Shown here: positions 1 through 64,000 of the stretch, one piece after another | Numbering within the stretch: the first letter of the stretch is position 1 | Layout of the letters: each line of letters starts with the position of its first letter | DNA from: Trypanosoma brucei | Lineage: Eukaryota | NCBI GenBank assembly: GCA_000002445.1 | Contig: CM000208.1 | Coordinates: 3,424,001 to 3,488,000, forward strand | Reading direction: 5' to 3' | DNA length: 64,000 nt | Program-made: the position numbers and the translations under genes | Notes under the pieces: generated by a model | What the model was told of the DNA's origin: nothing | Database searches by the model: none | Seen by the model: only the letters and a program-made list of their open reading frames with translations

Positions 1-2316
1 GGTTAGAGGAGACAAGGAGACAAGGCCATCTGCTATTGCATCCCCATTCTTTTGTTTCTCTTCCTCGGTGAAAAGATACAAGACAATCGGTCCCCGCTTC
101 CCCTCTTGGAGTGGAACAAGGACACGGGCAGGTAATGCGGTGTGGGCAGCAAAGAGTACAGTCAGTACGGAGCTCGGCAGGTGAAAACATGAGTCGTTCG
201 GTCCTTGTTGCTGCGACAGAGCAAGGCGTAATTCTTCCACGCCTGAGTGCAAAAGGAGGAAAACAGGCCGCTGCAATATCAGGAGTTCACCGGATGTGGA
301 ATCAACCGCCTCTTTAGAAGAGTCAACAGCACCACGGGTGAGGGCATGCCATACACGATTCGCCTCTTCCGCACGCCTTTGCTTCCGCCAGCTAAGCGCT
401 GGTGTCGCTCCCTTATGACCAACCCGGACATTTTTACTACCTTCTTTCTGGCCACCTAATCGCACCTCCCTCTTCTTTATGACCGCAAGGGCAATATGAT
501 AACTATGCAAACAACCACCAACACAAGCGAGCTCTTCTGCCCCAATGCTCCCAGTGCCTTCCACCGTGTGTGGAACTCTTGCACTCCCGCTACCGGCACT
601 GTCCCCATTACCCTCCACACACATAGTCGTGCATGCGCCAGCCTCCATAACGACAAGATCCCGTGAAAATTGAAGCCGATTGCTACTAGTCACAGAGGCA
701 TATTGAACAAATAGCTGACGAAGTGACTGAGCTACGAACGGTATTTGAAGCATTCCACCGCACAGCACCACCACGTTAATTAACTCCTCCTTATCCTTAT
801 CGCCCGGTGTTTCTTGTAAGTACTCCCGAAGTACCTTCTCAAACCCGTCAAGCACACCCCACTCACCACGTAAAGATGCGTTAACCCTCGTACGAGAAAA
901 TGTGACATTATCTCGCAGGTCTACGCCCTCTGCAAGCGCCTCAATCTCTACCGGAACCTGAGCTGCCTTGCTGAGTGCAAGTTTCTTTTCTTCCACAGCC
1001 ATCAGCAACCGACGCTGTGCGCGCGCCGGAAAGTCAGCGAACGACTGGTAACCCAACACTCGACGTTGAGTCTGAATAAAGTTCTTCGCAAGACAGTCGC
1101 GTAAGGCCAAATCAACTGCAACACCACCACCGCAGATATTTGACGCTAAATAGTACGTTTTGCCGCGTGTGTTATGACCAGTGGGTGCTGTTTGGCTTGC
1201 ACGAAGAAAGCGTGAACGCATTTCACTAAGCAAACAACCTCCCTCGAGACGGTGTGCTGTCAGTGAAACACCGAGGGCACCCCAATCCACTACAAGTACA
1301 CGCGCTGACGGCCACGCCGGGGCCGGTTTCGTGGATTCCACCACAGTGGGCGGAAGCAGGAAATGGTGGCCAGCCATACGATGAGATTGATGGGGTCGGC
1401 ATGGCAGCGTGTCCATTCCTAGTAGAACCGCTTCATCTGCAAATATCACTGAAATATGAGCCGCGACCGATCCCAAATGGGATCTTCCAACTGCATTCCT
1501 CACCCACTGAAGTGAACTGCAACGCCTGAAGAACGGCGTGTCTTTTCCATCACTGTCTGTGCCGCCTTCTTCTGCAGAATCGCTGTTGGCACCCTTTGGA
1601 GAATCCGTCTCAACGTCCGGTGCCGCTGCTTCAGGGAATAGGTGTCGCGGGACCACAACGGTAAGCACAACTCTCGCTTCTTGATCGTCACTTTGCGTCG
1701 ATTTCTCTTGGTCTGAGTCGGCGGCGGTAGCGACAAGGCCACACGCACCATCGATTGTGTGCCGTTTAATATGATCGAAGAACATCACCATCATTTCATC
1801 CGCCGGTAAGAGAGTTTGCTCCTTCGCTGCGCTGCCATCATCGTCATCATCACCTTCATGTGGTGGCCGAAATCCAAACCGGAGTATATCACTCCCATCT
1901 TCACGTTGGAAGGGACAATGTCCTTTGTAGTGTAATTTAGCAGCAGCCTCAACGTCCCTCTGCAACAGATTCGTAAGCGGTTGATCTAACGGAATGTCAT
2001 CACTGCCGTCGTTGTTTTCATCGTTACGAAAAACTCCTGAACCCCGACGCTGGTACTCGTTGGCAACAGCTGCAAAAGCAAAGAGGTATGGCACAACGAC
2101 CTGCGGTGCCCGTGCGTACAGAGCGCGTGCATCTTCACCAAAAAGAACCTCGTTGTTTTCCGCAAATGCCGCCATCGTGGGGGTTACACGGTGACCAGAG
2201 GAATTTGCGATAACGCGGACGGGCACTGAGCTTTCGATTCCCGTTTGTGTAGCGCTGACAGTTGCTACAGCAACAATAGTGCTCGTGGAACCCAATGAAA
2301 TGCTTACCGCGTGCAT
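1..2316 (-). CDS. Divergent Hsp70-like (actin-fold ATPase) protein, 3' end truncated by the window edge
   Basis: Minus-strand frame opens at the ATG at 2316, with an in-frame TAA 15 nt upstream, and stays open to position 1, so it is absent from the start-to-stop ORF track. N-terminus MHAVSISLGSTSTIVAV...VIANSSGHRVTPTMAAFAENNEVLFGEDARALYA parallels the Hsp70 'IDLGTTYSCVGV...[31 protein letters not shown]' phosphate-1 and connect motifs. Later VVVLCGGMLQIPFVAQSLRQLF parallels 'VLVGGSTRIPKVQ'. No recognisable canonical substrate-binding domain follows. Hand translation only, so the frame was not machine-verified. Confidence 0.45.
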   Translation of the reverse strand, partial: MHAVSISLGSTSTIVAVATVSATQTGIESSVPVRVIANSSGHRVTPTMAAFAENNEVLFGEDARALYARAPQVVVPYLFAFAAVANEYQRRGSGVFRNDENNDGSDDIPLDQPLTNLLQRDVEAAAKLHYKGHCPFQREDGSDILRFGFRPPHEGDDDDDGSAAKEQTLLPADEMMVMFFDHIKRHTIDGACGLVATAADSDQEKSTQSDDQEARVVLTVVVPRHLFPEAAAPDVETDSPKGANSDSAEEGGTDSDGKDTPFFRRCSSLQWVRNAVGRSHLGSVAAHISVIFADEAVLLGMDTLPCRPHQSHRMAGHHFLLPPTVVESTKPAPAWPSARVLVVDWGALGVSLTAHRLEGGCLLSEMRSRFLRASQTAPTGHNTRGKTYYLASNICGGGVAVDLALRDCLAKNFIQTQRRVLGYQSFADFPARAQRRLLMAVEEKKLALSKAAQVPVEIEALAEGVDLRDNVTFSRTRVNASLRGEWGVLDGFEKVLREYLQETPGDKDKEELINVVVLCGGMLQIPFVAQSLRQLFVQYASVTSSNRLQFSRDLVVMEAGACTTMCVEGNGDSAGSGSARVPHTVEGTGSIGAEELACVGGCLHSYHIALAVIKKREVRLGGQKEGSKNVRVGHKGATPALSWRKQRRAEEANRVWHALTRGAVDSSKEAVDSTSGELLILQRPVFLLLHSGVEELRLALSQQQGPNDSCFHLPSSVLTVLFAAHTALPARVLVPLQEGKRGPIVLYLFTEEEKQKNGDAIADGLVSLSPLT

Positions 2317-4077
2317 GGTAAAAGGGATTATTTAAGACGGTGACGAAAAATAATGCCTCCCTCCTTCCCTTGGTGTTTCGCTTACTGTCAAGGGTGAACT
2401 TATGAAAATCCCCAAGCGCCGCCACGTATATATACGTCTTTATCGTCCCCCTTCCTTTTCTTTGTTTTTTTGTTCAGTCCAGCTCTGCCTAGCTCCGTAA
2501 TGTTACAGTCACCACACTTATTTGTTCCCTCTTTCAAAGCAATAAATAAAAGGAAAAGGGTACGTTCACATGGGTGCTCATGTGAAAAGATATATGGCAG
2601 GGCACATGCAATGAACCTTCTTCACGCGTTTACCCTCTCGTCTTCAAAAGAATAAGGGAGAAACCCTTATTCGCGGCAGTTGTGAGTGCAATGGCGAAAA
2701 GTTACACCGAAAATGAACAGCCGATTGTGTAAATTCGGTATAATCGCTTCCGGGTCCAGTAGGGTCTTGAGACCCATAAACAATGCTGCGCAAATGAGGC
2801 AGTCCTGCAAATAATTGAAGTAAGTGCCTAATTTCAAACACGGAACTGCAACAAAAAATTAGAACTACTCACCCATTAAGGGATCGCTTGGTACCATTCC
2901 TTGAAGCATATTCCCTGATAATGCATCGCGTGAACCGCAAGCGCAACACCACTGTTCAGCGGATACTTTGCATTACCAAAAAGTGTGTGATTGCTCCATC
3001 TCTCAGTAATGTAATATACTTACGTCATCAGAGTTGGGAAGCATCTGGATAAGAAGGAGAGCAAGTTCGTTAAAACAAATACTTGAAACAACTTAACAGT
3101 GTCAACAAGGGCAAAGTTTTAAAAATATCCTCGGCCCCCGACATGCTGCTCCGCTCCCTCTTGATCCACACCTTCTTTTTTTCCTCTCAGTTACTTTACT
3201 TCACTCTAAAATTCTAAACCTTCCAAAGACAAGGAGAGAGAGGAAAAAAAAAACTTCCTTTTTCGAGTAGAGGAAATAGAAAAGCGGTAGAAGATTTGAC
3301 GAAAAGAAACAAATAAACGTGGAGTATTTCCCTGTGCATAATAACTGCTAAAATAGCATAGAAGTAGGCGTAGGGAAGGGCGGGACGCGATTGAGAATAA
3401 AATGCGAGACTGACAAAAGTAAAAGACTCAATCCTTAGTTTCCTCCTTGTGAGGTGTGGACCGAAGACTTCTGCAAAAGAGATTTCTGCACACGCACATA
3501 ACAAAAAAAAAGGTGGGAGGGAGTAGTTTGGAAGTCACTAACGGGAAGGAGAGAATGAATGTATAGTGAGCCGTTCACACCAAAAAATAGGTAAATAAAC
3601 CGAAAACCCACAAATCGGAGACCGTCAACAACTAAAAGAAAAAGAAAAGAAAAAGCACATTCGCTCCTTTTCTTTGTGTGTGTATGGAGGGTTAGGGTCT
3701 GCCGTGTTTCAATTTTAAAAAATTCACACGTAGAAAACATACCTTTATTGATGCCAACAGACACATAAAGTCCCTCCCTCCACAACTCCCACGCATCATC
3801 ACTATCATCTATGTTTGAATTCAATCGCCACGAAAGAGGTAAAAAAAAAAACAAATGCGCGCAAGGGTTTGCCATGACAAGGCAAAAAAAAAAAACAGTG
3901 GTTCCCGCCGCTGTGGCGACAACAAGAACGGTGACGACAGAGAAAATATGTGTATACTTTAGCCCCCCCCACACACACACACTTTGGAAATCCAAGTCCA
4001 CTAAGCGCACACAAAAACGAAGGGGTGCGAGTACATTTATAAAAAAAAATAATTACCATTGCCGTCAGAAGAAGGTG

Positions 4078-5745
4078 TTAATGATCTTTCTTGTGCTTTT
4101 TATGACGGCCATGTTTGTGCTCCTTATCCCTCCTCTTTCCCGACTCATCCCTTTTTGACGATGAGCGCTTCCGCTTCTTTCGGTCCGCCCCATCATCATC
4201 ATCATCATCATCGTCGTCGTCGTCATCATCATCATCATCAAACGAGTCCTCCTCGTCGCTGCTTTCATCATCTTCACCATCGCCACTGTCATCGTCATCA
4301 TCGCCATCACTGTCCTCGAGTGCCGCACCAGTTCGCACCACTTCCACCTTGCTTTGCAAGTAAGTTAGCAGCGCCTCCTTCTCCGTGATAGGAAGTGAAG
4401 CAATAGTGACCTTGTCTGCACCACCCCTTGCACGCTTTCCCAAGTTACCGTAAACTGTCATCTGGAACGTTGTACTCCCGCGTTCCGACTCATCAACTTC
4501 AATACGTTGTATATCACCGTACGAAATACGTGTGGCAGGACGGTGAAGGAACAGCAGTGCAGATTGGAGCACATACAAAAGCCCCTCATTGCTTTGATAA
4601 AGGCAGCGCAACACAGAATTGCCGTTACGTGTCTGATAATCTTTGTTGTGGCCGCCAAGCGCCTTCACCCCTGCAATGGTCTTCAACACACGAATAAGTA
4701 ATTCACTCACACGACCCGTTATGGTAGGTGGGAAGGTGTCCCCCTTTGCCGCTTGCTGCTGCGTCGCGTCCTTCGCTGCACTTTGTTTGTGAGGTAGCGA
4801 AGAGAGGACGCGGTCGATTTCCTCTTGTGTCTTCAGCTCACAAGACCACGCATGCTGCTCATCAAGAACAAAACCAACGGGACAGGTGATAACGATGTGG
4901 TTATACGTTGTTGCGCGCACTTTTACGGGATTTCGAAGTATGACCACAACGTATTGTGGGAAATCGGTATCATCTTCCGCGTCTACACTCTTGTTCGAGG
5001 TGTTTCTGCTTGTTGGGATATCGCACAGGTACAGTTGGACAACATCTGTGAGTGGCACCATTGTAACAATGCCCCCATCACCTCCCGCACGCTTCCTTTC
5101 CTCCAACAGTAACGTATAGTTAGTTACTATAAGTTTGAAACGCCCAGATGGGAAGGAGAGAGTAAGATCATCAAAGACCGCTATAACACATTCGTCCTCA
5201 CGGCGGCCACCACCCATTGCCATCAGTGCTTGATCACCGGGTCCAGCACCCATTGCTCCATTCCCTCCTAAAACTCGTCTTTGGTGCTCCCGCAACCGTT
5301 CTTGTGCCTCGGCAAGCACTTCGCGACCCGCTTCCTCCGTCCGCTCGTGACCAACACAAACGTTTGGTATAGCGAAGCGAACAGACGTCAGCTCCAGGGA
5401 AACGTTGGCACCGGGTACGGCGGTCACCGATGCCTGTGGTTGCAACAAAATGGAAAGATCATTTTTTGTTGTAGCTGTCACACTTGATATAGCGGAAACG
5501 GGTATTTGAATGATTGGTTTTTGGGCGGCGTTGGCGGGCGCACCGCTGTTCTGCTGCTGCCTCTTTGGAAGTGAGAGAAGTTTCAGAACGGGTTGGAGAA
5601 CCGTTTTCTTACCTTCATCCTCTTCTTCCTTCAGTTGTTTCACATCGCTTTGCCCTTTATGCTGATCATCTATCCAACTGAGCTGACCCCAGTTTTCCAC
5701 TGGTGGTGCGGCCAAAGCCGCTGCAACTCCTGCCAAGCTCGACAT
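4078..5745 (-). CDS. POB3: FACT complex subunit POB3/SSRP1 homolog, PH-like domains plus an acidic poly-Asp tail and a basic KR/H-rich C-terminus
   Basis: Segment RCLYQSNEGLLYVLQSALLFLHRPATRISYGDIQRIEVDESERGSTTFQMTVYG...ITEKEALLTYLQSKVEV aligns by eye with SSRP1 'ITCSYKASSGLLYPLERGFIYVHKPPVHIRFDEISFVNFAR...FDFEIETKQG.QYTFSSIEREEYGKLFDFVNAKKLNI'. A run of at least 16 consecutive Asp is followed by a lysine/arginine/histidine tail, as is typical of POB3/SSRP1. The ORF-track start at 5790 adds 15 implausible residues. MSSLAG at 5745 is taken as the start. Confidence 0.75.
   Translation of the reverse strand: MSSLAGVAAALAAPPVENWGQLSWIDDQHKGQSDVKQLKEEEDEGKKTVLQPVLKLLSLPKRQQQNSGAPANAAQKPIIQIPVSAISSVTATTKNDLSILLQPQASVTAVPGANVSLELTSVRFAIPNVCVGHERTEEAGREVLAEAQERLREHQRRVLGGNGAMGAGPGDQALMAMGGGRREDECVIAVFDDLTLSFPSGRFKLIVTNYTLLLEERKRAGGDGGIVTMVPLTDVVQLYLCDIPTSRNTSNKSVDAEDDTDFPQYVVVILRNPVKVRATTYNHIVITCPVGFVLDEQHAWSCELKTQEEIDRVLSSLPHKQSAAKDATQQQAAKGDTFPPTITGRVSELLIRVLKTIAGVKALGGHNKDYQTRNGNSVLRCLYQSNEGLLYVLQSALLFLHRPATRISYGDIQRIEVDESERGSTTFQMTVYGNLGKRARGGADKVTIASLPITEKEALLTYLQSKVEVVRTGAALEDSDGDDDDDSGDGEDDESSDEEDSFDDDDDDDDDDDDDDDDGADRKKRKRSSSKRDESGKRRDKEHKHGRHKKHKKDH
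4189..4250. repeat. Coding trinucleotide repeat (CAT/CGT on +, GAT/GAC on the sense strand) encoding the poly-Asp tract of POB3
   Basis: Direct reading: catcatcatcatcatcatcatcgtcgtcgtcgtcatcatcatcatcatca. On the gene strand this is at least 16 consecutive Asp codons. Confidence 0.9.
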
Positions 5746-6040
5746 GATAATGCACTTGCAGCTGATCACGTACACGACAAAAAACAACAAAACTGCTGTA
5801 GAAGTTCTGGTCCCGTTTCACCTCAGACTTTTCTTCCCTTCCCTTCCTACAGAAGAGGAAAAAAAAGCAAACACACGCACAAGAAACCTAACCCTACAGT
5901 AAATTTTATCTGCTTCTCCGCCTTCCTTATTGTTCCAATCTATCAATACGCAGTGAGTAAATGCCGTCACTTTTTTAACTACAAGAATTCGTCTTGAAAA
6001 CCTTTAGTTTAACCACGCCCTTCCTCACAAGCAGGTAGCA

Positions 6041-6150
6041 ACACCGAAGACAAAAACGGAGGAGGGGAAACAAAAAAATTATCAACCAGGACGATATCAT
6101 ACGAAGAAACAACTATATTAATAATAATAAGGTGGGGGAAAAAAAAGCAT
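6041..6150 (-). promoter_or_regulatory. Purine-rich (+ strand) tracts, pyrimidine-rich on the sense strand, upstream of POB3: candidate trans-splice polyY region and upstream-gene polyadenylation zone
   Basis: + strand ggaggggaaacaaaaaaatt ... ggtgggggaaaaaaaagc. A shorter tract (aaaaaacaacaaaactg, 5779..5795) lies nearer the ATG. Inference from kinetoplastid mRNA-processing rules. Confidence 0.3.
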
Positions 6151-6904
6151 CGGCAACAACCTAAAACCAACAACTTCAACAACGCTACCGTAACCAAGTC
6201 GCGGTAATGGCATACGGGAGCAAAGGACCCACATAGCCATCAGAAAGAAGAAAACCAAAAAAGAGACCCCACTTCCTGAGGAGCTCAAAAGTCGGTAGAG
6301 CAGCAAGACGATTCCGCCGAGGGAAGAAAAACGTAGGGGGGTGAAGGAGGCACAGTGTAGCAGCCACACAGCGTCCAACAACTTGAGTACAAATGAGGCG
6401 AAGCTAAAATTGAGTCCTCATTGTGGTGAACAAAAGGATACGTACTCACAAACACAATTTAAGGCGGAATCAACCGGATCATGGAACAAAAGACGCAAAA
6501 ATAAACCTTTAGTACAAGAATAAACAAACACACACGCACGGACGCATGCATACGAGACGAGAAGCACTACGATAAAGCAACAGCGAAGAACAGCAAGCTC
6601 CGGATCTCATATCGAGATAAATACTCCTCAGCATCGTCACCATCCGGATTATTTCTGGTCGCCAACAATATACACGCATGTATGTAATGCAGAGGCGCAC
6701 GACCCGTCACCTGCTACACACACACAAACGGCTTTTTTTTTACGAGAAAGGTTCAGAGATCCAGGAAATGAAAACCCTTCGTGGCGTGGCACAACGCCGC
6801 TAAATCATCCTACGTCTCGCCTTGTTCTTTTACCACTCTCACTTCTTTCCCCCACCTTGTCACCCTGGGTCTTGTGTCGCCTCAAGGTACATCACCCGGG
6901 AAAA

Positions 6905-9900
6905 TCAGTGGCTACAACGGAAAAAAGCAACAGTCGCCACAATGACAGCGGTCAGGACGAAAACGAGACGATACATTAAAGCACAGATGTTGTGCTTAAC
7001 CTCAAGCAATTCCTGCGAAGTCGTCATTGTGTTCAACAGCACCCATGAAACATCCTCCACTTCACCCAACGGTATATGCAACAACTCGCGAAACAGGTGG
7101 CGGATGACGGGATCTCTCCCCTTGATCCGCCGCAGCCACTCGTGCATGGGATGTGATAACCATTCTGTATGAAACCACAACGATGGCCAAAAGAACGAAA
7201 ACAGAGATGATCGCAACCAAAAGTGACAGCCAAAATCCTCCGACGTGCATTTCCGAAATGCGGCAGCTGACCATGGGTATGAGGAAGCAGGGACAAAGAG
7301 GTATTGGTCGTAGCGCCTACCCACATATACAAAAAGTTGCAGAAGCCGCCTCCGAATCTTTACCATATCGCGTTCCTCGGCAGACATTCCATCGTCCTGA
7401 CCGTCCGTGTTCTCGTCATTAATCACACCTTCTCGTTCCCACCATGAGTCAGTGCCGCCTCTTCCAGCGCTGGTCCACTTCTGCCTTGCATCTCTCTCAT
7501 GCCACTGATCTTTTTCAGGGTTGTGAGCACTAAAAAACAACTCTAACGCATTCTTCCAGCGCAACTGAACCTCTCGGGATATATACTCCGCATTACGGAG
7601 CCGAGCCCGACCATCGTCCGCTGCATCATCGAGTGGATGGCTTTCCCCAGTTTCTTCCTCGCGACCAAGAGCATCTCCTTTTGAACCATACTTCAAATCT
7701 TCACCGGGATTCTCCACCGACCCACTGCCCCTCTTTTGACAACCGACTGCTTTGATATTGGGAAGGAATGATGAGTGGATTCCCCGGGGAAACGACGCCA
7801 CCGCTTCCGCAGAACAAGCAAGTCCATCCTCTCCTTGAGTTTCCTTCCCTTTGCTGTTGTGTGAAGAATACACCGCCTCCCTGGGTGCCGACTCAACTGA
7901 ACGCGTGTCATGATCCTCTGTACGGTCGGTGTTTCTACGTCCGCTGGCACTATCTAGTGGTGAAGCAATAGGCTTCTCAAGAAAGCACCATTGACCGCGA
8001 AACAATGGCATATCATCCATGGCTTTCAGTGTCTCAGCCTCGAGTCGTTCATGGGTGTGATTGCTGTTTGTAATGTTTGTGTTTGTCCTGTTAAGTTGCC
8101 ACAATACGAGAGTTTGCCAATCCTCCTCGTGCCTGGACCAGTACCTAACCTCCTTGAGAATGTTTCTGAACATCAACCGCGGTGTGCTCGTGTCAACGCC
8201 GCTCAATAACTTGTTCTGCGTCGCGAGCAAAAACTCATTCAGTATTTTAGAAATACTCTTGTTTCCCGCCACAGACTGGGGCACCTCATACCCTTCGTTT
8301 TTTGACCCGTGGTTGGAAGGATCAGGCTGACCCTTCCACCCCTGCGAGTTATATCCATGACCCCACGAAGATAGTGGCTCCATCTCCAGCAATAGGGAGG
8401 CATGGCGACGAAGCGCGATAGTTTTCAAGAGACGGGGCCCTTGTTCTCCCGTTGCCTCCGATCCCACAGTGTCCCCCTGTCCCGCCGATGGTCGGGAAGA
8501 GGAAGAAGGAGATGGTGAGGCACCATTAGAGTCCAGTGAGGATGCGAAGGAAACCCCAGTACTTGCTTGCATTAAATTAAGGTATGCCTCGTACTGCGGC
8601 ATCATTACGACCCCCATGTACTGTAGTAGCACGCCGTCCAATAAGTCGGCGGATGCAACAAGGCTACGTGTGAGTCTGATGCATGTGCGACGTTCCTCCA
8701 ACTCCTCTTCATCAACATATTCAGTTACACTTTGCCCGTTGGGAAGCCGCTCCACATACCGAACGAATTTCCGTTTTTTATGATGGTGTGCTGCATTCCC
8801 GCCACCGCCCAAAATGCCAAAAAACCAGGGGGTCGCACGAGGCACATCGTAAGAATTTTGCTTCACTTTCCCGCCCCCAGTAATAATCCAATGAGCAAAG
8901 GATAAGATCTTTTGCACAAGCGATGCAGCACGGTACAAATCATGCTTCACACGAGCCAATGAAAACCTTCTCGTTTGCTGTTGTCGTTGCTGTTCAGTCT
9001 CCACTGTGCTCGTTTTCCCGTTTCCATTTTCAATGTCCTCTTCCTTTGCGCCTTCATCAACAGCAGCATTCAATTCACTTAAGGTCACACCCCCCATACC
9101 AGTTAGTGGGGATACATCGTTAGGAACCTCCCGTTGCAGGTGCCGCAACCGCAGGGCAGTAAGCTCATGTTGACGGTCAACAAAGCGGCGAGTGAGTTCC
9201 TTAACACCCTCTGCTAGATCACTCAACGTTACGTGCACCGGGGCCTCGGAAGTCTGTGACACGGTCCCTCCGTGTTTCTGCTGCTGCTGCCCTTTGCGCC
9301 ATCGTTGCAAGCTCTCCAGGTCACGAATAACCTTCTCCAATTTTCCCTCGGAAGGAGATTCCCACCGGCCTTCCATACTCGTCACTAATATGAATAGCAC
9401 CGGCACTATCACTAACAAAAAGCCAATAATCACCTGAAGACCTGAATCTGAAATATAGGCGCTATTCAACGGTAGAAGTCGGCGCAGGAAGGACACAGCC
9501 CGACATTTTTGCCTTTTCTCATGCTTAGGTTGTAGTTGCTGATTTTGTTGGCCATAACCCGGAGAATTGTGTTCCCTGTCAGGAGGTCGCGACTTTGTAA
9601 GTAGAAACAGCGGGTTACCAGTAGCGTTGGGGGCGAATAGGTTGCTCCGCCGGTCCTCTTCACCCTCACGAGCGGTATGAGCTCCTTGGCGGCTGCGAGA
9701 CACACCATGTACATAATCACCATCCTCCATGGGAGACCCTGGTGAAGCGGCCGCCGCATCACCGTTGGTTGCACGATCACATTGTACAAATGACGAAGTC
9801 CCGACTTGATGCCCATTGCGGGGGCCAGTCGCATTTGTTTTTGCATTTGACATTAGCGCACTGGTAGTATTTGCGTTTTTGTCGGCTCCTACCGGAGCCG

Positions 9901-10261
9901 AATCATCGTTGGCGTGGTCTGCGGTGCTTGCCGCGTTCCTAAATTTCTGTATTTCCCTCTCGACGACTACGATATCCTCAAAGCCGTAGAAGTACTGCTT
10001 GCCATCAATCTGCGGCTTCTGAGAGGGTTGCTGCTTATTCCGGGAGACTTTTATTTCGAGCATGGTAGTGGGCACCTCCTTGAGGTGCTTCGTCGTAACT
10101 TTGATGTGTTTTACATATTCCCAGGGGAAATCCACGTTTAATTGTTCACTATTGAATGCTAGGTTATGGAAACTAACGATGAGCCGACCATGATAACCCT
10201 GATAAGCGCACGTGAATTCCTCGCGCGATAATTGAGAGGGGCTCATAAGGATAGCCAACAA
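6905..10261 (-). CDS. Hypothetical large membrane protein with an N-terminal GRAM-like domain, one internal and one C-terminal TM helix
   Basis: A 1118-aa ORF on the polycistron strand. N-terminus EEFTCAYQGYHGRLIVSFHNLAFNSEQLNVDFPWEYVKHIKVTTK fits the GRAM consensus (F.c.Y...GRLY.S...L.F.S....iP...I..I.K). Hydrophobic helix GLQVIIGFLLVIVPVLFILVTSM sits near aa 260. A second helix LVFVLTAVIVATVAFF lies at the extreme C-terminus. The long middle is low-complexity or coiled coil. Confidence 0.55.
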   Translation of the reverse strand: MLAILMSPSQLSREEFTCAYQGYHGRLIVSFHNLAFNSEQLNVDFPWEYVKHIKVTTKHLKEVPTTMLEIKVSRNKQQPSQKPQIDGKQYFYGFEDIVVVEREIQKFRNAASTADHANDDSAPVGADKNANTTSALMSNAKTNATGPRNGHQVGTSSFVQCDRATNGDAAAASPGSPMEDGDYVHGVSRSRQGAHTAREGEEDRRSNLFAPNATGNPLFLLTKSRPPDREHNSPGYGQQNQQLQPKHEKRQKCRAVSFLRRLLPLNSAYISDSGLQVIIGFLLVIVPVLFILVTSMEGRWESPSEGKLEKVIRDLESLQRWRKGQQQQKHGGTVSQTSEAPVHVTLSDLAEGVKELTRRFVDRQHELTALRLRHLQREVPNDVSPLTGMGGVTLSELNAAVDEGAKEEDIENGNGKTSTVETEQQRQQQTRRFSLARVKHDLYRAASLVQKILSFAHWIITGGGKVKQNSYDVPRATPWFFGILGGGGNAAHHHKKRKFVRYVERLPNGQSVTEYVDEEELEERRTCIRLTRSLVASADLLDGVLLQYMGVVMMPQYEAYLNLMQASTGVSFASSLDSNGASPSPSSSSRPSAGQGDTVGSEATGEQGPRLLKTIALRRHASLLLEMEPLSSWGHGYNSQGWKGQPDPSNHGSKNEGYEVPQSVAGNKSISKILNEFLLATQNKLLSGVDTSTPRLMFRNILKEVRYWSRHEEDWQTLVLWQLNRTNTNITNSNHTHERLEAETLKAMDDMPLFRGQWCFLEKPIASPLDSASGRRNTDRTEDHDTRSVESAPREAVYSSHNSKGKETQGEDGLACSAEAVASFPRGIHSSFLPNIKAVGCQKRGSGSVENPGEDLKYGSKGDALGREEETGESHPLDDAADDGRARLRNAEYISREVQLRWKNALELFFSAHNPEKDQWHERDARQKWTSAGRGGTDSWWEREGVINDENTDGQDDGMSAEERDMVKIRRRLLQLFVYVGRRYDQYLFVPASSYPWSAAAFRKCTSEDFGCHFWLRSSLFSFFWPSLWFHTEWLSHPMHEWLRRIKGRDPVIRHLFRELLHIPLGEVEDVSWVLLNTMTTSQELLEVKHNICALMYRLVFVLTAVIVATVAFFRCSH

Positions 10262-10850
10262 ACCAACGATTTCTTAAATCACGATAGTGTATGAGAACAC
10301 AACTTATGGTCTGTTACTCCCGTTCAGCGGCCCTGACAAGTATATATGTATGCGTGTTTTTTTGTATATGCACCTCTCCGTGTGTCTTACAAATCTGGTA
10401 CCCACGCCACCCCACTACCGGAACGAGGCAGTCACAAAAGTCACTAATTAGGCGAAACATAGGAACAGAAGGTAGCCACATAAAAACTGAGTAGAGAGTG
10501 ACAGAATGTAAAAAAAAAAAATGTGTGAAACCAACGATCACTTCTTAACCCAGTAAATAGATGCATATGCATACGTACACACAGAAGGGGGGAGAGAGGT
10601 GTTGCACGTGGGCGTATACATTTTAAATTTGGTAACAAAAATTAACAGGGCATTGTATCAAAGGGCAACTTTCAAGGCTGCCTCTATGTCTCACGCACTA
10701 CCTTCGCGTTCTTCATTTTTGTGCCCAGAGCAGTAGCCATATACCCACCGACTGGCCGGCTGCTCGGTACTTTGCCTGCTCACGGCAACCAAAAGATGTG
10801 AAATGATGAAGAAACGGGAAAGTAGTATAATTTATGTATGTTTATTACAC

Positions 10851-13800
10851 TTAAATGAAGACTGGGCGCTGAGCGAAATCAGAGACAGTGTATTCCTCAC
10901 TACCCCCATCATCACTGCTGTGTCCAGTGACACGGTTGTCAGCTCTTTGATTTGTATACCCCGCTTTTTGATTTTGCAGAAGGCCCTCCACCTTAGTTGG
11001 GGTTGTCGGATAAGTTGCTCCCATTTCCACAGGAAATGCTCGTTCAGTAGACTGTGGGCCCTGACTGCGCTGCAGTAGCAACCGCTGTTGTTGTTGTTGC
11101 TGTTTTAGTATCTCCGCGTAGATACTACATGCATCCACAGAAAGATGCTCCGCCACAGAAGAAGAGTCCGCGCGAGAAGATACGGAAGATATGCAGCCTT
11201 CAGTGTTTTGGGGATGCACCAGCCGAGACAGCACATCAGCGCCATTTAGTCCCCTGTCGTCGTCAGAGTTTTGCGAGTTAGCACCTGAATCAACGTCTCC
11301 TCTCGCACTAACTTCTCCCTTACCGACGGCATCACCTATCGTGGAACCTTCACCACTTCGTACGGATATTCTACCCCCACCACTGCGACTAAGATTACCG
11401 GTTGATATATCGTGAAATGGCTCAATGACGGTACGATATAGTGCAGGCCCCCCTGTACTTCCTGTAGGAGCACGGTAGTGGTGGCTGGCAAGTTCTGTTG
11501 CAGAAGCGGGAGGGTTGGACGTATCACAAGTTTCCCTGTGCTCGTCGTCACGTGCCTCGGAAATTTTTTTGCGAGTCAACTGCTTCGTGAGTAGCCGCTG
11601 CCTCTGCATACTGACTGCGGCGTCAAAAAGGGATTGTAGGGACATATTTTGCAGCCACTCGTTGCGGATCTCATCGCCCTTTCCAGTGGAATCATCACGG
11701 GTTTCGCCATCCTCCACCGCGTACGGATCACAACCTTGTTGGTACAAAGACCCCGGCAAACGAGGTCCCCGTGACCCGTGCCTTGGGTGCCAGGAGCTAC
11801 CCCCTGAAGAGAAACTTGCCTCTCTCCCGTTCGAAGGTTTGACTCCTCGACAAGCTTCATCAGTGCTTTCCCGATTGCTACTGCTACCGGTTATATCATA
11901 GCGCTTCCCAGAGTCCGTATGCAACGAAACAGGGGTGACATCGCACGGCAACGTACCCTCAGTTCCATTAATTGCTGAGTGTTCGTTGCGGCGGAACTTA
12001 CGCGGGTCGTAAGCTAAAGGTTCTTCTTTCTTCGCCGCCTCCATGCGCAAACGCACCGCATTCTCACGAAGAAGATCTGACCGCGTCTTCTTCATTTGAG
12101 GTGGTTGCCTGTTCCTCCCGTTTTCAGGGGATAGATGCCGCGAACATGAATCAAGGACCGGTGTGTCAGATTCCAAACTAACCGCCATCGACTCCCGTAA
12201 CCGGCGCTCTTGTTCTTGCAACCTCTTTTTTTCTTTCACTAGACGCTGCATCACCGCTTTCTGCTGCTCCAATGTCTCACGTCGCTTCAGCGCCGTGGCA
12301 CCGTACGCTACATCCTTTTGCCGCTTCTCCAAGCGCCGCTTTGCAGTCTTAATGACGTCAACTAAGCGATCGCGTTCCTGGCGAAGTCGCATGGCCTCTT
12401 GGCGTTGATCCTTAATGAGTTGACGGTGCTGTTTTAGTTGGGTTGTCAACTCTGTGACGGTGTTGTGGAGGCCCCTCTGGCGATCCTGCGAGCGAATCAA
12501 AGACTGCTCTAATGCCTGGGCTTGCTGAAGAAGTTTTTCCCGAGTAGAGTTCACCGTAGTAAATGTAGAACTTGAAGCAGATGAAAAATTGTTGTTACAG
12601 TGCTGGTGGCTACTGCTGTTGCTCTGCCCCTCGTTAGTGTCATTCGACTGCCGGCTGTGGTCATTCACTGTTGAAGGACTATCTAACGGGCTAGATGTGC
12701 GTAGTCGATGCTCAAGCATGGGGGTGAGTGAAGCCACAGCTTGGAGATATCGAACACTGGACCGACCGTCGTCAAAACTACTGCTGTTAGACACATCCCT
12801 CGTAGGAGCAAGAGGAGGGCCTGCAGCAGCCGTTGGCGACAAGGGGTTGAATGCTCGACAATATCTTTCCTTACCAGCAAGCTTCTCGCTGCCGTTAAGA
12901 ATCCCGTTCATTGTTTCTACACCACCACACTTGTTGGTGCTGCTGCCCCTCCTAACACCAGTTTGGTTCACTCCAGTGCGACGCTCAAGGCTGTCCACCC
13001 TCTGATAATCTCTTTTAGAGCTATCGCTACTACGTTTATCCGACCGCGGCGAAACAACCGGTACCACGCCACGTGACACAAACTCGGAATGTCGATTATA
13101 TTGCGAGTCGGCTGCCTCTGCAGCGTCTGGTGTCGCAACAGCCGTATCCCTTTCGGTCGGCGACCTAAGTGGGCGTCTATCTTCAAAGGTTTCGCGCTTC
13201 GGAGTCAAAAGTGGACGACGCTTATCCGTTGGGGATTTCAGTGGAGATGGTGGCAACGGTGGCGATGTCAGATGACAATGACCGGAGACCGCTGCCGTAG
13301 TTGGGGACTGAATAAGTTGACTTCTGGCGACATCCGCCCCCCTTTTCCCCAAACAGGATCGCCCCTGTGGGGGCTCCGACGGTGCGACGCCATCGACATT
13401 CAGCTGAGATGTGGGGTCACGCCAAACTGTCATGTCCTTTTCCTCCACAGGAGAAAGTGTTCGCGGTGGACTGATGTAGTGCCTCGGTGACATCATGGGG
13501 TCACGGGTTTTTTCAATGCTATTACCATTTTCAATAAAATTTTGAAGGACGTCACGTGCGGCCTCGGTAAACAGCCGCTTCATTCTGCCCACCTCTATGC
13601 CATTGTCTATTTCAATAACCTGAGGCAATACTTGGTGCAGTAGCGATGCATACAGCACCAATCGTAACCCTCCTCCACCGCTGTTTCTGATGTTGCCTTC
13701 CGCAGAACTCTGCTGTCGCTCTACAGAAGCCTCCATTTCATGCAAATGATGTTGTACAATTTCTTTCACAAGTTCCTTAAGGCCGTGCCGTGTCTCCTCC

Positions 13801-14726
13801 TCATCCTCATGCCGCTGTTCTCTCCTTCTGACGCCTCCTCTTGAGGCAAGCAACGCAGGAAATAGCAATATCTCTGTGAAAGTCGCCACAGCCTCCCGAG
13901 GGGCCTGCAGGAACGTTTCACTTAAAGGAGTACCGCGCAAATCGATATCCCGAAGCTTTGGACACGCTGTTGCTGCAGATGACACAGCTGTCAGATCGGC
14001 GATCCCACATTGAGCCGCGTGAAGAAACAACAATCCTTCCATTCCGCAAAGTACACCATTCAAAGACTCGAGCTTTGCGTTGCCATCAAGCTGAAGAACC
14101 ACGATGGCAGAAGTGGTGCATTGTACCCAAGCGGCCTTTTCAGCATCACTAGACACCGAGCTCATCGGCAACTCCACACTCTCATGCCACAACTCTTCAA
14201 TAACATCGCTGTCTTCCAGCGTCTGTTGCAGGTCATTGTGTGACAAGTCGAGCTCCGAGAGGTGAGGAAAAAGTCGGCGGTTAAAGAAAAGTGCCACATT
14301 AATTGGACTTGAGCCCCGCAAGCGACTTAACCCGCCGTCCACGCCCATGACCACAGTGGTGTCAGGAGATTCATTCCCATCACTACAGCTCCGGTCACCT
14401 AAATTATACTCAAGCGAAAAGCCACGCAAGTGATTGTGTGATAAGTTGAGCACACGTAATGACCTTGGTAACGTACTCAACCACGGGGTCCTGTGGTCAC
14501 TTTCCCCAGACATACGGCCAGCTCCATTACACCCCAATTTGTTATGGGACAAGTCAAGGTGCGTGAGTTGGTGGAATAAAGCTCCAAGTCCAACTATATT
14601 GCTAATATAGTTGTGGCTGGCCGTCAGCCTAACTACACGGGCGGCTGCCAACAACTCCTCCGGTGAGGAGTTTTGTGCATCGAAGTTCAACTCGTTGATA
14701 GACTTGTTCGATAAATCAACGTTCAT
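10851..14726 (-). CDS. Leucine-rich-repeat plus coiled-coil protein (1291 aa), candidate basal-body/centrosomal protein
   Basis: N-terminal LRRs (LTHLDLSHNKL..., LRVLNLSHNHLRGF..., LSELDLSHNDLQQ...). A roughly 150-aa heptad-rich coiled coil lies centrally (LLQQAQALEQSLIRSQDRQRGLHNTVTELTTQLKQHRQLIKDQRQEAMRLRQERDRLVDVIKTAKRRLEKRQK...KEKKRLQEQERRLRE). The C-terminus is Ser-rich and disordered. Same strand as its neighbours. Confidence 0.6.
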   Translation of the reverse strand: MNVDLSNKSINELNFDAQNSSPEELLAAARVVRLTASHNYISNIVGLGALFHQLTHLDLSHNKLGCNGAGRMSGESDHRTPWLSTLPRSLRVLNLSHNHLRGFSLEYNLGDRSCSDGNESPDTTVVMGVDGGLSRLRGSSPINVALFFNRRLFPHLSELDLSHNDLQQTLEDSDVIEELWHESVELPMSSVSSDAEKAAWVQCTTSAIVVLQLDGNAKLESLNGVLCGMEGLLFLHAAQCGIADLTAVSSAATACPKLRDIDLRGTPLSETFLQAPREAVATFTEILLFPALLASRGGVRRREQRHEDEEETRHGLKELVKEIVQHHLHEMEASVERQQSSAEGNIRNSGGGGLRLVLYASLLHQVLPQVIEIDNGIEVGRMKRLFTEAARDVLQNFIENGNSIEKTRDPMMSPRHYISPPRTLSPVEEKDMTVWRDPTSQLNVDGVAPSEPPQGRSCLGKRGADVARSQLIQSPTTAAVSGHCHLTSPPLPPSPLKSPTDKRRPLLTPKRETFEDRRPLRSPTERDTAVATPDAAEAADSQYNRHSEFVSRGVVPVVSPRSDKRSSDSSKRDYQRVDSLERRTGVNQTGVRRGSSTNKCGGVETMNGILNGSEKLAGKERYCRAFNPLSPTAAAGPPLAPTRDVSNSSSFDDGRSSVRYLQAVASLTPMLEHRLRTSSPLDSPSTVNDHSRQSNDTNEGQSNSSSHQHCNNNFSSASSSTFTTVNSTREKLLQQAQALEQSLIRSQDRQRGLHNTVTELTTQLKQHRQLIKDQRQEAMRLRQERDRLVDVIKTAKRRLEKRQKDVAYGATALKRRETLEQQKAVMQRLVKEKKRLQEQERRLRESMAVSLESDTPVLDSCSRHLSPENGRNRQPPQMKKTRSDLLRENAVRLRMEAAKKEEPLAYDPRKFRRNEHSAINGTEGTLPCDVTPVSLHTDSGKRYDITGSSSNRESTDEACRGVKPSNGREASFSSGGSSWHPRHGSRGPRLPGSLYQQGCDPYAVEDGETRDDSTGKGDEIRNEWLQNMSLQSLFDAAVSMQRQRLLTKQLTRKKISEARDDEHRETCDTSNPPASATELASHHYRAPTGSTGGPALYRTVIEPFHDISTGNLSRSGGGRISVRSGEGSTIGDAVGKGEVSARGDVDSGANSQNSDDDRGLNGADVLSRLVHPQNTEGCISSVSSRADSSSVAEHLSVDACSIYAEILKQQQQQQRLLLQRSQGPQSTERAFPVEMGATYPTTPTKVEGLLQNQKAGYTNQRADNRVTGHSSDDGGSEEYTVSDFAQRPVFI

Positions 14727-15828
14727 CTCGACTTGGAAACAAAATACAGAAAACCAAAGTAGTCAAAAGTTGTGCACATATTGGTACATTAGTTAAAAGT
14801 GCATTGGCAAGGTAGAGAAGGAAAACACGAGTAATTAGAACCCACAAAAACGGGACATCGCACACAAAAATTAAAAAAAAGAGGTTGGGTTTTCAGCAGA
14901 ATCATCCACTTTCGACTTCACAAAAATCCTATCCGTATTCATATGCTGCATTTGTTCCATGCAAGACTATTATGTTGTGACAACTCACAGACGGGCTGCA
15001 ATCTTACAAATCGCAGCACTCGCAGAGAAAAGGGAATAACAACAACATACCAACGCTCTTTACTGGATCGTGACGTGCCTAAGTGCAGCGTCAATAATAG
15101 CTACAGCTCAAAGGGGAAAAGCAGCACCAGCACGAAAGCTAATAATGCTTATATCATTCAAACTTCTTTACGCTGCTGTGGTCAGGAGGTAAGGAAGAAC
15201 CAAATACTCTATTCTTCCAGAGATAGAAGGGAGCGATTTACAAACAAACAGGAAAGAAAAGTAACAAGGAGGCACAATGATGCAAAGCAGTGGTCCTTGT
15301 AGGAAAGCGGCACTCCACATTGGAACAGGATGGATATCAAAAATACCAGAAGGTTTCGACCAAATAGAAGGGGGAGGCAGATATGATGGAGAGGGGAAAA
15401 CGGTGAGTACCGAACAAAGACCACAGCGAATAAGCAGTTTTTGTTTACCGTATTTTTTCTTCTCCTCCTGTCTCGCTCAGTAGTGCAGGGATGTCTCCTT
15501 TGCAAGGAGAAAGAAAGGAGGAAAAAGTAGAAACAAAAGGTAAATACAGTAGCTATAACGAAAACAACAACACTGCACAAGAAACAAGAAGGAGGAATCC
15601 TTATGGTTCGTATAGTCACGTACACGTACACGTACACAAAGGCAATGTACCGCATCTGTAAAATGGTACAGTACATACCCCTTCCTTCGCCCCTCCTTTT
15701 TTTCTTCAATCTGTTTGCCGCACTCCATTTGACGACCCCCACACAAGTAAGGGAGGGAAGACAAAAGGAAAGAGGGGAAAAAAGGAAAAAAAGGGTTAAG
15801 AGAGAAGGAAAGGAAGAAGAAGAAATGG

Positions 15829-15852
15829 CAAAGAGAGAGAGAGAGAGAGAGA
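15829..15852. repeat. (GA)n microsatellite, intergenic
   Basis: Direct reading: agagagagagagagagagagagaag. Confidence 0.9.
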
Positions 15853-16014
15853 AGTACCACCACGCCACACAAACGCACAACGGCGTGACGCAGGCCCTCA
15901 ACTATTGCATCTCGTCACTTCCTTTTTCCGTTCCAATCGTAGCAGATAAACGAAGGAAAGGAATTAATTACAAATGCAGCAAAGAGCCAAGAAAAAGTAA
16001 AAACAGGGGGAAAC

Positions 16015-16016
<2 letters not shown>

Positions 16017-16053
<37 letters not shown>

Positions 16054-16054
16054 A
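16017..16054. repeat. (CA)n dinucleotide microsatellite, about 17 units, intergenic
   Basis: Direct reading: cacacacacacacacacacacacacacaaacacacaag. Confidence 0.95.
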
Positions 16055-16569
16055 AGAAAAAAAAAAGACGAACAGGAAGGGTGAAAAAATGATAGGATCG
16101 AAAAATGGCGCATGCCCGCGATACAAAAATCTGTTGAAAACTGTAACCGATGCCGTGTAAGCATGAGTGCTTCACTGATTGTGTGTACGGCTTCGTGTCG
16201 GGTAGGAAAATGGACAATGGGATGACATGAAGGCGGATTTCAAATCAAACATAAGGGTCGGAAAGATTTTAAAAAAAGCAGGGTAAGGTAAGCAAAAATT
16301 AAAAAAAACTAATAGAGGAGATGAAACAATGGAAAAAAAAAGTAAAAAGAACAATATCAACACAAACACAAGCGGTGTGACTAAAATACGTAAGCTTGGG
16401 AAGTTAGGGGCTCAAGGAAAATATTTCTTTTTTCTAAAAAGAAGAAAAGAGGATGAAAGAGGTCTTTCATTATTGTTTCCTTCATAGTGATACTAATATA
16501 CAATGGTCCACTTCACTGACATAGGTAGGTGGGTATGCGCGGGAACGATACGCGAGGGGGAATTTCCCT

Positions 16570-19500
16570 TCACGCAGCCCCACCAATGGCTGTTTCCTTT
16601 TCCTCCTTGCGCCGCTCAGTCCGGGCATCATTTCCACCTTCGCTGCAGTTTCCCTGGGAATCCACGTTAACAACACGTGGAAGAAATCCGTCATTCTCAA
16701 TATCGCATTGATATGCTTCGCTAATTCCTGCACTCTGAGGTGCTGTAAGCGGTACATCATCGCCAAATTCCACATCACTAACTTCCATAATAGCTTCGTC
16801 CAAATCTTCTTCGTCGTCGAGGTCGGACTCGTCGTCCCGCGACTCCCCTTCCTTATTTTCCTCGCACCCATCCACCGACGAGGTGGGGAAATTTAATGAA
16901 ACTACGTGCACCCCAATGGCTCCCTGGTTTGGGGACGTGGCCCGTGTTGCTTCACTGCGGGAAAGACGCTCACATCTATCCACCAAGTTCCTCACTTCCT
17001 CTGCGCTCAGTAGCGATGGCTCCCGTTCCTTAACATTTTTTTTGTCACTGTTGTTTCCTGCACTCGCTTTTTTTGCCTGTGAAGGATTGTTATAAAGAAG
17101 ACCGCGCAGATGATCGAGCATTGAGAGGTAGCCATCTAGCGAAGCCTCAGGGAGCACCTGAACAGAGCCGGTGCTTCCCTGCCTACCCTCATCATCACGA
17201 GAGGCGCGCGGGTCGTCTTCCAAACCTATAAAACCGCCCGTCTCTTCCGCATCTGAGTCTTTCTGTAAACCATATGGTTTGCTTTGGCACCCTTCCCCAG
17301 CCGCACAGGCGACGCTAGTTGGTGAAATAATACACGGAATACTAGTTAGGGATGGAAGCTCATCCGAGCAGCGCTCCCTTCCTCTTGTTTCTGCATCAAA
17401 AGCAGTTGTGTCACTTCCACTGCTTGACGTCACTGGTGAATGCTTTTTCGACACGCTAGTACCGACAAGAACCTCAAGGGTACTTGGGATACAGGGTCGT
17501 GGCCCATCAACCTTCTGAAAAACAGCCATCTCATCCGCGTGTCCGGGAAGCTTCATGTTATTGTGAAATCCCATACCCACTAAGTGTGAGCACAGAGCGC
17601 GATATGGAGCTTTCCCGTTTGCATTTTTATCCACAAAATTTCGCCACTGCTGCGCCACATCAGGTGGATCGGCAGTTACATCATTGATTGATGGAAGCAC
17701 TGGAGTGCTATCACCTTCGAAGGCCGCTTTCTTGTTCAAGGCCTCCTCGCTCGTTGGGGCAACGCCATAGCATATGTCAACTAGGATGGGTGTGTGAATG
17801 GATTCTTCGAAGGCAGGAGAACGGCCGTTGTCTGGCTTTTTCTCACGCGTGGGGGCCGGTTGGTGCACCTTCGGATTTATTTTTGCAACAACCATAGACG
17901 GTGCGGCATCAGGAGGTGTAGCCTGAGGCACATGATTGTTCCGGCTGGCCCCACCACGCTGAAACGTTTGCCTCCTCTGGCCATGTGGTGCTGCAGACGG
18001 GCTAACGGGCATCGAGAAAACAGCGGGGGACAGGCACTGTCCTTGAGCTGCCACACCCGCACGACACTGAAGTGGTGCCAGAAGCATCGGCTGACCGATT
18101 TCATTCTTTGAACTATCGTCGTCCCCATTTATTTCTTGGCTCTTGGAACAACCGCCGCGCTGGTTGGACGGGAGGAAGCCATCTTTTCTTCGATACAAAA
18201 TAGGCGAACCCCCTTTATGCCTGGCGTTGACGAACTCTGGTGCGCAGCTCTTAGACCGACCGCAAACCACATCATTTCTCTTTGCCGGATGCAAATTGAA
18301 ATCCCCCTTTAGTTGTGACAAAAGGGCATGTTGTTTTGCCTGCTGTTGAAGCTCACGTCGCACCTTCACATCAGCCGGCAGGTCTTCGAGGTTTAAACGC
18401 GAAAATGGTGAAGTCACCCTCAGAGCGGGTAAATCCTTGGTAGCCGACGCACCTTCCGCGACAAAGCCTGATGCCGTGGTTGGCCTAACATGACATTTAT
18501 TGACGGCAGCTTCCTTCTCGTTTAAGGGTGAATTCTTAGAAGGCGTTACCTCCATCGATGGGGAAATTGATGGGGCACTATTACGACGACCCAGCGTACC
18601 GTTCGCAAACGGCGACCGCAAATCCCCTTCCGCAGAACCCAGTTTTTTTATGTCGTGGTGGTTGACTATAGCCTTTGCAACTGGGCTCTCAGCACGCGGG
18701 GTGGGGAGAAGCGGGGCAGAAACTATGTTTGTTAGGGGCTGTTGTTTTAACTGCCGCCGCAGCGGTTGCTGTTTTTGGAAGACCTGGTCTGCTGTCGGTA
18801 TTACCAGTGGACACGGCTCCTTTGGTCTCCCAAGAGGATGTCGGTGAACCGATGGATCTGCGGTTCGCTTACCCTTCTGCGGCTTTGGTTCAAGCTGCCC
18901 AGCATTCAGCTGAGAAGGTTCCGCACGTCTTGGGTTATCGTTCAGGTTAACAACATCTCTGTACACAACAACTCGAGGAGAGGCAGCAACACCGCGTGCA
19001 GCCGAGTCGCCATCGCCCCTTGGTTGCATCCCTGGTTGCTGATACAATTGCCGCACCCTTTGGTTATCTGGAATTCCAGGGGAATCCACTGGTGGCGCTG
19101 GCCCCTTCAGAGCTTCACGTAGGGCCGCATTGTGATAATTGGGACAATAAGGTGATGCAATAGCGTTTCCATTTCGCCCTCCAGAAACTGGGTTAGATTC
19201 CTTAGGGGCGGCTCTAACACAACGGGGATCACGACCGAACACTGGATTCTGCTGCTGTGGGTACTGGGCACCGCGAGGTGGCGATTGTAAAACTTTGTAT
19301 GGTGATGGGTACGCATTTCTGTCGCCCACCGCGGGTTGACCTGGGTTAAGGGGCTTCATTTCCGCAACAGGTTTCTGTGCGTGTTGCTTCTGCTCCACGC
19401 CCTTACGTACTTTTTCACCCCGCGCTATCCTATTTTGCTGTTCAATCACCTTCAAAAGCTCTTGCTTTCTAAGTTGCCTTCGCCGCTCCAACCTCTCTTT

Positions 19501-21090
19501 CTGTTCCTTCTGTCGCTGCAGGTATTCCTCCTGCTTGCGCTTCATATAGGCATGAATGGTGTTGAGCGTCTTAGGATCCACATCCTTGGCATAACGCTCT
19601 ACGATAGCATTGATACGTTTGATCCTGTCCTCAAACCCTTCACCCTGTTTGCAGTCGGGGCCTCGTTTCGCTTCGTTATTTTTTTGCATCTGGCGCTGCG
19701 CGTCCGGCTGCGGTTGATGTGGCTGCCGCTGTTTTTCCTGTAGTTGTTGAAAGTGCTGCTGCATCAGCTGTTTGTAAGGGTTTGCCACATACTGGGGTTG
19801 GCACGGAACCTGCTGAAAATGGGGCCTTTGATATGGGGAAAAGGGTAAAGCCTGCTTGATATCAGCTAGCGGACGCTTGCACTGCGGTGGAGCCTCCCGC
19901 CGAAAGATTTCTAACCTGCCATGATCTGCCGCCGCATGCGCCGCGTTAGGTTTCGGAGCAAGTAGACCGGCATGGTCTGCATGCCTCTGCGCAGCTGGAT
20001 CAACAGCTGGTGGTCCAGCAGCCATCGCCGCCCGTGGAGAAACATGTTGCTGTCGCACAAAACACTCTGGTGCCTGTTGCTGTTGTTGGCGATTGTGCTG
20101 TCCTGCTAGGGCCATGGCTGCCATTTTACCCGGTGACATCTCAGGCGGGTGGGGCTCCTGACGGTGGCGTTGCTCCCCCCGAGGAGTCTCCTGTGGGCGT
20201 GGAGTAACGGGCTCACAGCACGGAATGTTTTCCGCTGCAGCATCGTACTCAATTATGTCTTTGAGACGTATCCTACACTGCGTGGCTAGCATGAGATCCT
20301 CTTCTAACCGCTCAAGCGACCGCTGCACAATCGGAAAGGCGAGCATCTGTCTAATACTTGGCCGCCGTGCCGGGTCCTTCTGGAGGCACCAGTCGACCAT
20401 CTTACGGAATTCGCGTGAAAAATGCGATGGCAGAGGATTGTACGTCCCCCTCACTATGCGTTGCATGAGCTGTTGCATGCTGTTCCCGTCGAAAGGGTGC
20501 CGACCTGTGGCCAGCTCGTAGAGAAGCACGCCGAGTGCCCACACATCAGATTTATTGTTGTACGGTTTGTTCTTGCAGATTTCCGGTGAAAAGTAGTACG
20601 GGGTGCCACAAACAGTGCTTGCCATACCCATTGTGTTTCGCAACACTGTGGCAATCCCAAAGTCACCCAACTTCACGGACCCGTTTTTCATAAGAAATAC
20701 ATTCATGGTTTTGATGTCCCGGTGGAGAATGTGCCGGGAATGCAAGTACTCCATGGCCAGGCAGACTTGGGAATAGTAATACAATATTCTGCTCTCGTTC
20801 ATGGGGCCGCGCTTTATTTTACCGTGTAGGTCTCCATCATCGCAATACTCCATCACAATATACAGGTTATTTCGGTTCTCGAAATGCTCCACGTAGCGAA
20901 CAATGTTAGGGTGGTTGAGTTTCTGGAGCATACGGCACTCCTGTCGAGCCTCCGTTCGCTCCTTTTCGTTCAACTTCCCAAGGAATACCTCCTTGATGAC
21001 GAAGAGTGCATTATCGCTTCTCCGCTTGATGAGAATGGCACTACCGAAGCTTCCTTTACCAAGGACGCGTACCTTTGTGTATTTCTCCAT
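16570..21090 (-). CDS. NIMA-related (NEK family) Ser/Thr protein kinase with a roughly 1200-aa Gln/Pro-rich disordered C-terminal extension
   Basis: N-terminus MEKYTKVRVLGKGSFGSAILIKRRSDNALFVIKEV (Gly loop and VAIK-like Lys). HRDIKTMNVF is the catalytic loop. DFGIA is the DFG motif. GTPYYFSPE is the APE-like activation segment typical of NEKs. The kinase domain spans about the first 270 aa. The rest is low-complexity Q/P/R-rich. Confidence 0.85.
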   Translation of the reverse strand: MEKYTKVRVLGKGSFGSAILIKRRSDNALFVIKEVFLGKLNEKERTEARQECRMLQKLNHPNIVRYVEHFENRNNLYIVMEYCDDGDLHGKIKRGPMNESRILYYYSQVCLAMEYLHSRHILHRDIKTMNVFLMKNGSVKLGDFGIATVLRNTMGMASTVCGTPYYFSPEICKNKPYNNKSDVWALGVLLYELATGRHPFDGNSMQQLMQRIVRGTYNPLPSHFSREFRKMVDWCLQKDPARRPSIRQMLAFPIVQRSLERLEEDLMLATQCRIRLKDIIEYDAAAENIPCCEPVTPRPQETPRGEQRHRQEPHPPEMSPGKMAAMALAGQHNRQQQQQAPECFVRQQHVSPRAAMAAGPPAVDPAAQRHADHAGLLAPKPNAAHAAADHGRLEIFRREAPPQCKRPLADIKQALPFSPYQRPHFQQVPCQPQYVANPYKQLMQQHFQQLQEKQRQPHQPQPDAQRQMQKNNEAKRGPDCKQGEGFEDRIKRINAIVERYAKDVDPKTLNTIHAYMKRKQEEYLQRQKEQKERLERRRQLRKQELLKVIEQQNRIARGEKVRKGVEQKQHAQKPVAEMKPLNPGQPAVGDRNAYPSPYKVLQSPPRGAQYPQQQNPVFGRDPRCVRAAPKESNPVSGGRNGNAIASPYCPNYHNAALREALKGPAPPVDSPGIPDNQRVRQLYQQPGMQPRGDGDSAARGVAASPRVVVYRDVVNLNDNPRRAEPSQLNAGQLEPKPQKGKRTADPSVHRHPLGRPKEPCPLVIPTADQVFQKQQPLRRQLKQQPLTNIVSAPLLPTPRAESPVAKAIVNHHDIKKLGSAEGDLRSPFANGTLGRRNSAPSISPSMEVTPSKNSPLNEKEAAVNKCHVRPTTASGFVAEGASATKDLPALRVTSPFSRLNLEDLPADVKVRRELQQQAKQHALLSQLKGDFNLHPAKRNDVVCGRSKSCAPEFVNARHKGGSPILYRRKDGFLPSNQRGGCSKSQEINGDDDSSKNEIGQPMLLAPLQCRAGVAAQGQCLSPAVFSMPVSPSAAPHGQRRQTFQRGGASRNNHVPQATPPDAAPSMVVAKINPKVHQPAPTREKKPDNGRSPAFEESIHTPILVDICYGVAPTSEEALNKKAAFEGDSTPVLPSINDVTADPPDVAQQWRNFVDKNANGKAPYRALCSHLVGMGFHNNMKLPGHADEMAVFQKVDGPRPCIPSTLEVLVGTSVSKKHSPVTSSSGSDTTAFDAETRGRERCSDELPSLTSIPCIISPTSVACAAGEGCQSKPYGLQKDSDAEETGGFIGLEDDPRASRDDEGRQGSTGSVQVLPEASLDGYLSMLDHLRGLLYNNPSQAKKASAGNNSDKKNVKEREPSLLSAEEVRNLVDRCERLSRSEATRATSPNQGAIGVHVVSLNFPTSSVDGCEENKEGESRDDESDLDDEEDLDEAIMEVSDVEFGDDVPLTAPQSAGISEAYQCDIENDGFLPRVVNVDSQGNCSEGGNDARTERRKEEKETAIGGAA

Positions 21091-21146
21091 GAAGTATGAT
21101 TAACGTAGGACACACCTCCACTCCTTTCCTGAGTCCCCTTTATCCA

Positions 21147-21160
21147 CCTCGTTCCCAAAA
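21147..21160 (-). promoter_or_regulatory. Candidate polypyrimidine tract (sense strand) guiding the spliced-leader acceptor for the NEK kinase mRNA
   Basis: The + strand aaaaaagaaaaaaa equals ttttttcttttttt on the gene strand, 55-70 nt upstream of the ATG at 21090. Several AG dinucleotides lie between it and the ATG. Kinetoplastid trans-splicing uses such tracts. Inference only. Confidence 0.35.
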
Positions 21161-21210
21161 AAGAAAAAAACGTATCCTCCTCACGTCCGCTGTCTGTAAC
21201 GTAAATACAA

Positions 21211-21233
21211 ATATATATATATATATATATATA
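21211..21233. repeat. (AT)n microsatellite in the region upstream of the NEK gene
   Basis: Direct reading: atatatatatatatatatatata. Confidence 0.95.
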
Positions 21234-21859
21234 ACACGTGCTCTTCTTTTAACCAATAATAATCGCGCGAAGGTAACTCACCACGACACTTCGAACAACC
21301 GAACGACTGAAACAAAAAAAATCGACTGAAACTAAACCGCAGAGACGCTGAACTGAATACAAGGAGTTTCTCCTTTTCCTTTCCTTTCTTTCCCCACTCA
21401 CTTAACCGAACACGTTCTTTATTTATTTTTTTGACCTCTTTATCGACGTTCCTACAATTCCAAGAGAACAACAACAAAGAAACAGAGAAATGGTCTCGCC
21501 GTTCCCCTCTCCCCTTTTTCTTCCCTTTCCACTTCACTTCACTCTGTCTCTATATAAACAAAGCGGATATATCAGTAAATTTGTCTTCGCTGCCACCCGT
21601 ATATATTTATATTTATATATATGTCACGCCTCTCCCGCAATGGCCCCCAGCACTTTCCTCGTGACGGTTACTGTATTGTTATTTCTTTCCTCGCTTTTGC
21701 CTTTCCCCCTTTCTTCACGCCTTTTCAGGTGTCTCGGCAGGGGTAACGGCAGGGAGAGAAATGAGATTCAAATAACTCCAGTAACAACAAATGAAAACGA
21801 CAAGCTGCCACCAGTCCCCCCCCCAACTGCCAGAGAAGGACACTGTGGGAACAAGTTTC

Positions 21860-21882
21860 TTTTTTTTTTTTAAAAAAAAAAA
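21860..21882. repeat. T12-A11 homopolymer junction (perfect palindrome)
   Basis: Direct reading: ttttttttttttaaaaaaaaaaa. Similar T(n)A(n) junctions recur at about 49487, 51108, 54709 and 59590. Confidence 0.85.
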
Positions 21883-21998
21883 TAGAGGCAGTGTACAGTG
21901 GACCGAACAAATTTCAATGAACAGCAACGACGAACAGAAATAACAAACTAAATCAAACCAAAAGAAAGGAAGGGAAAGGAACTAATAACCGGAAAACA

Positions 21999-22021
21999 GA
22001 CACACACACACACACACACAC
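21999..22021. repeat. (CA)n microsatellite, intergenic
   Basis: Direct reading: acacacacacacacacacacacac. Confidence 0.95.
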
Positions 22022-24084
22022 GAGAAGTTATATTCGAAGGAAGAAAAAAAGAGGAAGAAAGAAGCAAAACGACGGAAACCGCAATGCAACGCAGTTCAGC
22101 GATAAGTTACCAATGAGACCTGCGGTACCCGTCACAGCCGACAAAACACTTTTCAGGGTCGTTCAACGTAATTTAAATTTCCCTTTTACTCACAAACGCT
22201 GTCGCTTCTGCACGTTTCTTGACTCCTTCTGAGCGCTTTACGTGCGAGTGAGTAAATGAGCGGGTGCGTCTGGAGTGAGCCGTGGTGACTTCCTTACCGC
22301 CTGGTAGCGTAAGCAATCCAACAGCTTATCCTAAAAGTACTCAAGTATAATCCCACCCACAGGCGACCCAAGCAAGTGGTACATAAACAAATGAAGAGAG
22401 AAAAGGGAGAGATGGATGATGATGATGATAATAGTAATAATGAGACGCAACACCATAATTTTAGCATGATGTAAAGATTACTTCCTTTCCACCAGTCACC
22501 ACATGCTTCACTTGAGTGGGGTATTAGCAGTAAGAGTTTTTCTTTTTGGTTTTGAAAAGAAACCGCGTACCTGAGTCTTTTTAAATAGTTGTGTATGCAT
22601 GCGTGCGTGTTTGTGTTTCTTTTCCTTTTTATTAAATTCCAGAAAACAACCCCTCAGTTTGCCTCCTTTTCCTTCGATAACACAGAGTGTACAGATACCA
22701 CATCTTTTCACTTTTTAAAAAAAAAATCGCGCTTACTAATAACAAAACAGAGTAACAGTGCCTGCAGCGAAATGCTTCCTTACATCAACTTCACACGCAG
22801 CTGCTGCTATCCGTACACCGTCTCCTCTTCACTACCACACACACACACACATAAAGATATAAAACGTGCGGTCGCACAAACAAGAGGCCATGCGATTTGT
22901 ACAAACAAGTGAGTGAGAATGTTTAATTTGTCATTCATGTATCACTTGTACTCATCTCTTCCTCTTCTCAATCCTTTTTTTTCTATTCTCATATCTACTT
23001 TTGCTTATTTCTCCTTCCCTCTTTAACTCATTTTTTTTTATTTCCCCATCATATGCTCCCTTGGCAGTAAACGAAGAAACACCCACTCAATTCATTCACC
23101 TGCTCGCTCATGCTTCAGTGACATTTATTCCCGCAATCACTTATAGACGCCCATTATATTTTTACCGAAAGGGTAAAGAAAGAAGAAACAAAAAATAGGT
23201 TAACTGACAAATCGACAAAACAACAACGACAAGAAGAACAAAGAGAAAAAAAATACAGAGTTCGAAACACAGAAGGCCACCATAAAGGAGGTGGCGCTGC
23301 TGTCATCACTTACCGCCAAATGCATGTACGTAAACAACGTGGGTGTGTGGAGAGAAAAAGCGTTGTTGCGAAAGTTAAATATCCCAGTTTTGCAAATAAT
23401 CTTTAAAGGGAGACTCAACAGCACACGCCCCCCCCAAAAAAAAAATCAAAACAAAAACAAGAATATTGAGTCATGCGTAACTTTTGCTCTCCCTTCCTTC
23501 CCGTCCTCTCATACACATACACACACACATATGTAAATGCATGCGCACATGCTCCAAAACTCAGGTTTTGTGCCCACTTCCGCTTACTCCCTCTCCTTTT
23601 TGTGCACACCTTGCGTCTTTCCATAAGATCACTCTACCATTTCCCTCTTCTCTATCATACCCCGTCACCCTCATATAAGCAGCCATCGTGCTTTCATTCC
23701 GTCCTCCTTTTCAAAAAAAAAACGAAAGAATATACAAGCACCTTCATGCTAATGGAAGCGGTCTCTTTACAGCATTACATTGCCGTAAAAGTGACCTGCG
23801 CAGCATCAAATAAATAAACGGAGTGGAGGAGAGGTGAAATGCTGATTGGAAATGACACAGTCACGAAGACAACATCTGCATGCAAACATAAACACATGCA
23901 CCCACCACCCCTTGAGGAAGCTGCCGCTCTGCCGTGGAACTCACAGCCCTTTCCGCCTACACCCATTCCTTACAGTCCCCATGCGATGAACTATGATGGC
24001 AGCGACAATAGTAGTCATAATAATAATAATAAAGGTAAAGCGAGAAAAAAAACAATGATCAAAGTAGCTTAACTTTCCTTTTTC

Positions 24085-26859
24085 TTAACATGTCTCTTTT
24101 TCCTTCGCACCGAGATCACAGTCGGGGGGCTGCTCAACGTCGATAGGCACAGCCGACTCCGACATACGCCGCCTGAGGGCTTTTATTGTCATATGGAAAC
24201 GCCACTCAAGAAGAAGGCCTACAGCAGCCGCCGCAGCAATCACCCCAGTGAGCACAACATATAGCACCACTGCTAATCCCTTGGAAATGGTGACAAACTG
24301 TGTGTTCCCCGCCGTTGTTGAATTATCATCCCCTGATGGGGACGGAATGGCGGTCTTCAGAACGGTTGACTTGGGAGAAGCCTCAACAGTAAAACGGAAC
24401 CCCTCTGTGAGGAGGAACTCACTGTTGGTGTCGTTTTCCGAAACGCGCAGGACGGCTTTGAAGTGGAACTCCACACGCCCACTGAAACCACGACGAATAA
24501 GGGCCCCCGGAATGAATGAAAAGCTAGGGGATGCCGTCGAAGGAGAGTGCCGCAAGTCAGCGTGCTGATGAGGTGAATCATTGGCAGTGCGACGGTAATG
24601 CAAAAGTGATGCGTACTCACTGCTACTCCGGCACCGCACCCGAGAAGATGAATCTTCTCCATTCACCCACTCCTCCTTTTCTACACGATGATGAGACTCA
24701 CTATCGAGCAGAAACTGCAATGCCCTCCCTTTTTTGGTGGTTCTGTTGCATCGAAAAGTGCCTGAAACAGCTGCCGCGTCGACAGATAAAACAAGACGAT
24801 GCAACGACACCTTCGTCACTTGAAAAGGCACGTCCCCTGTCTTCCGGACATTCAACGAAACGTGAACCCGGTCGTTTGAACCATATGACCGGTTCCCTTC
24901 GGTGGTGCAGCCGTTCCCTTTCTTAGCGCGGCCCCTAATGACGTCCTCAAGCACACTTCTCGCTTCAAGTTGAGCGGCGAGCGGAAGTTGACCACCACGA
25001 CCAAGAGACCACCACTGTAACGGCAACCGACATAACTCCGCATATACTTCAAAGCCAAAACCGCTAATACGTATGCCCTGACGGATGTTGATAAGATCGC
25101 TTCGACCATCCTCAAAAAGGATGCGGAGAACAAATGCATCTTTAGCGGATCCTGAAACAGAGGGCTTCGTGCTTCTGGTAACCACACGACCGGTAGCAGA
25201 AACGTTGAGAACATCATCCCCTGGCTCGCTGTCTTTAGAGTGACGCCTCAACACCCCGACCACTTGGACCCTCTCAAAATGGACTTCGGTCACGCGAGCA
25301 GGTTGGGGGAGCTCCCCGTATCTGCTTTTGTTGTGCATCTCACCGGGGCATGCGGAGTGGTTATGTACAATTGGGACTGTCAGCGACGAGTTAATCATTT
25401 CCACACCAGTAACACGAGGTGCCGCCGCTGTATGAAGGGAAGATTGTGCACCTGAAGCGGCTGTCGAATTTACAGGGGACCGACGACGCAATCGTACAAG
25501 AAAGTTGTACGAGTATAACTGCCTTCCCGTGATGTTGTCGCACGACGAAGTGGACCACACGCCAATTAATGAACTGAGAGTCACATTCGGTGATTTCACG
25601 TCGTGAACTAGCGAGGAACTGCGTTTTGAGGAACCCGGCAAGTGCCTCTTATTACCCATCCTCTTATGTGAAGTCGCCGTCCCCGACTGAATTGAACGGT
25701 GGTTGAGTGCTTGAGGCATTCTCGTAACAGCAGCCGTCGTGCTCTGCAGCTGCAAGCGCAAATTATAAGGTTGATAACCAAATACAACCCCCTTCGATGG
25801 TAAGCTCCAGCTCACGGGTTCAACTACTTGCAAGTACACGGACCCAACAAGAATGTTACCGTCTATCAATGTAAAGAGGGGCTCACCGGTACTACTATTC
25901 CGCATCTGGAGGAGGTAATTGAGAGAAATATCCCCTATCCAAGTCGCATCACAGTCATTTATGTGCAACTTCCAGTGAATGCCTAAACTTCGTTCATAAC
26001 CCCCGGAAATCGCACCGGGTGGTGTAAGCATCGGTGCGTATTTGCACGGATCGAGGCGATAGACATCACAATCTCGGTGATTCCCACCAAACTTATGATA
26101 GTAATTCTCTCCACTCTTGTATGCATCACTCTGCGTATCAAGACGATTGGTGAGTTTTCTATCGTCAAACTTCCATATGGTTGTCGCGGAACCGTCCCTC
26201 CCCTGACGGTCGAGGCAGCTTGTATTGAAAGATGGGTTGGCAGCTGTAGGCACCGACGCGGAGGTGAGAAGTGAGCCACCTTCGAGAGTCTTGTTTGTAA
26301 TGCTTCGAAGTGGTTCGAAGGTAACGAAACGAACTGCCATGTTACCAATTGACGTTACCAAACGCAGCCTTAGCGACTGCCTATCTTTGCTAATTTCAAA
26401 GAGCATATCATCAGATGCCTCACCGTCCCGACTGGGAGCCGCAGGATATTGACTGCTCAGCGTTCTGTTAGCAACACCGAAGATGCGAGTGTGGTGTAAA
26501 GAACCGCGCCTTGTGGCTGAATCGCAAGTGCCACGGCACACAATATTTCCAAGTTTGTACACAGTCGAAACGTTATGCGCAGCCAGCGGCTGCCGTGAGC
26601 GATGTAGAGGCCTCCTCACATTACTTTTGCTAAACCCATGGCAAACGCCACCACCATCCGAGGAATTGAGGTGACAGCTTCTCCCAACGAGCAATGCCTC
26701 CTCTTCGCCTATCGCAGACGAGTAAAGCGCGCATTGCATGAGTACCAGAAACGTCAAGGATATAGGGAAACCTCCAATGATGGACACCAAAGCAGGGGTG
26801 CACCCGCATCCCTTATTGCCGATGTGAAGACACCTAGTGGTGCACATTGTCGTTAGCAA
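24085..26859 (-). CDS. Hypothetical type I membrane glycoprotein (924 aa): signal-peptide-like N-terminus, large ectodomain with many N-x-S/T sequons, single TM, short cytoplasmic tail
   Basis: N-terminal hydrophobic stretch FPISLTFLVLMQCALYSSAIG. At least 25 NxS/T sequons. C-terminal helix GLAVVLYVVLTGVIAAAAAVGLLL is followed by a basic stop-transfer (EWRFHMTIKALRRRMSE) and a roughly 35-aa tail. No family recognised. Confidence 0.55.
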   Translation of the reverse strand: MLTTMCTTRCLHIGNKGCGCTPALVSIIGGFPISLTFLVLMQCALYSSAIGEEEALLVGRSCHLNSSDGGGVCHGFSKSNVRRPLHRSRQPLAAHNVSTVYKLGNIVCRGTCDSATRRGSLHHTRIFGVANRTLSSQYPAAPSRDGEASDDMLFEISKDRQSLRLRLVTSIGNMAVRFVTFEPLRSITNKTLEGGSLLTSASVPTAANPSFNTSCLDRQGRDGSATTIWKFDDRKLTNRLDTQSDAYKSGENYYHKFGGNHRDCDVYRLDPCKYAPMLTPPGAISGGYERSLGIHWKLHINDCDATWIGDISLNYLLQMRNSSTGEPLFTLIDGNILVGSVYLQVVEPVSWSLPSKGVVFGYQPYNLRLQLQSTTAAVTRMPQALNHRSIQSGTATSHKRMGNKRHLPGSSKRSSSLVHDVKSPNVTLSSLIGVWSTSSCDNITGRQLYSYNFLVRLRRRSPVNSTAASGAQSSLHTAAAPRVTGVEMINSSLTVPIVHNHSACPGEMHNKSRYGELPQPARVTEVHFERVQVVGVLRRHSKDSEPGDDVLNVSATGRVVTRSTKPSVSGSAKDAFVLRILFEDGRSDLINIRQGIRISGFGFEVYAELCRLPLQWWSLGRGGQLPLAAQLEARSVLEDVIRGRAKKGNGCTTEGNRSYGSNDRVHVSLNVRKTGDVPFQVTKVSLHRLVLSVDAAAVSGTFRCNRTTKKGRALQFLLDSESHHRVEKEEWVNGEDSSSRVRCRSSSEYASLLHYRRTANDSPHQHADLRHSPSTASPSFSFIPGALIRRGFSGRVEFHFKAVLRVSENDTNSEFLLTEGFRFTVEASPKSTVLKTAIPSPSGDDNSTTAGNTQFVTISKGLAVVLYVVLTGVIAAAAAVGLLLEWRFHMTIKALRRRMSESAVPIDVEQPPDCDLGAKEKETC

Positions 26860-27735
26860 TTTTTTTTTTCAAAGAAACCACAAAAACGGTAGCACTAACT
26901 GGGAAATAAATTAGATTAAAGGGAGGAAAAAAGGGAAACGAACGTCTCTGCTCTGCTTCCCCTTTCACCCTGCTGTCGGATATTCCTCGTAAGATTTTCT
27001 TGTCTACTACTATTACTATTGTATTTATTAACGCTCCTCCACACCTTCCACTGCCAACCTCAAGCACCTGATATTTACTTTCCTTTTCTTTCTGTTTTTT
27101 CGTTTACCCGGTTGGCAAAAACCGGAATGCAATTAAAAAAAAACCCAAACACACGTCGGAACGACGGAAACGTGCTCCCTTCTTCCCTTTTTTTCACTAT
27201 AAGCTGAATGCAAGGACAAGCAAAACAACAAGAGAAAAAAAAAGAAACGAAAGGAAGAAGATAAGTGTTATTGACTCATGTTCGCGTTGGCACATTGAGA
27301 AATCCCTATTTGGCCATGTGGGCGCTAAACCACAACACCGAAACACTCAAGCGAAAAGGACGCAAAGCCCTCCAAAGGGAAGATAAAAAGGAAAACAAAA
27401 ACGATGGTAATGATGGTATAAACAAATAAATAGTGCGGTCGATATAACGGAAACACGTATTTTCATCTCTGAAGCCAATTAAAGTGAACGTGCAGGTAAA
27501 TAGCGTTAAAGCGCCCAAACAAACCCCTTGCCACCTGTTTGTCAACGCCGTGCGTGTTTTATCCATCCAACACTGATGCCATCGTGCTTCAACCATCAGA
27601 AAGTAAAATAAGCGCCCAAACACTGCTGTTCAACAGGGGAAAAAATACCTGGGTTGATAATGTCATATCCTACACATACAGACATATAAAAACAAAAAGA
27701 AATAGTCGCATATGTATTCTCTCTCGCGTACTCTC

Positions 27736-28596
27736 TCATGTTCCTATCCCACACTCTCTGAGTCCACTAATAGTCACGGAGAGAGTTAATGACACGTGGC
27801 CAGTTAAGGGCGCAGCAGTCAACACGCAACGATCCTCCCCAGTGCACAGAAACATGGGATCTCGAAGCTCTGGCCGTTGGCCAGTTAGCCACGATATAAA
27901 GGACTGTTTAGTCGTGCTGGGCCTGAGCTGTAGCAACGGAAGCCTCTTCCTGTGCATTCCATTTTGCATAGGTATAAAACAGCGACTATACGACACGCAT
28001 TGCTCACCACTTCTGCTACCACTAGTCTGGTCTTCGGATGCCTTGCTTCTTTGGGGTATGGCACCCTTAACGGTATGCAACGTTACTACCAATTGTGGCC
28101 AACCGTGTGGGTTTGTACTCTGCAACGAACACTCAAAGGGTGCGCTCCACGTGAAGCGCGAAAATGGATCAGCCGACACTACGGACAGTTGCGTCACCAC
28201 CTCACTTTGACACTGTTGACCCAATGACCGAACTAACGGCACTTCTCCAAGTCTTGTGTCTCCTCCGCTAAGTGAATTATGTGTTGTCCAGTCGGGTCCG
28301 TACACCCAATACGTCCGCGCAAAAAGAACGTCGGCCTCGTGGCACTCGGCGCCCTCCAAAACGCCCTGCACGATAATGTCAAAGCCTGCGGAACGTGACG
28401 GAAAAGCCGTAGAGCGTGAAGAAGGAAAAGGATCTAAACGCGGAGGCTGACGAGGATTTGCTCTCAGTTGTTCATAGTGGAGGTTACGGAAGGTTCTTTC
28501 CCCAAGCCCATCGTCACTCTCTTCATCAGTCTCCTTCGGTGGGTATTCAATGTACTGGCGATCGCTGCCAAGTGGTTTATATACACTTTCCTCCAT
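27736..28596 (-). CDS. B9-domain protein (B9D1/MKS1 family, ciliary transition-zone MKS module)
   Basis: QSTNPHGWPQLVVTLHTVKG and FISWLTGQRPELRDPMFLCTGEDRCV parallel B9D1 'KSTNPYGWPQIVLSVYGPD' and '[26 protein letters not shown]'. The ORF-track start at 28812 runs into AT-rich low complexity (YLFISPVYAYSHTY). I place the start at MEESVYKPLG (28596), which leaves a roughly 85-aa N-terminal extension before the B9 domain. Confidence 0.7.
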   Translation of the reverse strand: MEESVYKPLGSDRQYIEYPPKETDEESDDGLGERTFRNLHYEQLRANPRQPPRLDPFPSSRSTAFPSRSAGFDIIVQGVLEGAECHEADVLFARTYWVYGPDWTTHNSLSGGDTRLGEVPLVRSLGQQCQSEVVTQLSVVSADPFSRFTWSAPFECSLQSTNPHGWPQLVVTLHTVKGAIPQRSKASEDQTSGSRSGEQCVSYSRCFIPMQNGMHRKRLPLLQLRPSTTKQSFISWLTGQRPELRDPMFLCTGEDRCVLTAAPLTGHVSLTLSVTISGLRECGIGT

Positions 28597-29498
28597 TTTC
28601 TGATCCGCATACGTGTGTGAGTATGCGTAGACGGGAGAGATAAATAAATAAAAACACGTATGATAAAAAGAGAAAATAAATGGACCAATATCAAAGGAAT
28701 GGCCACTAGTACAAAAAGAAATATCGTTTGTTTTTTTTGTTTGCACATAGAAGGGGGAGGGGTCAAGAAATACGAGTACGAAGCAACGTCTGTGTGTCTC
28801 TCCGGTGCGCACTCTGAAAGTTAAGATGGAAGCACCGTATCTGTTGTGAGGACAACGCGACAGTCTGGAAAAAAAAAAGCCGCGAAGGAGTATTTGAAAG
28901 TTGGGCAGGGCACATATCGCTTATGTTCCGTGAAAACGTTCGGTTGCACCCCCAAAAAAAATATTCTCGAATTCCCACTATGTTCGCCCTGAGCTGCTTT
29001 GCTGAAATCTTACTTTCAACCGCACCAACAGAAAAGGGGGAAAATTCATCTCCCTTACCCTATTGCAGTCACAAGGATAAACCAGAGGGGCAAAAACAGG
29101 GTAAAGCAAAATAATACAATACAATACAATATTAATACGAACTTGTTGCTCCTTCACACTCCTTCCGCACTTAAACAGTAAAAGATTTTTTTAGTTGGAA
29201 AAAAAAGGTGAAGTTGAATAACGATGTGGCAAGTCCTCAAAAGGAAACGGGGAAGGAGGCACAAACAAACAAACAAAATATAAAGAAGAAAGCCCGCCAC
29301 AGGAAAACCTTACACGGTGTAGAAAAAAAAAGGGAAGAAGGAGTACATACAAAACAAATATACACTCGAAAACAAAAACAAAAATGCCATGCAGCACGTT
29401 AGCAACCTAAGTGTGCGCACAAAGTCAAAAAACTCCATTCGCTATCCTGATGCTAACTCCTGGCACCTATATATGGAAATAACAAATAAATAACATTA

Positions 29499-30685
29499 TC
29501 ATCGAAACTTTTGTGACACCAATGCAACAGCCACACAAAAAAATATCAAAGACAGGGCGACAATAGCGAGGAATAACTTGACCCTTCGGCTTTGCCTTCC
29601 CTGAGGTGAAAAACTAAAGTAAGTGAGAAAGGGCTGTAAATACACATCACGCTCCGTAATCACGTCGTCTGTCATTCCTTCGCAACCAAGATCACCTGGG
29701 ACGGGCGGCGGCGGTCTGTTACACACGACCCTGCAGTCCTTCCCACTTACACGTGCGGCAGTCCTCCAATTAGTTTCCCCCAAACATAACTGCACAGCAT
29801 GTGAATCAGCTACAGGAAAGGAATGCAACGACAGTTGAGACCCTTTCCCAACGTCATCAACAACTTCTACTGAAACATTAGTGCACTGCCTAGGAATACC
29901 TAAGGCGGTACAACCCGGATGTTTCTCTGGTGAGTGGCCAGCGGCCTCTCCGTAGCAATCCGCAGATAACGTAGCGGAACAATCAGAACATGAGGTCAAC
30001 TCCTGACACCCTGCACTCACCAAACACTGCTCAAGTCTTCGAAGGCATTCTTCAGTGAGTTGCAGTTCCTCCATGTCAATTCCGTTGAAGTACGTGCGGT
30101 GATATTGCACAAAACGGGAAAGCTCCCGATGGCGTGATCGCGCGACGGCGAGCCAAACGGGTAAAACTTCAGTATAATTTTCTTCCGGCGAAAATGGCGG
30201 TTGCCGCTCGGTGCTCTGCTGTTGGCACTTAATAAAATGCTCCTCGTACCATTCTACAAGGGTGTTGTGCTCCGCTACTAGCTCATGGGCAAATGAAGTA
30301 TGCAGCGGAGCCCAATGATACTCCTCCGAGCAAGCGATAGGAATCCTTGTGTCCATATAGGGAGAAGAAAAATGTGCTTGTTTTGTCAATTTCGATGTCG
30401 TTGAGTTCAGATAGGCTCTCGGTGCACCGCATCCATCACCTGTGGAAGGAAAAGAACGTTCGCGCTCCTTACAAACGGAAGTTGAGGTGTCCACCTGTGC
30501 TGCGCTTTTGTTTCCAGTAACCTCGGATACACCAGCCGCATCACAGAATTCTGTCGCGGCAGGCAACGCACCGCTCACGACAGGTCGCCTGCGTAACCGC
30601 AAGCTTTGTAGCCGCTCAACTTTCCTAGCTTTCAGTTTTCTTCCCAAAACATGTGGGGCGTGCTCATTGTGCGGCTCCGTACTCA

Positions 30686-30686
<1 letters not shown>
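29499..30686 (-). CDS. Hypothetical tail-anchored membrane protein (C-terminal TM helix), start codon uncertain
   Basis: ORF on the polycistron strand. C-terminal hydrophobic helix VKLFLAIVALSLIFFCVAVALV is followed by only 6 residues. The ORF-track N-terminus MRAHTHTHTHTH is just the (GT)n microsatellite read in frame. The start is placed at the next Met (MSTEPHNEH, 30686), and a later Met (MDTRIPIA) is also possible. Confidence 0.45.

Positions 30687-30688
<2 letters not shown>

Positions 30689-30716
<28 letters not shown>
30689..30716. repeat. (GT)n microsatellite, about 14 units, at or overlapping the 5' end of the 29499..30686 gene
   Basis: Direct reading: tgtgtgtgtgtgtgtgtgtgtgtgtgtg immediately upstream (sense orientation) of the MSTEPH Met. 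It creates the artefactual MRAHTHTHTH N-terminus in the ORF track. Confidence 0.95.
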
Positions 30717-30719
<3 letters not shown>

Positions 30720-31274
30720 CCGCATGACAATTCATACGTCGTTCAAGGAAAGAAAATGCAAAAAAGAGAGAAAAAGAGGGTGGATGGAATAGTTAGCAAG
30801 ATACAGAGGCTAACAACCGTCGATGGTATGAAACCCCGTCATGAAAGCTACCACAAATCATCTGTACACCTACCTTTCATCACCGCTATTTAAATTTGAA
30901 TTGCTGCTTCTTTTTGCTTCTCTTTTTTGTTTTGCATTCTCTCGTTGGAAATCATGTACAGTTCCATAATATTACATACGTGAGGTAAGTGCCGACGTTT
31001 AATGTGCTGGCCAATCCACACTGTGTTAACCATACATGAAAGCATCCCATCACATGCACAAAATTAGTAGGAACATCTAAAACAGTAGGAAGACTGTCGG
31101 CAGGAATGTTGTTGCTTCCACCTTTTAAGGAGGAAAAAAAAAAGACAAAATCCGGCTCAAAACAAAAAAAAAGAAAAAAAAACTTCCACCGTATGTGAAG
31201 CGAAGTTGCAGCAATCCGCCTCACCTTTACTTCACTCACTTAGGTACTTAACGTAACGTAGCAACACAGACCCG

Positions 31275-34200
31275 TCATATCCCACTGGGTTTGCTTCCAC
31301 CTCCTCGTGTAGTACAAACAGCAGGGAGGGGCGGAAGTGGACGACGAAGCATGCGACGAAGTTCGTTCATAAGAATGCGTGCATTCGTACCCGGTGGCTC
31401 AACAACCATTTGCGGGGCCTGGTCCGCTCGAGCTCCTCCACGACGCTTCGGTCGTACGGGCCCCCGCTGCTTCGACTGAGGTGGCGGTTTTGGAGTCTCT
31501 GGTTTTTGCACAGGCTCTTTACGCTCGACATCTTCTTTCAAGGCTTCGGATTGGGCGTCCTCTATTTCAACTTTCTTCCGCCGCTTCGTCCTTTTTCCTT
31601 CCAAAGCTACACCTGTCATGAAAACGGCATCCTGTGGCAGTGCGCCCTCGTCCGAAGAAGTCTCCGTCTCGTCGTCTGTTGTCTCCCTTCTCTTCTCCAC
31701 CTCATGCGGTTGCGGGTCGGCCTCCTTTACGTCATCATCATCATCCGTAGGCACAAGTACTTGAGCCATTTGCCTTTTCTCTTTTTCTCTTGTCGTGCGG
31801 TAGGGCCGTTTGGAGTTTTTATGAGATGAGGTTCCGGCAAGACGATGCACATTCATGTATTCCTCGTGCTTAGGCACGGTGACAAGTCCCGTTCGCGGAT
31901 GCACCATCGAGGATACAACTACATCACCCGACTGCTGTGACCGCTTCTTTCCATAGAATTGCGCTGCAGTTCGTTTTGGCATGACAGTATCGTCGAAAAC
32001 AAACTCAACGACACGGAAGTTCGTTAAAGAGGGGAGAGCGGTTGTAGTGGTAGCTTTGCCCTTGTCAAAGGAGTGAGGCATAGGGGCATCACCATACCAA
32101 CAAATGTCACCTGCTAGGATACAACTGTCCTCCGACGGACTGAAGGCGGACTGACTCTGTGTACTTTCCCCATATATCTGTGATTGATGTACACTACTAG
32201 TGTAAAAGCACTCCATGCCAACATCACCATCCTCAGGAGTCTCCGCATTTTCCCCAGAGTCCTCCATATCACCGTATCTGTATGGTTGTGAGCTCGCACC
32301 ATCTTTTTTTGTCTCGCTATTCCAAACACTAAAATCTTGATTTCCTCCTTCCGATCGCTCATACATTGGCATTTCTTCGCTTTCCGTGTCATTTCTACGC
32401 ATTCTTCCTCTCCTCACATTACTTTGAAATTGTGACGATCCAATGTCATCCAACGTATCGGTACCGCACGGACTAAAAGAACCGTGCCCTCTCTGACTGC
32501 GGCTGCTACCTTGAAGGCCCATTTGTTTCCAATAGCGGCTTAGCACTGTTTGAACGAAATGCGCCCGCACCGCCCCTTGTTCCTTCTTGTTTGCTGCTAT
32601 AGGGTTTCCTATAAGTATTACCCGGGTTAGAGAATGCTGAAGCTCACTAAGCGCAACCACATCCTGCGCTCTCTCCACACGGTTATGACACAGCCCAATC
32701 ACTTCAATGCTGGGAAAGCAGAGCCCATGACCATCTTTCACCGATATGGGAGGGACACGGCGCAGCTTGTTGTGGTTTAAATTGACCTCGATCAGGGCTG
32801 GCATCGTTGACAAAGCTCTAAATACATTTTCACCATCACGAAACATATTCCCCTCAAGTGCGAAATGAGTAACGCTAGTAAGTCCTGCAAGGTCATCTGG
32901 CAGCTTACATAATTTGTTTCCACTGAGATCCAATCGCTCTAATGAAGGAAAGTAACTCAAATGTAATATGTCTGACGGTGATATTCTGTTGAAAGAAAGA
33001 TTCAACGTATGAAGATTGGGCAATAAGACATCATGTGTGCTGCATTCCACGATTCGAGAAATGTGATCTAAAACTTTCCCGGGTGACCTTTCACGGACAT
33101 AGCCGCTAAATGTATTCCTTCCAGTGGTGACATTAGCAGGGGGTGGTTCGAATTCCTGACTACTAAATTTCCCAGAACCCGCGTCTGTGGAAGACGTTTC
33201 CGCCAGATTCTCCCTCGCGTAATAAGCTGCAGCGCTCCTAATTGATGAGTTTTCGGGCCCCGAACTATCGATCCCCTCACCACGCTGAGTACTTCCGGGA
33301 CCCATCTTCATCGAACTATCGTTGCCCATGCTTCTCTTCAAGGAGTTTTGCACCACCTCAGCCAACCCCGCCAGAGAAGTAATTTGGTTATAAGCGAGGT
33401 GCAGAACTTCAAGACCCGTGAGTACCAAAAGCTGCTCCAAAAGCAGCTTGTTCTCGCTCACATCAAGGAAAGAAAGATTACCAAAGTGGGCCATGTCATC
33501 TGATATAACACCAACCAGACTCGATCCCTGTAGCGTTGCCCCCTTCACTGCATCTGGCTCCGGGACACCGCCGGCGCACAGTAGCAGGAAACCATCAAGC
33601 ATCATATTAGGGGGGGTCACATTTGTTCTAATCTGCTGTGGTCTAAGCTTACCTTCCATAGCAGCGTGAAATACACGAGCATCCTCCTCATCATCTTTCA
33701 TATCGGATATGAGCAGCAACCGCTGGGACAAGACACGTTCCCGTTTAAGATGTTCGCTGGGTGCTGGTGGCAATCTGAAGTAACTACGCAGGGATCGCTC
33801 TATTGCACTGCGACCCTTCAGGATACGAAACCCCTGAGGATGAACCACACGGGCATCGAGGCGGGGTTGCGGCCGCGCTGACTGGCGAAATAAACCCCAT
33901 AAACTGTCGGCTTTTGGCGCCGGCTGCGGTAAAAAATCCTCGGGCACAACCCCACCCACACCGTTCGATGCTCTACCGCCCCTGCGAGCACCTGAGAGTA
34001 GTGAACCCATGGTGGGTCCATTGAACTCAGTGTTGTGCGGAAACTGTACGTTGCACCGCTTTGCCTTTGGAATAACGTATTGCAAAAATTCACCTGTGCG
34101 TAACAAGACACATTCATTCCCAAATGTTTGACCTCGTCCAAAGGAGTCCCAAAACCGGTGGTGACTGTATGTTGTCTCTCTTGAACTTTCCTCCCGTTGA

Positions 34201-34313
34201 GAATCACCATTTACTGAAATATCCCCTTCATCCTCCACTACCACTGATGGCGATCCCGGTGCAGGTTGGTGTGTGTCATCCACACCTTGCGGTGGATCTG
34301 TAGTCGCTTCCAT
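31275..34313 (-). CDS. Leucine-rich-repeat protein (1012 aa), possibly axonemal or flagellar
   Basis: Central LRR block (LEVLHLAYNQITSLAGL..., LPNLHTLNLSFNRISPSDILHLSYFPSLERLDLSGNKLCKLPDDLAGLTSVTHFALEGNMF..., LIEVNLNHNKLRRVPP). Disordered acidic and basic C-terminal half. Same strand as its neighbours. Confidence 0.6.
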   Translation of the reverse strand: MEATTDPPQGVDDTHQPAPGSPSVVVEDEGDISVNGDSQREESSRETTYSHHRFWDSFGRGQTFGNECVLLRTGEFLQYVIPKAKRCNVQFPHNTEFNGPTMGSLLSGARRGGRASNGVGGVVPEDFLPQPAPKADSLWGLFRQSARPQPRLDARVVHPQGFRILKGRSAIERSLRSYFRLPPAPSEHLKRERVLSQRLLLISDMKDDEEDARVFHAAMEGKLRPQQIRTNVTPPNMMLDGFLLLCAGGVPEPDAVKGATLQGSSLVGVISDDMAHFGNLSFLDVSENKLLLEQLLVLTGLEVLHLAYNQITSLAGLAEVVQNSLKRSMGNDSSMKMGPGSTQRGEGIDSSGPENSSIRSAAAYYARENLAETSSTDAGSGKFSSQEFEPPPANVTTGRNTFSGYVRERSPGKVLDHISRIVECSTHDVLLPNLHTLNLSFNRISPSDILHLSYFPSLERLDLSGNKLCKLPDDLAGLTSVTHFALEGNMFRDGENVFRALSTMPALIEVNLNHNKLRRVPPISVKDGHGLCFPSIEVIGLCHNRVERAQDVVALSELQHSLTRVILIGNPIAANKKEQGAVRAHFVQTVLSRYWKQMGLQGSSRSQRGHGSFSPCGTDTLDDIGSSQFQSNVRRGRMRRNDTESEEMPMYERSEGGNQDFSVWNSETKKDGASSQPYRYGDMEDSGENAETPEDGDVGMECFYTSSVHQSQIYGESTQSQSAFSPSEDSCILAGDICWYGDAPMPHSFDKGKATTTTALPSLTNFRVVEFVFDDTVMPKRTAAQFYGKKRSQQSGDVVVSSMVHPRTGLVTVPKHEEYMNVHRLAGTSSHKNSKRPYRTTREKEKRQMAQVLVPTDDDDDVKEADPQPHEVEKRRETTDDETETSSDEGALPQDAVFMTGVALEGKRTKRRKKVEIEDAQSEALKEDVERKEPVQKPETPKPPPQSKQRGPVRPKRRGGARADQAPQMVVEPPGTNARILMNELRRMLRRPLPPLPAVCTTRGGGSKPSGI

Positions 34314-35298
34314 TATATCCTATCTGCAGCTATGATTCCTTTTAGGTGAGGTATACAGCATGCAAGTTTAATGCCGCGACCTCACACCTACGGTGGGAAG
34401 GGGAAGAAAATGTAACACTTAAATAAGGAGATGAAATCCAAAGGCAAAAAAGAGTAGGGATGGACAGCAACATCAATTATAGAAACAACAACAAACCTTT
34501 GCTTCAAACGAGTTAATGTAGGTGTCACGCAAATAAACACATGTATAACGACGGCTCGACACTCACGACCAACAGCAACATTCATTTGAAGTTCTGTGGC
34601 TACGCTTCGCTTCTCAAAACCCCAGGAGAGGATGTCACAAATGCAAACACACCGGTAACAACAACAGTTAACAGTAAATTCTCGGCTAAAACAAGGAAAA
34701 CGCAAGAAGCAAAAAATGGGATAGAAGGGAAGAAGAATATGTCAAAATTGAAACAGTAACAAATCAGCAAAAAAAAGAAAAGTACATACCTCGCCATCTA
34801 GGAGCACCACTGCACGTGCGGCATCACTCTATCGTGTATTTTACTTTGAAAAGAAAAGAACTTATCCTCTAGACGGAGTAGGCCGCATTTATATTATCGT
34901 GCGGTCTAACACATACGCATTTCACAGTTTCTTCCTGAGCCCCATGAACAGCTGTAATTTCCAAGCCGCTTTATACTCACCGGCGAAACCACATGCCTGA
35001 AAAAGGTTGAACGGAAACAGAAAAAATGAAAGCAATAACACCAAACAAGGAAAGGGACAGCGGGATAATTAAAAACAACAACAACAACAACAAACGAACA
35101 GACGAGCAAACGAAGGGTGCCGTTGAGCGCACAGGAAAAAATTGCCTCGGCCCCTAACACTCCCTTCTTCCACGGAAAAATATGTCCACAAACTTTGTGA
35201 CGCTTTGTATTTTAGTAATTATTTGTTTATATTCCTTCGTTTCTTTTGCGCCATACCACCGCCCTTCCCACAATACCCTCCTCCTTCATAGTACATCC

Positions 35299-38200
35299 TT
35301 AGATGCCCTCCATCTGACGACCTCCTTTAACACCGTCGTCCTTTGTATTATCGGTGATGTTGTCACCGCTGACAAATTCTGATAACCTCCTTCCATTGCT
35401 TTTACACACTGACTCAAGAAGATCACGTTCGACGAAGAACTGCGGTTCTGCGCCGTGCTTTACCATACTATCAATGACTCGCATCGCATCCGTTGACGCC
35501 TTCATGTTCTCATGATAGTGCCTTACTAGCAAGGCGAAGATGTCACCAATGCGAATGGAAGATGTTATGTCCGCATGGTCCTTGTGGCTCGGTCGGCTTC
35601 GCTTAACAAGATCAGAGCAGACTGCAATGAATTCCTTCGCCTGCTCCTCTCCCTTGCCGCTGTCAGCAAGAAGTTTCACCGCTTTTACCGCCTGTGCCAC
35701 GATATCACGGCGGACGCGCAACCCCTCCATCTTTCCTGTAATGTTAACATCACACATCGCATCTCGGTTACGCTCCACTTGGCCAATACACTCATCCAAG
35801 GCACACCATGCATCGTAGTAGTTCCGGTTTTCATCGATTTGCAACTGGGCGTACGAGTCTATATAAGAAATGAGGTTTGTGAACGCTTTTGAACGCGTAT
35901 AAAACAGCACAATATGTTTGTGAATGTTTGCGTCGGTGTGCCAGTTCTGTGACTGCAGGAAATTACCGGCGAGAGTGTAGATCTCCGTACTTCGTGAGTG
36001 GTTCGCGAAGAAAATAACCTTCTTTACGTCACCGCCGCGCATAAGCATTTTCATGGCCTTCACCCGCTCCCCTAATTGCGTATATTTTCTGCACGCAAGG
36101 TTCCAGTTGCCCTGATCCCTCGCAATACCAGCGATCTGCCGCTCCAATTCAGTCTTTTGATCATCCGAAAGCTGGCGCCTCTTCGCTTCAGCGGTGATGG
36201 CATCAGCCATTTCGTCGGTGAGGCCAACACCACGCTCCACACAAAGAGTGAGCGCAGAGGGGTATTCTCTCGCAAAAATATACATTTCTGCTGCTTTGGT
36301 GTAGTGGCCACTCTCTACAAAGTGAGAAGCCATTTGAAGAAAAACCTCTGCATCCTTTTCGGCGTTGAGAGTAGAGCTTATACGGTGCATAGCGTCATAC
36401 TGTTTCCCCTTAATGCACACGTCGATCGCCTTTTGTATGTCTCCTATACGATGATACAGATCCACTGACATTTCGTACACACCGTTATGTTCAAGGAATG
36501 CGGCACAGTCAAGCATTAGATGCGTGTCCTCACTGTTTTGAGCAATCGTTAACAACTCGCTGTGCCGCTCGTGCGACTTGGCCACTTTGGCAGCTGCCCG
36601 CCACGCACCAGCGTGTTGATAATATTTCAGCGCAGATGTTACGTCACCGTTACGTTCGTAGTGCTTGCCAACAAAGTACGCTGCACCAACTGGTTCGATG
36701 GATTGATTTGGCGATGACTGCATCAGCGGGGTCCTGGAACTCTCAGCTTCGCTGCGCCTCTTTTTAATCTCATTGTCTACAATATCAATGGCCTCCTGTG
36801 TTTTTGGTGGTGACTCGTTGAAAAGGAGTCGCACGGTGTTGAAGACATCCCCAGCGAGAGTGTAAAAGTTCGTTGCCTCGCTGAATTTCTTTCGACGCTC
36901 AGCCTGCCGCGCCCACCAATGCAGGAGCTCAGGGTTGTGCGCAAAGAGCTTCTGCAAGATGGGCTGCACTTGGTTGTCGTCATGACCTCTATCATCGCTT
37001 TTCGGATTTCCCCCGGCGCTTGCCGCTCGTACCTCTCCGTCACCTGCAATACCAACACTTTTTGGGTCGGTGAGACTGCTGGCGGGATTCGCTGGTGCTT
37101 CTGCCTCCGCGTTTGACCTGCCTTTGTCAACCGTTGCAACCTCCGCCGATTCTCTCTTCTTCTCAGGCGGTGTCACCAAAAGACGGAGATCAGAGAGGCG
37201 ACCGTTCTGGAAGTACAAACGTACAACGTCCGTGTCAAGGCACCTTGCATTGCAATACCACATCACCGCCGCATCAAAGTTGGAGAAGGACTCCATAAAC
37301 TGGGCGTACTTGTACGCGACTGGGTACACGCGAATGCGGTCGTGCTCACGTGCGTGACGTTGCGCCTGCTCAAACTTTCCACAAGCAATGAAGAGATCGG
37401 TAATCAAGTCGAACCGTTTTGCTTTTCGCAGTAGTTCCTCACATTCCCTCACAAGACCGAGGCTGCAAGCAAGTGTGGCAACCTGTACCTCCTTTTCACC
37501 AGGGTAGTTCGTTCGAGCAACACGAAGGGCGCTTGCAGCAACACCATCTTGCATTTGCGCCAAGCAAACACTAGCAACGTCCAATCGACCGGAGGCAACG
37601 CACATCTTTGCGAGGCTCTGCCAAACGGTGGCAGTCTTAATCGTCTTAACACATCGGTAGGCCTCATCCATATTCCCGACTGTTGAGTAATAGCTAAATT
37701 TCATGAGAGCCTCCAACACTGCCGCGTCCTTTTCAGTCTTCAATCCCTCAAAGTCCCGAAGCCGCTTCTGTTCAATCATGTAGTCCTCCGGATTGCCAGG
37801 GTCGCCGTTAATGCGAACCGAAGTAAGTAAGAAGTCAGGGATCGTTAGGCCAACCAGACATATGTGATATCGCTTCAGTTCCACGGAGTTGTGCACCACA
37901 AGACCTCTGTTGGTTGCGAAAAGTGTTACAAGGTTGTGCGAGCGGTGGGCAAGTGGGTTCACTGCGCTGAAGCCATTTTCAGCGTCCTCAGCGGCCGATT
38001 TGCCTTTTGCGTCCGCAAAGTTCTCCAGATCAGGCATCGCGCCATTAGTTGCCTCTTTGCTCTTAGATTCGGTCGGTTGAGATGTCCTTTTCGGAGAACG
38101 CACACCGCTTTCCCTGTGTTCTGGTGGGCTACAAGTGTCCCTGCCATCGACGTTCCCTTGAGGTCCCGTGGGTTTTTGTTCATCAGGCTGGGAAACGCCC

Positions 38201-40389
38201 TTCAACTGATGCGTTTCGCAGGCCAGTAAAAGGTATCCGGGCTCGCCAAGGGAGTTGCCATTCGGCTCAGGAGTGTTCCAGTATACAGCATGTGGAATTT
38301 CCATCCGTTCCATGAAATCATACGAAAACATCAGATCGGTATCAGCATCATACACCCAAACACGAGTGTCCGGCTGGTCGTTTGAGACGCACCGAGCCAT
38401 TAAGGCCACACGGCGACCTTCAGCATTAACTTTGATACTTGTCACAACCAAATCGTTTCCAAGCTTCGGAAGGAGCCGAGGAGGACCCAAGGGCGTCACC
38501 TCATTACTGTTCACAATGGCTAACCGCATTGCATTCTCAGACGATAGCGCCACGACAACATCTGACATCACATCAACTAATGTTGGTACACCCTCAGCTT
38601 CCGTAAATGCAATCTGCCCTATCATAATCATTTGGAAACTGGAGAACACAATCCGATGGGTGTCCCTCACGTAAAAGATTCCAGACTGGTGAATAGCGAA
38701 TGCCGGGTTCTTGGATGGGACGGAGCTAGTCAGTGTCGCCGTAGAGGTAGCCTCGTTGACGGTGTATAGGTCAATTTGATATCCGTTCCAAAGGCCGATG
38801 ATAGGAAAGGCGATGGACACACCGTATATCTTGCTGCTGCTCTTTAGTAAGCATTGGCAGCCGGTAACACTTTCAACCACCGCCACCTCCATCGAAATTT
38901 GTGTAGCAGCAGCAACACCATCCCATGCGCGTTTCCGAACTGTTTCCCGTAGCATCTGAAGTTTTCCGTTGGAAAGCGTAACATATATGTAGTTATTTCC
39001 ACTGAAACAGAGTCGCTCCACACGGTCCTCTACCTTGACAACCGTCAGCAGTTCCCACTCAGCAGCTGGGTCACCATTGCTCTCGAAAGCACCCGCTTTC
39101 TCTGTACCTTTATTGAACGCATTGGAGGAAGCTGCGGAACCACTTCTCATTCCTACGTCAAACGCACTCACTCCCATGGCATCGTACGGGCTGCTACTCC
39201 CCTGGCAAACAAAGGAAGGTTTCTGGAATACGGCAACTGATCCCTCAGCCGTTGCCATCACGAGGAGTCCCTTTTTCGTCAACGTCGCAATGTGTACGAC
39301 GTGCGCTGATGGAGCCGATGGATGCATTACAACGTACATTCTATCACTTTGCACATTGAAAAAACGCACCCGGTCATCCCCACATCCAAACACGAGTACA
39401 CCGGCAGAAACCCATTCCATCGCTAACGGGTTCCGATTGGCTGAGGCGCCAGGAACCGGTATGGAGAGCTTGCGCCTCATCACTAACTCCGCAACAATGG
39501 TGGGGGTAACACGGTACACAGTCAACATGTGCGTCAAACTGAGAGCAACAAGATAGCGCTCTACCGGGTCATACAAAACTGCGGCTGCAGTTTCTTCCAT
39601 GGTAGCGAGAGGAAACAGTTTCTGTTCCTCGCTGAGTCCAAAAATTGTCTTTCCCTTGCTGGACGCAAGTATGAACACGCACTCGCTTTCACCGTCATCA
39701 AGTCCAGCTGCCTGGAGATTTGCTGTTGTCGAGCCCTCAGCGTTTTCCCCCTCGGCTGCAGGTTTCCGCTGCTGGCGCTGCGACCGCTCCCGTGCCACCA
39801 CAGGCGGTGTCGACACACGCATGGCATGTGTTACGGTTTCGTCCGTAGTAACAGACCACTGTGGGGCCACTGTCGAATGCGAAGCTGGTTTCCCTGCCGA
39901 ATCAGCTTCGCCTTCAGCAGCTGTGGCGCCGCTATCGAATACCCACATAACCGCACGCTTTGAATCGGCCGCCGTCACTAGGTACGCGCCGGAACCGGAC
40001 CATTCACACGCTGTCACGGAGCCATTGACGTGCTGCACCCGGGCGCTTTCTACATCTACCGGTGGGTGTAATGTGAAGTTTGCATCCGTGGGTTTCGTGG
40101 GTGGAAGTGTCCAAACGAGCAACTTCCCACTTCTCGTCCCAATTGCCAAAACTGGCCGGGCTGGGTGCCATGCCAAGCAAGTCACATCATCAGTTGCCTT
40201 TGTACCATCCGACTGACTTTGCGGCTTGGGCGTGTGGTCGGCAACGCTTTCACCCTCCGAGTCTGTTACCAACACATGCAGCGGGTTTGTCCATACGGAA
40301 GCAACAAGTGGCAACTGGGGATGGGCCACAACGTGAGTTGCTGAGACGGCGCCACGACTCGCTATGTTATTCACGAAGTACAGAGACAT
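35299..40389 (-). CDS. IFT140: Intraflagellar transport protein IFT140 (IFT-A complex): N-terminal WD40 beta-propellers plus C-terminal TPR-like solenoid
   Basis: N-terminus MSLYFVNNI parallels human IFT140 'MALYYDHQI'. C-terminal segment RKYTQLGERVKAMKMLMRGGDVKKVIFFANHSRSTEIYTLAGNFLQSQNWHTDANIHKHIVLFYTRSKAFTNLISYIDSYAQLQIDENRNYYDA closely matches human IFT140 '[94 protein letters not shown]'. Upstream of it, WQSLAKMCVASGRLDVASVCLAQM parallels '[24 protein letters not shown]'. Confidence 0.85.
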   Translation of the reverse strand: MSLYFVNNIASRGAVSATHVVAHPQLPLVASVWTNPLHVLVTDSEGESVADHTPKPQSQSDGTKATDDVTCLAWHPARPVLAIGTRSGKLLVWTLPPTKPTDANFTLHPPVDVESARVQHVNGSVTACEWSGSGAYLVTAADSKRAVMWVFDSGATAAEGEADSAGKPASHSTVAPQWSVTTDETVTHAMRVSTPPVVARERSQRQQRKPAAEGENAEGSTTANLQAAGLDDGESECVFILASSKGKTIFGLSEEQKLFPLATMEETAAAVLYDPVERYLVALSLTHMLTVYRVTPTIVAELVMRRKLSIPVPGASANRNPLAMEWVSAGVLVFGCGDDRVRFFNVQSDRMYVVMHPSAPSAHVVHIATLTKKGLLVMATAEGSVAVFQKPSFVCQGSSSPYDAMGVSAFDVGMRSGSAASSNAFNKGTEKAGAFESNGDPAAEWELLTVVKVEDRVERLCFSGNNYIYVTLSNGKLQMLRETVRKRAWDGVAAATQISMEVAVVESVTGCQCLLKSSSKIYGVSIAFPIIGLWNGYQIDLYTVNEATSTATLTSSVPSKNPAFAIHQSGIFYVRDTHRIVFSSFQMIMIGQIAFTEAEGVPTLVDVMSDVVVALSSENAMRLAIVNSNEVTPLGPPRLLPKLGNDLVVTSIKVNAEGRRVALMARCVSNDQPDTRVWVYDADTDLMFSYDFMERMEIPHAVYWNTPEPNGNSLGEPGYLLLACETHQLKGVSQPDEQKPTGPQGNVDGRDTCSPPEHRESGVRSPKRTSQPTESKSKEATNGAMPDLENFADAKGKSAAEDAENGFSAVNPLAHRSHNLVTLFATNRGLVVHNSVELKRYHICLVGLTIPDFLLTSVRINGDPGNPEDYMIEQKRLRDFEGLKTEKDAAVLEALMKFSYYSTVGNMDEAYRCVKTIKTATVWQSLAKMCVASGRLDVASVCLAQMQDGVAASALRVARTNYPGEKEVQVATLACSLGLVRECEELLRKAKRFDLITDLFIACGKFEQAQRHAREHDRIRVYPVAYKYAQFMESFSNFDAAVMWYCNARCLDTDVVRLYFQNGRLSDLRLLVTPPEKKRESAEVATVDKGRSNAEAEAPANPASSLTDPKSVGIAGDGEVRAASAGGNPKSDDRGHDDNQVQPILQKLFAHNPELLHWWARQAERRKKFSEATNFYTLAGDVFNTVRLLFNESPPKTQEAIDIVDNEIKKRRSEAESSRTPLMQSSPNQSIEPVGAAYFVGKHYERNGDVTSALKYYQHAGAWRAAAKVAKSHERHSELLTIAQNSEDTHLMLDCAAFLEHNGVYEMSVDLYHRIGDIQKAIDVCIKGKQYDAMHRISSTLNAEKDAEVFLQMASHFVESGHYTKAAEMYIFAREYPSALTLCVERGVGLTDEMADAITAEAKRRQLSDDQKTELERQIAGIARDQGNWNLACRKYTQLGERVKAMKMLMRGGDVKKVIFFANHSRSTEIYTLAGNFLQSQNWHTDANIHKHIVLFYTRSKAFTNLISYIDSYAQLQIDENRNYYDAWCALDECIGQVERNRDAMCDVNITGKMEGLRVRRDIVAQAVKAVKLLADSGKGEEQAKEFIAVCSDLVKRSRPSHKDHADITSSIRIGDIFALLVRHYHENMKASTDAMRVIDSMVKHGAEPQFFVERDLLESVCKSNGRRLSEFVSGDNITDNTKDDGVKGGRQMEGI

Positions 40390-42633
40390 GTCAACCTCCG
40401 CCTTTGACTGTCTTAATCTTTTCTTTCTTCTTCCCTTTTGTTTATTTTATTCCCCTTGTTTTTTTTCTTTTTACAATTTCTTTCCCTACACCCCTTTTGG
40501 GTTCCAACCAGCAAAAGGCCCTGCTATCTCTCAGTGCACGTACAGATGGGCAACAGCAGACAATATGCACGCTCACAGCCTGCTTGTTGTGAATTGCTGG
40601 GTTTGTGATAAGTTGTCTTGCTTCCTCTTGCTTCTTTTTTCCCCCTTTTCTTTGCTCTTAAGCTTCCCCCCTCGTAACTTCACACCACCCACAAGTCCCC
40701 AAGGAACAAAAAAAAAGGATAAGAATAAACGCCATTACTGCAAAGAAAGCACAAGTAGACCACACTTCAGCAAATTCTTACATCACCGCTTCCGAAGAAG
40801 TTGTGTGTAAAGAACACTATACGATACAACGCTGCGCTGCAGCTTATTTGCGTTCCTCTTCATATATATTTCTATCTATATATCTATAAACATATGAGTG
40901 TGTACATGCTTGAAGTTCACGATTACACACTATCACAAGCTTAATTACAAGAGATCCGCGTGGCTTCTAAAATACGGACAGGGGTAAAACATGGATATGT
41001 ACACACATAGACTTCTCTCACAACGATAGAATTCCCCTTCTTTTAATCCCGACCTGCAGCCACGACGGGCACAGGTGTGCGACATCTACACAATGTAAAT
41101 AAAAAAAGAAATATATATATGATTTCTGTATGTGAGCAAACCAACCGGAATGTAACGGAGAAAAAGGGAAAAGTTGAGAAACCCCATAGCCTCTCCGGAG
41201 TGACTTCTGGATGCTACAAACCTGTTCGTTGCACAAATGCAAGGGGAAATCACATTTAGTGTACAGATGAACCCGAGCCTAACGGGTTGTTCCCCAGTTA
41301 TACTAACAGTGACAAGTGGTCACAGTCAACGTGCCGCAACATGCGTTTGCAATTTACAAGCCAAGTCATACAGGTTACATTTCACAGTTTGCCTTATCTG
41401 CCTTCGTCATACATGGTCAATATCGCATGTAAAGTTACTTTCCATGCCAATTATATATAAAAAGGATGAAGGGAAAGGGGGAAAAAAAAGAGGAAAAAAG
41501 AGGAAAAAGGAAGTAATGCGCAGGAACACTTCTCTCTCCCTTGTACCACGGAGGCCTAAACAGCCAACACATAATCGGTCAGACATACAGAAAGAATTTA
41601 GTTTATTTTTATTGCAGTAAGCGGAGAAAGGATTTTAAAAAAACAAAGGGAAAACAAAAGATAGGGGAAAAAAGAGGGGGAGCACGCGTGGTAAAAAAAA
41701 AAACGCAAACGATACGAAAGTTAAAACAGAAGAAAAAAAAGCAAAAAGACAGGAGGAAGATATCACGAGCACCCATACACTAAAGTGGGGCTCGTACCTA
41801 CAACACACACACACACACGCAGCCGTACACGATCAAACGAAGTTGCACCAAGTTAGAAATGACAACTCCACGGGAAAAAAATTAATATAGTAACGAAACC
41901 TTGTATACTAAGTCTATGGGATAACTCGTGTTTCGAAAAAAAAAAAAGGTGATAACGGGATTAGAGAATTGGGATAACAAAAGCGAAGATTAAAAAAATG
42001 GAGAAAACGGAAACACTAGAACACGCACTGTTCGCTTTTGTCACATAGCGCAAACAAATGAAGAAAGCGATGCCAAGTCACTTCGCCTTCATGGCGTTTC
42101 TAGCGCTATTTGCTTTTCATGTCACAAAAAACTGACAAAAGTATGAGGGCACTGAAAACCGTGATAGTTCTAGCGGATTCAGGTAACCCGGTCTCGAAGG
42201 CTTCTCCTTAAGGCCACTGCAGCGAGATATAAAGAAAAAACAAAACTAAAACTAAAATAGGAACAAAGGTATAACGGATAAGTCCGAGAAAGAACAGCAG
42301 CGTGACGGTTGAACAGCGCCTCAGCCCTCCCCCGCAAACACGGACACACATAAATAAATATTTATTTATATCACAAGCACCTAAAACACCCCAGTTTCTT
42401 AATCTCATCTACCAATCCTATTAGTGATAATCAATCCTTCATGGGACGTCCCCCCTCCTTTCCGCTGTCCTCTTGTCGAACAGACCTCATGCACCCTGTA
42501 AAATATATAATAATGATAGTAGCTTCCAGTACACGAACTACTGGAGGAAAAAAAAAACAAAATCACACCGCCAAGAGAGCCAATTGCTGGCCGAAAAGTT
42601 ATGGTCGGATTAACACTCCTCTCATCATGTAGC

Positions 42634-45231
42634 TTACAACTTCTTACGCGTGAGACTCCTCGATTTCACTGGCGGAGTCGTTACGTTTTCATTGACTTCG
42701 CGTACACCTTGCGTGAAACTGCGGTTCCTGCGGTTGACACTAGCAACTTTGGGGTTGGAACCCGTACCTCTACCACTCCGTCCGCCTACCCCTGTTGCGG
42801 AATCAACGGTAAGCTTACAAGGAGGTGTTAGAGACGGCTTCATTTCACTTTTGATGGATCTCAATGATTCACATCCGTTTTGTTCCATCTCTTCTTCCCT
42901 TGATTGATCCGTCATCGACATCTCCTCCCTTTCGCTCGTATGGTCAAGGGGCGGCAACACTCGCCCGGGAACGGCATCTGGTCGACGTCTGTGGAGCCGT
43001 GGAAAGGACTGTACCGAGCTGGCGCTGCTGCGTTGCGGGTTTGCACAACAAGTGGGGGGTGTTGCCGGAGTTGTTGGTAGGAATGTTGAACCGGACAGTG
43101 AAACCGAAGCACTGAGGCGTGTACCACTAGCGGTTGGAACGGTATCAGACCGCACAATGTCCCTCTTCAGTGCCTGGGGCGTGGTTCCCTGAGATCGCTT
43201 GGTGGCAGCAAATGTATTACGAGTGAAGAGGTTGGGATCATTATCGCTGGCACCAGTTTCACTACGATGTACCTCCAGTGGACGGCCCGCAGTCTCGTCT
43301 GACCTTGCGAGAAGGGCACGGATTCCACGGGCTCCCGCCGCTACAACGACATCACTGGAAACCTGTTTATGAAAGGCCCTCACCTCAGCGCTCGTGCCGT
43401 TTCTTGGCTCGTGGCCATCAGCTTTACCATCGTCAGGACCCGTAACTACCCCGACACCATAAACTTCAGCAATGAAGTCATCCATGAAACTGCTGAACCC
43501 ATCAAAAGACGAAATGGATTGGAGAAGCCGCCACGCAGGATATGATAACACGTCTATTGACCGACAATGTGTTTGGTGTGTGTCACGTGAGCCGTCACTC
43601 CCACCCTCAGGGTATTCACCAGTACTGCTGCCCGCAAGATCAACATCGTAAAGCGTTAAAACAAATTCTTCCATGCTGAAGCTCGGTACTTGCCTCCTGA
43701 GCAACTGGAGAAGGAAGTTACTGACACAGCTGCTGTACCGCTCGTAGACGGAAAACGCCTCGTGAGGATACTCGCGGATCGAACTACTCGCGCCTCCACT
43801 GCCACCCCCCTGCAGAAACAGTTTGTGGTGCTCGAACAAAAAGTTACCCAGTTCGTCAACAACTTTGCGGTTTGACGCCGCCCGTTCCAATACACGCACG
43901 CTCATATGGAAACGATCAAGGGCCTGCTCCGCCGCAGTGGCAAGCAAGTCACCGTCCGCGGTGAATAAAGCCTCCAACCCGGGGCGGTGAGAGGGGGAAA
44001 TTCCCTCTTCCTGTTGCCGCTCAAGGGCTGATCTTGCGTTGTGCCGAGCCCGTTCCGCAGTTACAACATCCATAAGCGTAAGGGGCGCACCAAACGTGCA
44101 GGGTGCACTCGCTAAGCTAACTCCAGGGTCAGCGGTGCTGGGGAAGCTTGTGGTTGATAAGCTCGCGTGTATCGCGGGGATTGAGGTGTCCTTGTAGGCA
44201 CCCAAAGCCGCCAGTGTAAAGGCTTCACTCATGTGGTCCGTTGCGATAAAGTATTTGTTAGATGCGGTGGATGCACCAGCATCACCGTCGCCTTCGGCAC
44301 CGTCTCCCTCCTGGTATGCATCGTACAAACTTAGAAGCACCCGCTCTTGCAATTCAGAAAATGTGCGTGGAGGTTGAGCAAACATCCTGCGTGCCGTTTC
44401 CGGTTGACTTTGATTGTCACTGCCTTCGATGGGTAGGTGGTCCACGGATGATAACGACTGATACTCCTTCCGCTTCTCACCGACTTTTGATTCCTCGGCA
44501 AATATCTCAAGAAGGCGGTCAAATTCACGCCCTGTTTGACTTCCTTCTGATGCTCCTAACCCTTGCAGCGCCTCCCTCACAGCGAGAGGAGTTTCAACAG
44601 ATGCTAGGGGAGAACTTCTACCGCTGGAGTCACATCCGGTATTGCTTTGATCCTTAGTGCTGTTTATACTACAGCTTGTGACATCGTCTCGATGGTGTAG
44701 TGCGTACTTGGGACTCGTTGCGCCATGGGTACCGCCGACCTGCTGAGGTACAGACAACTGGGCCATTCCCAACAAAGGTGCCGAACCCACCGCACCTCTT
44801 CCTTCATTTTCTGTATGGGATTTCTCTCGGTTATTGTCCGCCTTCCCGGTGCCAGCAATCTCACTCCGCGGAAACAGCAGCTGTACAGTACGCTGACGTG
44901 CGACACGGTAAAGCTCCGGATCACTTGTAGACGACTCGGCATCACTTTTGGGAATTTGCGAGGAGGTCAACGACGCGTTACTGACGCTGTCCTTACAGGC
45001 GTTCGCGTTCCGAGGCCGAACTCCCCGCCAGTGCGAGGGATTTCTTACATTTGACCCACTGTCATCACTGCTACCGCTACTCGTGGCACTGTCACTACTG
45101 ATTGACCGCGCGCTTCCCACCGTCGGCTTCTTTGAAGGGTTGGTGCCGCTTCGCGCACTCGTCACCCCCCATTGGCCGCGAGCGGCACGACGGGCACGTT
45201 CAGGGTCAATACGCTTTGGTTTAATGGCCAT
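42634..45231 (-). CDS. Hypothetical protein (865 aa), Ser-rich basic N-terminus, no recognisable domain
   Basis: Long ORF on the polycistron strand. The overlapping + strand ORFs are short and S/R/C/P-biased, as expected for antisense reading. No family recognised. Confidence 0.5.
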   Translation of the reverse strand: MAIKPKRIDPERARRAARGQWGVTSARSGTNPSKKPTVGSARSISSDSATSSGSSDDSGSNVRNPSHWRGVRPRNANACKDSVSNASLTSSQIPKSDAESSTSDPELYRVARQRTVQLLFPRSEIAGTGKADNNREKSHTENEGRGAVGSAPLLGMAQLSVPQQVGGTHGATSPKYALHHRDDVTSCSINSTKDQSNTGCDSSGRSSPLASVETPLAVREALQGLGASEGSQTGREFDRLLEIFAEESKVGEKRKEYQSLSSVDHLPIEGSDNQSQPETARRMFAQPPRTFSELQERVLLSLYDAYQEGDGAEGDGDAGASTASNKYFIATDHMSEAFTLAALGAYKDTSIPAIHASLSTTSFPSTADPGVSLASAPCTFGAPLTLMDVVTAERARHNARSALERQQEEGISPSHRPGLEALFTADGDLLATAAEQALDRFHMSVRVLERAASNRKVVDELGNFLFEHHKLFLQGGGSGGASSSIREYPHEAFSVYERYSSCVSNFLLQLLRRQVPSFSMEEFVLTLYDVDLAGSSTGEYPEGGSDGSRDTHQTHCRSIDVLSYPAWRLLQSISSFDGFSSFMDDFIAEVYGVGVVTGPDDGKADGHEPRNGTSAEVRAFHKQVSSDVVVAAGARGIRALLARSDETAGRPLEVHRSETGASDNDPNLFTRNTFAATKRSQGTTPQALKRDIVRSDTVPTASGTRLSASVSLSGSTFLPTTPATPPTCCANPQRSSASSVQSFPRLHRRRPDAVPGRVLPPLDHTSEREEMSMTDQSREEEMEQNGCESLRSIKSEMKPSLTPPCKLTVDSATGVGGRSGRGTGSNPKVASVNRRNRSFTQGVREVNENVTTPPVKSRSLTRKKL

Positions 45232-47156
45232 ATAACCCGGAGGAAAAAAAAAAATGGTTCTCAGTTACACACAGAGTCACCAATACACTCGTATATTTTT
45301 TTATGTATATATGTGTACACCAGTATTCTTGCTGATCTCCTTCCCGTGTCGTCAACAATTCGTCCACAATATAGTAACTGATAGCGGATGAAGAGGTAAC
45401 TCTATCCTTTAAGATAGCAGATAAAACAATGGGTAGGAGAGGAGGAAGCCATGTGCAGTGTGGTGCAGGAATAAAAACATTCTGTTGCGTAAATACTAAC
45501 ACAACTTCCAAAATTAACTTCACTATTACAAGAGATGGCACACAACATAAAGCGCAGGTTCCCTGTCGTACTTCTCTTCTGCTCACCCCCACTGATTTGT
45601 TAATTGGTGTACATTTGCACACCTTTCTTCTCTCTAGGTGCTCTTCATACAAAACAACGTTAAACCCAAACATGCAAACTAACAGGATAAATACATCTTT
45701 GTAAACAACACTTTGCCTGACAACATTCCTTTTTTTTGTGTGTGTGCATCCTCTCCCTTTCCCCTTCTCCCCAAAACACACGCACACTCCTTTTATTCAA
45801 CAGCTCGGAGTTTACGGGGGGCAACGCGCAGGTGGTGGATGCAACGGAGGAAATTAAAAGGAGGAAAAAAAAAAAGAAGGGCACAGGGGACGGGGAAGTT
45901 TATGTAACTTTTCCTCATCTAATAGGTGTTTGGGCTATCCACTAATTAAACAAGCGCCCCACACACAAACGAAAAAGGCAATCTCACATTCACTGTTTTT
46001 TTTTGTCCCCCGGCTGATTGCGCTGCAGTCTTTTTCTGAGGTCATAGATCCCTTTTACTTTCCCCTTCCCTCCACCATCACATATACATCAGTGTAAACA
46101 ATCCCCCCTCCCCAAACAATAACAACAACAAAAAAAAAAAAGAAATCCCCTAAGTAAATGAAAAAAAGAAAAAAAAGAGTGGGTGAAAAGAAAAAGGCCA
46201 AGTTCCTTCAGTTAAGGAAGGCAGCAACTACTGCACACACAATGGACTTGCTTCACTCCTGTCTCATTCCATATATGATAGCTAGTCAATACAACGTGAA
46301 CAAATCAAACCCATGGGTGCAAAGTAATCCTTCTTTTTTTCTTATTTTTCCCTCTCTTCTCAAGAAAAAAAAAATACATATATTAATACATATATGTTTA
46401 TATATATTTCTTGTTTCTTTTCCTTCGTGTGGCTCTTTAAGTATGTGTTCCCTCCATTCATCATAACGAATCGATAAAGAAGAAAGGTGGGGCCATCTGT
46501 GGCAGCATTTTGATGGCGAATTTGCTGCCAGATAAGTTAGTGACGCTTATGGCAAAAGAAACGAAGCAAAAAAAAAAAAGAAAAGAGAAAAAGTAACAAA
46601 TGATGACAGTTAATAATGTTATTATTAATTTCATGCGTGTTAGAAAGGCGTAGAGGAGGGATGGGGCGAAGGAAACGAGACAGAATGTTGTCATCACCGT
46701 AGAAAAAGTGTACAAGAATGAACATCATGGAGGAGATCGTGCATACAAATACACAGTGAACATAATTCATGTGAGAACCGTTTTAATTCTTCTACCCTGC
46801 CAATTTAACCAACTCTAACACACTTGAACGTACACATATATACGGCAGAGAGCCACATCAAATTTACGTATCCGATAGCTCCCGCTTTGTTGGTTACTTC
46901 GCTTTTTTTTCTTTTTTCTCTTTGGTTTTTTTTGTCTTGTCATTTCTCCTATAATTTTTTTCTTCAATTTAACATGCCGTACAGATCATGCAGCGCAACC
47001 ACAACAAGTGAGTCCGCTCCAGCACCCCAATAACATCATGAGCGACTCAGCAAAAGTGGTGACTGACACAGGTATACTTTACATATTGATGTGCACTGTG
47101 TATGTATGTAATCGATACAATTCACAACTAAGCACATATCAGAACATGCACAACTC

Positions 47157-48425
47157 CTAATTAGCTGCTGCGGGAAGGGTGCTTGCAGGCCGTCTAACGG
47201 CACTCTCTGCGTATACCTGCGCAGCTGCATCGTGAAGCTTCTTGAACTCAAGGTAACGGTTCATTTGCATGCTCGTCTCCTGATTGGTCGTGCGCCACAA
47301 CGCCGTGCCGCTCTTGAGTGCGGCACTTTCATCCTCCTTCGTTTGTTTTCCGGACTCATCTGCCTTGTTTGTGGATGGCGGGGTCCCACCCTTCTGAGCG
47401 TTAGGCTCTCCTGCTGCTGCTTCTCCGGATCCCGTAGAACCACTGCCATTTGTACGGTCGCTTCTGGCATCCTGAGCATCAAACGCGTCAACATCCTCAA
47501 CATTCCCCTGAGCTCCTGCGTTGCTGTTCGCGTAACTGTCCTTCAAGACACCACTTGCTTGGCTTGCTCCCTCCTTCAACGCCGTGCGATCCCCTGCAGT
47601 GTTGAGTGGGAGCCATACGACACCAGATCCGTAAGGGTGCGAACTGAAATTGAAGCGCTGTTGCTTGCCCCTGACGCTGGGAAGCAACGAATCACGTAGT
47701 ACATCAGCTGGAGGCACTTGGCACTCATGTTTACCCTGCGCATTCACGGCAAAACAGTGACCGCATAAGTGTTCGTCCTCGGGGCATTCAGCGACCATCT
47801 TCTTCGTCTTCTTGTCCTGCTTCCGCACAAGTTCCCTCAACATCTCGATGTGTCTTACCGAAAGTGGCCGAGGCCCACCAGACGCCTTGTGTCCGTCTGT
47901 CACATTCTTTATTGTTTGCAACGCCTCCCGTAAGTCTTCATCAGCCGAGCACACTGGCTGCTGCTCCGCAGAGGCGGATTTGCCTTCCACCACAAGCTCT
48001 TGCCCATCAGTCCCCACAGATTGATCATGCAGCCGAACATCTTCATCTGGAAGTGTGAGGCCGGAACGCAACCGCTCTCGACGGAGCTCCTGCTCTGTGC
48101 GCAGCCGCTCCCTATTTTCGAGTATCAGCAGCTCCTGTAGGCGGTCACGGCGGCGGACCGGTACTGTTAGAGCGGCACGGGCCATGTTACCCCGTGTTGA
48201 CAGCAGCATTTCATCGGGCTCAAATTTGTACGAATTCTTCATGCTCGCCTTTAGGCTTTTCCCACGCAAGGTGTCATTTAGGGCTTTCACGTAAAGCTCA
48301 TCTTTGGTGTGGCAGTTAGAGTGTGGGAGCGTGATATTAAAGGGCTGCGTACCATTGAATGAGCGCTTCTTCTCACAATAGGAGCAGCGGCAGAAGTCTT
48401 TGCACTGCTCACGGAGCATCCCCAC
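47157..48425 (-). CDS. Hypothetical protein (422 aa) with an N-terminal Cys cluster (CKDFCRCSYCEKK) and a second CGHCF...HEC motif, possible zinc-binding
   Basis: ORF on the polycistron strand. Charged helical middle (RRRDRLQELLILENRERLRTEQELRRERLR). No family recognised. Confidence 0.45.
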   Translation of the reverse strand: MGMLREQCKDFCRCSYCEKKRSFNGTQPFNITLPHSNCHTKDELYVKALNDTLRGKSLKASMKNSYKFEPDEMLLSTRGNMARAALTVPVRRRDRLQELLILENRERLRTEQELRRERLRSGLTLPDEDVRLHDQSVGTDGQELVVEGKSASAEQQPVCSADEDLREALQTIKNVTDGHKASGGPRPLSVRHIEMLRELVRKQDKKTKKMVAECPEDEHLCGHCFAVNAQGKHECQVPPADVLRDSLLPSVRGKQQRFNFSSHPYGSGVVWLPLNTAGDRTALKEGASQASGVLKDSYANSNAGAQGNVEDVDAFDAQDARSDRTNGSGSTGSGEAAAGEPNAQKGGTPPSTNKADESGKQTKEDESAALKSGTALWRTTNQETSMQMNRYLEFKKLHDAAAQVYAESAVRRPASTLPAAAN

Positions 48426-50025
48426 TGTGTTCTCACTCTTTTATTTGATGAAATGCAAAACAAGGAATTGGAACCTTGACTCTTTTCTCTTGAACCTTCC
48501 GCAATATCTAAAGCAAAAAAGGATATTACCAGGCGCACTGCTGCGAGCACCGGTCGTTATGAGAGGTAAAAGGGGAATAGATAAGAATATGAATATGTAT
48601 ATATATATATATTTGTATGTGTTCATTATTTTTCAAGTGGCAGAAGTGAAGTTGTTAGAGGGCGCCAAATCAAATCCTCATGCCTCTTGAGGAGATGTAG
48701 ACAACACTTTAAACACGCACGCACGCACACACGCACACGCAACGGTACCAGTGTTACAATCATACACCCACAAAATACACAAAAAAAGGACGGGGATGGC
48801 GAAACACTTGAGGTCTACATGCATGCGTATGCACCAACACATAGAGATGTGTTTAGATGCGTCTGTGTGTGCGTGTGATTGATGAAGAGAGAAGGAAGTG
48901 AGGAGAGTGGTGATTTGTTACATGCAACTCTCCTTTGCTCTTTGACTCTAAGGGTGGATACAATACATCTTGTGACAGAATGAGATGGCAAGAATAAAAA
49001 CGGACTCAATCCTGTTGCGTTACCACGTGGCGTTACAACTCACACGATGTGGAACGACCATTATCATCCTTGTAGACATTGCGTTGGTGAATGAAAATAT
49101 AAAAAGGGGAAAAGTGCACGAACCCCATCACCAACCACCTCGTGTACATCCCCCACCTCACCTCTCGTTGTTTCCATTATTTACCTCTTTTGCTCGTATT
49201 GCTCGGCTCGTTTGCTCGTTCAGTTTGTTTTTGCTCCCCTCCCTGTGCGTGTACGTGTACGCATCTAACTCACACTCGTAATTACGCGCACAATTGCGTG
49301 CTGCCTTTCCCTCATATTCGTTTCTTTCCGTCTCTTCTTGCTCTTTCTTTCCCTCCTTCGGCACTCCACATGGCGTTTAAGCGGTTATACCGCCTGCAGC
49401 TAACCACAGGTATACTCCCATTGGTATAAGCATGCACACACACATATATATACGCAAGCAGTCTAATGCGAGATTTAAAAGGAAATATATTTTTTTTAAA
49501 AAGCAACTAATTTGCGCGAATTGGGAAAAAAACAAGTTAAGACCCGAGCATAAACAAAAGGAAACAGCAACTTCCTCTCCCACCCGCACACCAGCAAGCC
49601 AAAAGGAGGGCCAATGGAAAAGTTCCACAGAAGGGACTAATCGCACAGAGATCCTATATACATGTATATCGCCCCCATCACTGCATTTACACAGTAAAGA
49701 AGAGGGTAAACCAAAACGGAAAACAACTCACCAGCAACACCAAAAATACGAATACATAAAGAACCAAAAAAGAAAAACGGTGCCAAGTTAACCATCGAAA
49801 ATACAAAGCGACTCGACGTCTGAGACACGCAGAGGCATCAATGACCTACGAGAGCAGCGACCAGGCGGAGGGGGGGGAGGGGTGAAACAAAGCCCACGGG
49901 GCCCACAACCACCCCTCATCGACACAACCAGCTTTTTTCACTCCACGACTACTTCAACCCCAGTAGTATGAAATTCAACAGAAATATGGGGCTAGATTCC
50001 AAGAAGGGGGTTATGTCACCAGTTC

Positions 50026-51039
50026 CTAATTAGTTGTGGTTGGTTGATTCTTCAGGAGTGTTGCTTTCCATAGGTCACGGTTGTCCGTGTTGCCCAACGC
50101 AGCTGAGGTGCCAATGCCGTCGTCAACCACGGCATTCAGGCCACGGCACCAAACCACACCAGCGCCTTCAGGACGGGGACCATACGTATTCAAAGTTCCG
50201 ATAGTCTTCATCCCTTCAATCGGGGGTGTTGCAACGCCTTCGCGAGAAACTGGAGGAGTGCCTGCTCCACACTGCCGATGCAGAACAGCGCCTAGCGCCG
50301 CCGCGTTATCCCGATTGGCGGGGTCGCGAGCAACCGTACGAACTTTTTCAATGACGTGCTGCAGGCGGTGCGAATCTTCGCAATGTGGAGGGGGTGTGAC
50401 GGAACAGCGGTGGGCAGCATCGTACGCTTCACGGACCGTACCCGGCATCACAATGGTGCCCTGCGGTGGTGTAGCACTCTTCACACGCACCTGTTCTTCC
50501 GGTGCATCGAATGGTATCGGGCGTGGCCCCTTTCCAGTTCTCTTCAAAGTTTCGAAGTTCTCTGCATCTGCAGCTGCCTTTACGCGGGATTTGTGCTCAA
50601 GTACGAGAAGGCGCTCGAGACGGTCGAGGTCATCCATCGCATCCTTTTCTTGTTCCTCACGAGTTTTTGCCATGCCATTACTGCCGTTTAGCAGACACTG
50701 TTGTGCGGCTCTTACACCAGGGGGAATCGTGTATTCGCCACCGTGTTGTAAACCGTTGCGGCCCATTTTTGCATTGAGCTCCGTTTGATTCGGGTGGTGC
50801 TCAGGGTCATCCAATTCAAAGGAAGGCTCCTGCGGCTTCCGGTCATAATTACGCTGTGACAGAGAATCGTGGCATTGGCAACAGCAGTTGTGCAGCGCCT
50901 GCTGCTCCCTCAAGTGACTCACAGTTGTCATGAGGGCACTCTTTTTCGCATTTAGATTACGGCGGCTATTGCAGAAGTCACACTGGCAGTGTTGGTGAGA
51001 CTGGTACTGCACCGATACGTGTGGCAACTTGACAGACAT
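50026..51039 (-). CDS. Hypothetical protein (337 aa)
   Basis: ORF on the polycistron strand with a charged helical segment (EEQEKDAMDDLDRLERLLVLEHKSRVKAAADAENFETLKR). A 235-aa ORF overlaps on the + strand (50081..50788) but is S/R/C/P-rich and antisense-like, so the minus ORF is preferred. Confidence 0.4.
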   Translation of the reverse strand: MSVKLPHVSVQYQSHQHCQCDFCNSRRNLNAKKSALMTTVSHLREQQALHNCCCQCHDSLSQRNYDRKPQEPSFELDDPEHHPNQTELNAKMGRNGLQHGGEYTIPPGVRAAQQCLLNGSNGMAKTREEQEKDAMDDLDRLERLLVLEHKSRVKAAADAENFETLKRTGKGPRPIPFDAPEEQVRVKSATPPQGTIVMPGTVREAYDAAHRCSVTPPPHCEDSHRLQHVIEKVRTVARDPANRDNAAALGAVLHRQCGAGTPPVSREGVATPPIEGMKTIGTLNTYGPRPEGAGVVWCRGLNAVVDDGIGTSAALGNTDNRDLWKATLLKNQPTTTN

Positions 51040-51768
51040 CGTGCACGTTTCTCTCTCCCTTGCGTCACTGCTTTTACAAACACTTCTAGTTTATACTACT
51101 TTCCTCTTTTTTTAAAAAAAATATTGTTACGGCCGCTGTCTTACAGAATAGTAATAACGTCATTATTAATAACAAAGTAAAGGAGGAAAAAGTGAAGGTA
51201 TAAACCACATTCAGTGAAAAAAGAAGGTTAGCAACCGCAAGGAATTGCATTCAAGTGTATGTGTGAGAGAGATAGAGAGAGACACCACTACATACGTTCC
51301 CACGCAGCGCTCGTGGGTTAGACCTCGCACAGTACAAAGTCGACTTTCATGACCCCACTGCACTCCCGAAGTGGCAAAAACTTGCCTCTCAAAGTACTCG
51401 CGCGCACGCTGTAAACAATAAGTTGATGTTTACCTACAAGCGCAGGGAAACACCACCACCAACAAAAGGAAGATAAGAATATCAAATATGGGGTTTAAAA
51501 TATCTTTAAACATCCTTCTGTACCTGCGCATGACACACAAACTGTGCTCTGCATTCCCGATGCTTGTTTATTTACAGACTACATATCCCCCGCAATATCG
51601 TCGCGCACCTGCCGTCCCATTCACGGCAGTAAGCTTCGCAAACGAAAAAAAAAGAAAAAACATCCCTCTGCTGCCTTTCCGCGCCCTTAACTTCTCTCCC
51701 TTCACGGCAATGATCCCTTCCCTCACACCTCATTCACAGAAGCACAGCGGCATTCAACAAGAAGGTTA

Positions 51769-54333
51769 TTAGTCCTCCCCCTTGTCACGGCTCTCCCTAC
51801 AAACTCTGCGCCGAGGTGAAGCAGCTGAAGAGGACTCCGAACTCACCCCTGCAGATGCTCCGCTCACACTTGTGGCTTGCGTCGGATCACGAAACTGTGC
51901 TCCACCCCCGCCTCCTCTTACGGCTTCAGTTGGTGCGTATGCATTTTGTAGTGCCTGCGCTTGCTGAAGCAGAGCCTTTACAGACACTACTAACCACACA
52001 GGGCATTTCTCCTCCAGCACCTCCAACTGCGACTTGAGGAAGGTCTTAAAGAACAACACTGCAATGACAATTATTGCTATGAGCAGAATGGGCGAGGTGA
52101 GGAGATAGTACAACTCATTCCACCCCAACAGCAGCATCACCGGCAATACCCATGGTGGTAAACTTTGTTTCCCACTCTCAATATTACGGAGCTGCATCTG
52201 CAGTGTGAAGTCAGCTTTTTGTTTGTACAGATGGAAGGCGCACTGCAGAGCATTGTGGCTTAGAAGAACGTTGTCTGCATTAACGGTATCAGCGGTCGTA
52301 TCGCCAGAATCCACCACTGACGTGGGAGCATCCAATGGATAACGTGGGACATCTGATATATTGGTGAAGTGAAGAAAAAAATTCTTCTCTGTTCGATTAT
52401 CACGTACTTGGAACCTGCAGCGATCACGAACTAGACGCTGTAACGCACGGGTAGTTCCTTCCCCCTCGACTTCTCCAGCATCTACTTCAACAGGGACAAG
52501 CTTTAGGCGGTAGTACAGCAGGCAGCCCAACAGCACAAGTCCTGCTTGGCGGGCTTGCTTCTCCGCACCGAGGAGACCATCAGTGGTTCGGAAAAAACGC
52601 ACAGTCCCATCCGTCTTGCTAGTGAGAGCTTGTTCGAACACCTGGTGAACCGTTTCCGCCGCATTTTCCGCCATCGCCACAAAGCGATTGCGTAGCTTGT
52701 GTTGGGCTCCCTCCATTGCCGCATGGGCCACACCCTCGCGTACTGCCTGGTCATCCATGATAGCTGTGGCAAACTTTCCATAAAGGGATGACAGTGCGGC
52801 CTGATGGGATTTAGAACACCCATTCAGCATATCAAACGCCCCCTGCAAAGATAAACAAATCCTTTTCCAAAACTCCTCCACGAACAGCCGGCACCTCTTA
52901 TTGTCGACGAGGCCCTCGGCAGTGTCCAGAACGCCTTGTGCGAGTCCACCCCCATCTATTCTATCCCCTTTGTTATCCTTGCCTTCCAAAAGCAAGACAG
53001 ACCGGGCCTCATTTTGAAGCCAACGTACGGCCTCGTCCACACTACTTCCGATTACCCCATCCAACGCTGCAAGAACTGTCACAGCGATACTTTTTGCGTA
53101 CTGCTTGAGCAAATGAAGTTCCATGTCGCCCAGTTCCTCCTCGAGCGCTTCTGCCGTTTCGTGCACAACACTGACCTTATAAAGCTTAGTTTGGTCGGAG
53201 AAGTTTTTCAGTAGCCTCTCTATAGTCTCTTCCAAAGCACGCGTAAACTGAGGAATCACGTCACCGCGTTGTATCTTTTTCGTATATTCCTCGCAAACTT
53301 CTTTGAATTCTTCGATAGCAGCATGCTTCGCATCCGCGCACCGATGCCTTGCGAGCATATCACGCTGCGTAGGAATGTCAAGGTCCTTACTCGAGCAGAT
53401 AGCGTTCCAGCAGTTTGAGAGATATGATGGCATTCCATCGGCTGGGACACCGCGAAACATGCTGCAGTTACTGAAGAGAAAGTTCGAGTTTTTAGGTGAT
53501 ACAAACCACTCGCGGAACTCAGAGACTGCACTGTCAAACTCGGGGCGTTGAAGTTTGTAATGCGGGAGGACCCGATAGCGCAAGTCGAACACCACATCGA
53601 TGGTCGCATCCGTAAATGACTCCGGCTTCTGAATGTTGCCCCATATTTTATCGAAAGACTTCCGAACTGTTTCAAAAGATGGGGCAGGGTCATTCTCCGT
53701 GAAATCACGTAAAACAACCAAAAGCGTGGGTTTTTCCTCCTTCACATAACTACCGTGGGAAAATAGTTGTAAATTCACTTCGAATACCGTGCGAAGAAGG
53801 TTCATATTAGCGGCATTGAAACGACCAACATCGACAGCCCACATGTTAATTATTAGAATATCGGCAACACTGAGCGCAAAGAGGGAAAGTTGGCGCTCGA
53901 AGTTCTGATCTTCGCCTCGTTCAATACCATCGGTGCCTTCGAAGTCCAAAACAAACAGGGGTTGAGGTTTCTCTCTTTTCAATAAGTCTGCTCCTTCACC
54001 TTCCTCTCTTTCCTTCCGGTGAGTTTGTGCATCCAGAATGGCACGAGTCATAAAGGCCCCTTTTGTTGTCTGTCCGCGGTGATGTGCCTCATCCATTGTC
54101 ATAAACTCAGTTTGGAAAAGCGAATTAAGTAGCGTTGACTTACCGCTGCTCTGCCCGCCAAACACACCAACCACATGATAATTGACGCCCGTGCGGTACA
54201 AAATGTCACTGGAACCCTTTCCGGCGAGAGCTGAAATGAGAAAGTCGTTAATGTCAGCTTCTGGAAGTAGCTCACCGTCATCGTTGATGAGATGAATCCC
54301 CTTGACAGCCGTCTCCCCGCTGAAAGCAGCCAT
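51769..54333 (-). CDS. SEY1: Sey1/RHD3 (root hair defective 3) dynamin-like ER-fusion GTPase, atlastin functional analogue
   Basis: N-terminal GTPase domain [28 protein letters not shown]...[10 protein letters not shown] parallels RHD3/Sey1 '[28 protein letters not shown]...SQTTKGIW'. Long helical middle. Two adjacent C-terminal hydrophobic segments ([36 protein letters not shown]) form the typical Sey1 hairpin TM. Confidence 0.85.
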   Translation of the reverse strand: [854 protein letters not shown]

Positions 54334-55243
54334 AATGTCACGTAAATAAACGACTTGAGTTCAACTAATAATCCTCCTCCTCCTCCTCCTCTTTCCTGTA
54401 CCCCTTCGTACACGTATCCCAACCTCTACTGCCTTCTCAACCTCACAGTACTCCAAGCAAACCGCTTTCGCCTTTTTTTTCCTTCCGCCAATATCACACT
54501 CGCGATGTCACAACGGGGTGTGAGGCCGGGGAATATATTTAAATAGTAATGATGATAATATAAGCCTCAAGTATCCGAGTACGTGTATTGGTGAGCTCAC
54601 GCGTGTAGGCAGGTTTTTTTTTCTTTTTCCTTTCCCTGTTCCTCCCCCCTAAATGCTCTTTTCCCAGCGGTTTCGCTCCACGGAACCAAATTCTCCCACG
54701 GGGTGATAATTTCTTTTTTTTTAAAAAAAAAGAAACAAATATGCAATAAGCGGCACTGACGTGACTCTCTTACAAGTGCATCATCAAAATGCGAAAAGGT
54801 GGAACCCCCGAAAGGTAAAGAGAAGAGAGAGAGAGAGGAAAAATAAGATTCACCTAAGAACAACTGATGAAAAGGGACACATTGGCAGGACTCGTAGACC
54901 GTAGTAATACACACGAGCAAGCAGCATGTATGACCAAAGAAAGGAAAAGAAAAGAATGGATCGCAAACACTGTCCACCACATGTGCTCATGTGCGTACAA
55001 AAACACGTACATGGCACCGAAACGGCGATCACGTGTCACAGTAAATGACTCTGCGTTGAGGCAAAAAAAAAAAAGAGGAAACAAAAGTACATTAAGAAAA
55101 AAAACAACTTACAAATACAAATAGTGAACCAGAACGGTCAATACCCCCGTTCATGTTCAATTGTTAATGTAGTAGGGAAGTTGTGTTTGAATCTTCAAGG
55201 GCACCGAAAACAGTATGGAACCCCACCATCTAAATTTCTGTAA

Positions 55244-56644
55244 TTACAAATGGTGAGCGCTTGTGCTGCGTGTCGTTTCCCATTTCTTCGCCTTCTCTGC
55301 CAGTGGTGCACTTGGGCTGCGTGTCGTAGGTGGCACCGGACGCAAGTAGCCATCTTCCTCTAAGCGATTAATGACCTGAGAACGCCTATCTGAGTGAGCA
55401 TGATCTGTTATAAAGATTTTCCTGCCATGTTTTACGCTACTACTACGAGCCACAGGTGAGTTTGCGACGCTTTTCTTAAACTCATTTGTGGGACGGGGAG
55501 TTTTCGCCGCCGGGGGTTCCTCTTTTTCGCTTTTCGCAACGACGGCCGAGGGCGCCGTCCCAGGGTCCTTCGCAGGTACATTATTATTACAGCGGCACGG
55601 CGCAAAACACTTACAAGGCCGGCAACGGCAGACAGCATGGCAACAGCATTGCAACACTACTTGAGGGTGCTGGTTGGGTTCTGACCCTTTTTTAATAAAG
55701 GAAGTCGACCGGCTTACCTGAGCTGGCCGTGCATCCGTAGCCTTGGACTTCTTCGGCGGTTGTGTGTTCTCAGGAACGTTGTCCTCATTATTAGTTACAC
55801 GGGGTGCTGCCGCGCGCCTTTCCTTGTGCGCGGCTACACATTTCCCTTCCGCACGCGGAGCCACATGCGCTACTGTATTTCTCGCCAGAGAATGTTGCCT
55901 CATTTGACCAGTCCCACAGTGTGGTACAGGAGTATAGTAATAAGCCGGCGTTTCCTTTCGGGGGCGCGCCACAACCCGGGAAGTGCGTCTGTCTTCCACG
56001 GGGCCCACTAGTTGCCGATAACCGCGACCTCCCAGCTCCCGCCGTCGTTCTTCAACTTCGCGCCGAAGCTCTTGTCTCCGTCGCTGTTGCTCAGCCATAG
56101 CAGCTTGTTGGTGTATTGTCCCGCGAGCGTGGCGCATAAGGTGTGTCATATTGGATTTGTAATGCCCCCGTGATTCGCCGTGAGTACCCACCACCTTCCC
56201 ACCGAGTGCTTGAAGAAGGTTTTCCCGATCCGCCCGCACTGCGAGATATCGCTGCCTCTTCTCATGATGTTCATACTCCCTCAGCTGCTCCCTTTCAGGC
56301 ACGCAAAACGCACAGAGCCGCGACCCGTGAGCCACTGGGAGAACACCAACCCCTCCTCCAGAGTATGGCCGCCCCTGGTGGTGTTGGTATGGCACATTAT
56401 CACGCGAGCATCCAAAACAACAGTGGCAGCAACTGTGATCGGAAGCTGTCGCAGGGCAAACGTCGTGAGCCACTTCACAGCAACAAGGAACACGGTAGAG
56501 TGGGCCATTGTGACAAGGTGGAATCACATTACCGGCCACTCGAGTGGCAGCTCCAGCAATATAACCGGCGGGGCAGCCCGTCTGGCACGGCCTATCCTGG
56601 CTAGTTTGTGCGGCGTGGTCACGACAAATAGTGTCCGCGCTCAT
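55244..56644 (-). CDS. Hypothetical Cys-rich protein (two Cys clusters: CCCEVAHDVC...CCHCCFGC and QCCCHAVCRCRPCKCFAPCRC)
   Basis: ORF on the polycistron strand. The ORF-track start at 56746 runs through an (AT)n tract (YIYIYT). The start is placed at MSADTICRDH (56644). GC-rich region with competing + strand ORFs. No family recognised. Confidence 0.4.
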   Translation of the reverse strand: MSADTICRDHAAQTSQDRPCQTGCPAGYIAGAATRVAGNVIPPCHNGPLYRVPCCCEVAHDVCPATASDHSCCHCCFGCSRDNVPYQHHQGRPYSGGGVGVLPVAHGSRLCAFCVPEREQLREYEHHEKRQRYLAVRADRENLLQALGGKVVGTHGESRGHYKSNMTHLMRHARGTIHQQAAMAEQQRRRQELRREVEERRRELGGRGYRQLVGPVEDRRTSRVVARPRKETPAYYYTPVPHCGTGQMRQHSLARNTVAHVAPRAEGKCVAAHKERRAAAPRVTNNEDNVPENTQPPKKSKATDARPAQVSRSTSFIKKGSEPNQHPQVVLQCCCHAVCRCRPCKCFAPCRCNNNVPAKDPGTAPSAVVAKSEKEEPPAAKTPRPTNEFKKSVANSPVARSSSVKHGRKIFITDHAHSDRRSQVINRLEEDGYLRPVPPTTRSPSAPLAEKAKKWETTRSTSAHHL

Positions 56645-57395
56645 TTGTGTATATATATAGATATATACTGGCTCTGTGGAACCTACTTTTTCGCTCTCCT
56701 TTCCCTCAATAACTTCCACCACGTGAGCAATGCACACGCACCCCACCCTCTCTCTCCTCTATTTTTCTCTCCTCGCTCCAAACTCGTTCACTACTTTCAA
56801 ATGTTGTTTCTACTCTAAAATATATATATTCAGCCTTTGTCTCCTTTTTTTTTTTCAGATCCTTTTTTGCCCTTTTCCCTCCTCGCGCCACGGTGAGCCC
56901 TTCGACAGCGTTACCACCGCCACGAGTCACGAACGGCAGACACAATGCGTACGAAGGACAAATGTTTTGCCAAACAATGCCGATGGTAACGAAGGGTCGG
57001 CGAACTGATCGTACCGCTATCCCACCAGTAAATGATAAAAAAGGACCAAAGACTGGACCCGAAAGGAAAAGAAACAAAATAAATAACAAGAAAGAGGGGG
57101 GGAAAAAACAGATGAAATATGCGAAGTAATTACAGGAAGGGGGAAAGAAAAAAGCTCAAGGAGCGTGCGCTGTAGAGGGAGGAAGCGGCAAATCGACTTC
57201 TACCTTGAAGAAACAGAATGAAGACAGAGGGTAACGGATTTGGCACAGAGTAGCCAAGCACGAAAGGAAAAAAAAGATATGAGGAAACCGCCCATGTTGC
57301 AGCGAAGTGCAGCCAAAATGCACAGCGCGTAAAGGAAACGCGAACCCATGACCCACACCACCTGCGTGCATTACCCAGCCTTCATCCATATTCAG

Positions 57396-58541
57396 TTACT
57401 TCCCTTCTGAAGTTCCACCGTTATTCTTATTTTTCGCAGCACCTTCTTTTCTACTTTCCTCCGTGGCGGCCTCCTTCGCCTTGTGCTGTTCGTTTCCTAA
57501 CTTTTCCTTTAGTGACCGCTCCCGCCGCGCTCTCACTTCCTGTATTTCGCGAGCTATGCGCCGTCGGTTAGCAATAACGTCGTAGAGAGTGCAGACACAT
57601 CGCCCAATGGCGGCGATGAACATTGCAATCGCCTGATCATTTGCATGCCGCACCATGTCAGTTGATGTCTTCAAGTGATAAATGTGCGGCTGCAGGCTGA
57701 TAACTTCCTGCAAGACACTCAAAACATCCTCTGAGATGGGCATGGTACCCTCTGCAACGTCATTAAGATACTCCTCAATTGACTGCAGAACACGACCGAG
57801 GTGGTCAAGTGAAAGCTCACGCTCCTGGACCTGGGCGGAAAGTGTTGTGATGGTGGAATCGGTAAGGTCCCGCAAGAGATGTTCAATACCGATTTCCTCC
57901 GCCTCTTCCGCGCCGAGATGTGTGGGGATGTTGCGAAACTCCAACGATCGCGCCCCGTCTCGGCCATGCACCGTCGTATAAGCCAGCACGGGCACACCTT
58001 TGTTGTTAGGATCTGTATTCACAATGCAGTACACCGGATTCAGCGAGAAGCGATCTGCAATAAGGAGGTGCAAGAGCATGTCATTCGGCTGCACCGCGCA
58101 CGAGGGACCTGCAGAATACCACCCAACAATCCGCACCTTGGGGTGTACGCGACGAAACATTAGGAACATTTCCTCTGCATAGTTTGTATCGAGAAACCAG
58201 ACATCAGGATTCTGAGGGTCCTCATCAAACGGAACAGCGAAACTGTTGTTGATGTCAAGCACTTGTATTCCACCAGGGTGGCTGAGGTGACGGCCGAGAA
58301 GAAGCCCAGCGACACGCCGCTTTTGTGACACTTTTGCGTTAACACGGGCGTAGTGGTCGACAAGTGAGAGCAAAACAAGTGGGTGAACCTCTACTCGTGC
58401 CCCCGCAGGAGTAAATACCGGAACATCTTTTCCACCATCACGTTCCGCGTCGCCGTCGTCCCCATTGACGGATGTGTCCTGTTGGTCCACTTCAGGATTG
58501 AGTACCGCAGGTTGCGGTTCCTTGGGGTCATCATTGGCCAT
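57396..58541 (-). CDS. RPN8: 26S proteasome regulatory lid subunit RPN8 (PSMD7), MPN-domain protein
   Basis: [19 protein letters not shown]...RVAGLLLG...[48 protein letters not shown] parallels PSMD7 '[19 protein letters not shown]...RVVGVLLG...[48 protein letters not shown]'. [28 protein letters not shown] parallels '[28 protein letters not shown]'. There is no JAMM His-x-His metal motif, which fits Rpn8 rather than Rpn11. Lys-rich tail. Confidence 0.8.
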   Translation of the reverse strand: [381 protein letters not shown]

Positions 58542-60311
58542 TAGCTATAAGAGTATAGTATATGGGAAACCAAATAACAACAACAACGATGACGACTACG
58601 ACGACTAAAAGTGAAACACAGTCCTCACAAAAATAACAGTGCAAGTTCACCGCTCTCCTTTTGTTCCCTCACTAACCTAACTTCTGATCACTATTTTCCC
58701 CTCGCTCCCTTCCTTCCTTCTTTTTTTTTTTCAATGCGTCTCTCTGGCTCCTACTATTGATCCACACTCCGCAATCGAAGCGGTAGCAATGAATGAATGA
58801 ATGAAGGAGGGGAGAGGGGAGGGGGGTCGACAAAGAGAGGAAATCCGCAAGTAAAAAATATAAAAAAAAAAGAAAGGAGAAGAGAGGAGAGAAATAGATA
58901 AACAAGAAGGCAAAACCACAAAATTTTGAGCAACACAGCACCAAGTACAGCCAGTAATTAGCCAACAAAAAAAAACACAAACAAAATTGGGCAGTCAGTC
59001 GAAAGAAAAGAAAATAAATAAATAGAGTGTTCCCGGTGAGACACACTGCGATTTTCTCTTTTTTTAACCCATCAGATTTTTTTTGGGGGGGGAGTAGGGA
59101 CTCATTGTTTGTGATGGATGAGGGTTTTTTTTTTTATTTGTCACCCATACGCTACTTCATTTTTCTCTCAAAACCAAAAAAAAAAAAGAAATTTTCTCCC
59201 GATTTTTTTTCTTACTCCCTCCCTCTCGCACGCTTTTGGTATCGAATTTACTTTTAAGTGTACAAAAAAACCCAGACGCTTCATCTGCGACTCGAGCAAA
59301 CGGGGAAAGGGAGAAAAATTGAGTAAAAAGAAAAATAAGAAAGAAAATAACAATAATAACAATGACGATGATGATGATGATAACGATAATGGTAGGCAAC
59401 TATACTATAAAGAGACGAAACGGCAGCAGCAGGAAAAAAAAAAAGGCATGAACCATCCCTCAATTCCTTTCACTCACTCATTCATTTATTTATTCATTCT
59501 CACCCTCATCCTCCACACCCTTCTCTCCCCCTCTGTAAAAACATGCCTCCTCCTCCCTTATGTTCTCCTTCTTTCTTTCTTTCCTTCTTATTTTTTAAAA
59601 AAAATTTTCATCATGAAAAAAAAAAAACAAAGAAAGGAGTAGGAACAGTGGATAGATTTGAAGAAGAGAAAAGACAAAAAGAAAGAGAAAGAGAACAACT
59701 ACACGGTATGTGAAAAGAGTTGAAGATAAAATATTTGCATGGCATCTTGAAGTTGAAATGATCCCAAAGTTTGATGGCATAAGGGATCGCGAGCTGTACA
59801 CAAACACACATATTTTGCATGCATTTGCCTTTGTGTATTTTCCCCCATGCCTGCGCAAGTAATGGCTGAGGCAACTGTAACGATTATTATAATGGGATAA
59901 TGGCAACCCGATACGGTAACACACAGGCACACACACACACAAAAAAAAAAATAATAATAATAGTACTAATAATGTGCTCGCCGCATTATTCTCTTTTTCC
60001 TTTTTTTTTTCCTCTCCCGTTTAGGAACGGTGTGTGTTTCTCGTTCCATCATCTAATAATCGCATCTTTCCCAAAGTTTTTTTTTTCATTTTATCCTTCT
60101 TTTTCTTCACTCTCTCCTCCTTCCTCTGAAGAAACCTCCTCATTCACACAAAACCATCAACGCAAACAAAAGCACAAAATAGACAATAATCACACACCAC
60201 AAGAGAACAACAATAAATGTAATTTGTAGCATTGACGAACGCGCCTTTTTCTTTTTCTTTCTTTCTGTTTTTTTTTCCCCCTCCCCCTCTCATTATTTTA
60301 TTTGGTGTTAT

Positions 60312-60344
60312 GCTGTTGCTGTTGCTGTTGCTGTTGTTGTTGTT
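60312..60344. repeat. (GCTGTT)n/(GTT)n microsatellite
   Basis: Direct reading: gctgttgctgttgctgttgctgttgttgttgtt. Confidence 0.9.
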
Positions 60345-60630
60345 TTCCTTCTCTTGACAGCTCCTTCGCCTTCCCTCCCAATGCCATCGTTCCGTGCCTT
60401 CTCATTACCCCTCATCATCATCATCATTATCATTACTATCACATAGAAACCCATATATAATTTCCAGCCAAAAAGAAAAAGAAAAAAGAAAGATTCTCCC
60501 CTTCCCCCCTGATCCTAAAAAAGAAAAAAGAAATTCCTTTTGATGTTTTCTTTTTCTTTCTTCTGCCCCACCACTTTTCATTTCCTTTTTTTTTTAAATT
60601 CGCGTTCTCCTCCTCCGGTCGCATGAATGC

Positions 60631-60641
60631 ATATATATATG

Positions 60642-60672
<31 letters not shown>
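60631..60672. repeat. Imperfect (AT)n microsatellite
   Basis: Direct reading: atatatatatgtatatataatatatatatatatatatatatac. Confidence 0.9.
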
Positions 60673-63047
60673 CATACATAATCTGTTTAATTTATTTTTT
60701 TTATTTTGCCTATTCCTTTTCTCTTTACCAACTTTGAAAAATATTGTAAAAGAAAAAAAAAAGAAAAAAGGTACAAAGCTGAAGACATACTTTGCTAAAC
60801 AGGTGTTCACCGCTTCGACACTCACCTTTTGCTTATGTTCTCATTTTTTCCTTCCATCCCTTCCTCATTTCTTTTTGTCTTTTTTTTTTCTTTTCTTCCT
60901 TTTCCCTTTCTTTATGCATTTCATATGATAAATAGAAATAAATAAGCATATGAATACGAATACGAATAAATAAACAATCTTTCTTCTTCCTTTCTGCCCA
61001 AACACTGAGTTGTTTACCTCATCTTGTTTGCGTTGCTTTCACACGCCCTTTTCTTTTCCTCTTTTCTCTTATTTTCTTTTTCCCATTTTCGCTTGATGAG
61101 AAAACAAATATCGACGACAACAAAAGAAAAAAAAATTGTGCTCTTTTCTCTTCTCTTCCCTTCACCTTCTTTTTTTTTTCTTTTCTTTCTTTCCTTCACT
61201 TGTACTGTTCAGGAAGTCATTCATTTTCACACCTTATGATTATCTCTTTCACCACGTGCAGATATGTACTAATAACCAAAGTAATAAAGACAATAACATG
61301 AAGCATATGATCGAGTAATGCGCCTCGGTTTTCCCCTTTCTTGCGCTTCTTTAATATATTTTTTTATGTTTTTTTTTTCCTCCTCCTCTTCCTGATCTCC
61401 ATTTTTTTTTTCTTTTTTTCCTTTTTCCTTTTTTCCTTTTTTTTTTTAACTTCCATTTTCATGAATCAGGCAATTGCGAAGAGAAATAATGAAAGAGAAA
61501 CACACAAACACACAAGGAAAGGGATAAACAAAAAAAACGAAAAAAAAAAAGAAGACAACAAAGTGAAACAGAAAAGAAAAAAGAAAAAAAAGGACAAGTG
61601 CAGATTTCATAATCTCAGTGGGTAAAAAAAAAAAAACTTTACCATTTCATCTCCCTTTTTCTGTTCCGACTTTTTCTTTTCATCCTGATTAGAACACAAA
61701 ACGTAAAAAGATATTAACTGTAGACGAAACAATATGAGAAAAAAAGAAAGAAAGAAAAAGGAAGAAAAAAAAAAGAGAAAAGGGATAAAACTTACATTTT
61801 GAAGAAAACAAAACATAGAAAGAGAAAAAAAAAAGAAACGAAAACAAGAAAAAAAAAAGAAGAGCTATGGCACATTCTTGTTTGTTTATTTGTTTGTGTG
61901 TGCGCTAAATCAATAACAAAACACAATAAAAGTGTTTCCACCACTTCAATCAACAGGCGAAAGGGAGACAGATGAGGGGAAAATATTTTAAAAAAAAAAC
62001 AAGGACAGAGAAGGAAAGGGAGCGAGGCAAAAAGAAAAAAAAAGACAAACAAACAATAATCAATCATTACAAGTCGTATTAACAATAATAAAAAGGTGAC
62101 ACCATTACTAATAAGTAATAATCATCATAATAATCTTAGTAGTAACAATAAAACATTAATACTAACAACAACAACATTAAACAATAGCAATAACAACAAC
62201 AATAATGATAATGATAATAACAATAACCATAGAAAACGTACTGTTACAAATTCATTTTCTCCCCTCCTCCCTTCCTTCTTCCTTCTCCATTGGTATCATT
62301 TGAAAAACAAATTGGAAGAGGAAAAAGAAAAATAAAAAGGGAAAACATATTGCGGTTGTTTCATTACTTCTGTCTATGTGCACCTTTTCCAAATCCCTTC
62401 AAACAAACATATTCTTCCGTTATTCTTTTGAGAATTGTCCCTTTTATTTGCCGTTTTCTTTACTTATTTCCCTTTCACTCCGTGTTTTACATTTCATATT
62501 ATTTTATTTTTATTTTTATTTTTTGCTTCATTACTTTTTTCTTTTTCTCTTCCTTCATTCTGTCCCGTTTTTTTTTTTGACAATTTTACAAAAAAAAAGA
62601 AAAAAAGAAAAAGTTTTCCTACATTGTCCCTTCTTCGTTTCTCCATTCGTTAACTCCAAGCCCTTTTCCTTCCCTTTTTTTGTTTGTTTTTCTCCCGCCG
62701 TGTCCCACAACATCTTCTTTTGTTTCTTCCACCGCGCTCCCCTCCTCTACAAAATATTTGTTATAAATCGTTGCATAAACAAAAACAAAACAACAAAAAA
62801 CAAACAAACAAACAACAACAACCAAAGAAAAAAAAGAAAGAAAAATGATTTTCCTCACACCATTCATCTCCCCTCATCAGCCCACCTCTCGCCTAAACAA
62901 AAAAAAAAACAGTAAAGTCATAAAATATCAACAACAGTAACAATAGTAGAAGTAATAGTAGAAGTAATAATAGAAGTAATAATAATAATAATGAGAGTAA
63001 TAATAGTACTAACAATATTAACACTGATATTTCTTAATAATAAAAAA

Positions 63048-63080
<33 letters not shown>
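63048..63080. repeat. (GAT)11 trinucleotide microsatellite inside a larger degenerate AAT/AGT-rich array (62930..63130)
   Basis: Direct reading: gatgatgatgatgatgatgatgatgatgatgat, flanked by agtaatagtagaagtaataatagaagtaataataataat. Confidence 0.9.
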
Positions 63081-64000
63081 AATGATATATATATAAATAA
63101 AAAAAGAAGACAATAGTGGTAGTAGTAGTAATAATAACAATAACGAAATGATACGAGAGAAGTTACAAAATGCACCATTTTTTTTTTTAATCCCTTATTT
63201 CATTTTCATTTACTTGTGCATGAATACACATATATCCATATATTCATCCATGAATAAATAAATACCTAAACACATTCTTATGTTTAAATATAAATAAATA
63301 TATAAACACATGATTATACAAATATATATGTATATATAAATATAAGACGCGCACCTGCGTAGTTCACTTCATCTTTTTTTTTCTTAATTTCCCTCCTTTT
63401 CTTTCTCTTCTTCCTGTGTTTTTTGGTGCCGCTGATTTCATTTTAGTTTTAATTTTTGTTTCGTTAAATTGATCACTTCATTTGCAGCTGTTGAACCTAC
63501 GAACAAAATTTAAAAAAGCGCTAGCAATCGGAGCCTTCTTCGTCGTTGGGTGCTGATGTTATTTTGAATGAATGAATGAAAGAAAGAAAGAAGGGTAACT
63601 TATTTCATTTTATATTATATTATATTAATTTTGTATGAATTTATTCTACTTTGCATTACTTGCTTTTCTCTCTCTCTTTTTTCTTTCTCTTCTCTCTTTG
63701 TTGATCCATGCATGCATTTCTATTCTTTTCGCTTCATTTCCCCTCATCTTCATAACCATCATATTTACACCAAAACATATTTTTTTTCTTTTCTTTTTTA
63801 TTTTTCCTCGCTCTCATTAAATTCCATCACTAAACTTTCTCTCACCCCCATTCCCCTAATTGCGTTATTTCCGCAATCCCCATGAAGTCGCGGTCGCACA
63901 CTATCCTAAAAATATAAATATCTGTTATACATATACATATATATATATTTATATTTATTTATTTTTTTAAATACTCTGTTTTATTTCGTTTCCTTTTCTT

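What the first reader, a model, noticed from the sequence alone, without database searches (positions are those of the whole stretch)
1..58541. Entire window is one co-directional kinetoplastid polycistron, not a prokaryotic island
All 16 credible long ORFs (up to 1696 aa) lie on the minus strand with no introns and 1.5-3 kb AT-rich spacers full of (CA)n, (GT)n, (AT)n and (GA)n microsatellites. Every competing + strand ORF is short and S/R/C/P- or H-biased, which is typical of antisense reading. Purine-rich + strand tracts (polyY on the sense strand) precede each start, as needed for spliced-leader trans-splicing. Gene content (IFT140, B9, NEK, Sey1, POB3, RPN8) is eukaryotic. Coding GC of about 50% with very AT-rich spacers points to an African-trypanosome-like genome rather than Leishmania. 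This reframes the hunt: there is no CRISPR, toxin-antitoxin, restriction-modification or phage-defence system to find here.
Basis: partly seen in the sequence, partly recalled or inferred. Interest (0 to 1): 0.5.

Follow-up and report, generated by a model that had tools for sequence, protein, structure and literature searches.

The report
Known Trypanosoma brucei chromosome 10 polycistron

Summary
All 16 long ORFs (286-1696 aa) lie on the minus strand. Fourteen are residue-for-residue identical to the consecutive T. brucei brucei TREU927 proteins EAN78808-EAN78821. Published processing-site coordinates place the window at Tb927_10_v4 3,424,001-3,488,000. Kolev et al. 2010 list one minus-strand RNA polymerase II transcription unit, Tb10.61.1810 to Tb10.61.2745 (at least 190 kb), which contains the whole window and has no internal start site in it. 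Mapped poly(A) sites and one mapped spliced-leader site fit the polyY/AG trans-splicing model.

Several details are overstated. Spacers are 0.55-3.0 kb (median about 1 kb), not 1.5-3 kb. Spacer GC is 42% against 52% coding. Microsatellites are sparse. The S/R/C/P/H bias of the plus-strand ORFs is weak.

This is not a boundary. It is part of an ~11 kb, ~32% GC spacer that published poly(A) mapping assigns to a 3'UTR of up to 10.5 kb on the upstream DEAD/H helicase Tb927.10.14550. A long gap after this helicase also exists in T. cruzi and T. melophagium.

No RNA-family, tRNA or real defence-system hits were found. Already known; low interest.

The parts
1..2316 (-). 5' part (772 codons) of an HSP70-like gene that runs off the left end of the window. 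Probably Tb10.61.2400 (1160 aa).
   Evidence: ORF open at the window edge. Pfam HSP70 5.1e-14. The Tb10.61.2400 primary poly(A) site plus UTR length puts its stop at window -1166, which is in frame with the ATG at 2316 (the assignment is inferred).
2632..3219 (-). Novel transcript Tb10.NT.157 (587 nt), lying in the spacer downstream of Pob3.
   Evidence: Kolev 2010 Table S7 coordinates 3,427,219-3,426,632, minus strand, converted with offset 3,424,000.
4078..5745 (-). Pob3 (FACT subunit), Tb927.10.14390. It has a C-terminal poly-Asp tract encoded by the (CAT)16 repeat at 4191-4240.
   Evidence: Pfam Rtt106-like middle domain 7.6e-10 and SSrecog. Gene ID from PMC4625058. Translation. TRF. The exact 555-aa sequence is not on record, so the annotated start may differ.
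6905..10246 (-). Conserved hypothetical / transmembrane protein, 1113 aa, EAN78808.
   Evidence: Exact match to the TREU927 protein. No Pfam hit.
10851..14726 (-). Leucine-rich repeat protein, 1291 aa, EAN78809.
   Evidence: Exact match. Pfam LRR_4 and LRR_6.
16570..21090 (-). NEK-related Ser/Thr protein kinase, 1506 aa, EAN78810.
   Evidence: Exact match. Pkinase 5.4e-72.
24085..26847 (-). Conserved hypothetical / transmembrane protein, 920 aa, EAN78811.
   Evidence: Exact match.
27736..28596 (-). B9 domain-containing protein 1 (ciliary transition zone), 286 aa, EAN78812.
   Evidence: Exact match. Pfam B9-C2 6.8e-35.
29499..30725 (-). Tb10.61.2280 / EAN78813, annotated as 408 aa. The true start is probably Met14 (ATG at 30686-30684), giving 395 aa.
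   Evidence: Exact match. Kolev Table S1 places the 5'-most SL site at 3,454,687 = window 30,687, inside the annotated ORF. AG, (CA)14 and a 45-nt polyY tract lie just upstream. The 395-aa version is identical to T. equiperdum SCU66545.1.
31275..34313 (-). Leucine-rich repeat protein, 1012 aa, EAN78814.
   Evidence: Exact match. Pfam LRR_4 and LRR_8.
35299..40389 (-). IFT140, 1696 aa, Tb927.10.14470, EAN78815.
   Evidence: Exact match. Pfam IFT140 domains, best 3.9e-117. Gene ID from PMC8141408.
40792..41441 (-). Novel transcript Tb10.NT.158 (649 nt), lying in the spacer upstream of IFT140.
   Evidence: Kolev 2010 Table S7 coordinates 3,465,441-3,464,792, minus strand.
42634..45231 (-). Conserved hypothetical protein, 865 aa, EAN78816.
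   Evidence: Exact match.
47157..48419 (-). Tb10.61.2220, conserved hypothetical protein, 420 aa, EAN78817. Primary poly(A) site at window 45,521 (3'UTR 1636 nt).
   Evidence: Exact match. Kolev Table S13.
50026..51039 (-). Tb10.61.2210, conserved hypothetical protein, 337 aa, EAN78818. Primary poly(A) site at window 48,654 (3'UTR 1372 nt).
   Evidence: Exact match. Kolev Table S13.
51769..54333 (-). Sey1/RHD3 homologue, 854 aa, Tb10.61.2200, EAN78819. Primary poly(A) site at window 51,274.
   Evidence: Exact match. Pfam RHD3_GTPase 7.3e-73. Kolev Table S13.
55244..56644 (-). Conserved hypothetical protein, 466 aa, EAN78820.
   Evidence: Exact match.
57396..58541 (-). [quoted passage not shown] Primary poly(A) site at window 57,200.
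   Evidence: Exact match. Pfam JAB and MitMem_reg. Gene ID from the PMC8559703 supplement. Kolev Table S13.
58960..64000 (-). Distal part of the very long 3'UTR of the upstream DEAD/H RNA helicase Tb927.10.14550 / Tb10.61.2130. Its stop codon lies at window-equivalent position 69,511, outside the window. Primary poly(A) site at 61,697 and 3'-most poly(A) site at 58,960. GC about 0.32, low complexity, non-coding.
   Evidence: Composition. Sequence. Kolev Tables S1 and S13. The upstream helicase is on the same strand in T. b. gambiense. The spacer is gap-free in T. b. equiperdum. No satellite array. No Rfam or tRNA hit.
58542..58959 (-). RPN8 upstream processing region. A 113-nt polypyrimidine tract on the sense strand starts 45 nt downstream of the helicase's last poly(A) site and is followed by AG dinucleotides. 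This is the presumed SL acceptor region for RPN8.
   Evidence: The RPN8 SL site itself was not available in the stored part of the supplement, so this is inferred.

Best explanation
The window is Trypanosoma brucei brucei TREU927 chromosome 10, v4 coordinates 3,424,001-3,488,000. It is an internal third of one RNA polymerase II polycistronic transcription unit.

Mechanism. Transcription starts at the divergent strand-switch region near 3.545 Mb, upstream of Tb10.61.1810. It runs leftwards, along the window's minus strand, for at least 190 kb to Tb10.61.2745. The precursor RNA carries functionally unrelated, intron-less genes: an HSP70-like gene, Pob3, two LRR proteins, a NEK kinase, B9D1, IFT140, Sey1, RPN8 and hypothetical proteins. 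It is cut into mRNAs by spliced-leader trans-splicing at an AG downstream of a polypyrimidine tract. This step is coupled to polyadenylation of the gene immediately upstream.

The AT-rich last 5.5 kb of the window is not a boundary. It is part of the ~11 kb spacer that serves as the heterogeneous, up to 10.5 kb 3'UTR of the upstream DEAD/H helicase Tb927.10.14550.

Shown here: organism identity, gene content, single-strand arrangement, position relative to the published unit and processing sites, and the polyY/AG anatomy at the mapped sites. Inferred from established kinetoplastid biology: Pol II as the polymerase, the coupling mechanism, and the SL sites of the 15 genes whose mapped sites were not in the stored supplement.
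For: Identity. 14 proteins are identical to the consecutive entries EAN78808-EAN78821 on the 4,054,025-bp TREU927 record.

Coordinates. Primary poly(A) site plus UTR length for Tb10.61.2220, 2210, 2200 and 2180, and the ORF coordinates of Tb10.61.2280, reproduce window stops 47157, 50026, 51769, 57396 and 29499 exactly with a single offset of 3,424,000.

Transcription unit. Kolev Table S14 lists 'Tb10.61.1810 -> Tb10.61.2745, minus, Divergent' with no internal start in between. Its ten non-divergent starts on chromosome 10 equal the ten head-to-tail boundaries counted independently by Cliffe et al. 2010.

Transcripts. Two extra transcripts in the spacers, Tb10.NT.157 and Tb10.NT.158, are also on the minus strand.

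Processing signals. The mapped SL site of Tb10.61.2280 at 30,687 is directly preceded by AG, with a 45-nt polyY tract upstream. In 5 of 6 intervals the strongest polyY tract starts 45-76 nt after the upstream gene's mapped poly(A) site, and polyY exceeds polyR in 6 of 6.

Tail. The helicase transcript's 3'-most poly(A) site is at window 58,960, 419 nt from the RPN8 ATG.

Synteny. The same order and the same strand are found in six other kinetoplastid assemblies.

Gene IDs. Pob3 = Tb927.10.14390, IFT140 = Tb927.10.14470, RPN8 = Tb927.10.14530 and the helicase = Tb927.10.14550.
Against: Only one coordinate-level transcription-start map (Kolev 2010, procyclic forms) could be read. Chromatin-based maps (H4K10ac, H2A.Z) were not available as coordinates, so a weak internal start site cannot be excluded.

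Mapped SL sites were available for only one gene in the window. In the plain 600-nt upstream windows, polyY is no stronger than polyR.

For the 865-aa gene, the best polyY tract lies 7 nt from the annotated ATG with no AG after it. This may mean that its start codon or its acceptor site is not where it was assumed to be.

DNA-level identity to the TREU927 record was not checked directly, because that chromosome was not retrievable. Identity rests on proteins and coordinates.
Confidence: 0.93

Rival explanations
1. The window spans two head-to-tail transcription units, with termination and re-initiation inside the 11-kb AT-rich helicase-RPN8 spacer or another long spacer. The genes would be co-directional without belonging to a single polycistron.
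For: Chromosome 10 has ten head-to-tail boundaries, and ORF orientation cannot reveal them. The spacer is unusually long and compositionally distinct. The helicase poly(A) sites are very dispersed (dispersion 2564 nt), and the primary site lies 3.1 kb before RPN8.
Against: Kolev Table S14 lists no internal start between Tb10.61.1810 and Tb10.61.2745. The helicase transcript was mapped to within 419 nt of the RPN8 ATG. There is no tRNA or snRNA gene, which often mark such boundaries.
Confidence: 0.06
2. The AT-rich tail (58,542-64,000) is a strand-switch region, a centromere or another chromosomal landmark that ends the gene array at RPN8.
For: GC falls to 0.28-0.36. The T. equiperdum contig ends inside the region and the T. 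b. gambiense assembly has a gap there, as would be expected for sequence that is hard to assemble.
Against: The next gene upstream, the DEAD helicase, and the TPR gene beyond it are on the same strand. The gap-free T. b. equiperdum sequence shows only low-complexity tracts and no satellite array. Poly(A) sites of the helicase mRNA map within the region.
Confidence: 0.01
3. The window is prokaryotic, or carries a prokaryote-type operon or defence island.
For: PADLOC reports strong hits (mad6 1.2e-87, many PD-T4-6 models) for the ORF at 16570-21090.
Against: Those hits cover only the generic Ser/Thr kinase domain (residues 2-252) of a 1506-aa NEK-related kinase that is identical to a T. brucei protein. 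All other proteins give no hit or a marginal one. The gene content is ciliary, proteasomal and chromatin-related, hence eukaryotic. No CRISPR-like array was found.
Confidence: 0

Closest known systems
Kinetoplastid RNA polymerase II polycistronic transcription unit; specifically the T. brucei TREU927 chromosome 10 unit Tb10.61.1810 -> Tb10.61.2745 (Kolev et al. 2010, PMC2936537, Table S14)
   Same: It is this unit. The proteins are identical, the coordinates match with a single offset, all genes and extra transcripts are on one strand, and the mapped poly(A) and SL sites show the expected polyY/AG anatomy.
   Different: Nothing differs in kind. The window covers only about one third of the unit (64 kb of at least 190 kb) and contains neither its start nor its end.
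Syntenic polycistrons in T. cruzi, T. melophagium and Leishmania orientalis
   Same: The order RPN8 -> 466-aa orthologue -> Sey1 -> 337-aa orthologue is conserved on one strand. In the two Trypanosoma species the DEAD helicase lies upstream, followed by a ~7 kb low-GC gap.
   Different: T. cruzi and T. melophagium carry a 206-247 aa gene family flanking RPN8, and T. melophagium has a second RPN8 copy. Both are absent from T. brucei. The helicase was not found within 10 kb upstream in Leishmania. The spacers share no sequence similarity.
Very long regulatory 3'UTRs of T. brucei mRNAs (for example RBP10, about 7.3 kb; recalled from my own knowledge, not checked here)
   Same: The helicase Tb927.10.14550 has a multi-kilobase, AT-rich 3'UTR with several poly(A) sites.
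   Different: No regulatory role has been shown for this UTR. At up to 10.5 kb it is longer, and its poly(A) sites are unusually dispersed.
Bacterial operon / defence island
   Same: Only the superficial feature of many same-strand ORFs.
   Different: Kilobase-scale spacers, eukaryotic gene content, mRNA maturation by trans-splicing, and no defence, CRISPR, toxin-antitoxin or restriction-modification signatures.

Membership tests
Kinetoplastid Pol II polycistronic transcription unit | Many functionally unrelated protein-coding genes arranged head-to-tail on one strand | tested here: met
   16 of 16 long ORFs and 2 extra mapped transcripts lie on the minus strand. The plus-strand ORFs are chance-sized and none of the six tested is on record as a protein.
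Kinetoplastid Pol II polycistronic transcription unit | The organism is a kinetoplastid | tested here: met
   14 proteins are identical to T. brucei brucei TREU927 entries. The nearest RPN8 relatives are all kinetoplastid.
Kinetoplastid Pol II polycistronic transcription unit | Genes lack spliceosomal cis-introns | tested here: met
   Each uninterrupted ORF reproduces the full annotated protein exactly.
Kinetoplastid Pol II polycistronic transcription unit | mRNA 5' ends are made by spliced-leader trans-splicing at an AG downstream of a polypyrimidine tract | tested here: met
   For the one gene with a retrievable mapped site (Tb10.61.2280, window 30,687), AG immediately precedes the site and a 45-nt polyY tract lies upstream. 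For the other 15 genes this is inferred from the presence of polyY tracts.
Kinetoplastid Pol II polycistronic transcription unit | Polyadenylation of each gene occurs a short distance upstream of the next gene's polyY / SL acceptor region | tested here: met
   Six mapped poly(A) sites lie 129-556 nt before the next ATG. In 5 of 6 the strongest polyY tract begins 45-76 nt downstream of the poly(A) site.
Kinetoplastid Pol II polycistronic transcription unit | A single transcription start region upstream, with none inside the array | tested here: met
   Kolev 2010 Table S14 gives the unit as Tb10.61.1810 -> Tb10.61.2745, with no internal start between those genes. This rests on one published map. 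The number of boundaries on chromosome 10 agrees with Cliffe 2010.
Kinetoplastid Pol II polycistronic transcription unit | Chromatin marks at the boundaries only (H4K10ac, H2A.Z, H2B.V at starts; H3.V, H4.V, base J at ends) | not testable with these tools
   No ChIP-seq coordinate data were available. The supplement of PMC8559703 held no start-region coordinates for this region.
Prokaryotic defence island / operon | Proteins belong to bacterial defence, toxin-antitoxin, restriction-modification or CRISPR families, or a CRISPR array is present | tested here: not met
   PADLOC gives only generic kinase-domain hits to the NEK kinase and marginal hits with E about 1e-3. There is no repeat array with CRISPR-like period and no Rfam hit.
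Strand-switch region / centromere (considered for 58,542-64,000) | Flanking genes change strand, or an AT-rich satellite array is present | tested here: not met
   The flanking genes are co-directional. Only low-complexity tracts are present, with no satellite array, in the gap-free T. b. equiperdum copy.

The most novel reading that the evidence does not exclude
The ~11 kb, ~32% GC spacer downstream of the DEAD/H helicase Tb927.10.14550 may be a selectively maintained regulatory module. Its last 5.5 kb are window 58,542-64,000. It could act as a giant 3'UTR controlling helicase expression, or it could hide an unannotated non-coding RNA or a weak internal start site. A gap of 7 kb or more with low GC follows the orthologous helicase in T. 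cruzi and T. melophagium as well, even though the sequences share no similarity.
Probability: 0.2. Interest if true: 0.3.

Novelty: already known. Interest (0 to 1): 0.07.

Why it matters
The result matters mainly for triage. It settles that this window is eukaryotic and belongs to a reference genome published in 2005. Searches for prokaryotic defence systems here are therefore pointless, and strong defence-database hits such as mad6 and PD-T4-6 on the NEK kinase are domain-level false positives.

It adds no new biology about polycistronic transcription. Two small by-products are a probable mis-annotated start codon in Tb10.61.2280, and the observation that an exceptionally long spacer/3'UTR after the helicase Tb927.10.14550 is conserved in length across Trypanosoma.

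Tried and rejected
(1) RNA genes. Rfam at gathering thresholds and ARAGORN over the whole window found nothing. No RNA gene explains the long spacers.

(2) The tail as a strand-switch region or centromere. Rejected. The upstream genes are co-directional, and no satellite array is present in the gap-free T. b. equiperdum copy.

(3) A generic 600-nt upstream test for strand-specific polyY. PolyY was not stronger than polyR (p = 0.38). I replaced this with a test anchored on mapped poly(A) sites.

(4) The S/R/C/P/H bias of plus-strand ORFs. It is weak and not a useful discriminator. D/E depletion and ORF length against shuffles work better.

(5) Retrieving the TREU927 chromosome itself. The contig index returned only sister-taxon records. 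Identity therefore rests on exact protein matches and coordinate anchoring.

(6) A second, chromatin-based start-site map. The supplement of Staneva et al. 2021 held gene IDs but no start-region coordinates for this region. The main text of Kim 2021 gave no coordinates.

(7) Sequence conservation of the helicase spacer between T. brucei and T. cruzi, T. melophagium or Leishmania. Only short low-complexity matches were found.

(8) Small minus-strand ORFs at 3435-3875, 15209-15676 and 45221-45673. They have no Pfam hit where tested and are not on record as proteins. I treated them as non-genes.

(9) PADLOC scan. The strong NEK kinase hits were rejected as generic kinase-domain homology.

Full report
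**Observation**

A mechanical ORF scan shows 16 long ORFs (286-1696 aa) on the minus strand. One of them runs off the left edge of the window. No plus-strand ORF exceeds 224 aa from an ATG. Shuffled sequence of the same composition gives maximum ORFs of 158 aa on average and up to 233 aa. The plus-strand ORFs are therefore what chance produces, and none of the six longest is on record as a protein. The minus-strand ORFs cover 66% of 1..58,541 at 52.0% GC. The 15 spacers average 41.8% GC.

It also finds two LRR proteins and an HSP70-like protein.

**Corrections to the observation**

- Spacers are 549-2994 nt with a median of 985 nt. Only 6 of 15 reach 1.5 kb, so '1.5-3 kb' is too high.
- The spacers are moderately rather than very AT-rich.
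- Dinucleotide microsatellites of at least 6 units number nine in six spacers, about 0.8% of spacer bases. A tenth, (TG)14 at 30,689-30,716, lies inside an annotated ORF.
- Polypyrimidine tracts on the sense strand precede all 16 starts. In arbitrary 600-nt upstream windows, polypurine tracts are equally strong (p = 0.38).
- The amino-acid bias of the plus-strand ORFs is mostly D/E/G/A depletion with excess F and C. It is not an S/R/P/H bias.

**Identity**

Fourteen of the ORFs are identical, residue for residue, to the consecutive GenBank entries EAN78808-EAN78821 of Trypanosoma brucei brucei TREU927, on a record of 4,054,025 bp. The literature gives Pob3 = Tb927.10.14390 (PMC4625058), IFT140 = Tb927.10.14470 (PMC8141408), RPN8 = Tb927.10.14530 and the DEAD/H helicase = Tb927.10.14550 (PMC8559703 supplement; PMC4652759). 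This numbering agrees with the accession order.

Homologues of RPN8 are kinetoplastid down to about 60% identity, followed by metazoan PSMD7 at about 40%. None of the listed hits is named as bacterial.

**Placement on the chromosome**

The supplementary tables of Kolev et al. 2010 (PMC2936537) give poly(A) sites and UTR lengths in v4 coordinates. Primary poly(A) site plus UTR length for Tb10.61.2220, 2210, 2200 and 2180, and the ORF coordinates of Tb10.61.2280, reproduce the window's stop positions 47157, 50026, 51769, 57396 and 29499 exactly with one offset of 3,424,000. The window is therefore Tb927_10_v4 3,424,001-3,488,000.

**One polycistron?**

ORF orientation alone cannot answer this question, because chromosome 10 has ten head-to-tail boundaries between same-strand units (Cliffe et al. 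2010, PMC2896530).

Kolev Table S14 is based on 5'-triphosphate RNA ends. It lists a minus-strand unit whose first gene is Tb10.61.1810, at a divergent strand-switch near 3.544 Mb, and whose last gene is Tb10.61.2745, with a poly(A) site at 3,353,747. No internal start is listed between them. All window genes (Tb10.61.2400 to 2180) fall inside it. The table's seven 'internal' starts plus three 'next to tRNA/snRNA' starts on chromosome 10 equal Cliffe's ten head-to-tail sites. This is a consistency check on counts, not on positions.

Two additional transcripts mapped in the window's spacers are also on the minus strand: Tb10.NT.157 at 2,632-3,219 and Tb10.NT.158 at 40,792-41,441. The window is thus about one third of a unit of at least 190 kb, and it contains neither end of that unit.

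**Processing signals at mapped sites**

The 5'-most spliced-leader site of Tb10.61.2280 maps to window 30,687, inside the annotated ORF (Table S1). On the sense strand that site is directly preceded by AG, by a (CA)14 run, and by a 45-nt polypyrimidine tract.

Six mapped poly(A) sites lie 129-556 nt upstream of the next gene's ATG. In five of the six intervals the strongest polypyrimidine tract begins 45-76 nt after the poly(A) site. In all six, polyY exceeds polyR. This is the anatomy expected for coupled polyadenylation and trans-splicing, which is established kinetoplastid biology cited from my own knowledge. The exception is the 865-aa gene, whose best tract abuts the annotated ATG with no AG following it.

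GC falls to 0.28-0.36. The sequence is low-complexity, with alternating homopurine and homopyrimidine runs, and has no credible ORF, Rfam hit or tRNA.

It is not a strand switch. In T. b. gambiense the next genes upstream, a 616-aa DEAD-box helicase and a TPR protein, are on the same strand.

The spacer is difficult to assemble. The gambiense assembly has a 100-N gap that hides about 5.1 kb of it, and the T. equiperdum contig ends within it. The gap-free T. b. equiperdum chromosome shows 10 kb or more at GC 0.27-0.39 with no satellite array.

Kolev's tables place the helicase (Tb10.61.2130) stop codon at window-equivalent 69,511. That makes the spacer 10,969 nt long. They give a primary poly(A) site at window 61,697 (3'UTR 7,814 nt), a mean 3'UTR of 5,961 nt with a dispersion of 2,564 nt, and a 3'-most site at window 58,960 (3'UTR 10,551 nt), which is 419 nt before the RPN8 ATG. 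The tail is therefore helicase 3'UTR, transcribed in the same direction as everything else.

**Comparative context**

The order RPN8 -> 466-aa orthologue -> Sey1 -> 337-aa orthologue is conserved on one strand in T. cruzi, T. melophagium and Leishmania orientalis.

In T. cruzi and T. melophagium the helicase is likewise upstream, followed by a gap of 7.3 kb (GC 0.40) and 7.0 kb (GC 0.33) respectively. These gaps share no sequence similarity with the T. brucei spacer.

Within Trypanozoon the tail is the most divergent and indel-rich segment, at 93.7-96.3% identity. Coding sequence is 99.1-99.6% identical and the other spacers 96.9-98.8%.

**Negative claim**

PADLOC gives no credible defence-system hit. 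The strong matches to mad6 and PD-T4-6 cover only the generic kinase domain of the NEK kinase. No CRISPR-like array is present.

**Verdict**

Some numbers are overstated, and one omission needs correcting: the polycistron continues through the last 5.5 kb of the window. The object is an annotated, experimentally characterised region of a reference genome. It is already known and of low interest.

The only mildly open point is whether the exceptionally long helicase 3'UTR/spacer, whose length is conserved across Trypanosoma, has a function.

Noticed in passing
window 58,542-64,000 (continues about 5.5 kb beyond the window end); L002:1-10000; L007:1681-8978; L009:1809-8841: The spacer between the DEAD/H helicase Tb927.10.14550 and RPN8 is about 11 kb at about 32% GC. 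Published poly(A) mapping assigns it to the helicase as a 3'UTR of 6-10.5 kb, among the longest in the part of the table that I read. A gap of 7 kb or more with low GC follows the orthologous helicase in T. cruzi and T. melophagium, without sequence similarity. Its function is unknown.
   Followed up: partly
window 30,684-30,725: The annotated start of Tb10.61.2280 / EAN78813 translates a (CA)14 microsatellite as 'MRAHTHTHTHTHR'. It lies upstream of the mapped spliced-leader site at 30,687. The likely true start is Met14, giving 395 aa, which is identical to T. equiperdum SCU66545.1. The 408, 404 and 395 aa lengths annotated in different strains fit microsatellite length variation.
   Followed up: yes
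window 16,570-21,090: The NEK-related kinase gives very strong PADLOC hits (mad6 1.2e-87 and more than 20 PD-T4-6 models). These arise purely from its eukaryotic-type Ser/Thr kinase domain. It is a ready-made false positive for automated defence-system screens run on unlabelled eukaryotic DNA.
   Followed up: yes
L003:9312-9411; L001 start: The T. b. gambiense DAL972 chromosome 10 assembly has a 100-N gap that hides about 5.1 kb of the AT-rich spacer. The T. equiperdum OVI contig CZPT02000568.1 ends 3.3 kb upstream of RPN8, inside the same region. The low-complexity spacer therefore breaks short-read and older assemblies.
   Followed up: yes
window 4,191-4,240 and 2,317-4,077: Pob3 carries a (GAT)16-encoded poly-Asp run in its acidic C-terminal tail. 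Its 1.76-kb downstream spacer contains the separately called transcript Tb10.NT.157. A 2024 paper reports that DRBD18 depletion shifts Pob3 polyadenylation to a proximal site, so Tb10.NT.157 might be part of a long Pob3 3'UTR isoform. The 555-aa ATG-to-stop sequence is not on record, so the annotated start may differ.
   Followed up: partly
window 45,232-45,521: For the 865-aa gene (EAN78816), the strongest polypyrimidine tract ends 7 nt before the annotated ATG and no AG follows it. Either the spliced-leader acceptor uses a weaker upstream tract, or the real start codon lies further downstream.
   Followed up: no
L007:8979-9599 and 11455-12198; L009:8842-9471, 11424-11909, 13426-14585, 14848-15588: T. 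cruzi and T. melophagium have a small gene family (161-247 aa, about 50% identity between copies) flanking RPN8. T. melophagium also has a tandem second RPN8 copy. Neither has any counterpart in the T. brucei window by tblastn.
   Followed up: partly
It has three dinucleotide microsatellites and a strong C-over-G skew on the plus strand. No poly(A) or SL mapping data for the flanking genes were in the stored part of the supplement, so I did not determine what occupies it (a long 3'UTR of the 920-aa gene or something else).
   Followed up: no

What the first reader, a model, noticed from the sequence alone, without database searches (positions are those of the whole stretch)
10851..40389. Four cilium/basal-body family signatures within 30 kb (LRR-coiled-coil, NEK, B9, LRR, IFT140)
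IFT140 (IFT-A), a B9-domain protein (MKS transition-zone module) and a NEK kinase sit close together, and NEKs are classically ciliary or basal-body kinases. Two large LRR proteins are also present, one with a long coiled coil of VFL1/LRRCC1-like architecture. Polycistrons are not thought to be functionally ordered, and trypanosome genomes are rich in flagellar genes, so chance is the null. Still, the two uncharacterised LRR proteins, the tail-anchored protein (29499..30686) and the big glycoprotein between them become priority candidates for flagellar or transition-zone localisation.
Basis: inference. Interest (0 to 1): 0.55.

Follow-up and report, generated by a model that had tools for sequence, protein, structure and literature searches.

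The report
Known trypanosome flagellar genes sitting together
This stretch of Trypanosoma brucei chromosome 10 really does carry an unusually dense run of flagellum and basal-body genes, but every gene is already annotated, several already have published localisations, and a run this dense is expected about once or twice per genome by chance.

Summary
The window is T. brucei TREU927 chromosome 10, genes Tb927.10.14390 to 14530, all on the minus strand of one polycistron.

- 14460 is a TrypTag axoneme protein and is in flagellar proteomes.
- NEK16 and 14480 are in the DRC1-APEX2 axonemal proximity proteome.
- 14500 is a TrypTag distal-axoneme protein.
- 14520 is basal-body protein BBP52.

So 7 of 11 consecutive genes have some flagellar evidence. 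Random-placement simulations at assumed base rates of 15-17% give about 1-3 such runs per genome. TrypTag itself reports that transcription units do not group by localisation. Linkage holds in Leishmania, as ordinary trypanosomatid synteny, but not in Diplonema or another euglenozoan contig.

LRR protein 14410, glycoprotein 14430 and tail-anchored 14450 have no flagellar evidence. The VFL1/LRRCC1 likeness of 14410 is not supported: it has a generic LRR and one coiled-coil-like segment of about 130 aa.

Verdict: known genes, most likely juxtaposed by chance. Mild real clustering is not excluded.

The parts
10851..14726 (-). [quoted passage not shown] N-terminal LRR domain (about aa 1-270), one coiled-coil-like segment (aa 726-855), otherwise low-complexity. 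No flagellar evidence found.
   Evidence: Exact match to XP_827921. Pfam LRR_4/LRR_6. Composition scan. Sub-threshold >4C RNAi ratio of 0.74 and cell-cycle-regulated phosphorylation. Absent from the DRC1p proteome. Homologues only in kinetoplastids and unnamed environmental sequences.
16570..21090 (-). Tb927.10.14420, NEK16. NEK1-like kinase domain (aa 4-253) followed by a C-terminal region of about 1250 aa with no Pfam match.
   Evidence: Pfam Pkinase. Best PDB match is human NEK1, E=8e-85. Jones 2014 RNAi primers match window 20610-20629 and 20991-21010. In the DRC1-APEX2 axonemal proximity proteome, Table S1A. >4C ratio 0.28, not a hit.
24085..26847 (-). Tb927.10.14430, predicted type I membrane glycoprotein, 920 aa, found so far only in kinetoplastids and two unnamed environmental sequences. 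It lacks the N-terminal part present in its orthologues. No flagellar evidence.
27736..28596 (-). Tb927.10.14440, B9 domain-containing protein 1 (MKS transition-zone module by homology), 286 aa.
   Evidence: Pfam B9-C2, 120 bits. UniProt and TriTrypDB name it B9D1. 45% identical to the syntenic Leishmania B9 protein. >4C ratio 0.41, not a hit.
29499..30725 (-). Tb927.10.14450, tail-anchored hypothetical protein. 408 aa as annotated, or 395 aa from the second ATG at 30686. Fast-evolving. No flagellar evidence.
   Evidence: Single C-terminal hydrophobic segment at aa 379-397. No Pfam family. Only 23% identity over 112 aa to the positional Leishmania orthologue. Only a decoy row in the APEX2 raw data.
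31275..34313 (-). [quoted passage not shown] Named homologues only in Euglenozoa, apart from generic LRR hits. Flagellar (axoneme) by tagging and proteomics. Protein abundance class G2&M.
   Evidence: Pfam LRR_4/LRR_8 at aa 432-490. TrypTag source data list it under axoneme, cytoplasm and endocytic. DRC1p proteome Table S1B, so also in prior flagellar proteomes. Orthologues in Trypanosoma, Phytomonas, Leishmania and Diplonema. Only generic LRR hits in the PDB.
35299..40389 (-). Tb927.10.14470, IFT140 (IFT-A subunit), 1696 aa.
   Evidence: Four IFT140-specific Pfam domains. Identifier given in PMC8141408. >4C RNAi hit, ratio 1.79 against a threshold of 1.117. DRC1p proteome Table S1B.
42634..45231 (-). 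In the axonemal proximity proteome. Weak BART-like hit.
   Evidence: DRC1p Table S1A. >4C ratio 0.81, sub-threshold, and cell-cycle-regulated phosphorylation. ARL2_Bind_BART E=0.021, below the Pfam cutoff.
47157..48419 (-). Tb927.10.14490, hypothetical Cys-motif protein, 420 aa. Possible diverged tandem paralogue of 14500. No localisation data found.
   Evidence: Two colinear short motifs shared with 14500. mRNA peak at G2M.
50026..51039 (-). Tb927.10.14500, hypothetical protein, 337 aa. TrypTag flagellar subdomain class 'Distal Strong'.
   Evidence: TrypTag source data. mRNA peak at G2M.
55244..56644 (-). Tb927.10.14520, basal body protein TbBBP52, 466 aa, 51.6 kDa.
   Evidence: Scored 'BB' in a TbPLK BioID screen. 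Named TbBBP52. TriTrypDB product 'Basal body protein'. Molecular weight.

Best explanation
This is an ordinary segment of one polycistronic transcription unit on T. brucei TREU927 chromosome 10, covering Tb927.10.14390 to 14530. Several independently acting flagellum and basal-body genes happen to lie close together in it.

What each gene does:
- IFT140 is an IFT-A subunit for intraflagellar transport.
- B9D1 belongs, by homology, to the MKS module of the transition zone.
- NEK16 is a NEK1-like kinase found near the axoneme.
- 14460 is an LRR protein, known only from Euglenozoa, that localises to the axoneme.
- 14500 is a distal-axoneme protein.
- BBP52 is a basal-body protein.
- 14480 is a hypothetical protein found near the axoneme by proximity labelling.

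These genes are interspersed with unrelated genes: FACT subunit POB3, SEY1/RHD3, proteasome subunit RPN8 and membrane proteins of unknown function. It is established knowledge of trypanosome gene expression that the genes are co-transcribed like everything else in the unit and regulated individually after transcription. I infer that proximity has no functional role. It reflects the high share of flagellar genes in this genome (roughly 10-17%) and the general conservation of gene order among trypanosomatids.
For: - Identity of every gene: exact protein matches, primer matches and the TriTrypDB product list in gene order.
- Domains.
- Localisation and proteomics.
- Chance expectation under random placement: 3 of 7 genes occurs 70-106 times per random genome at p=0.10-0.12, and 4 of 7 occurs about 5 times even at p=0.08, the exact DRC1p base rate.
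- For the fullest count, 7 of 11 genes, random genomes give 1.2-2.6 runs at p=0.15-0.17, with P(at least one) of 0.69-0.94.
[quoted passage not shown] - No shared regulation is visible. mRNA peaks, protein classes and RNAi phenotypes differ among the genes, and only IFT140 is a >4C hit.
- The gene order IFT140-LRR-TA-B9-TM is kept in Leishmania. The 14460 homologue is not next to IFT140 or B9 in Diplonema or in another euglenozoan contig.
Against: - The local density is about four times the assumed base rate. The single-window probability is 3e-4 to 7e-4 for 7 of 11 genes, which places it among the densest few runs expected in a genome.
- Using one uniform label, the DRC1p proteome, 4 of the 7 consecutive genes 14420-14480 are members (P=0.0012), and at least 8 of 44 genes in the wider region are (P=0.02).
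- The base rates for the combined labels are my estimates, not measured values.
- I could not run a true permutation on the real genome-wide labels.
- IFT52 and IFT80 are adjacent about 50 genes away, where 0.05 adjacent IFT pairs are expected by chance. This hints that some local clustering of flagellar genes may exist.
Confidence: 0.75

Rival explanations
1. There is a weak but real neighbourhood of flagellar genes. Selection, or a shared position-dependent expression effect within the transcription unit, keeps a subset of flagellum-assembly genes together. The uncharacterised neighbours would then be enriched for flagellar function.
For: - 7 of 11 consecutive genes have flagellar or basal-body evidence.
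- Single-window P is about 3e-4 to 7e-4.
- DRC1p members are about twofold enriched over 44 neighbouring genes.
- The core order is conserved between Trypanosoma and Leishmania.
- Several of the genes show late-cell-cycle signals: 14460 protein class G2&M, 14490 and 14500 mRNA peak at G2M, and regulated phosphorylation of 14410, 14470 and 14480.
- From my own knowledge, unverified here: Kelly et al. 2012 reported position effects within trypanosome transcription units.
Against: - Window boundaries were chosen after seeing the data.
- Random genomes yield about 1-3 equal runs.
- TrypTag found no grouping by transcription unit.
- Trypanosomatid synteny is generally high, so conservation in Leishmania is uninformative.
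- Linkage of the 14460 homologue is lost in Diplonema and in another euglenozoan.
- The cell-cycle annotations are heterogeneous and absent for B9D1, NEK16 and BBP52.
Confidence: 0.2
2. The 1291-aa LRR protein (14410) is the trypanosome VFL1/LRRCC1 orthologue and therefore a basal-body protein that sets centriole rotational asymmetry.
For: - It has an N-terminal SDS22-type LRR domain followed by a coiled-coil segment.
- VFL1 is reported as conserved in T. brucei, with no gene identifier given in the accessible text.
- Knockdown gives a mildly raised >4C ratio of 0.74, and the protein carries cell-cycle-regulated phosphorylation.
Against: - The coiled coil is only about 130 aa of 1291.
- Sequence and profile searches return only kinetoplastid and unnamed environmental proteins or generic LRR hits, and no named LRRCC1 or VFL1.
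- The structure model is low-confidence, with only generic LRR matches at TM<=0.3.
- It is not in the DRC1p proteome, and no main text in the held paper library mentions it.
Confidence: 0.1
3. The glycoprotein 14430 and the tail-anchored protein 14450, which flank B9D1, are lineage-specific membrane partners of the MKS transition-zone module, playing roles like Tectonic or the TMEM proteins.
For: - They are immediately adjacent to B9D1, and the order is conserved in Leishmania.
- Their topologies (type I glycoprotein, tail anchor) are of the kind seen in MKS-module membrane proteins.
Against: - There is no Pfam match to Tectonic/DUF1619, meckelin or TMEM families, even at E<=10.
- The T. brucei glycoprotein has lost about 370-460 N-terminal residues that its orthologues keep.
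- No proteomic or RNAi signal was found.
- Adjacency carries little information in trypanosome polycistrons.
Confidence: 0.07

Closest known systems
Trypanosomatid polycistronic transcription units (functionally unordered gene arrays)
   Same: All 15 genes lie on one strand with short intergenic regions. Flagellar genes are mixed with unrelated housekeeping genes: FACT POB3, SEY1 and proteasome RPN8. Gene order is conserved in Leishmania.
   Different: The local density of flagellar and basal-body genes, 7 of 11, is about four times the assumed genome average. That puts it in the upper tail of what random placement gives.
Bacterial operons and eukaryotic functional gene clusters (for example nematode operons or fungal metabolic clusters)
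   Same: The genes are co-transcribed and several serve one organelle.
   Different: There is no evidence of shared regulation or a shared phenotype. The products belong to different sub-structures: IFT train, transition zone, axoneme and basal body. Unrelated genes are interspersed. Linkage is not kept outside trypanosomatids for the one gene tested.
Human NEK1 (ciliary and basal-body NEK kinase)
   Same: The NEK16 kinase domain matches NEK1 far better than other NEKs or other kinases. Both have an N-terminal kinase domain followed by a C-terminal region of more than 1000 aa. NEK16 is labelled by an axonemal APEX2 bait.
   Different: The C-terminal 1250 aa have no recognisable domain and only one short coiled-coil-like segment. 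Knockdown gives no endoreduplication phenotype. Orthology to NEK1 was not tested by phylogeny.
VFL1 / LRRCC1 (basal-body LRR and coiled-coil protein)
   Same: The 1291-aa protein has an N-terminal LRR domain and a downstream coiled-coil segment.
   Different: The coiled coil covers only 10% of the protein. No sequence or profile link to a named LRRCC1 or VFL1 was found. No localisation data were found.

Membership tests
IFT140 (IFT-A subunit) | Two N-terminal beta-propellers followed by IFT140/IFT172-type TPR domains | tested here: met
   Beta-prop_IFT140_1st (80.6 bits), Beta-prop_IFT140_2nd (81.6), TPR_IF140-IFT172 (392) and TPR_IF140_C (53.6) are all above their Pfam cutoffs.
IFT140 (IFT-A subunit) | Loss of function gives a flagellar phenotype | tested here: met
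   In the published genome-scale RNAi screen the >4C ratio is 1.79 against a threshold of 1.117. It is grouped there with the other IFT factors.
B9-domain proteins (MKS1, B9D1, B9D2) | B9-C2 domain | tested here: met
   PF07162 at 120.1 bits against a cutoff of 27, covering profile positions 2-165 of 166.
B9-domain proteins (MKS1, B9D1, B9D2) | Assignment to the B9D1 paralogue rather than B9D2 or MKS1 | not tested
   Only the UniProt and TriTrypDB names say B9D1. No named B9D1 or B9D2 sequences were available for a reciprocal comparison, and there are no PDB relatives.
B9-domain proteins (MKS1, B9D1, B9D2) | Transition-zone localisation | not testable with these tools
   The transition-zone proteome paper (Dean et al. 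2016) is not held. The identifier appears in no held main text.
NEK kinases | Kinase domain closest to NEK-family kinases | tested here: met
   Human NEK1 scores 288 bits, NEK2 187, NEK7 182 and PKA 161. It is classed as Other/NEK, NEK16, in the kinome screen.
NEK kinases | Ciliary or basal-body association of this particular member | tested here: inconclusive
   It is in the DRC1-APEX2 proximity proteome, of which 75% of members carry a TrypTag flagellar term. There is no >4C phenotype and no tagging result was accessible.
VFL1 / LRRCC1 | N-terminal LRR domain | tested here: met
   LRR_4, LRR_6 and LRR_1 hits in aa 33-104. The model is confident only for aa 1-100. This feature is generic and not specific to the family.
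VFL1 / LRRCC1 | Long C-terminal coiled coil making up much of the protein | tested here: not met
   There is one coiled-coil-like segment, aa 726-855, which is 10% of the length. The remainder is rich in Ser, Pro, Gly and Arg.
VFL1 / LRRCC1 | Sequence orthology to VFL1 or LRRCC1 | tested here: inconclusive
   The word-indexed search found only Trypanosoma proteins. The exhaustive profile search found kinetoplastid and unnamed environmental proteins. The PDB profile search gave only weak generic LRR hits. No named LRRCC1 sequence was available for a direct test.
Functional gene cluster (operon-like) | Density of same-function genes beyond genome-wide chance | tested here: inconclusive
   Simulations with assumed base rates give 1.2-2.6 equal runs per random genome at p=0.15-0.17, and 0.5 at p=0.13. 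A real-label permutation was not possible.
Functional gene cluster (operon-like) | Linkage conserved beyond background synteny | tested here: not met
   Linkage is kept in Leishmania and in an unidentified trypanosomatid. The 14460 homologues in Diplonema and in another euglenozoan contig are not next to IFT140 or B9. Only this one gene was tested.
Functional gene cluster (operon-like) | Shared regulation or shared phenotype | tested here: not met
   mRNA peaks, protein classes, phospho-regulation and RNAi profiles differ gene by gene. Only IFT140 passes the >4C threshold.
Tectonic / MKS-module membrane proteins (considered for 14430 and 14450) | Recognisable family domain (DUF1619, meckelin or TMEM families) | tested here: not met

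The most novel reading that the evidence does not exclude
Tb927.10.14420 to 14520 is one of a small number of genuinely non-random flagellar gene neighbourhoods in trypanosomatid transcription units. Seven, possibly eight, of its 11 genes are flagellar. The neighbourhood would be maintained because position in the unit helps time expression to flagellum assembly late in the cell cycle. In that case the three uncharacterised genes inside it (14410, 14430, 14450) would be enriched for new basal-body or transition-zone components.
Probability: 0.15. Interest if true: 0.55.

Novelty: already known. Interest (0 to 1): 0.22.

Why it matters
If the clustering were real, it would contradict the working view that trypanosome polycistrons are functionally unordered. 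Guilt by association would then become a cheap way to find new flagellar and transition-zone proteins.

As it stands, the practical value is small. The genes are annotated and most already have public localisation or proteomic data. The remaining candidates (14410, 14430, 14450) can be checked in minutes on tryptag.org.

Tried and rejected
- I first assumed from memory that IFT140 was Tb927.10.14980. That is IFT52; IFT140 is Tb927.10.14470.
- A literature search combining Tb927 with B9D1, MKS1 and tectonic returned only animal ciliopathy papers.
- The transition-zone proteome paper (Dean 2016) and the centriole phylogeny paper (Hodges 2010) are not held.
- A search for NEK16 found no trypanosome study.
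- PDB sequence searches for the 1291-aa LRR protein, B9D1 and 14480 found nothing. For the 1012-aa LRR protein they found only generic LRR proteins such as SHOC2.
- The AFDB library was unavailable, so the model could not be compared with the predicted structures of Tectonic or LRRCC1.
- The exhaustive profile search with the 14410 LRR domain gave unnamed hits, and cluster look-ups added only one name, Leptomonas.
- The Leishmania 303-aa gene upstream of IFT140 is not the orthologue of 14480.
- Whole-window tRNA, Rfam and tandem-repeat scans found nothing relevant.
- TrypTag's full localisation table is truncated in the held copy, so no TrypTag record could be read for 14410, 14420, 14430, 14440, 14450, 14470, 14480 or 14520.
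Full report
**Where the window comes from.** All large ORFs are on the minus strand. Ten translated ORFs match proteins of Trypanosoma brucei brucei TREU927 exactly, on a 4.05-Mb contig that is chromosome 10.

Gene identifiers were fixed in three independent ways:
- The RNAi primers published for NEK16 (Tb927.10.14420) match window positions 20610-20629 and 20991-21010 exactly.
- IFT140 is given as Tb927.10.14470 in PMC8141408.
- The genome-wide RNAi table of Marques et al. 2022 lists the TriTrypDB products in order.

That order is:

| Gene (Tb927.10.) | Product |
|---|---|
| 14390 | FACT subunit POB3 |
| 14400 | hypothetical |
| 14420 | NEK16 |
| 14430 | hypothetical |
| 14440 | B9 domain-containing protein 1 |
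| 14450 | hypothetical |
| 14470 | IFT140 |
| 14480 | hypothetical |
| 14490 | hypothetical |
| 14500 | hypothetical |
| 14510 | RHD3/SEY1 |
| 14520 | basal body protein |
| 14530 | proteasome RPN8 |

My initial recollection that IFT140 was Tb927.10.14980 was wrong. That identifier is IFT52.

**Checking the observation.**
- LRR repeats in the 1291-aa and 1012-aa proteins.
- A protein kinase domain in the 1506-aa protein.
- A B9-C2 domain, 120 bits, in the 286-aa protein.
- All four IFT140-specific domains in the 1696-aa protein.

The kinase domain is clearly NEK-type and closest to human NEK1: 288 bits, against 187 for NEK2 and about 160 for non-NEK kinases. The tail-anchored topology of 14450 and the type I glycoprotein topology of 14430 (18 sequons) are reproduced by a simple hydropathy scan.

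One detail is overstated. The 'long coiled coil' of the 1291-aa protein is a single segment of about 130 aa (aa 726-855), and the rest of the protein is low-complexity.

**What published data say about each gene.**
- **IFT140** is a strong endoreduplication (>4C) hit in bloodstream-form RNAi, like most IFT genes. Its ratio is 1.79 against a threshold of 1.117.
- **The 1012-aa LRR protein (14460)** is listed in TrypTag source data under axoneme, cytoplasm and endocytic, within a 'not G1' protein-abundance cluster. It is also in the DRC1-APEX2 axonemal proximity proteome, in the subset already seen in earlier flagellar proteomes.
- **NEK16 and 14480** are in the same 697-protein proximity proteome, in the subset new to flagellar proteomics. 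75% of that proteome carries a TrypTag flagellar term.
- **14500** is in TrypTag's 'Distal Strong' flagellar subdomain list.
- **14520** is the basal-body protein TbBBP52.
- **B9D1** is a transition-zone protein by homology only. I could not reach the transition-zone proteome paper.
- **14410, 14430 and 14450** are absent from the DRC1p proteome. Only decoy rows appear for 14410 and 14450 in the raw APEX2 table. None passes the >4C threshold: 0.74, 0.26 and 0.49. No main text among about 8 million held papers mentions them.

**Is it more than chance?** Counting genes with any evidence, 7 of the 11 consecutive genes 14420-14520 are linked to the flagellum or basal body. By tagging or homology alone, the count is 5 of 9.

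TrypTag covers 8,721 genes and reports 307 basal-body proteins. My estimate from the per-terminus tables is 450-550 axoneme proteins. From these I estimate base rates of about 10-13% for structural flagellar localisation and about 15-17% once proximity proteomes are added. These rates are estimates, not measured values.

Random-placement simulations give the following:

| Run observed | Assumed base rate | Equal or denser runs per random genome |
|---|---|---|
| 3 of 7 genes | 0.10-0.12 | 70-106 |
| 5 of 9 genes | 0.10-0.13 | 3-10 |
| 7 of 11 genes | 0.15-0.17 | 1.2-2.6, P(at least one) 0.69-0.94 |

With one uniform label whose base rate is exact (DRC1p, 697 of 8,721 genes, or 8%), 4 of the 7 genes 14420-14480 are members. 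The single-window P is 0.0012, yet about 5 such runs are expected per random genome.

As a further check, I assumed roughly 46 'core module' ciliary genes (IFT, BBSome, MKS). The expected number of pairs lying within three genes of each other is then 0.7, so IFT140 and B9D1 three genes apart is unremarkable.

The run is therefore dense, in the upper tail, but within what a genome-wide scan yields by chance. [quoted passage not shown]

**Synteny.** In Leishmania the order is IFT140, LRR, a 343-aa protein, B9, then a 1309-aa protein, the same as in T. brucei. B9D1 is 45% identical to the Leishmania B9 protein. The tail-anchored protein is only weakly similar to its positional counterpart. An unidentified trypanosomatid also has IFT140 next to the LRR gene.

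This is ordinary trypanosomatid synteny. In Diplonema papillatum and in another euglenozoan contig, the homologue of 14460 has unrelated neighbours. The second contig happens to carry CFAP91 nearby, which shows how common ciliary genes are in such genomes.

**The uncharacterised proteins.**
- **14410.** Homologues appear only in Trypanosoma by word-indexed search. The exhaustive profile search adds other kinetoplastids (for example Leptomonas) and unnamed environmental sequences. PDB profile hits are weak and generic. The AlphaFold model is confident only for the first 100 residues and matches generic LRR solenoids. Nothing links it specifically to VFL1/LRRCC1. VFL1 is said to be conserved in T. 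brucei, but the accessible text gives no identifier.
- **14460.** Homologues occur across Euglenozoa, including Diplonema, with no named orthologue elsewhere. It is absent from solved axoneme structures.

All of this is already in public annotation and datasets. The density is compatible with chance at genome scale. The three remaining candidates have no supporting evidence.

I put 0.75 on chance juxtaposition within an ordinary, syntenic polycistron and about 0.2 on mild real clustering. The decisive test is a permutation scan on the full TrypTag table, which I could not run because the held copy is truncated.

Noticed in passing
window 24085-26847 (-) and upstream to 27735: The T. brucei glycoprotein Tb927.10.14430 (920 aa) aligns only from its residue 89, to residues 462-1338 of the T. 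congolense orthologue (1348 aa) and from residue 356 of the L. donovani orthologue (1302 aa). The N-terminal 370-460 aa of the family are missing in T. brucei. tblastn finds no remnant between this gene and B9D1.
   Followed up: partly
window 47157-48419 (-) and 50026-51039 (-): Tb927.10.14490 and 14500 share two colinear short motifs: an N-terminal CxCxxC and DRLxxLLxLExxxR. Both have a G2M mRNA peak. They may be diverged tandem paralogues. 14500 is a TrypTag 'Distal Strong' flagellar protein, so 14490 could be an eighth flagellar gene in the run.
   Followed up: partly
window 42634-45231 (-): Tb927.10.14480 has a weak, sub-threshold match to the ARL2-binding BART domain (E=0.021, aa 463-527). 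It is in the axonemal proximity proteome and has a raised but sub-threshold >4C RNAi ratio (0.81). BART-like proteins include ciliary ARL3 effectors (my own knowledge).
   Followed up: partly
window 58600-64000: More than 5 kb with no credible ORF on either strand, GC 0.29-0.32 and strong C-over-G skew on the plus strand. The sequence is low-complexity, with no tRNA or Rfam match and only two short tandem repeats. Presumably a very long UTR or intergenic region upstream of RPN8.
   Followed up: partly
window 21091-24084: A 3-kb stretch between NEK16 and 14430 has only short low-complexity ORFs. T. b. gambiense accession numbering skips one entry here (CBH16651), suggesting an extra annotated CDS in that strain.
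   Followed up: no
window 30686-30725 (-): The annotated start of Tb927.10.14450 lies in a (CA)n microsatellite that encodes HTHTHTHTH.
   Followed up: no
outside the window (Tb927.10.14980 and 14990, about 50 genes away): IFT52 and IFT80 carry consecutive gene identifiers (14980, 14990) on the same chromosome, so I read them as adjacent. Among 22 IFT genes only 0.05 adjacent pairs are expected by chance, a hint that some local pairing of flagellar genes may exist.
   Followed up: partly
window (primer check); Jones et al. 2014 supplementary primer table: Row pTL7 is labelled Tb927.10.14400/14410/14420, but neither primer matches the window even with two mismatches. The label in that table is probably an error.
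   Followed up: yes
L006:1355-3310 and 10001-11725: In an unidentified euglenozoan metagenome contig, the homologue of the 1012-aa LRR protein lies four genes from a CFAP91 gene. This illustrates how often ciliary genes are neighbours in these genomes.
   Followed up: no
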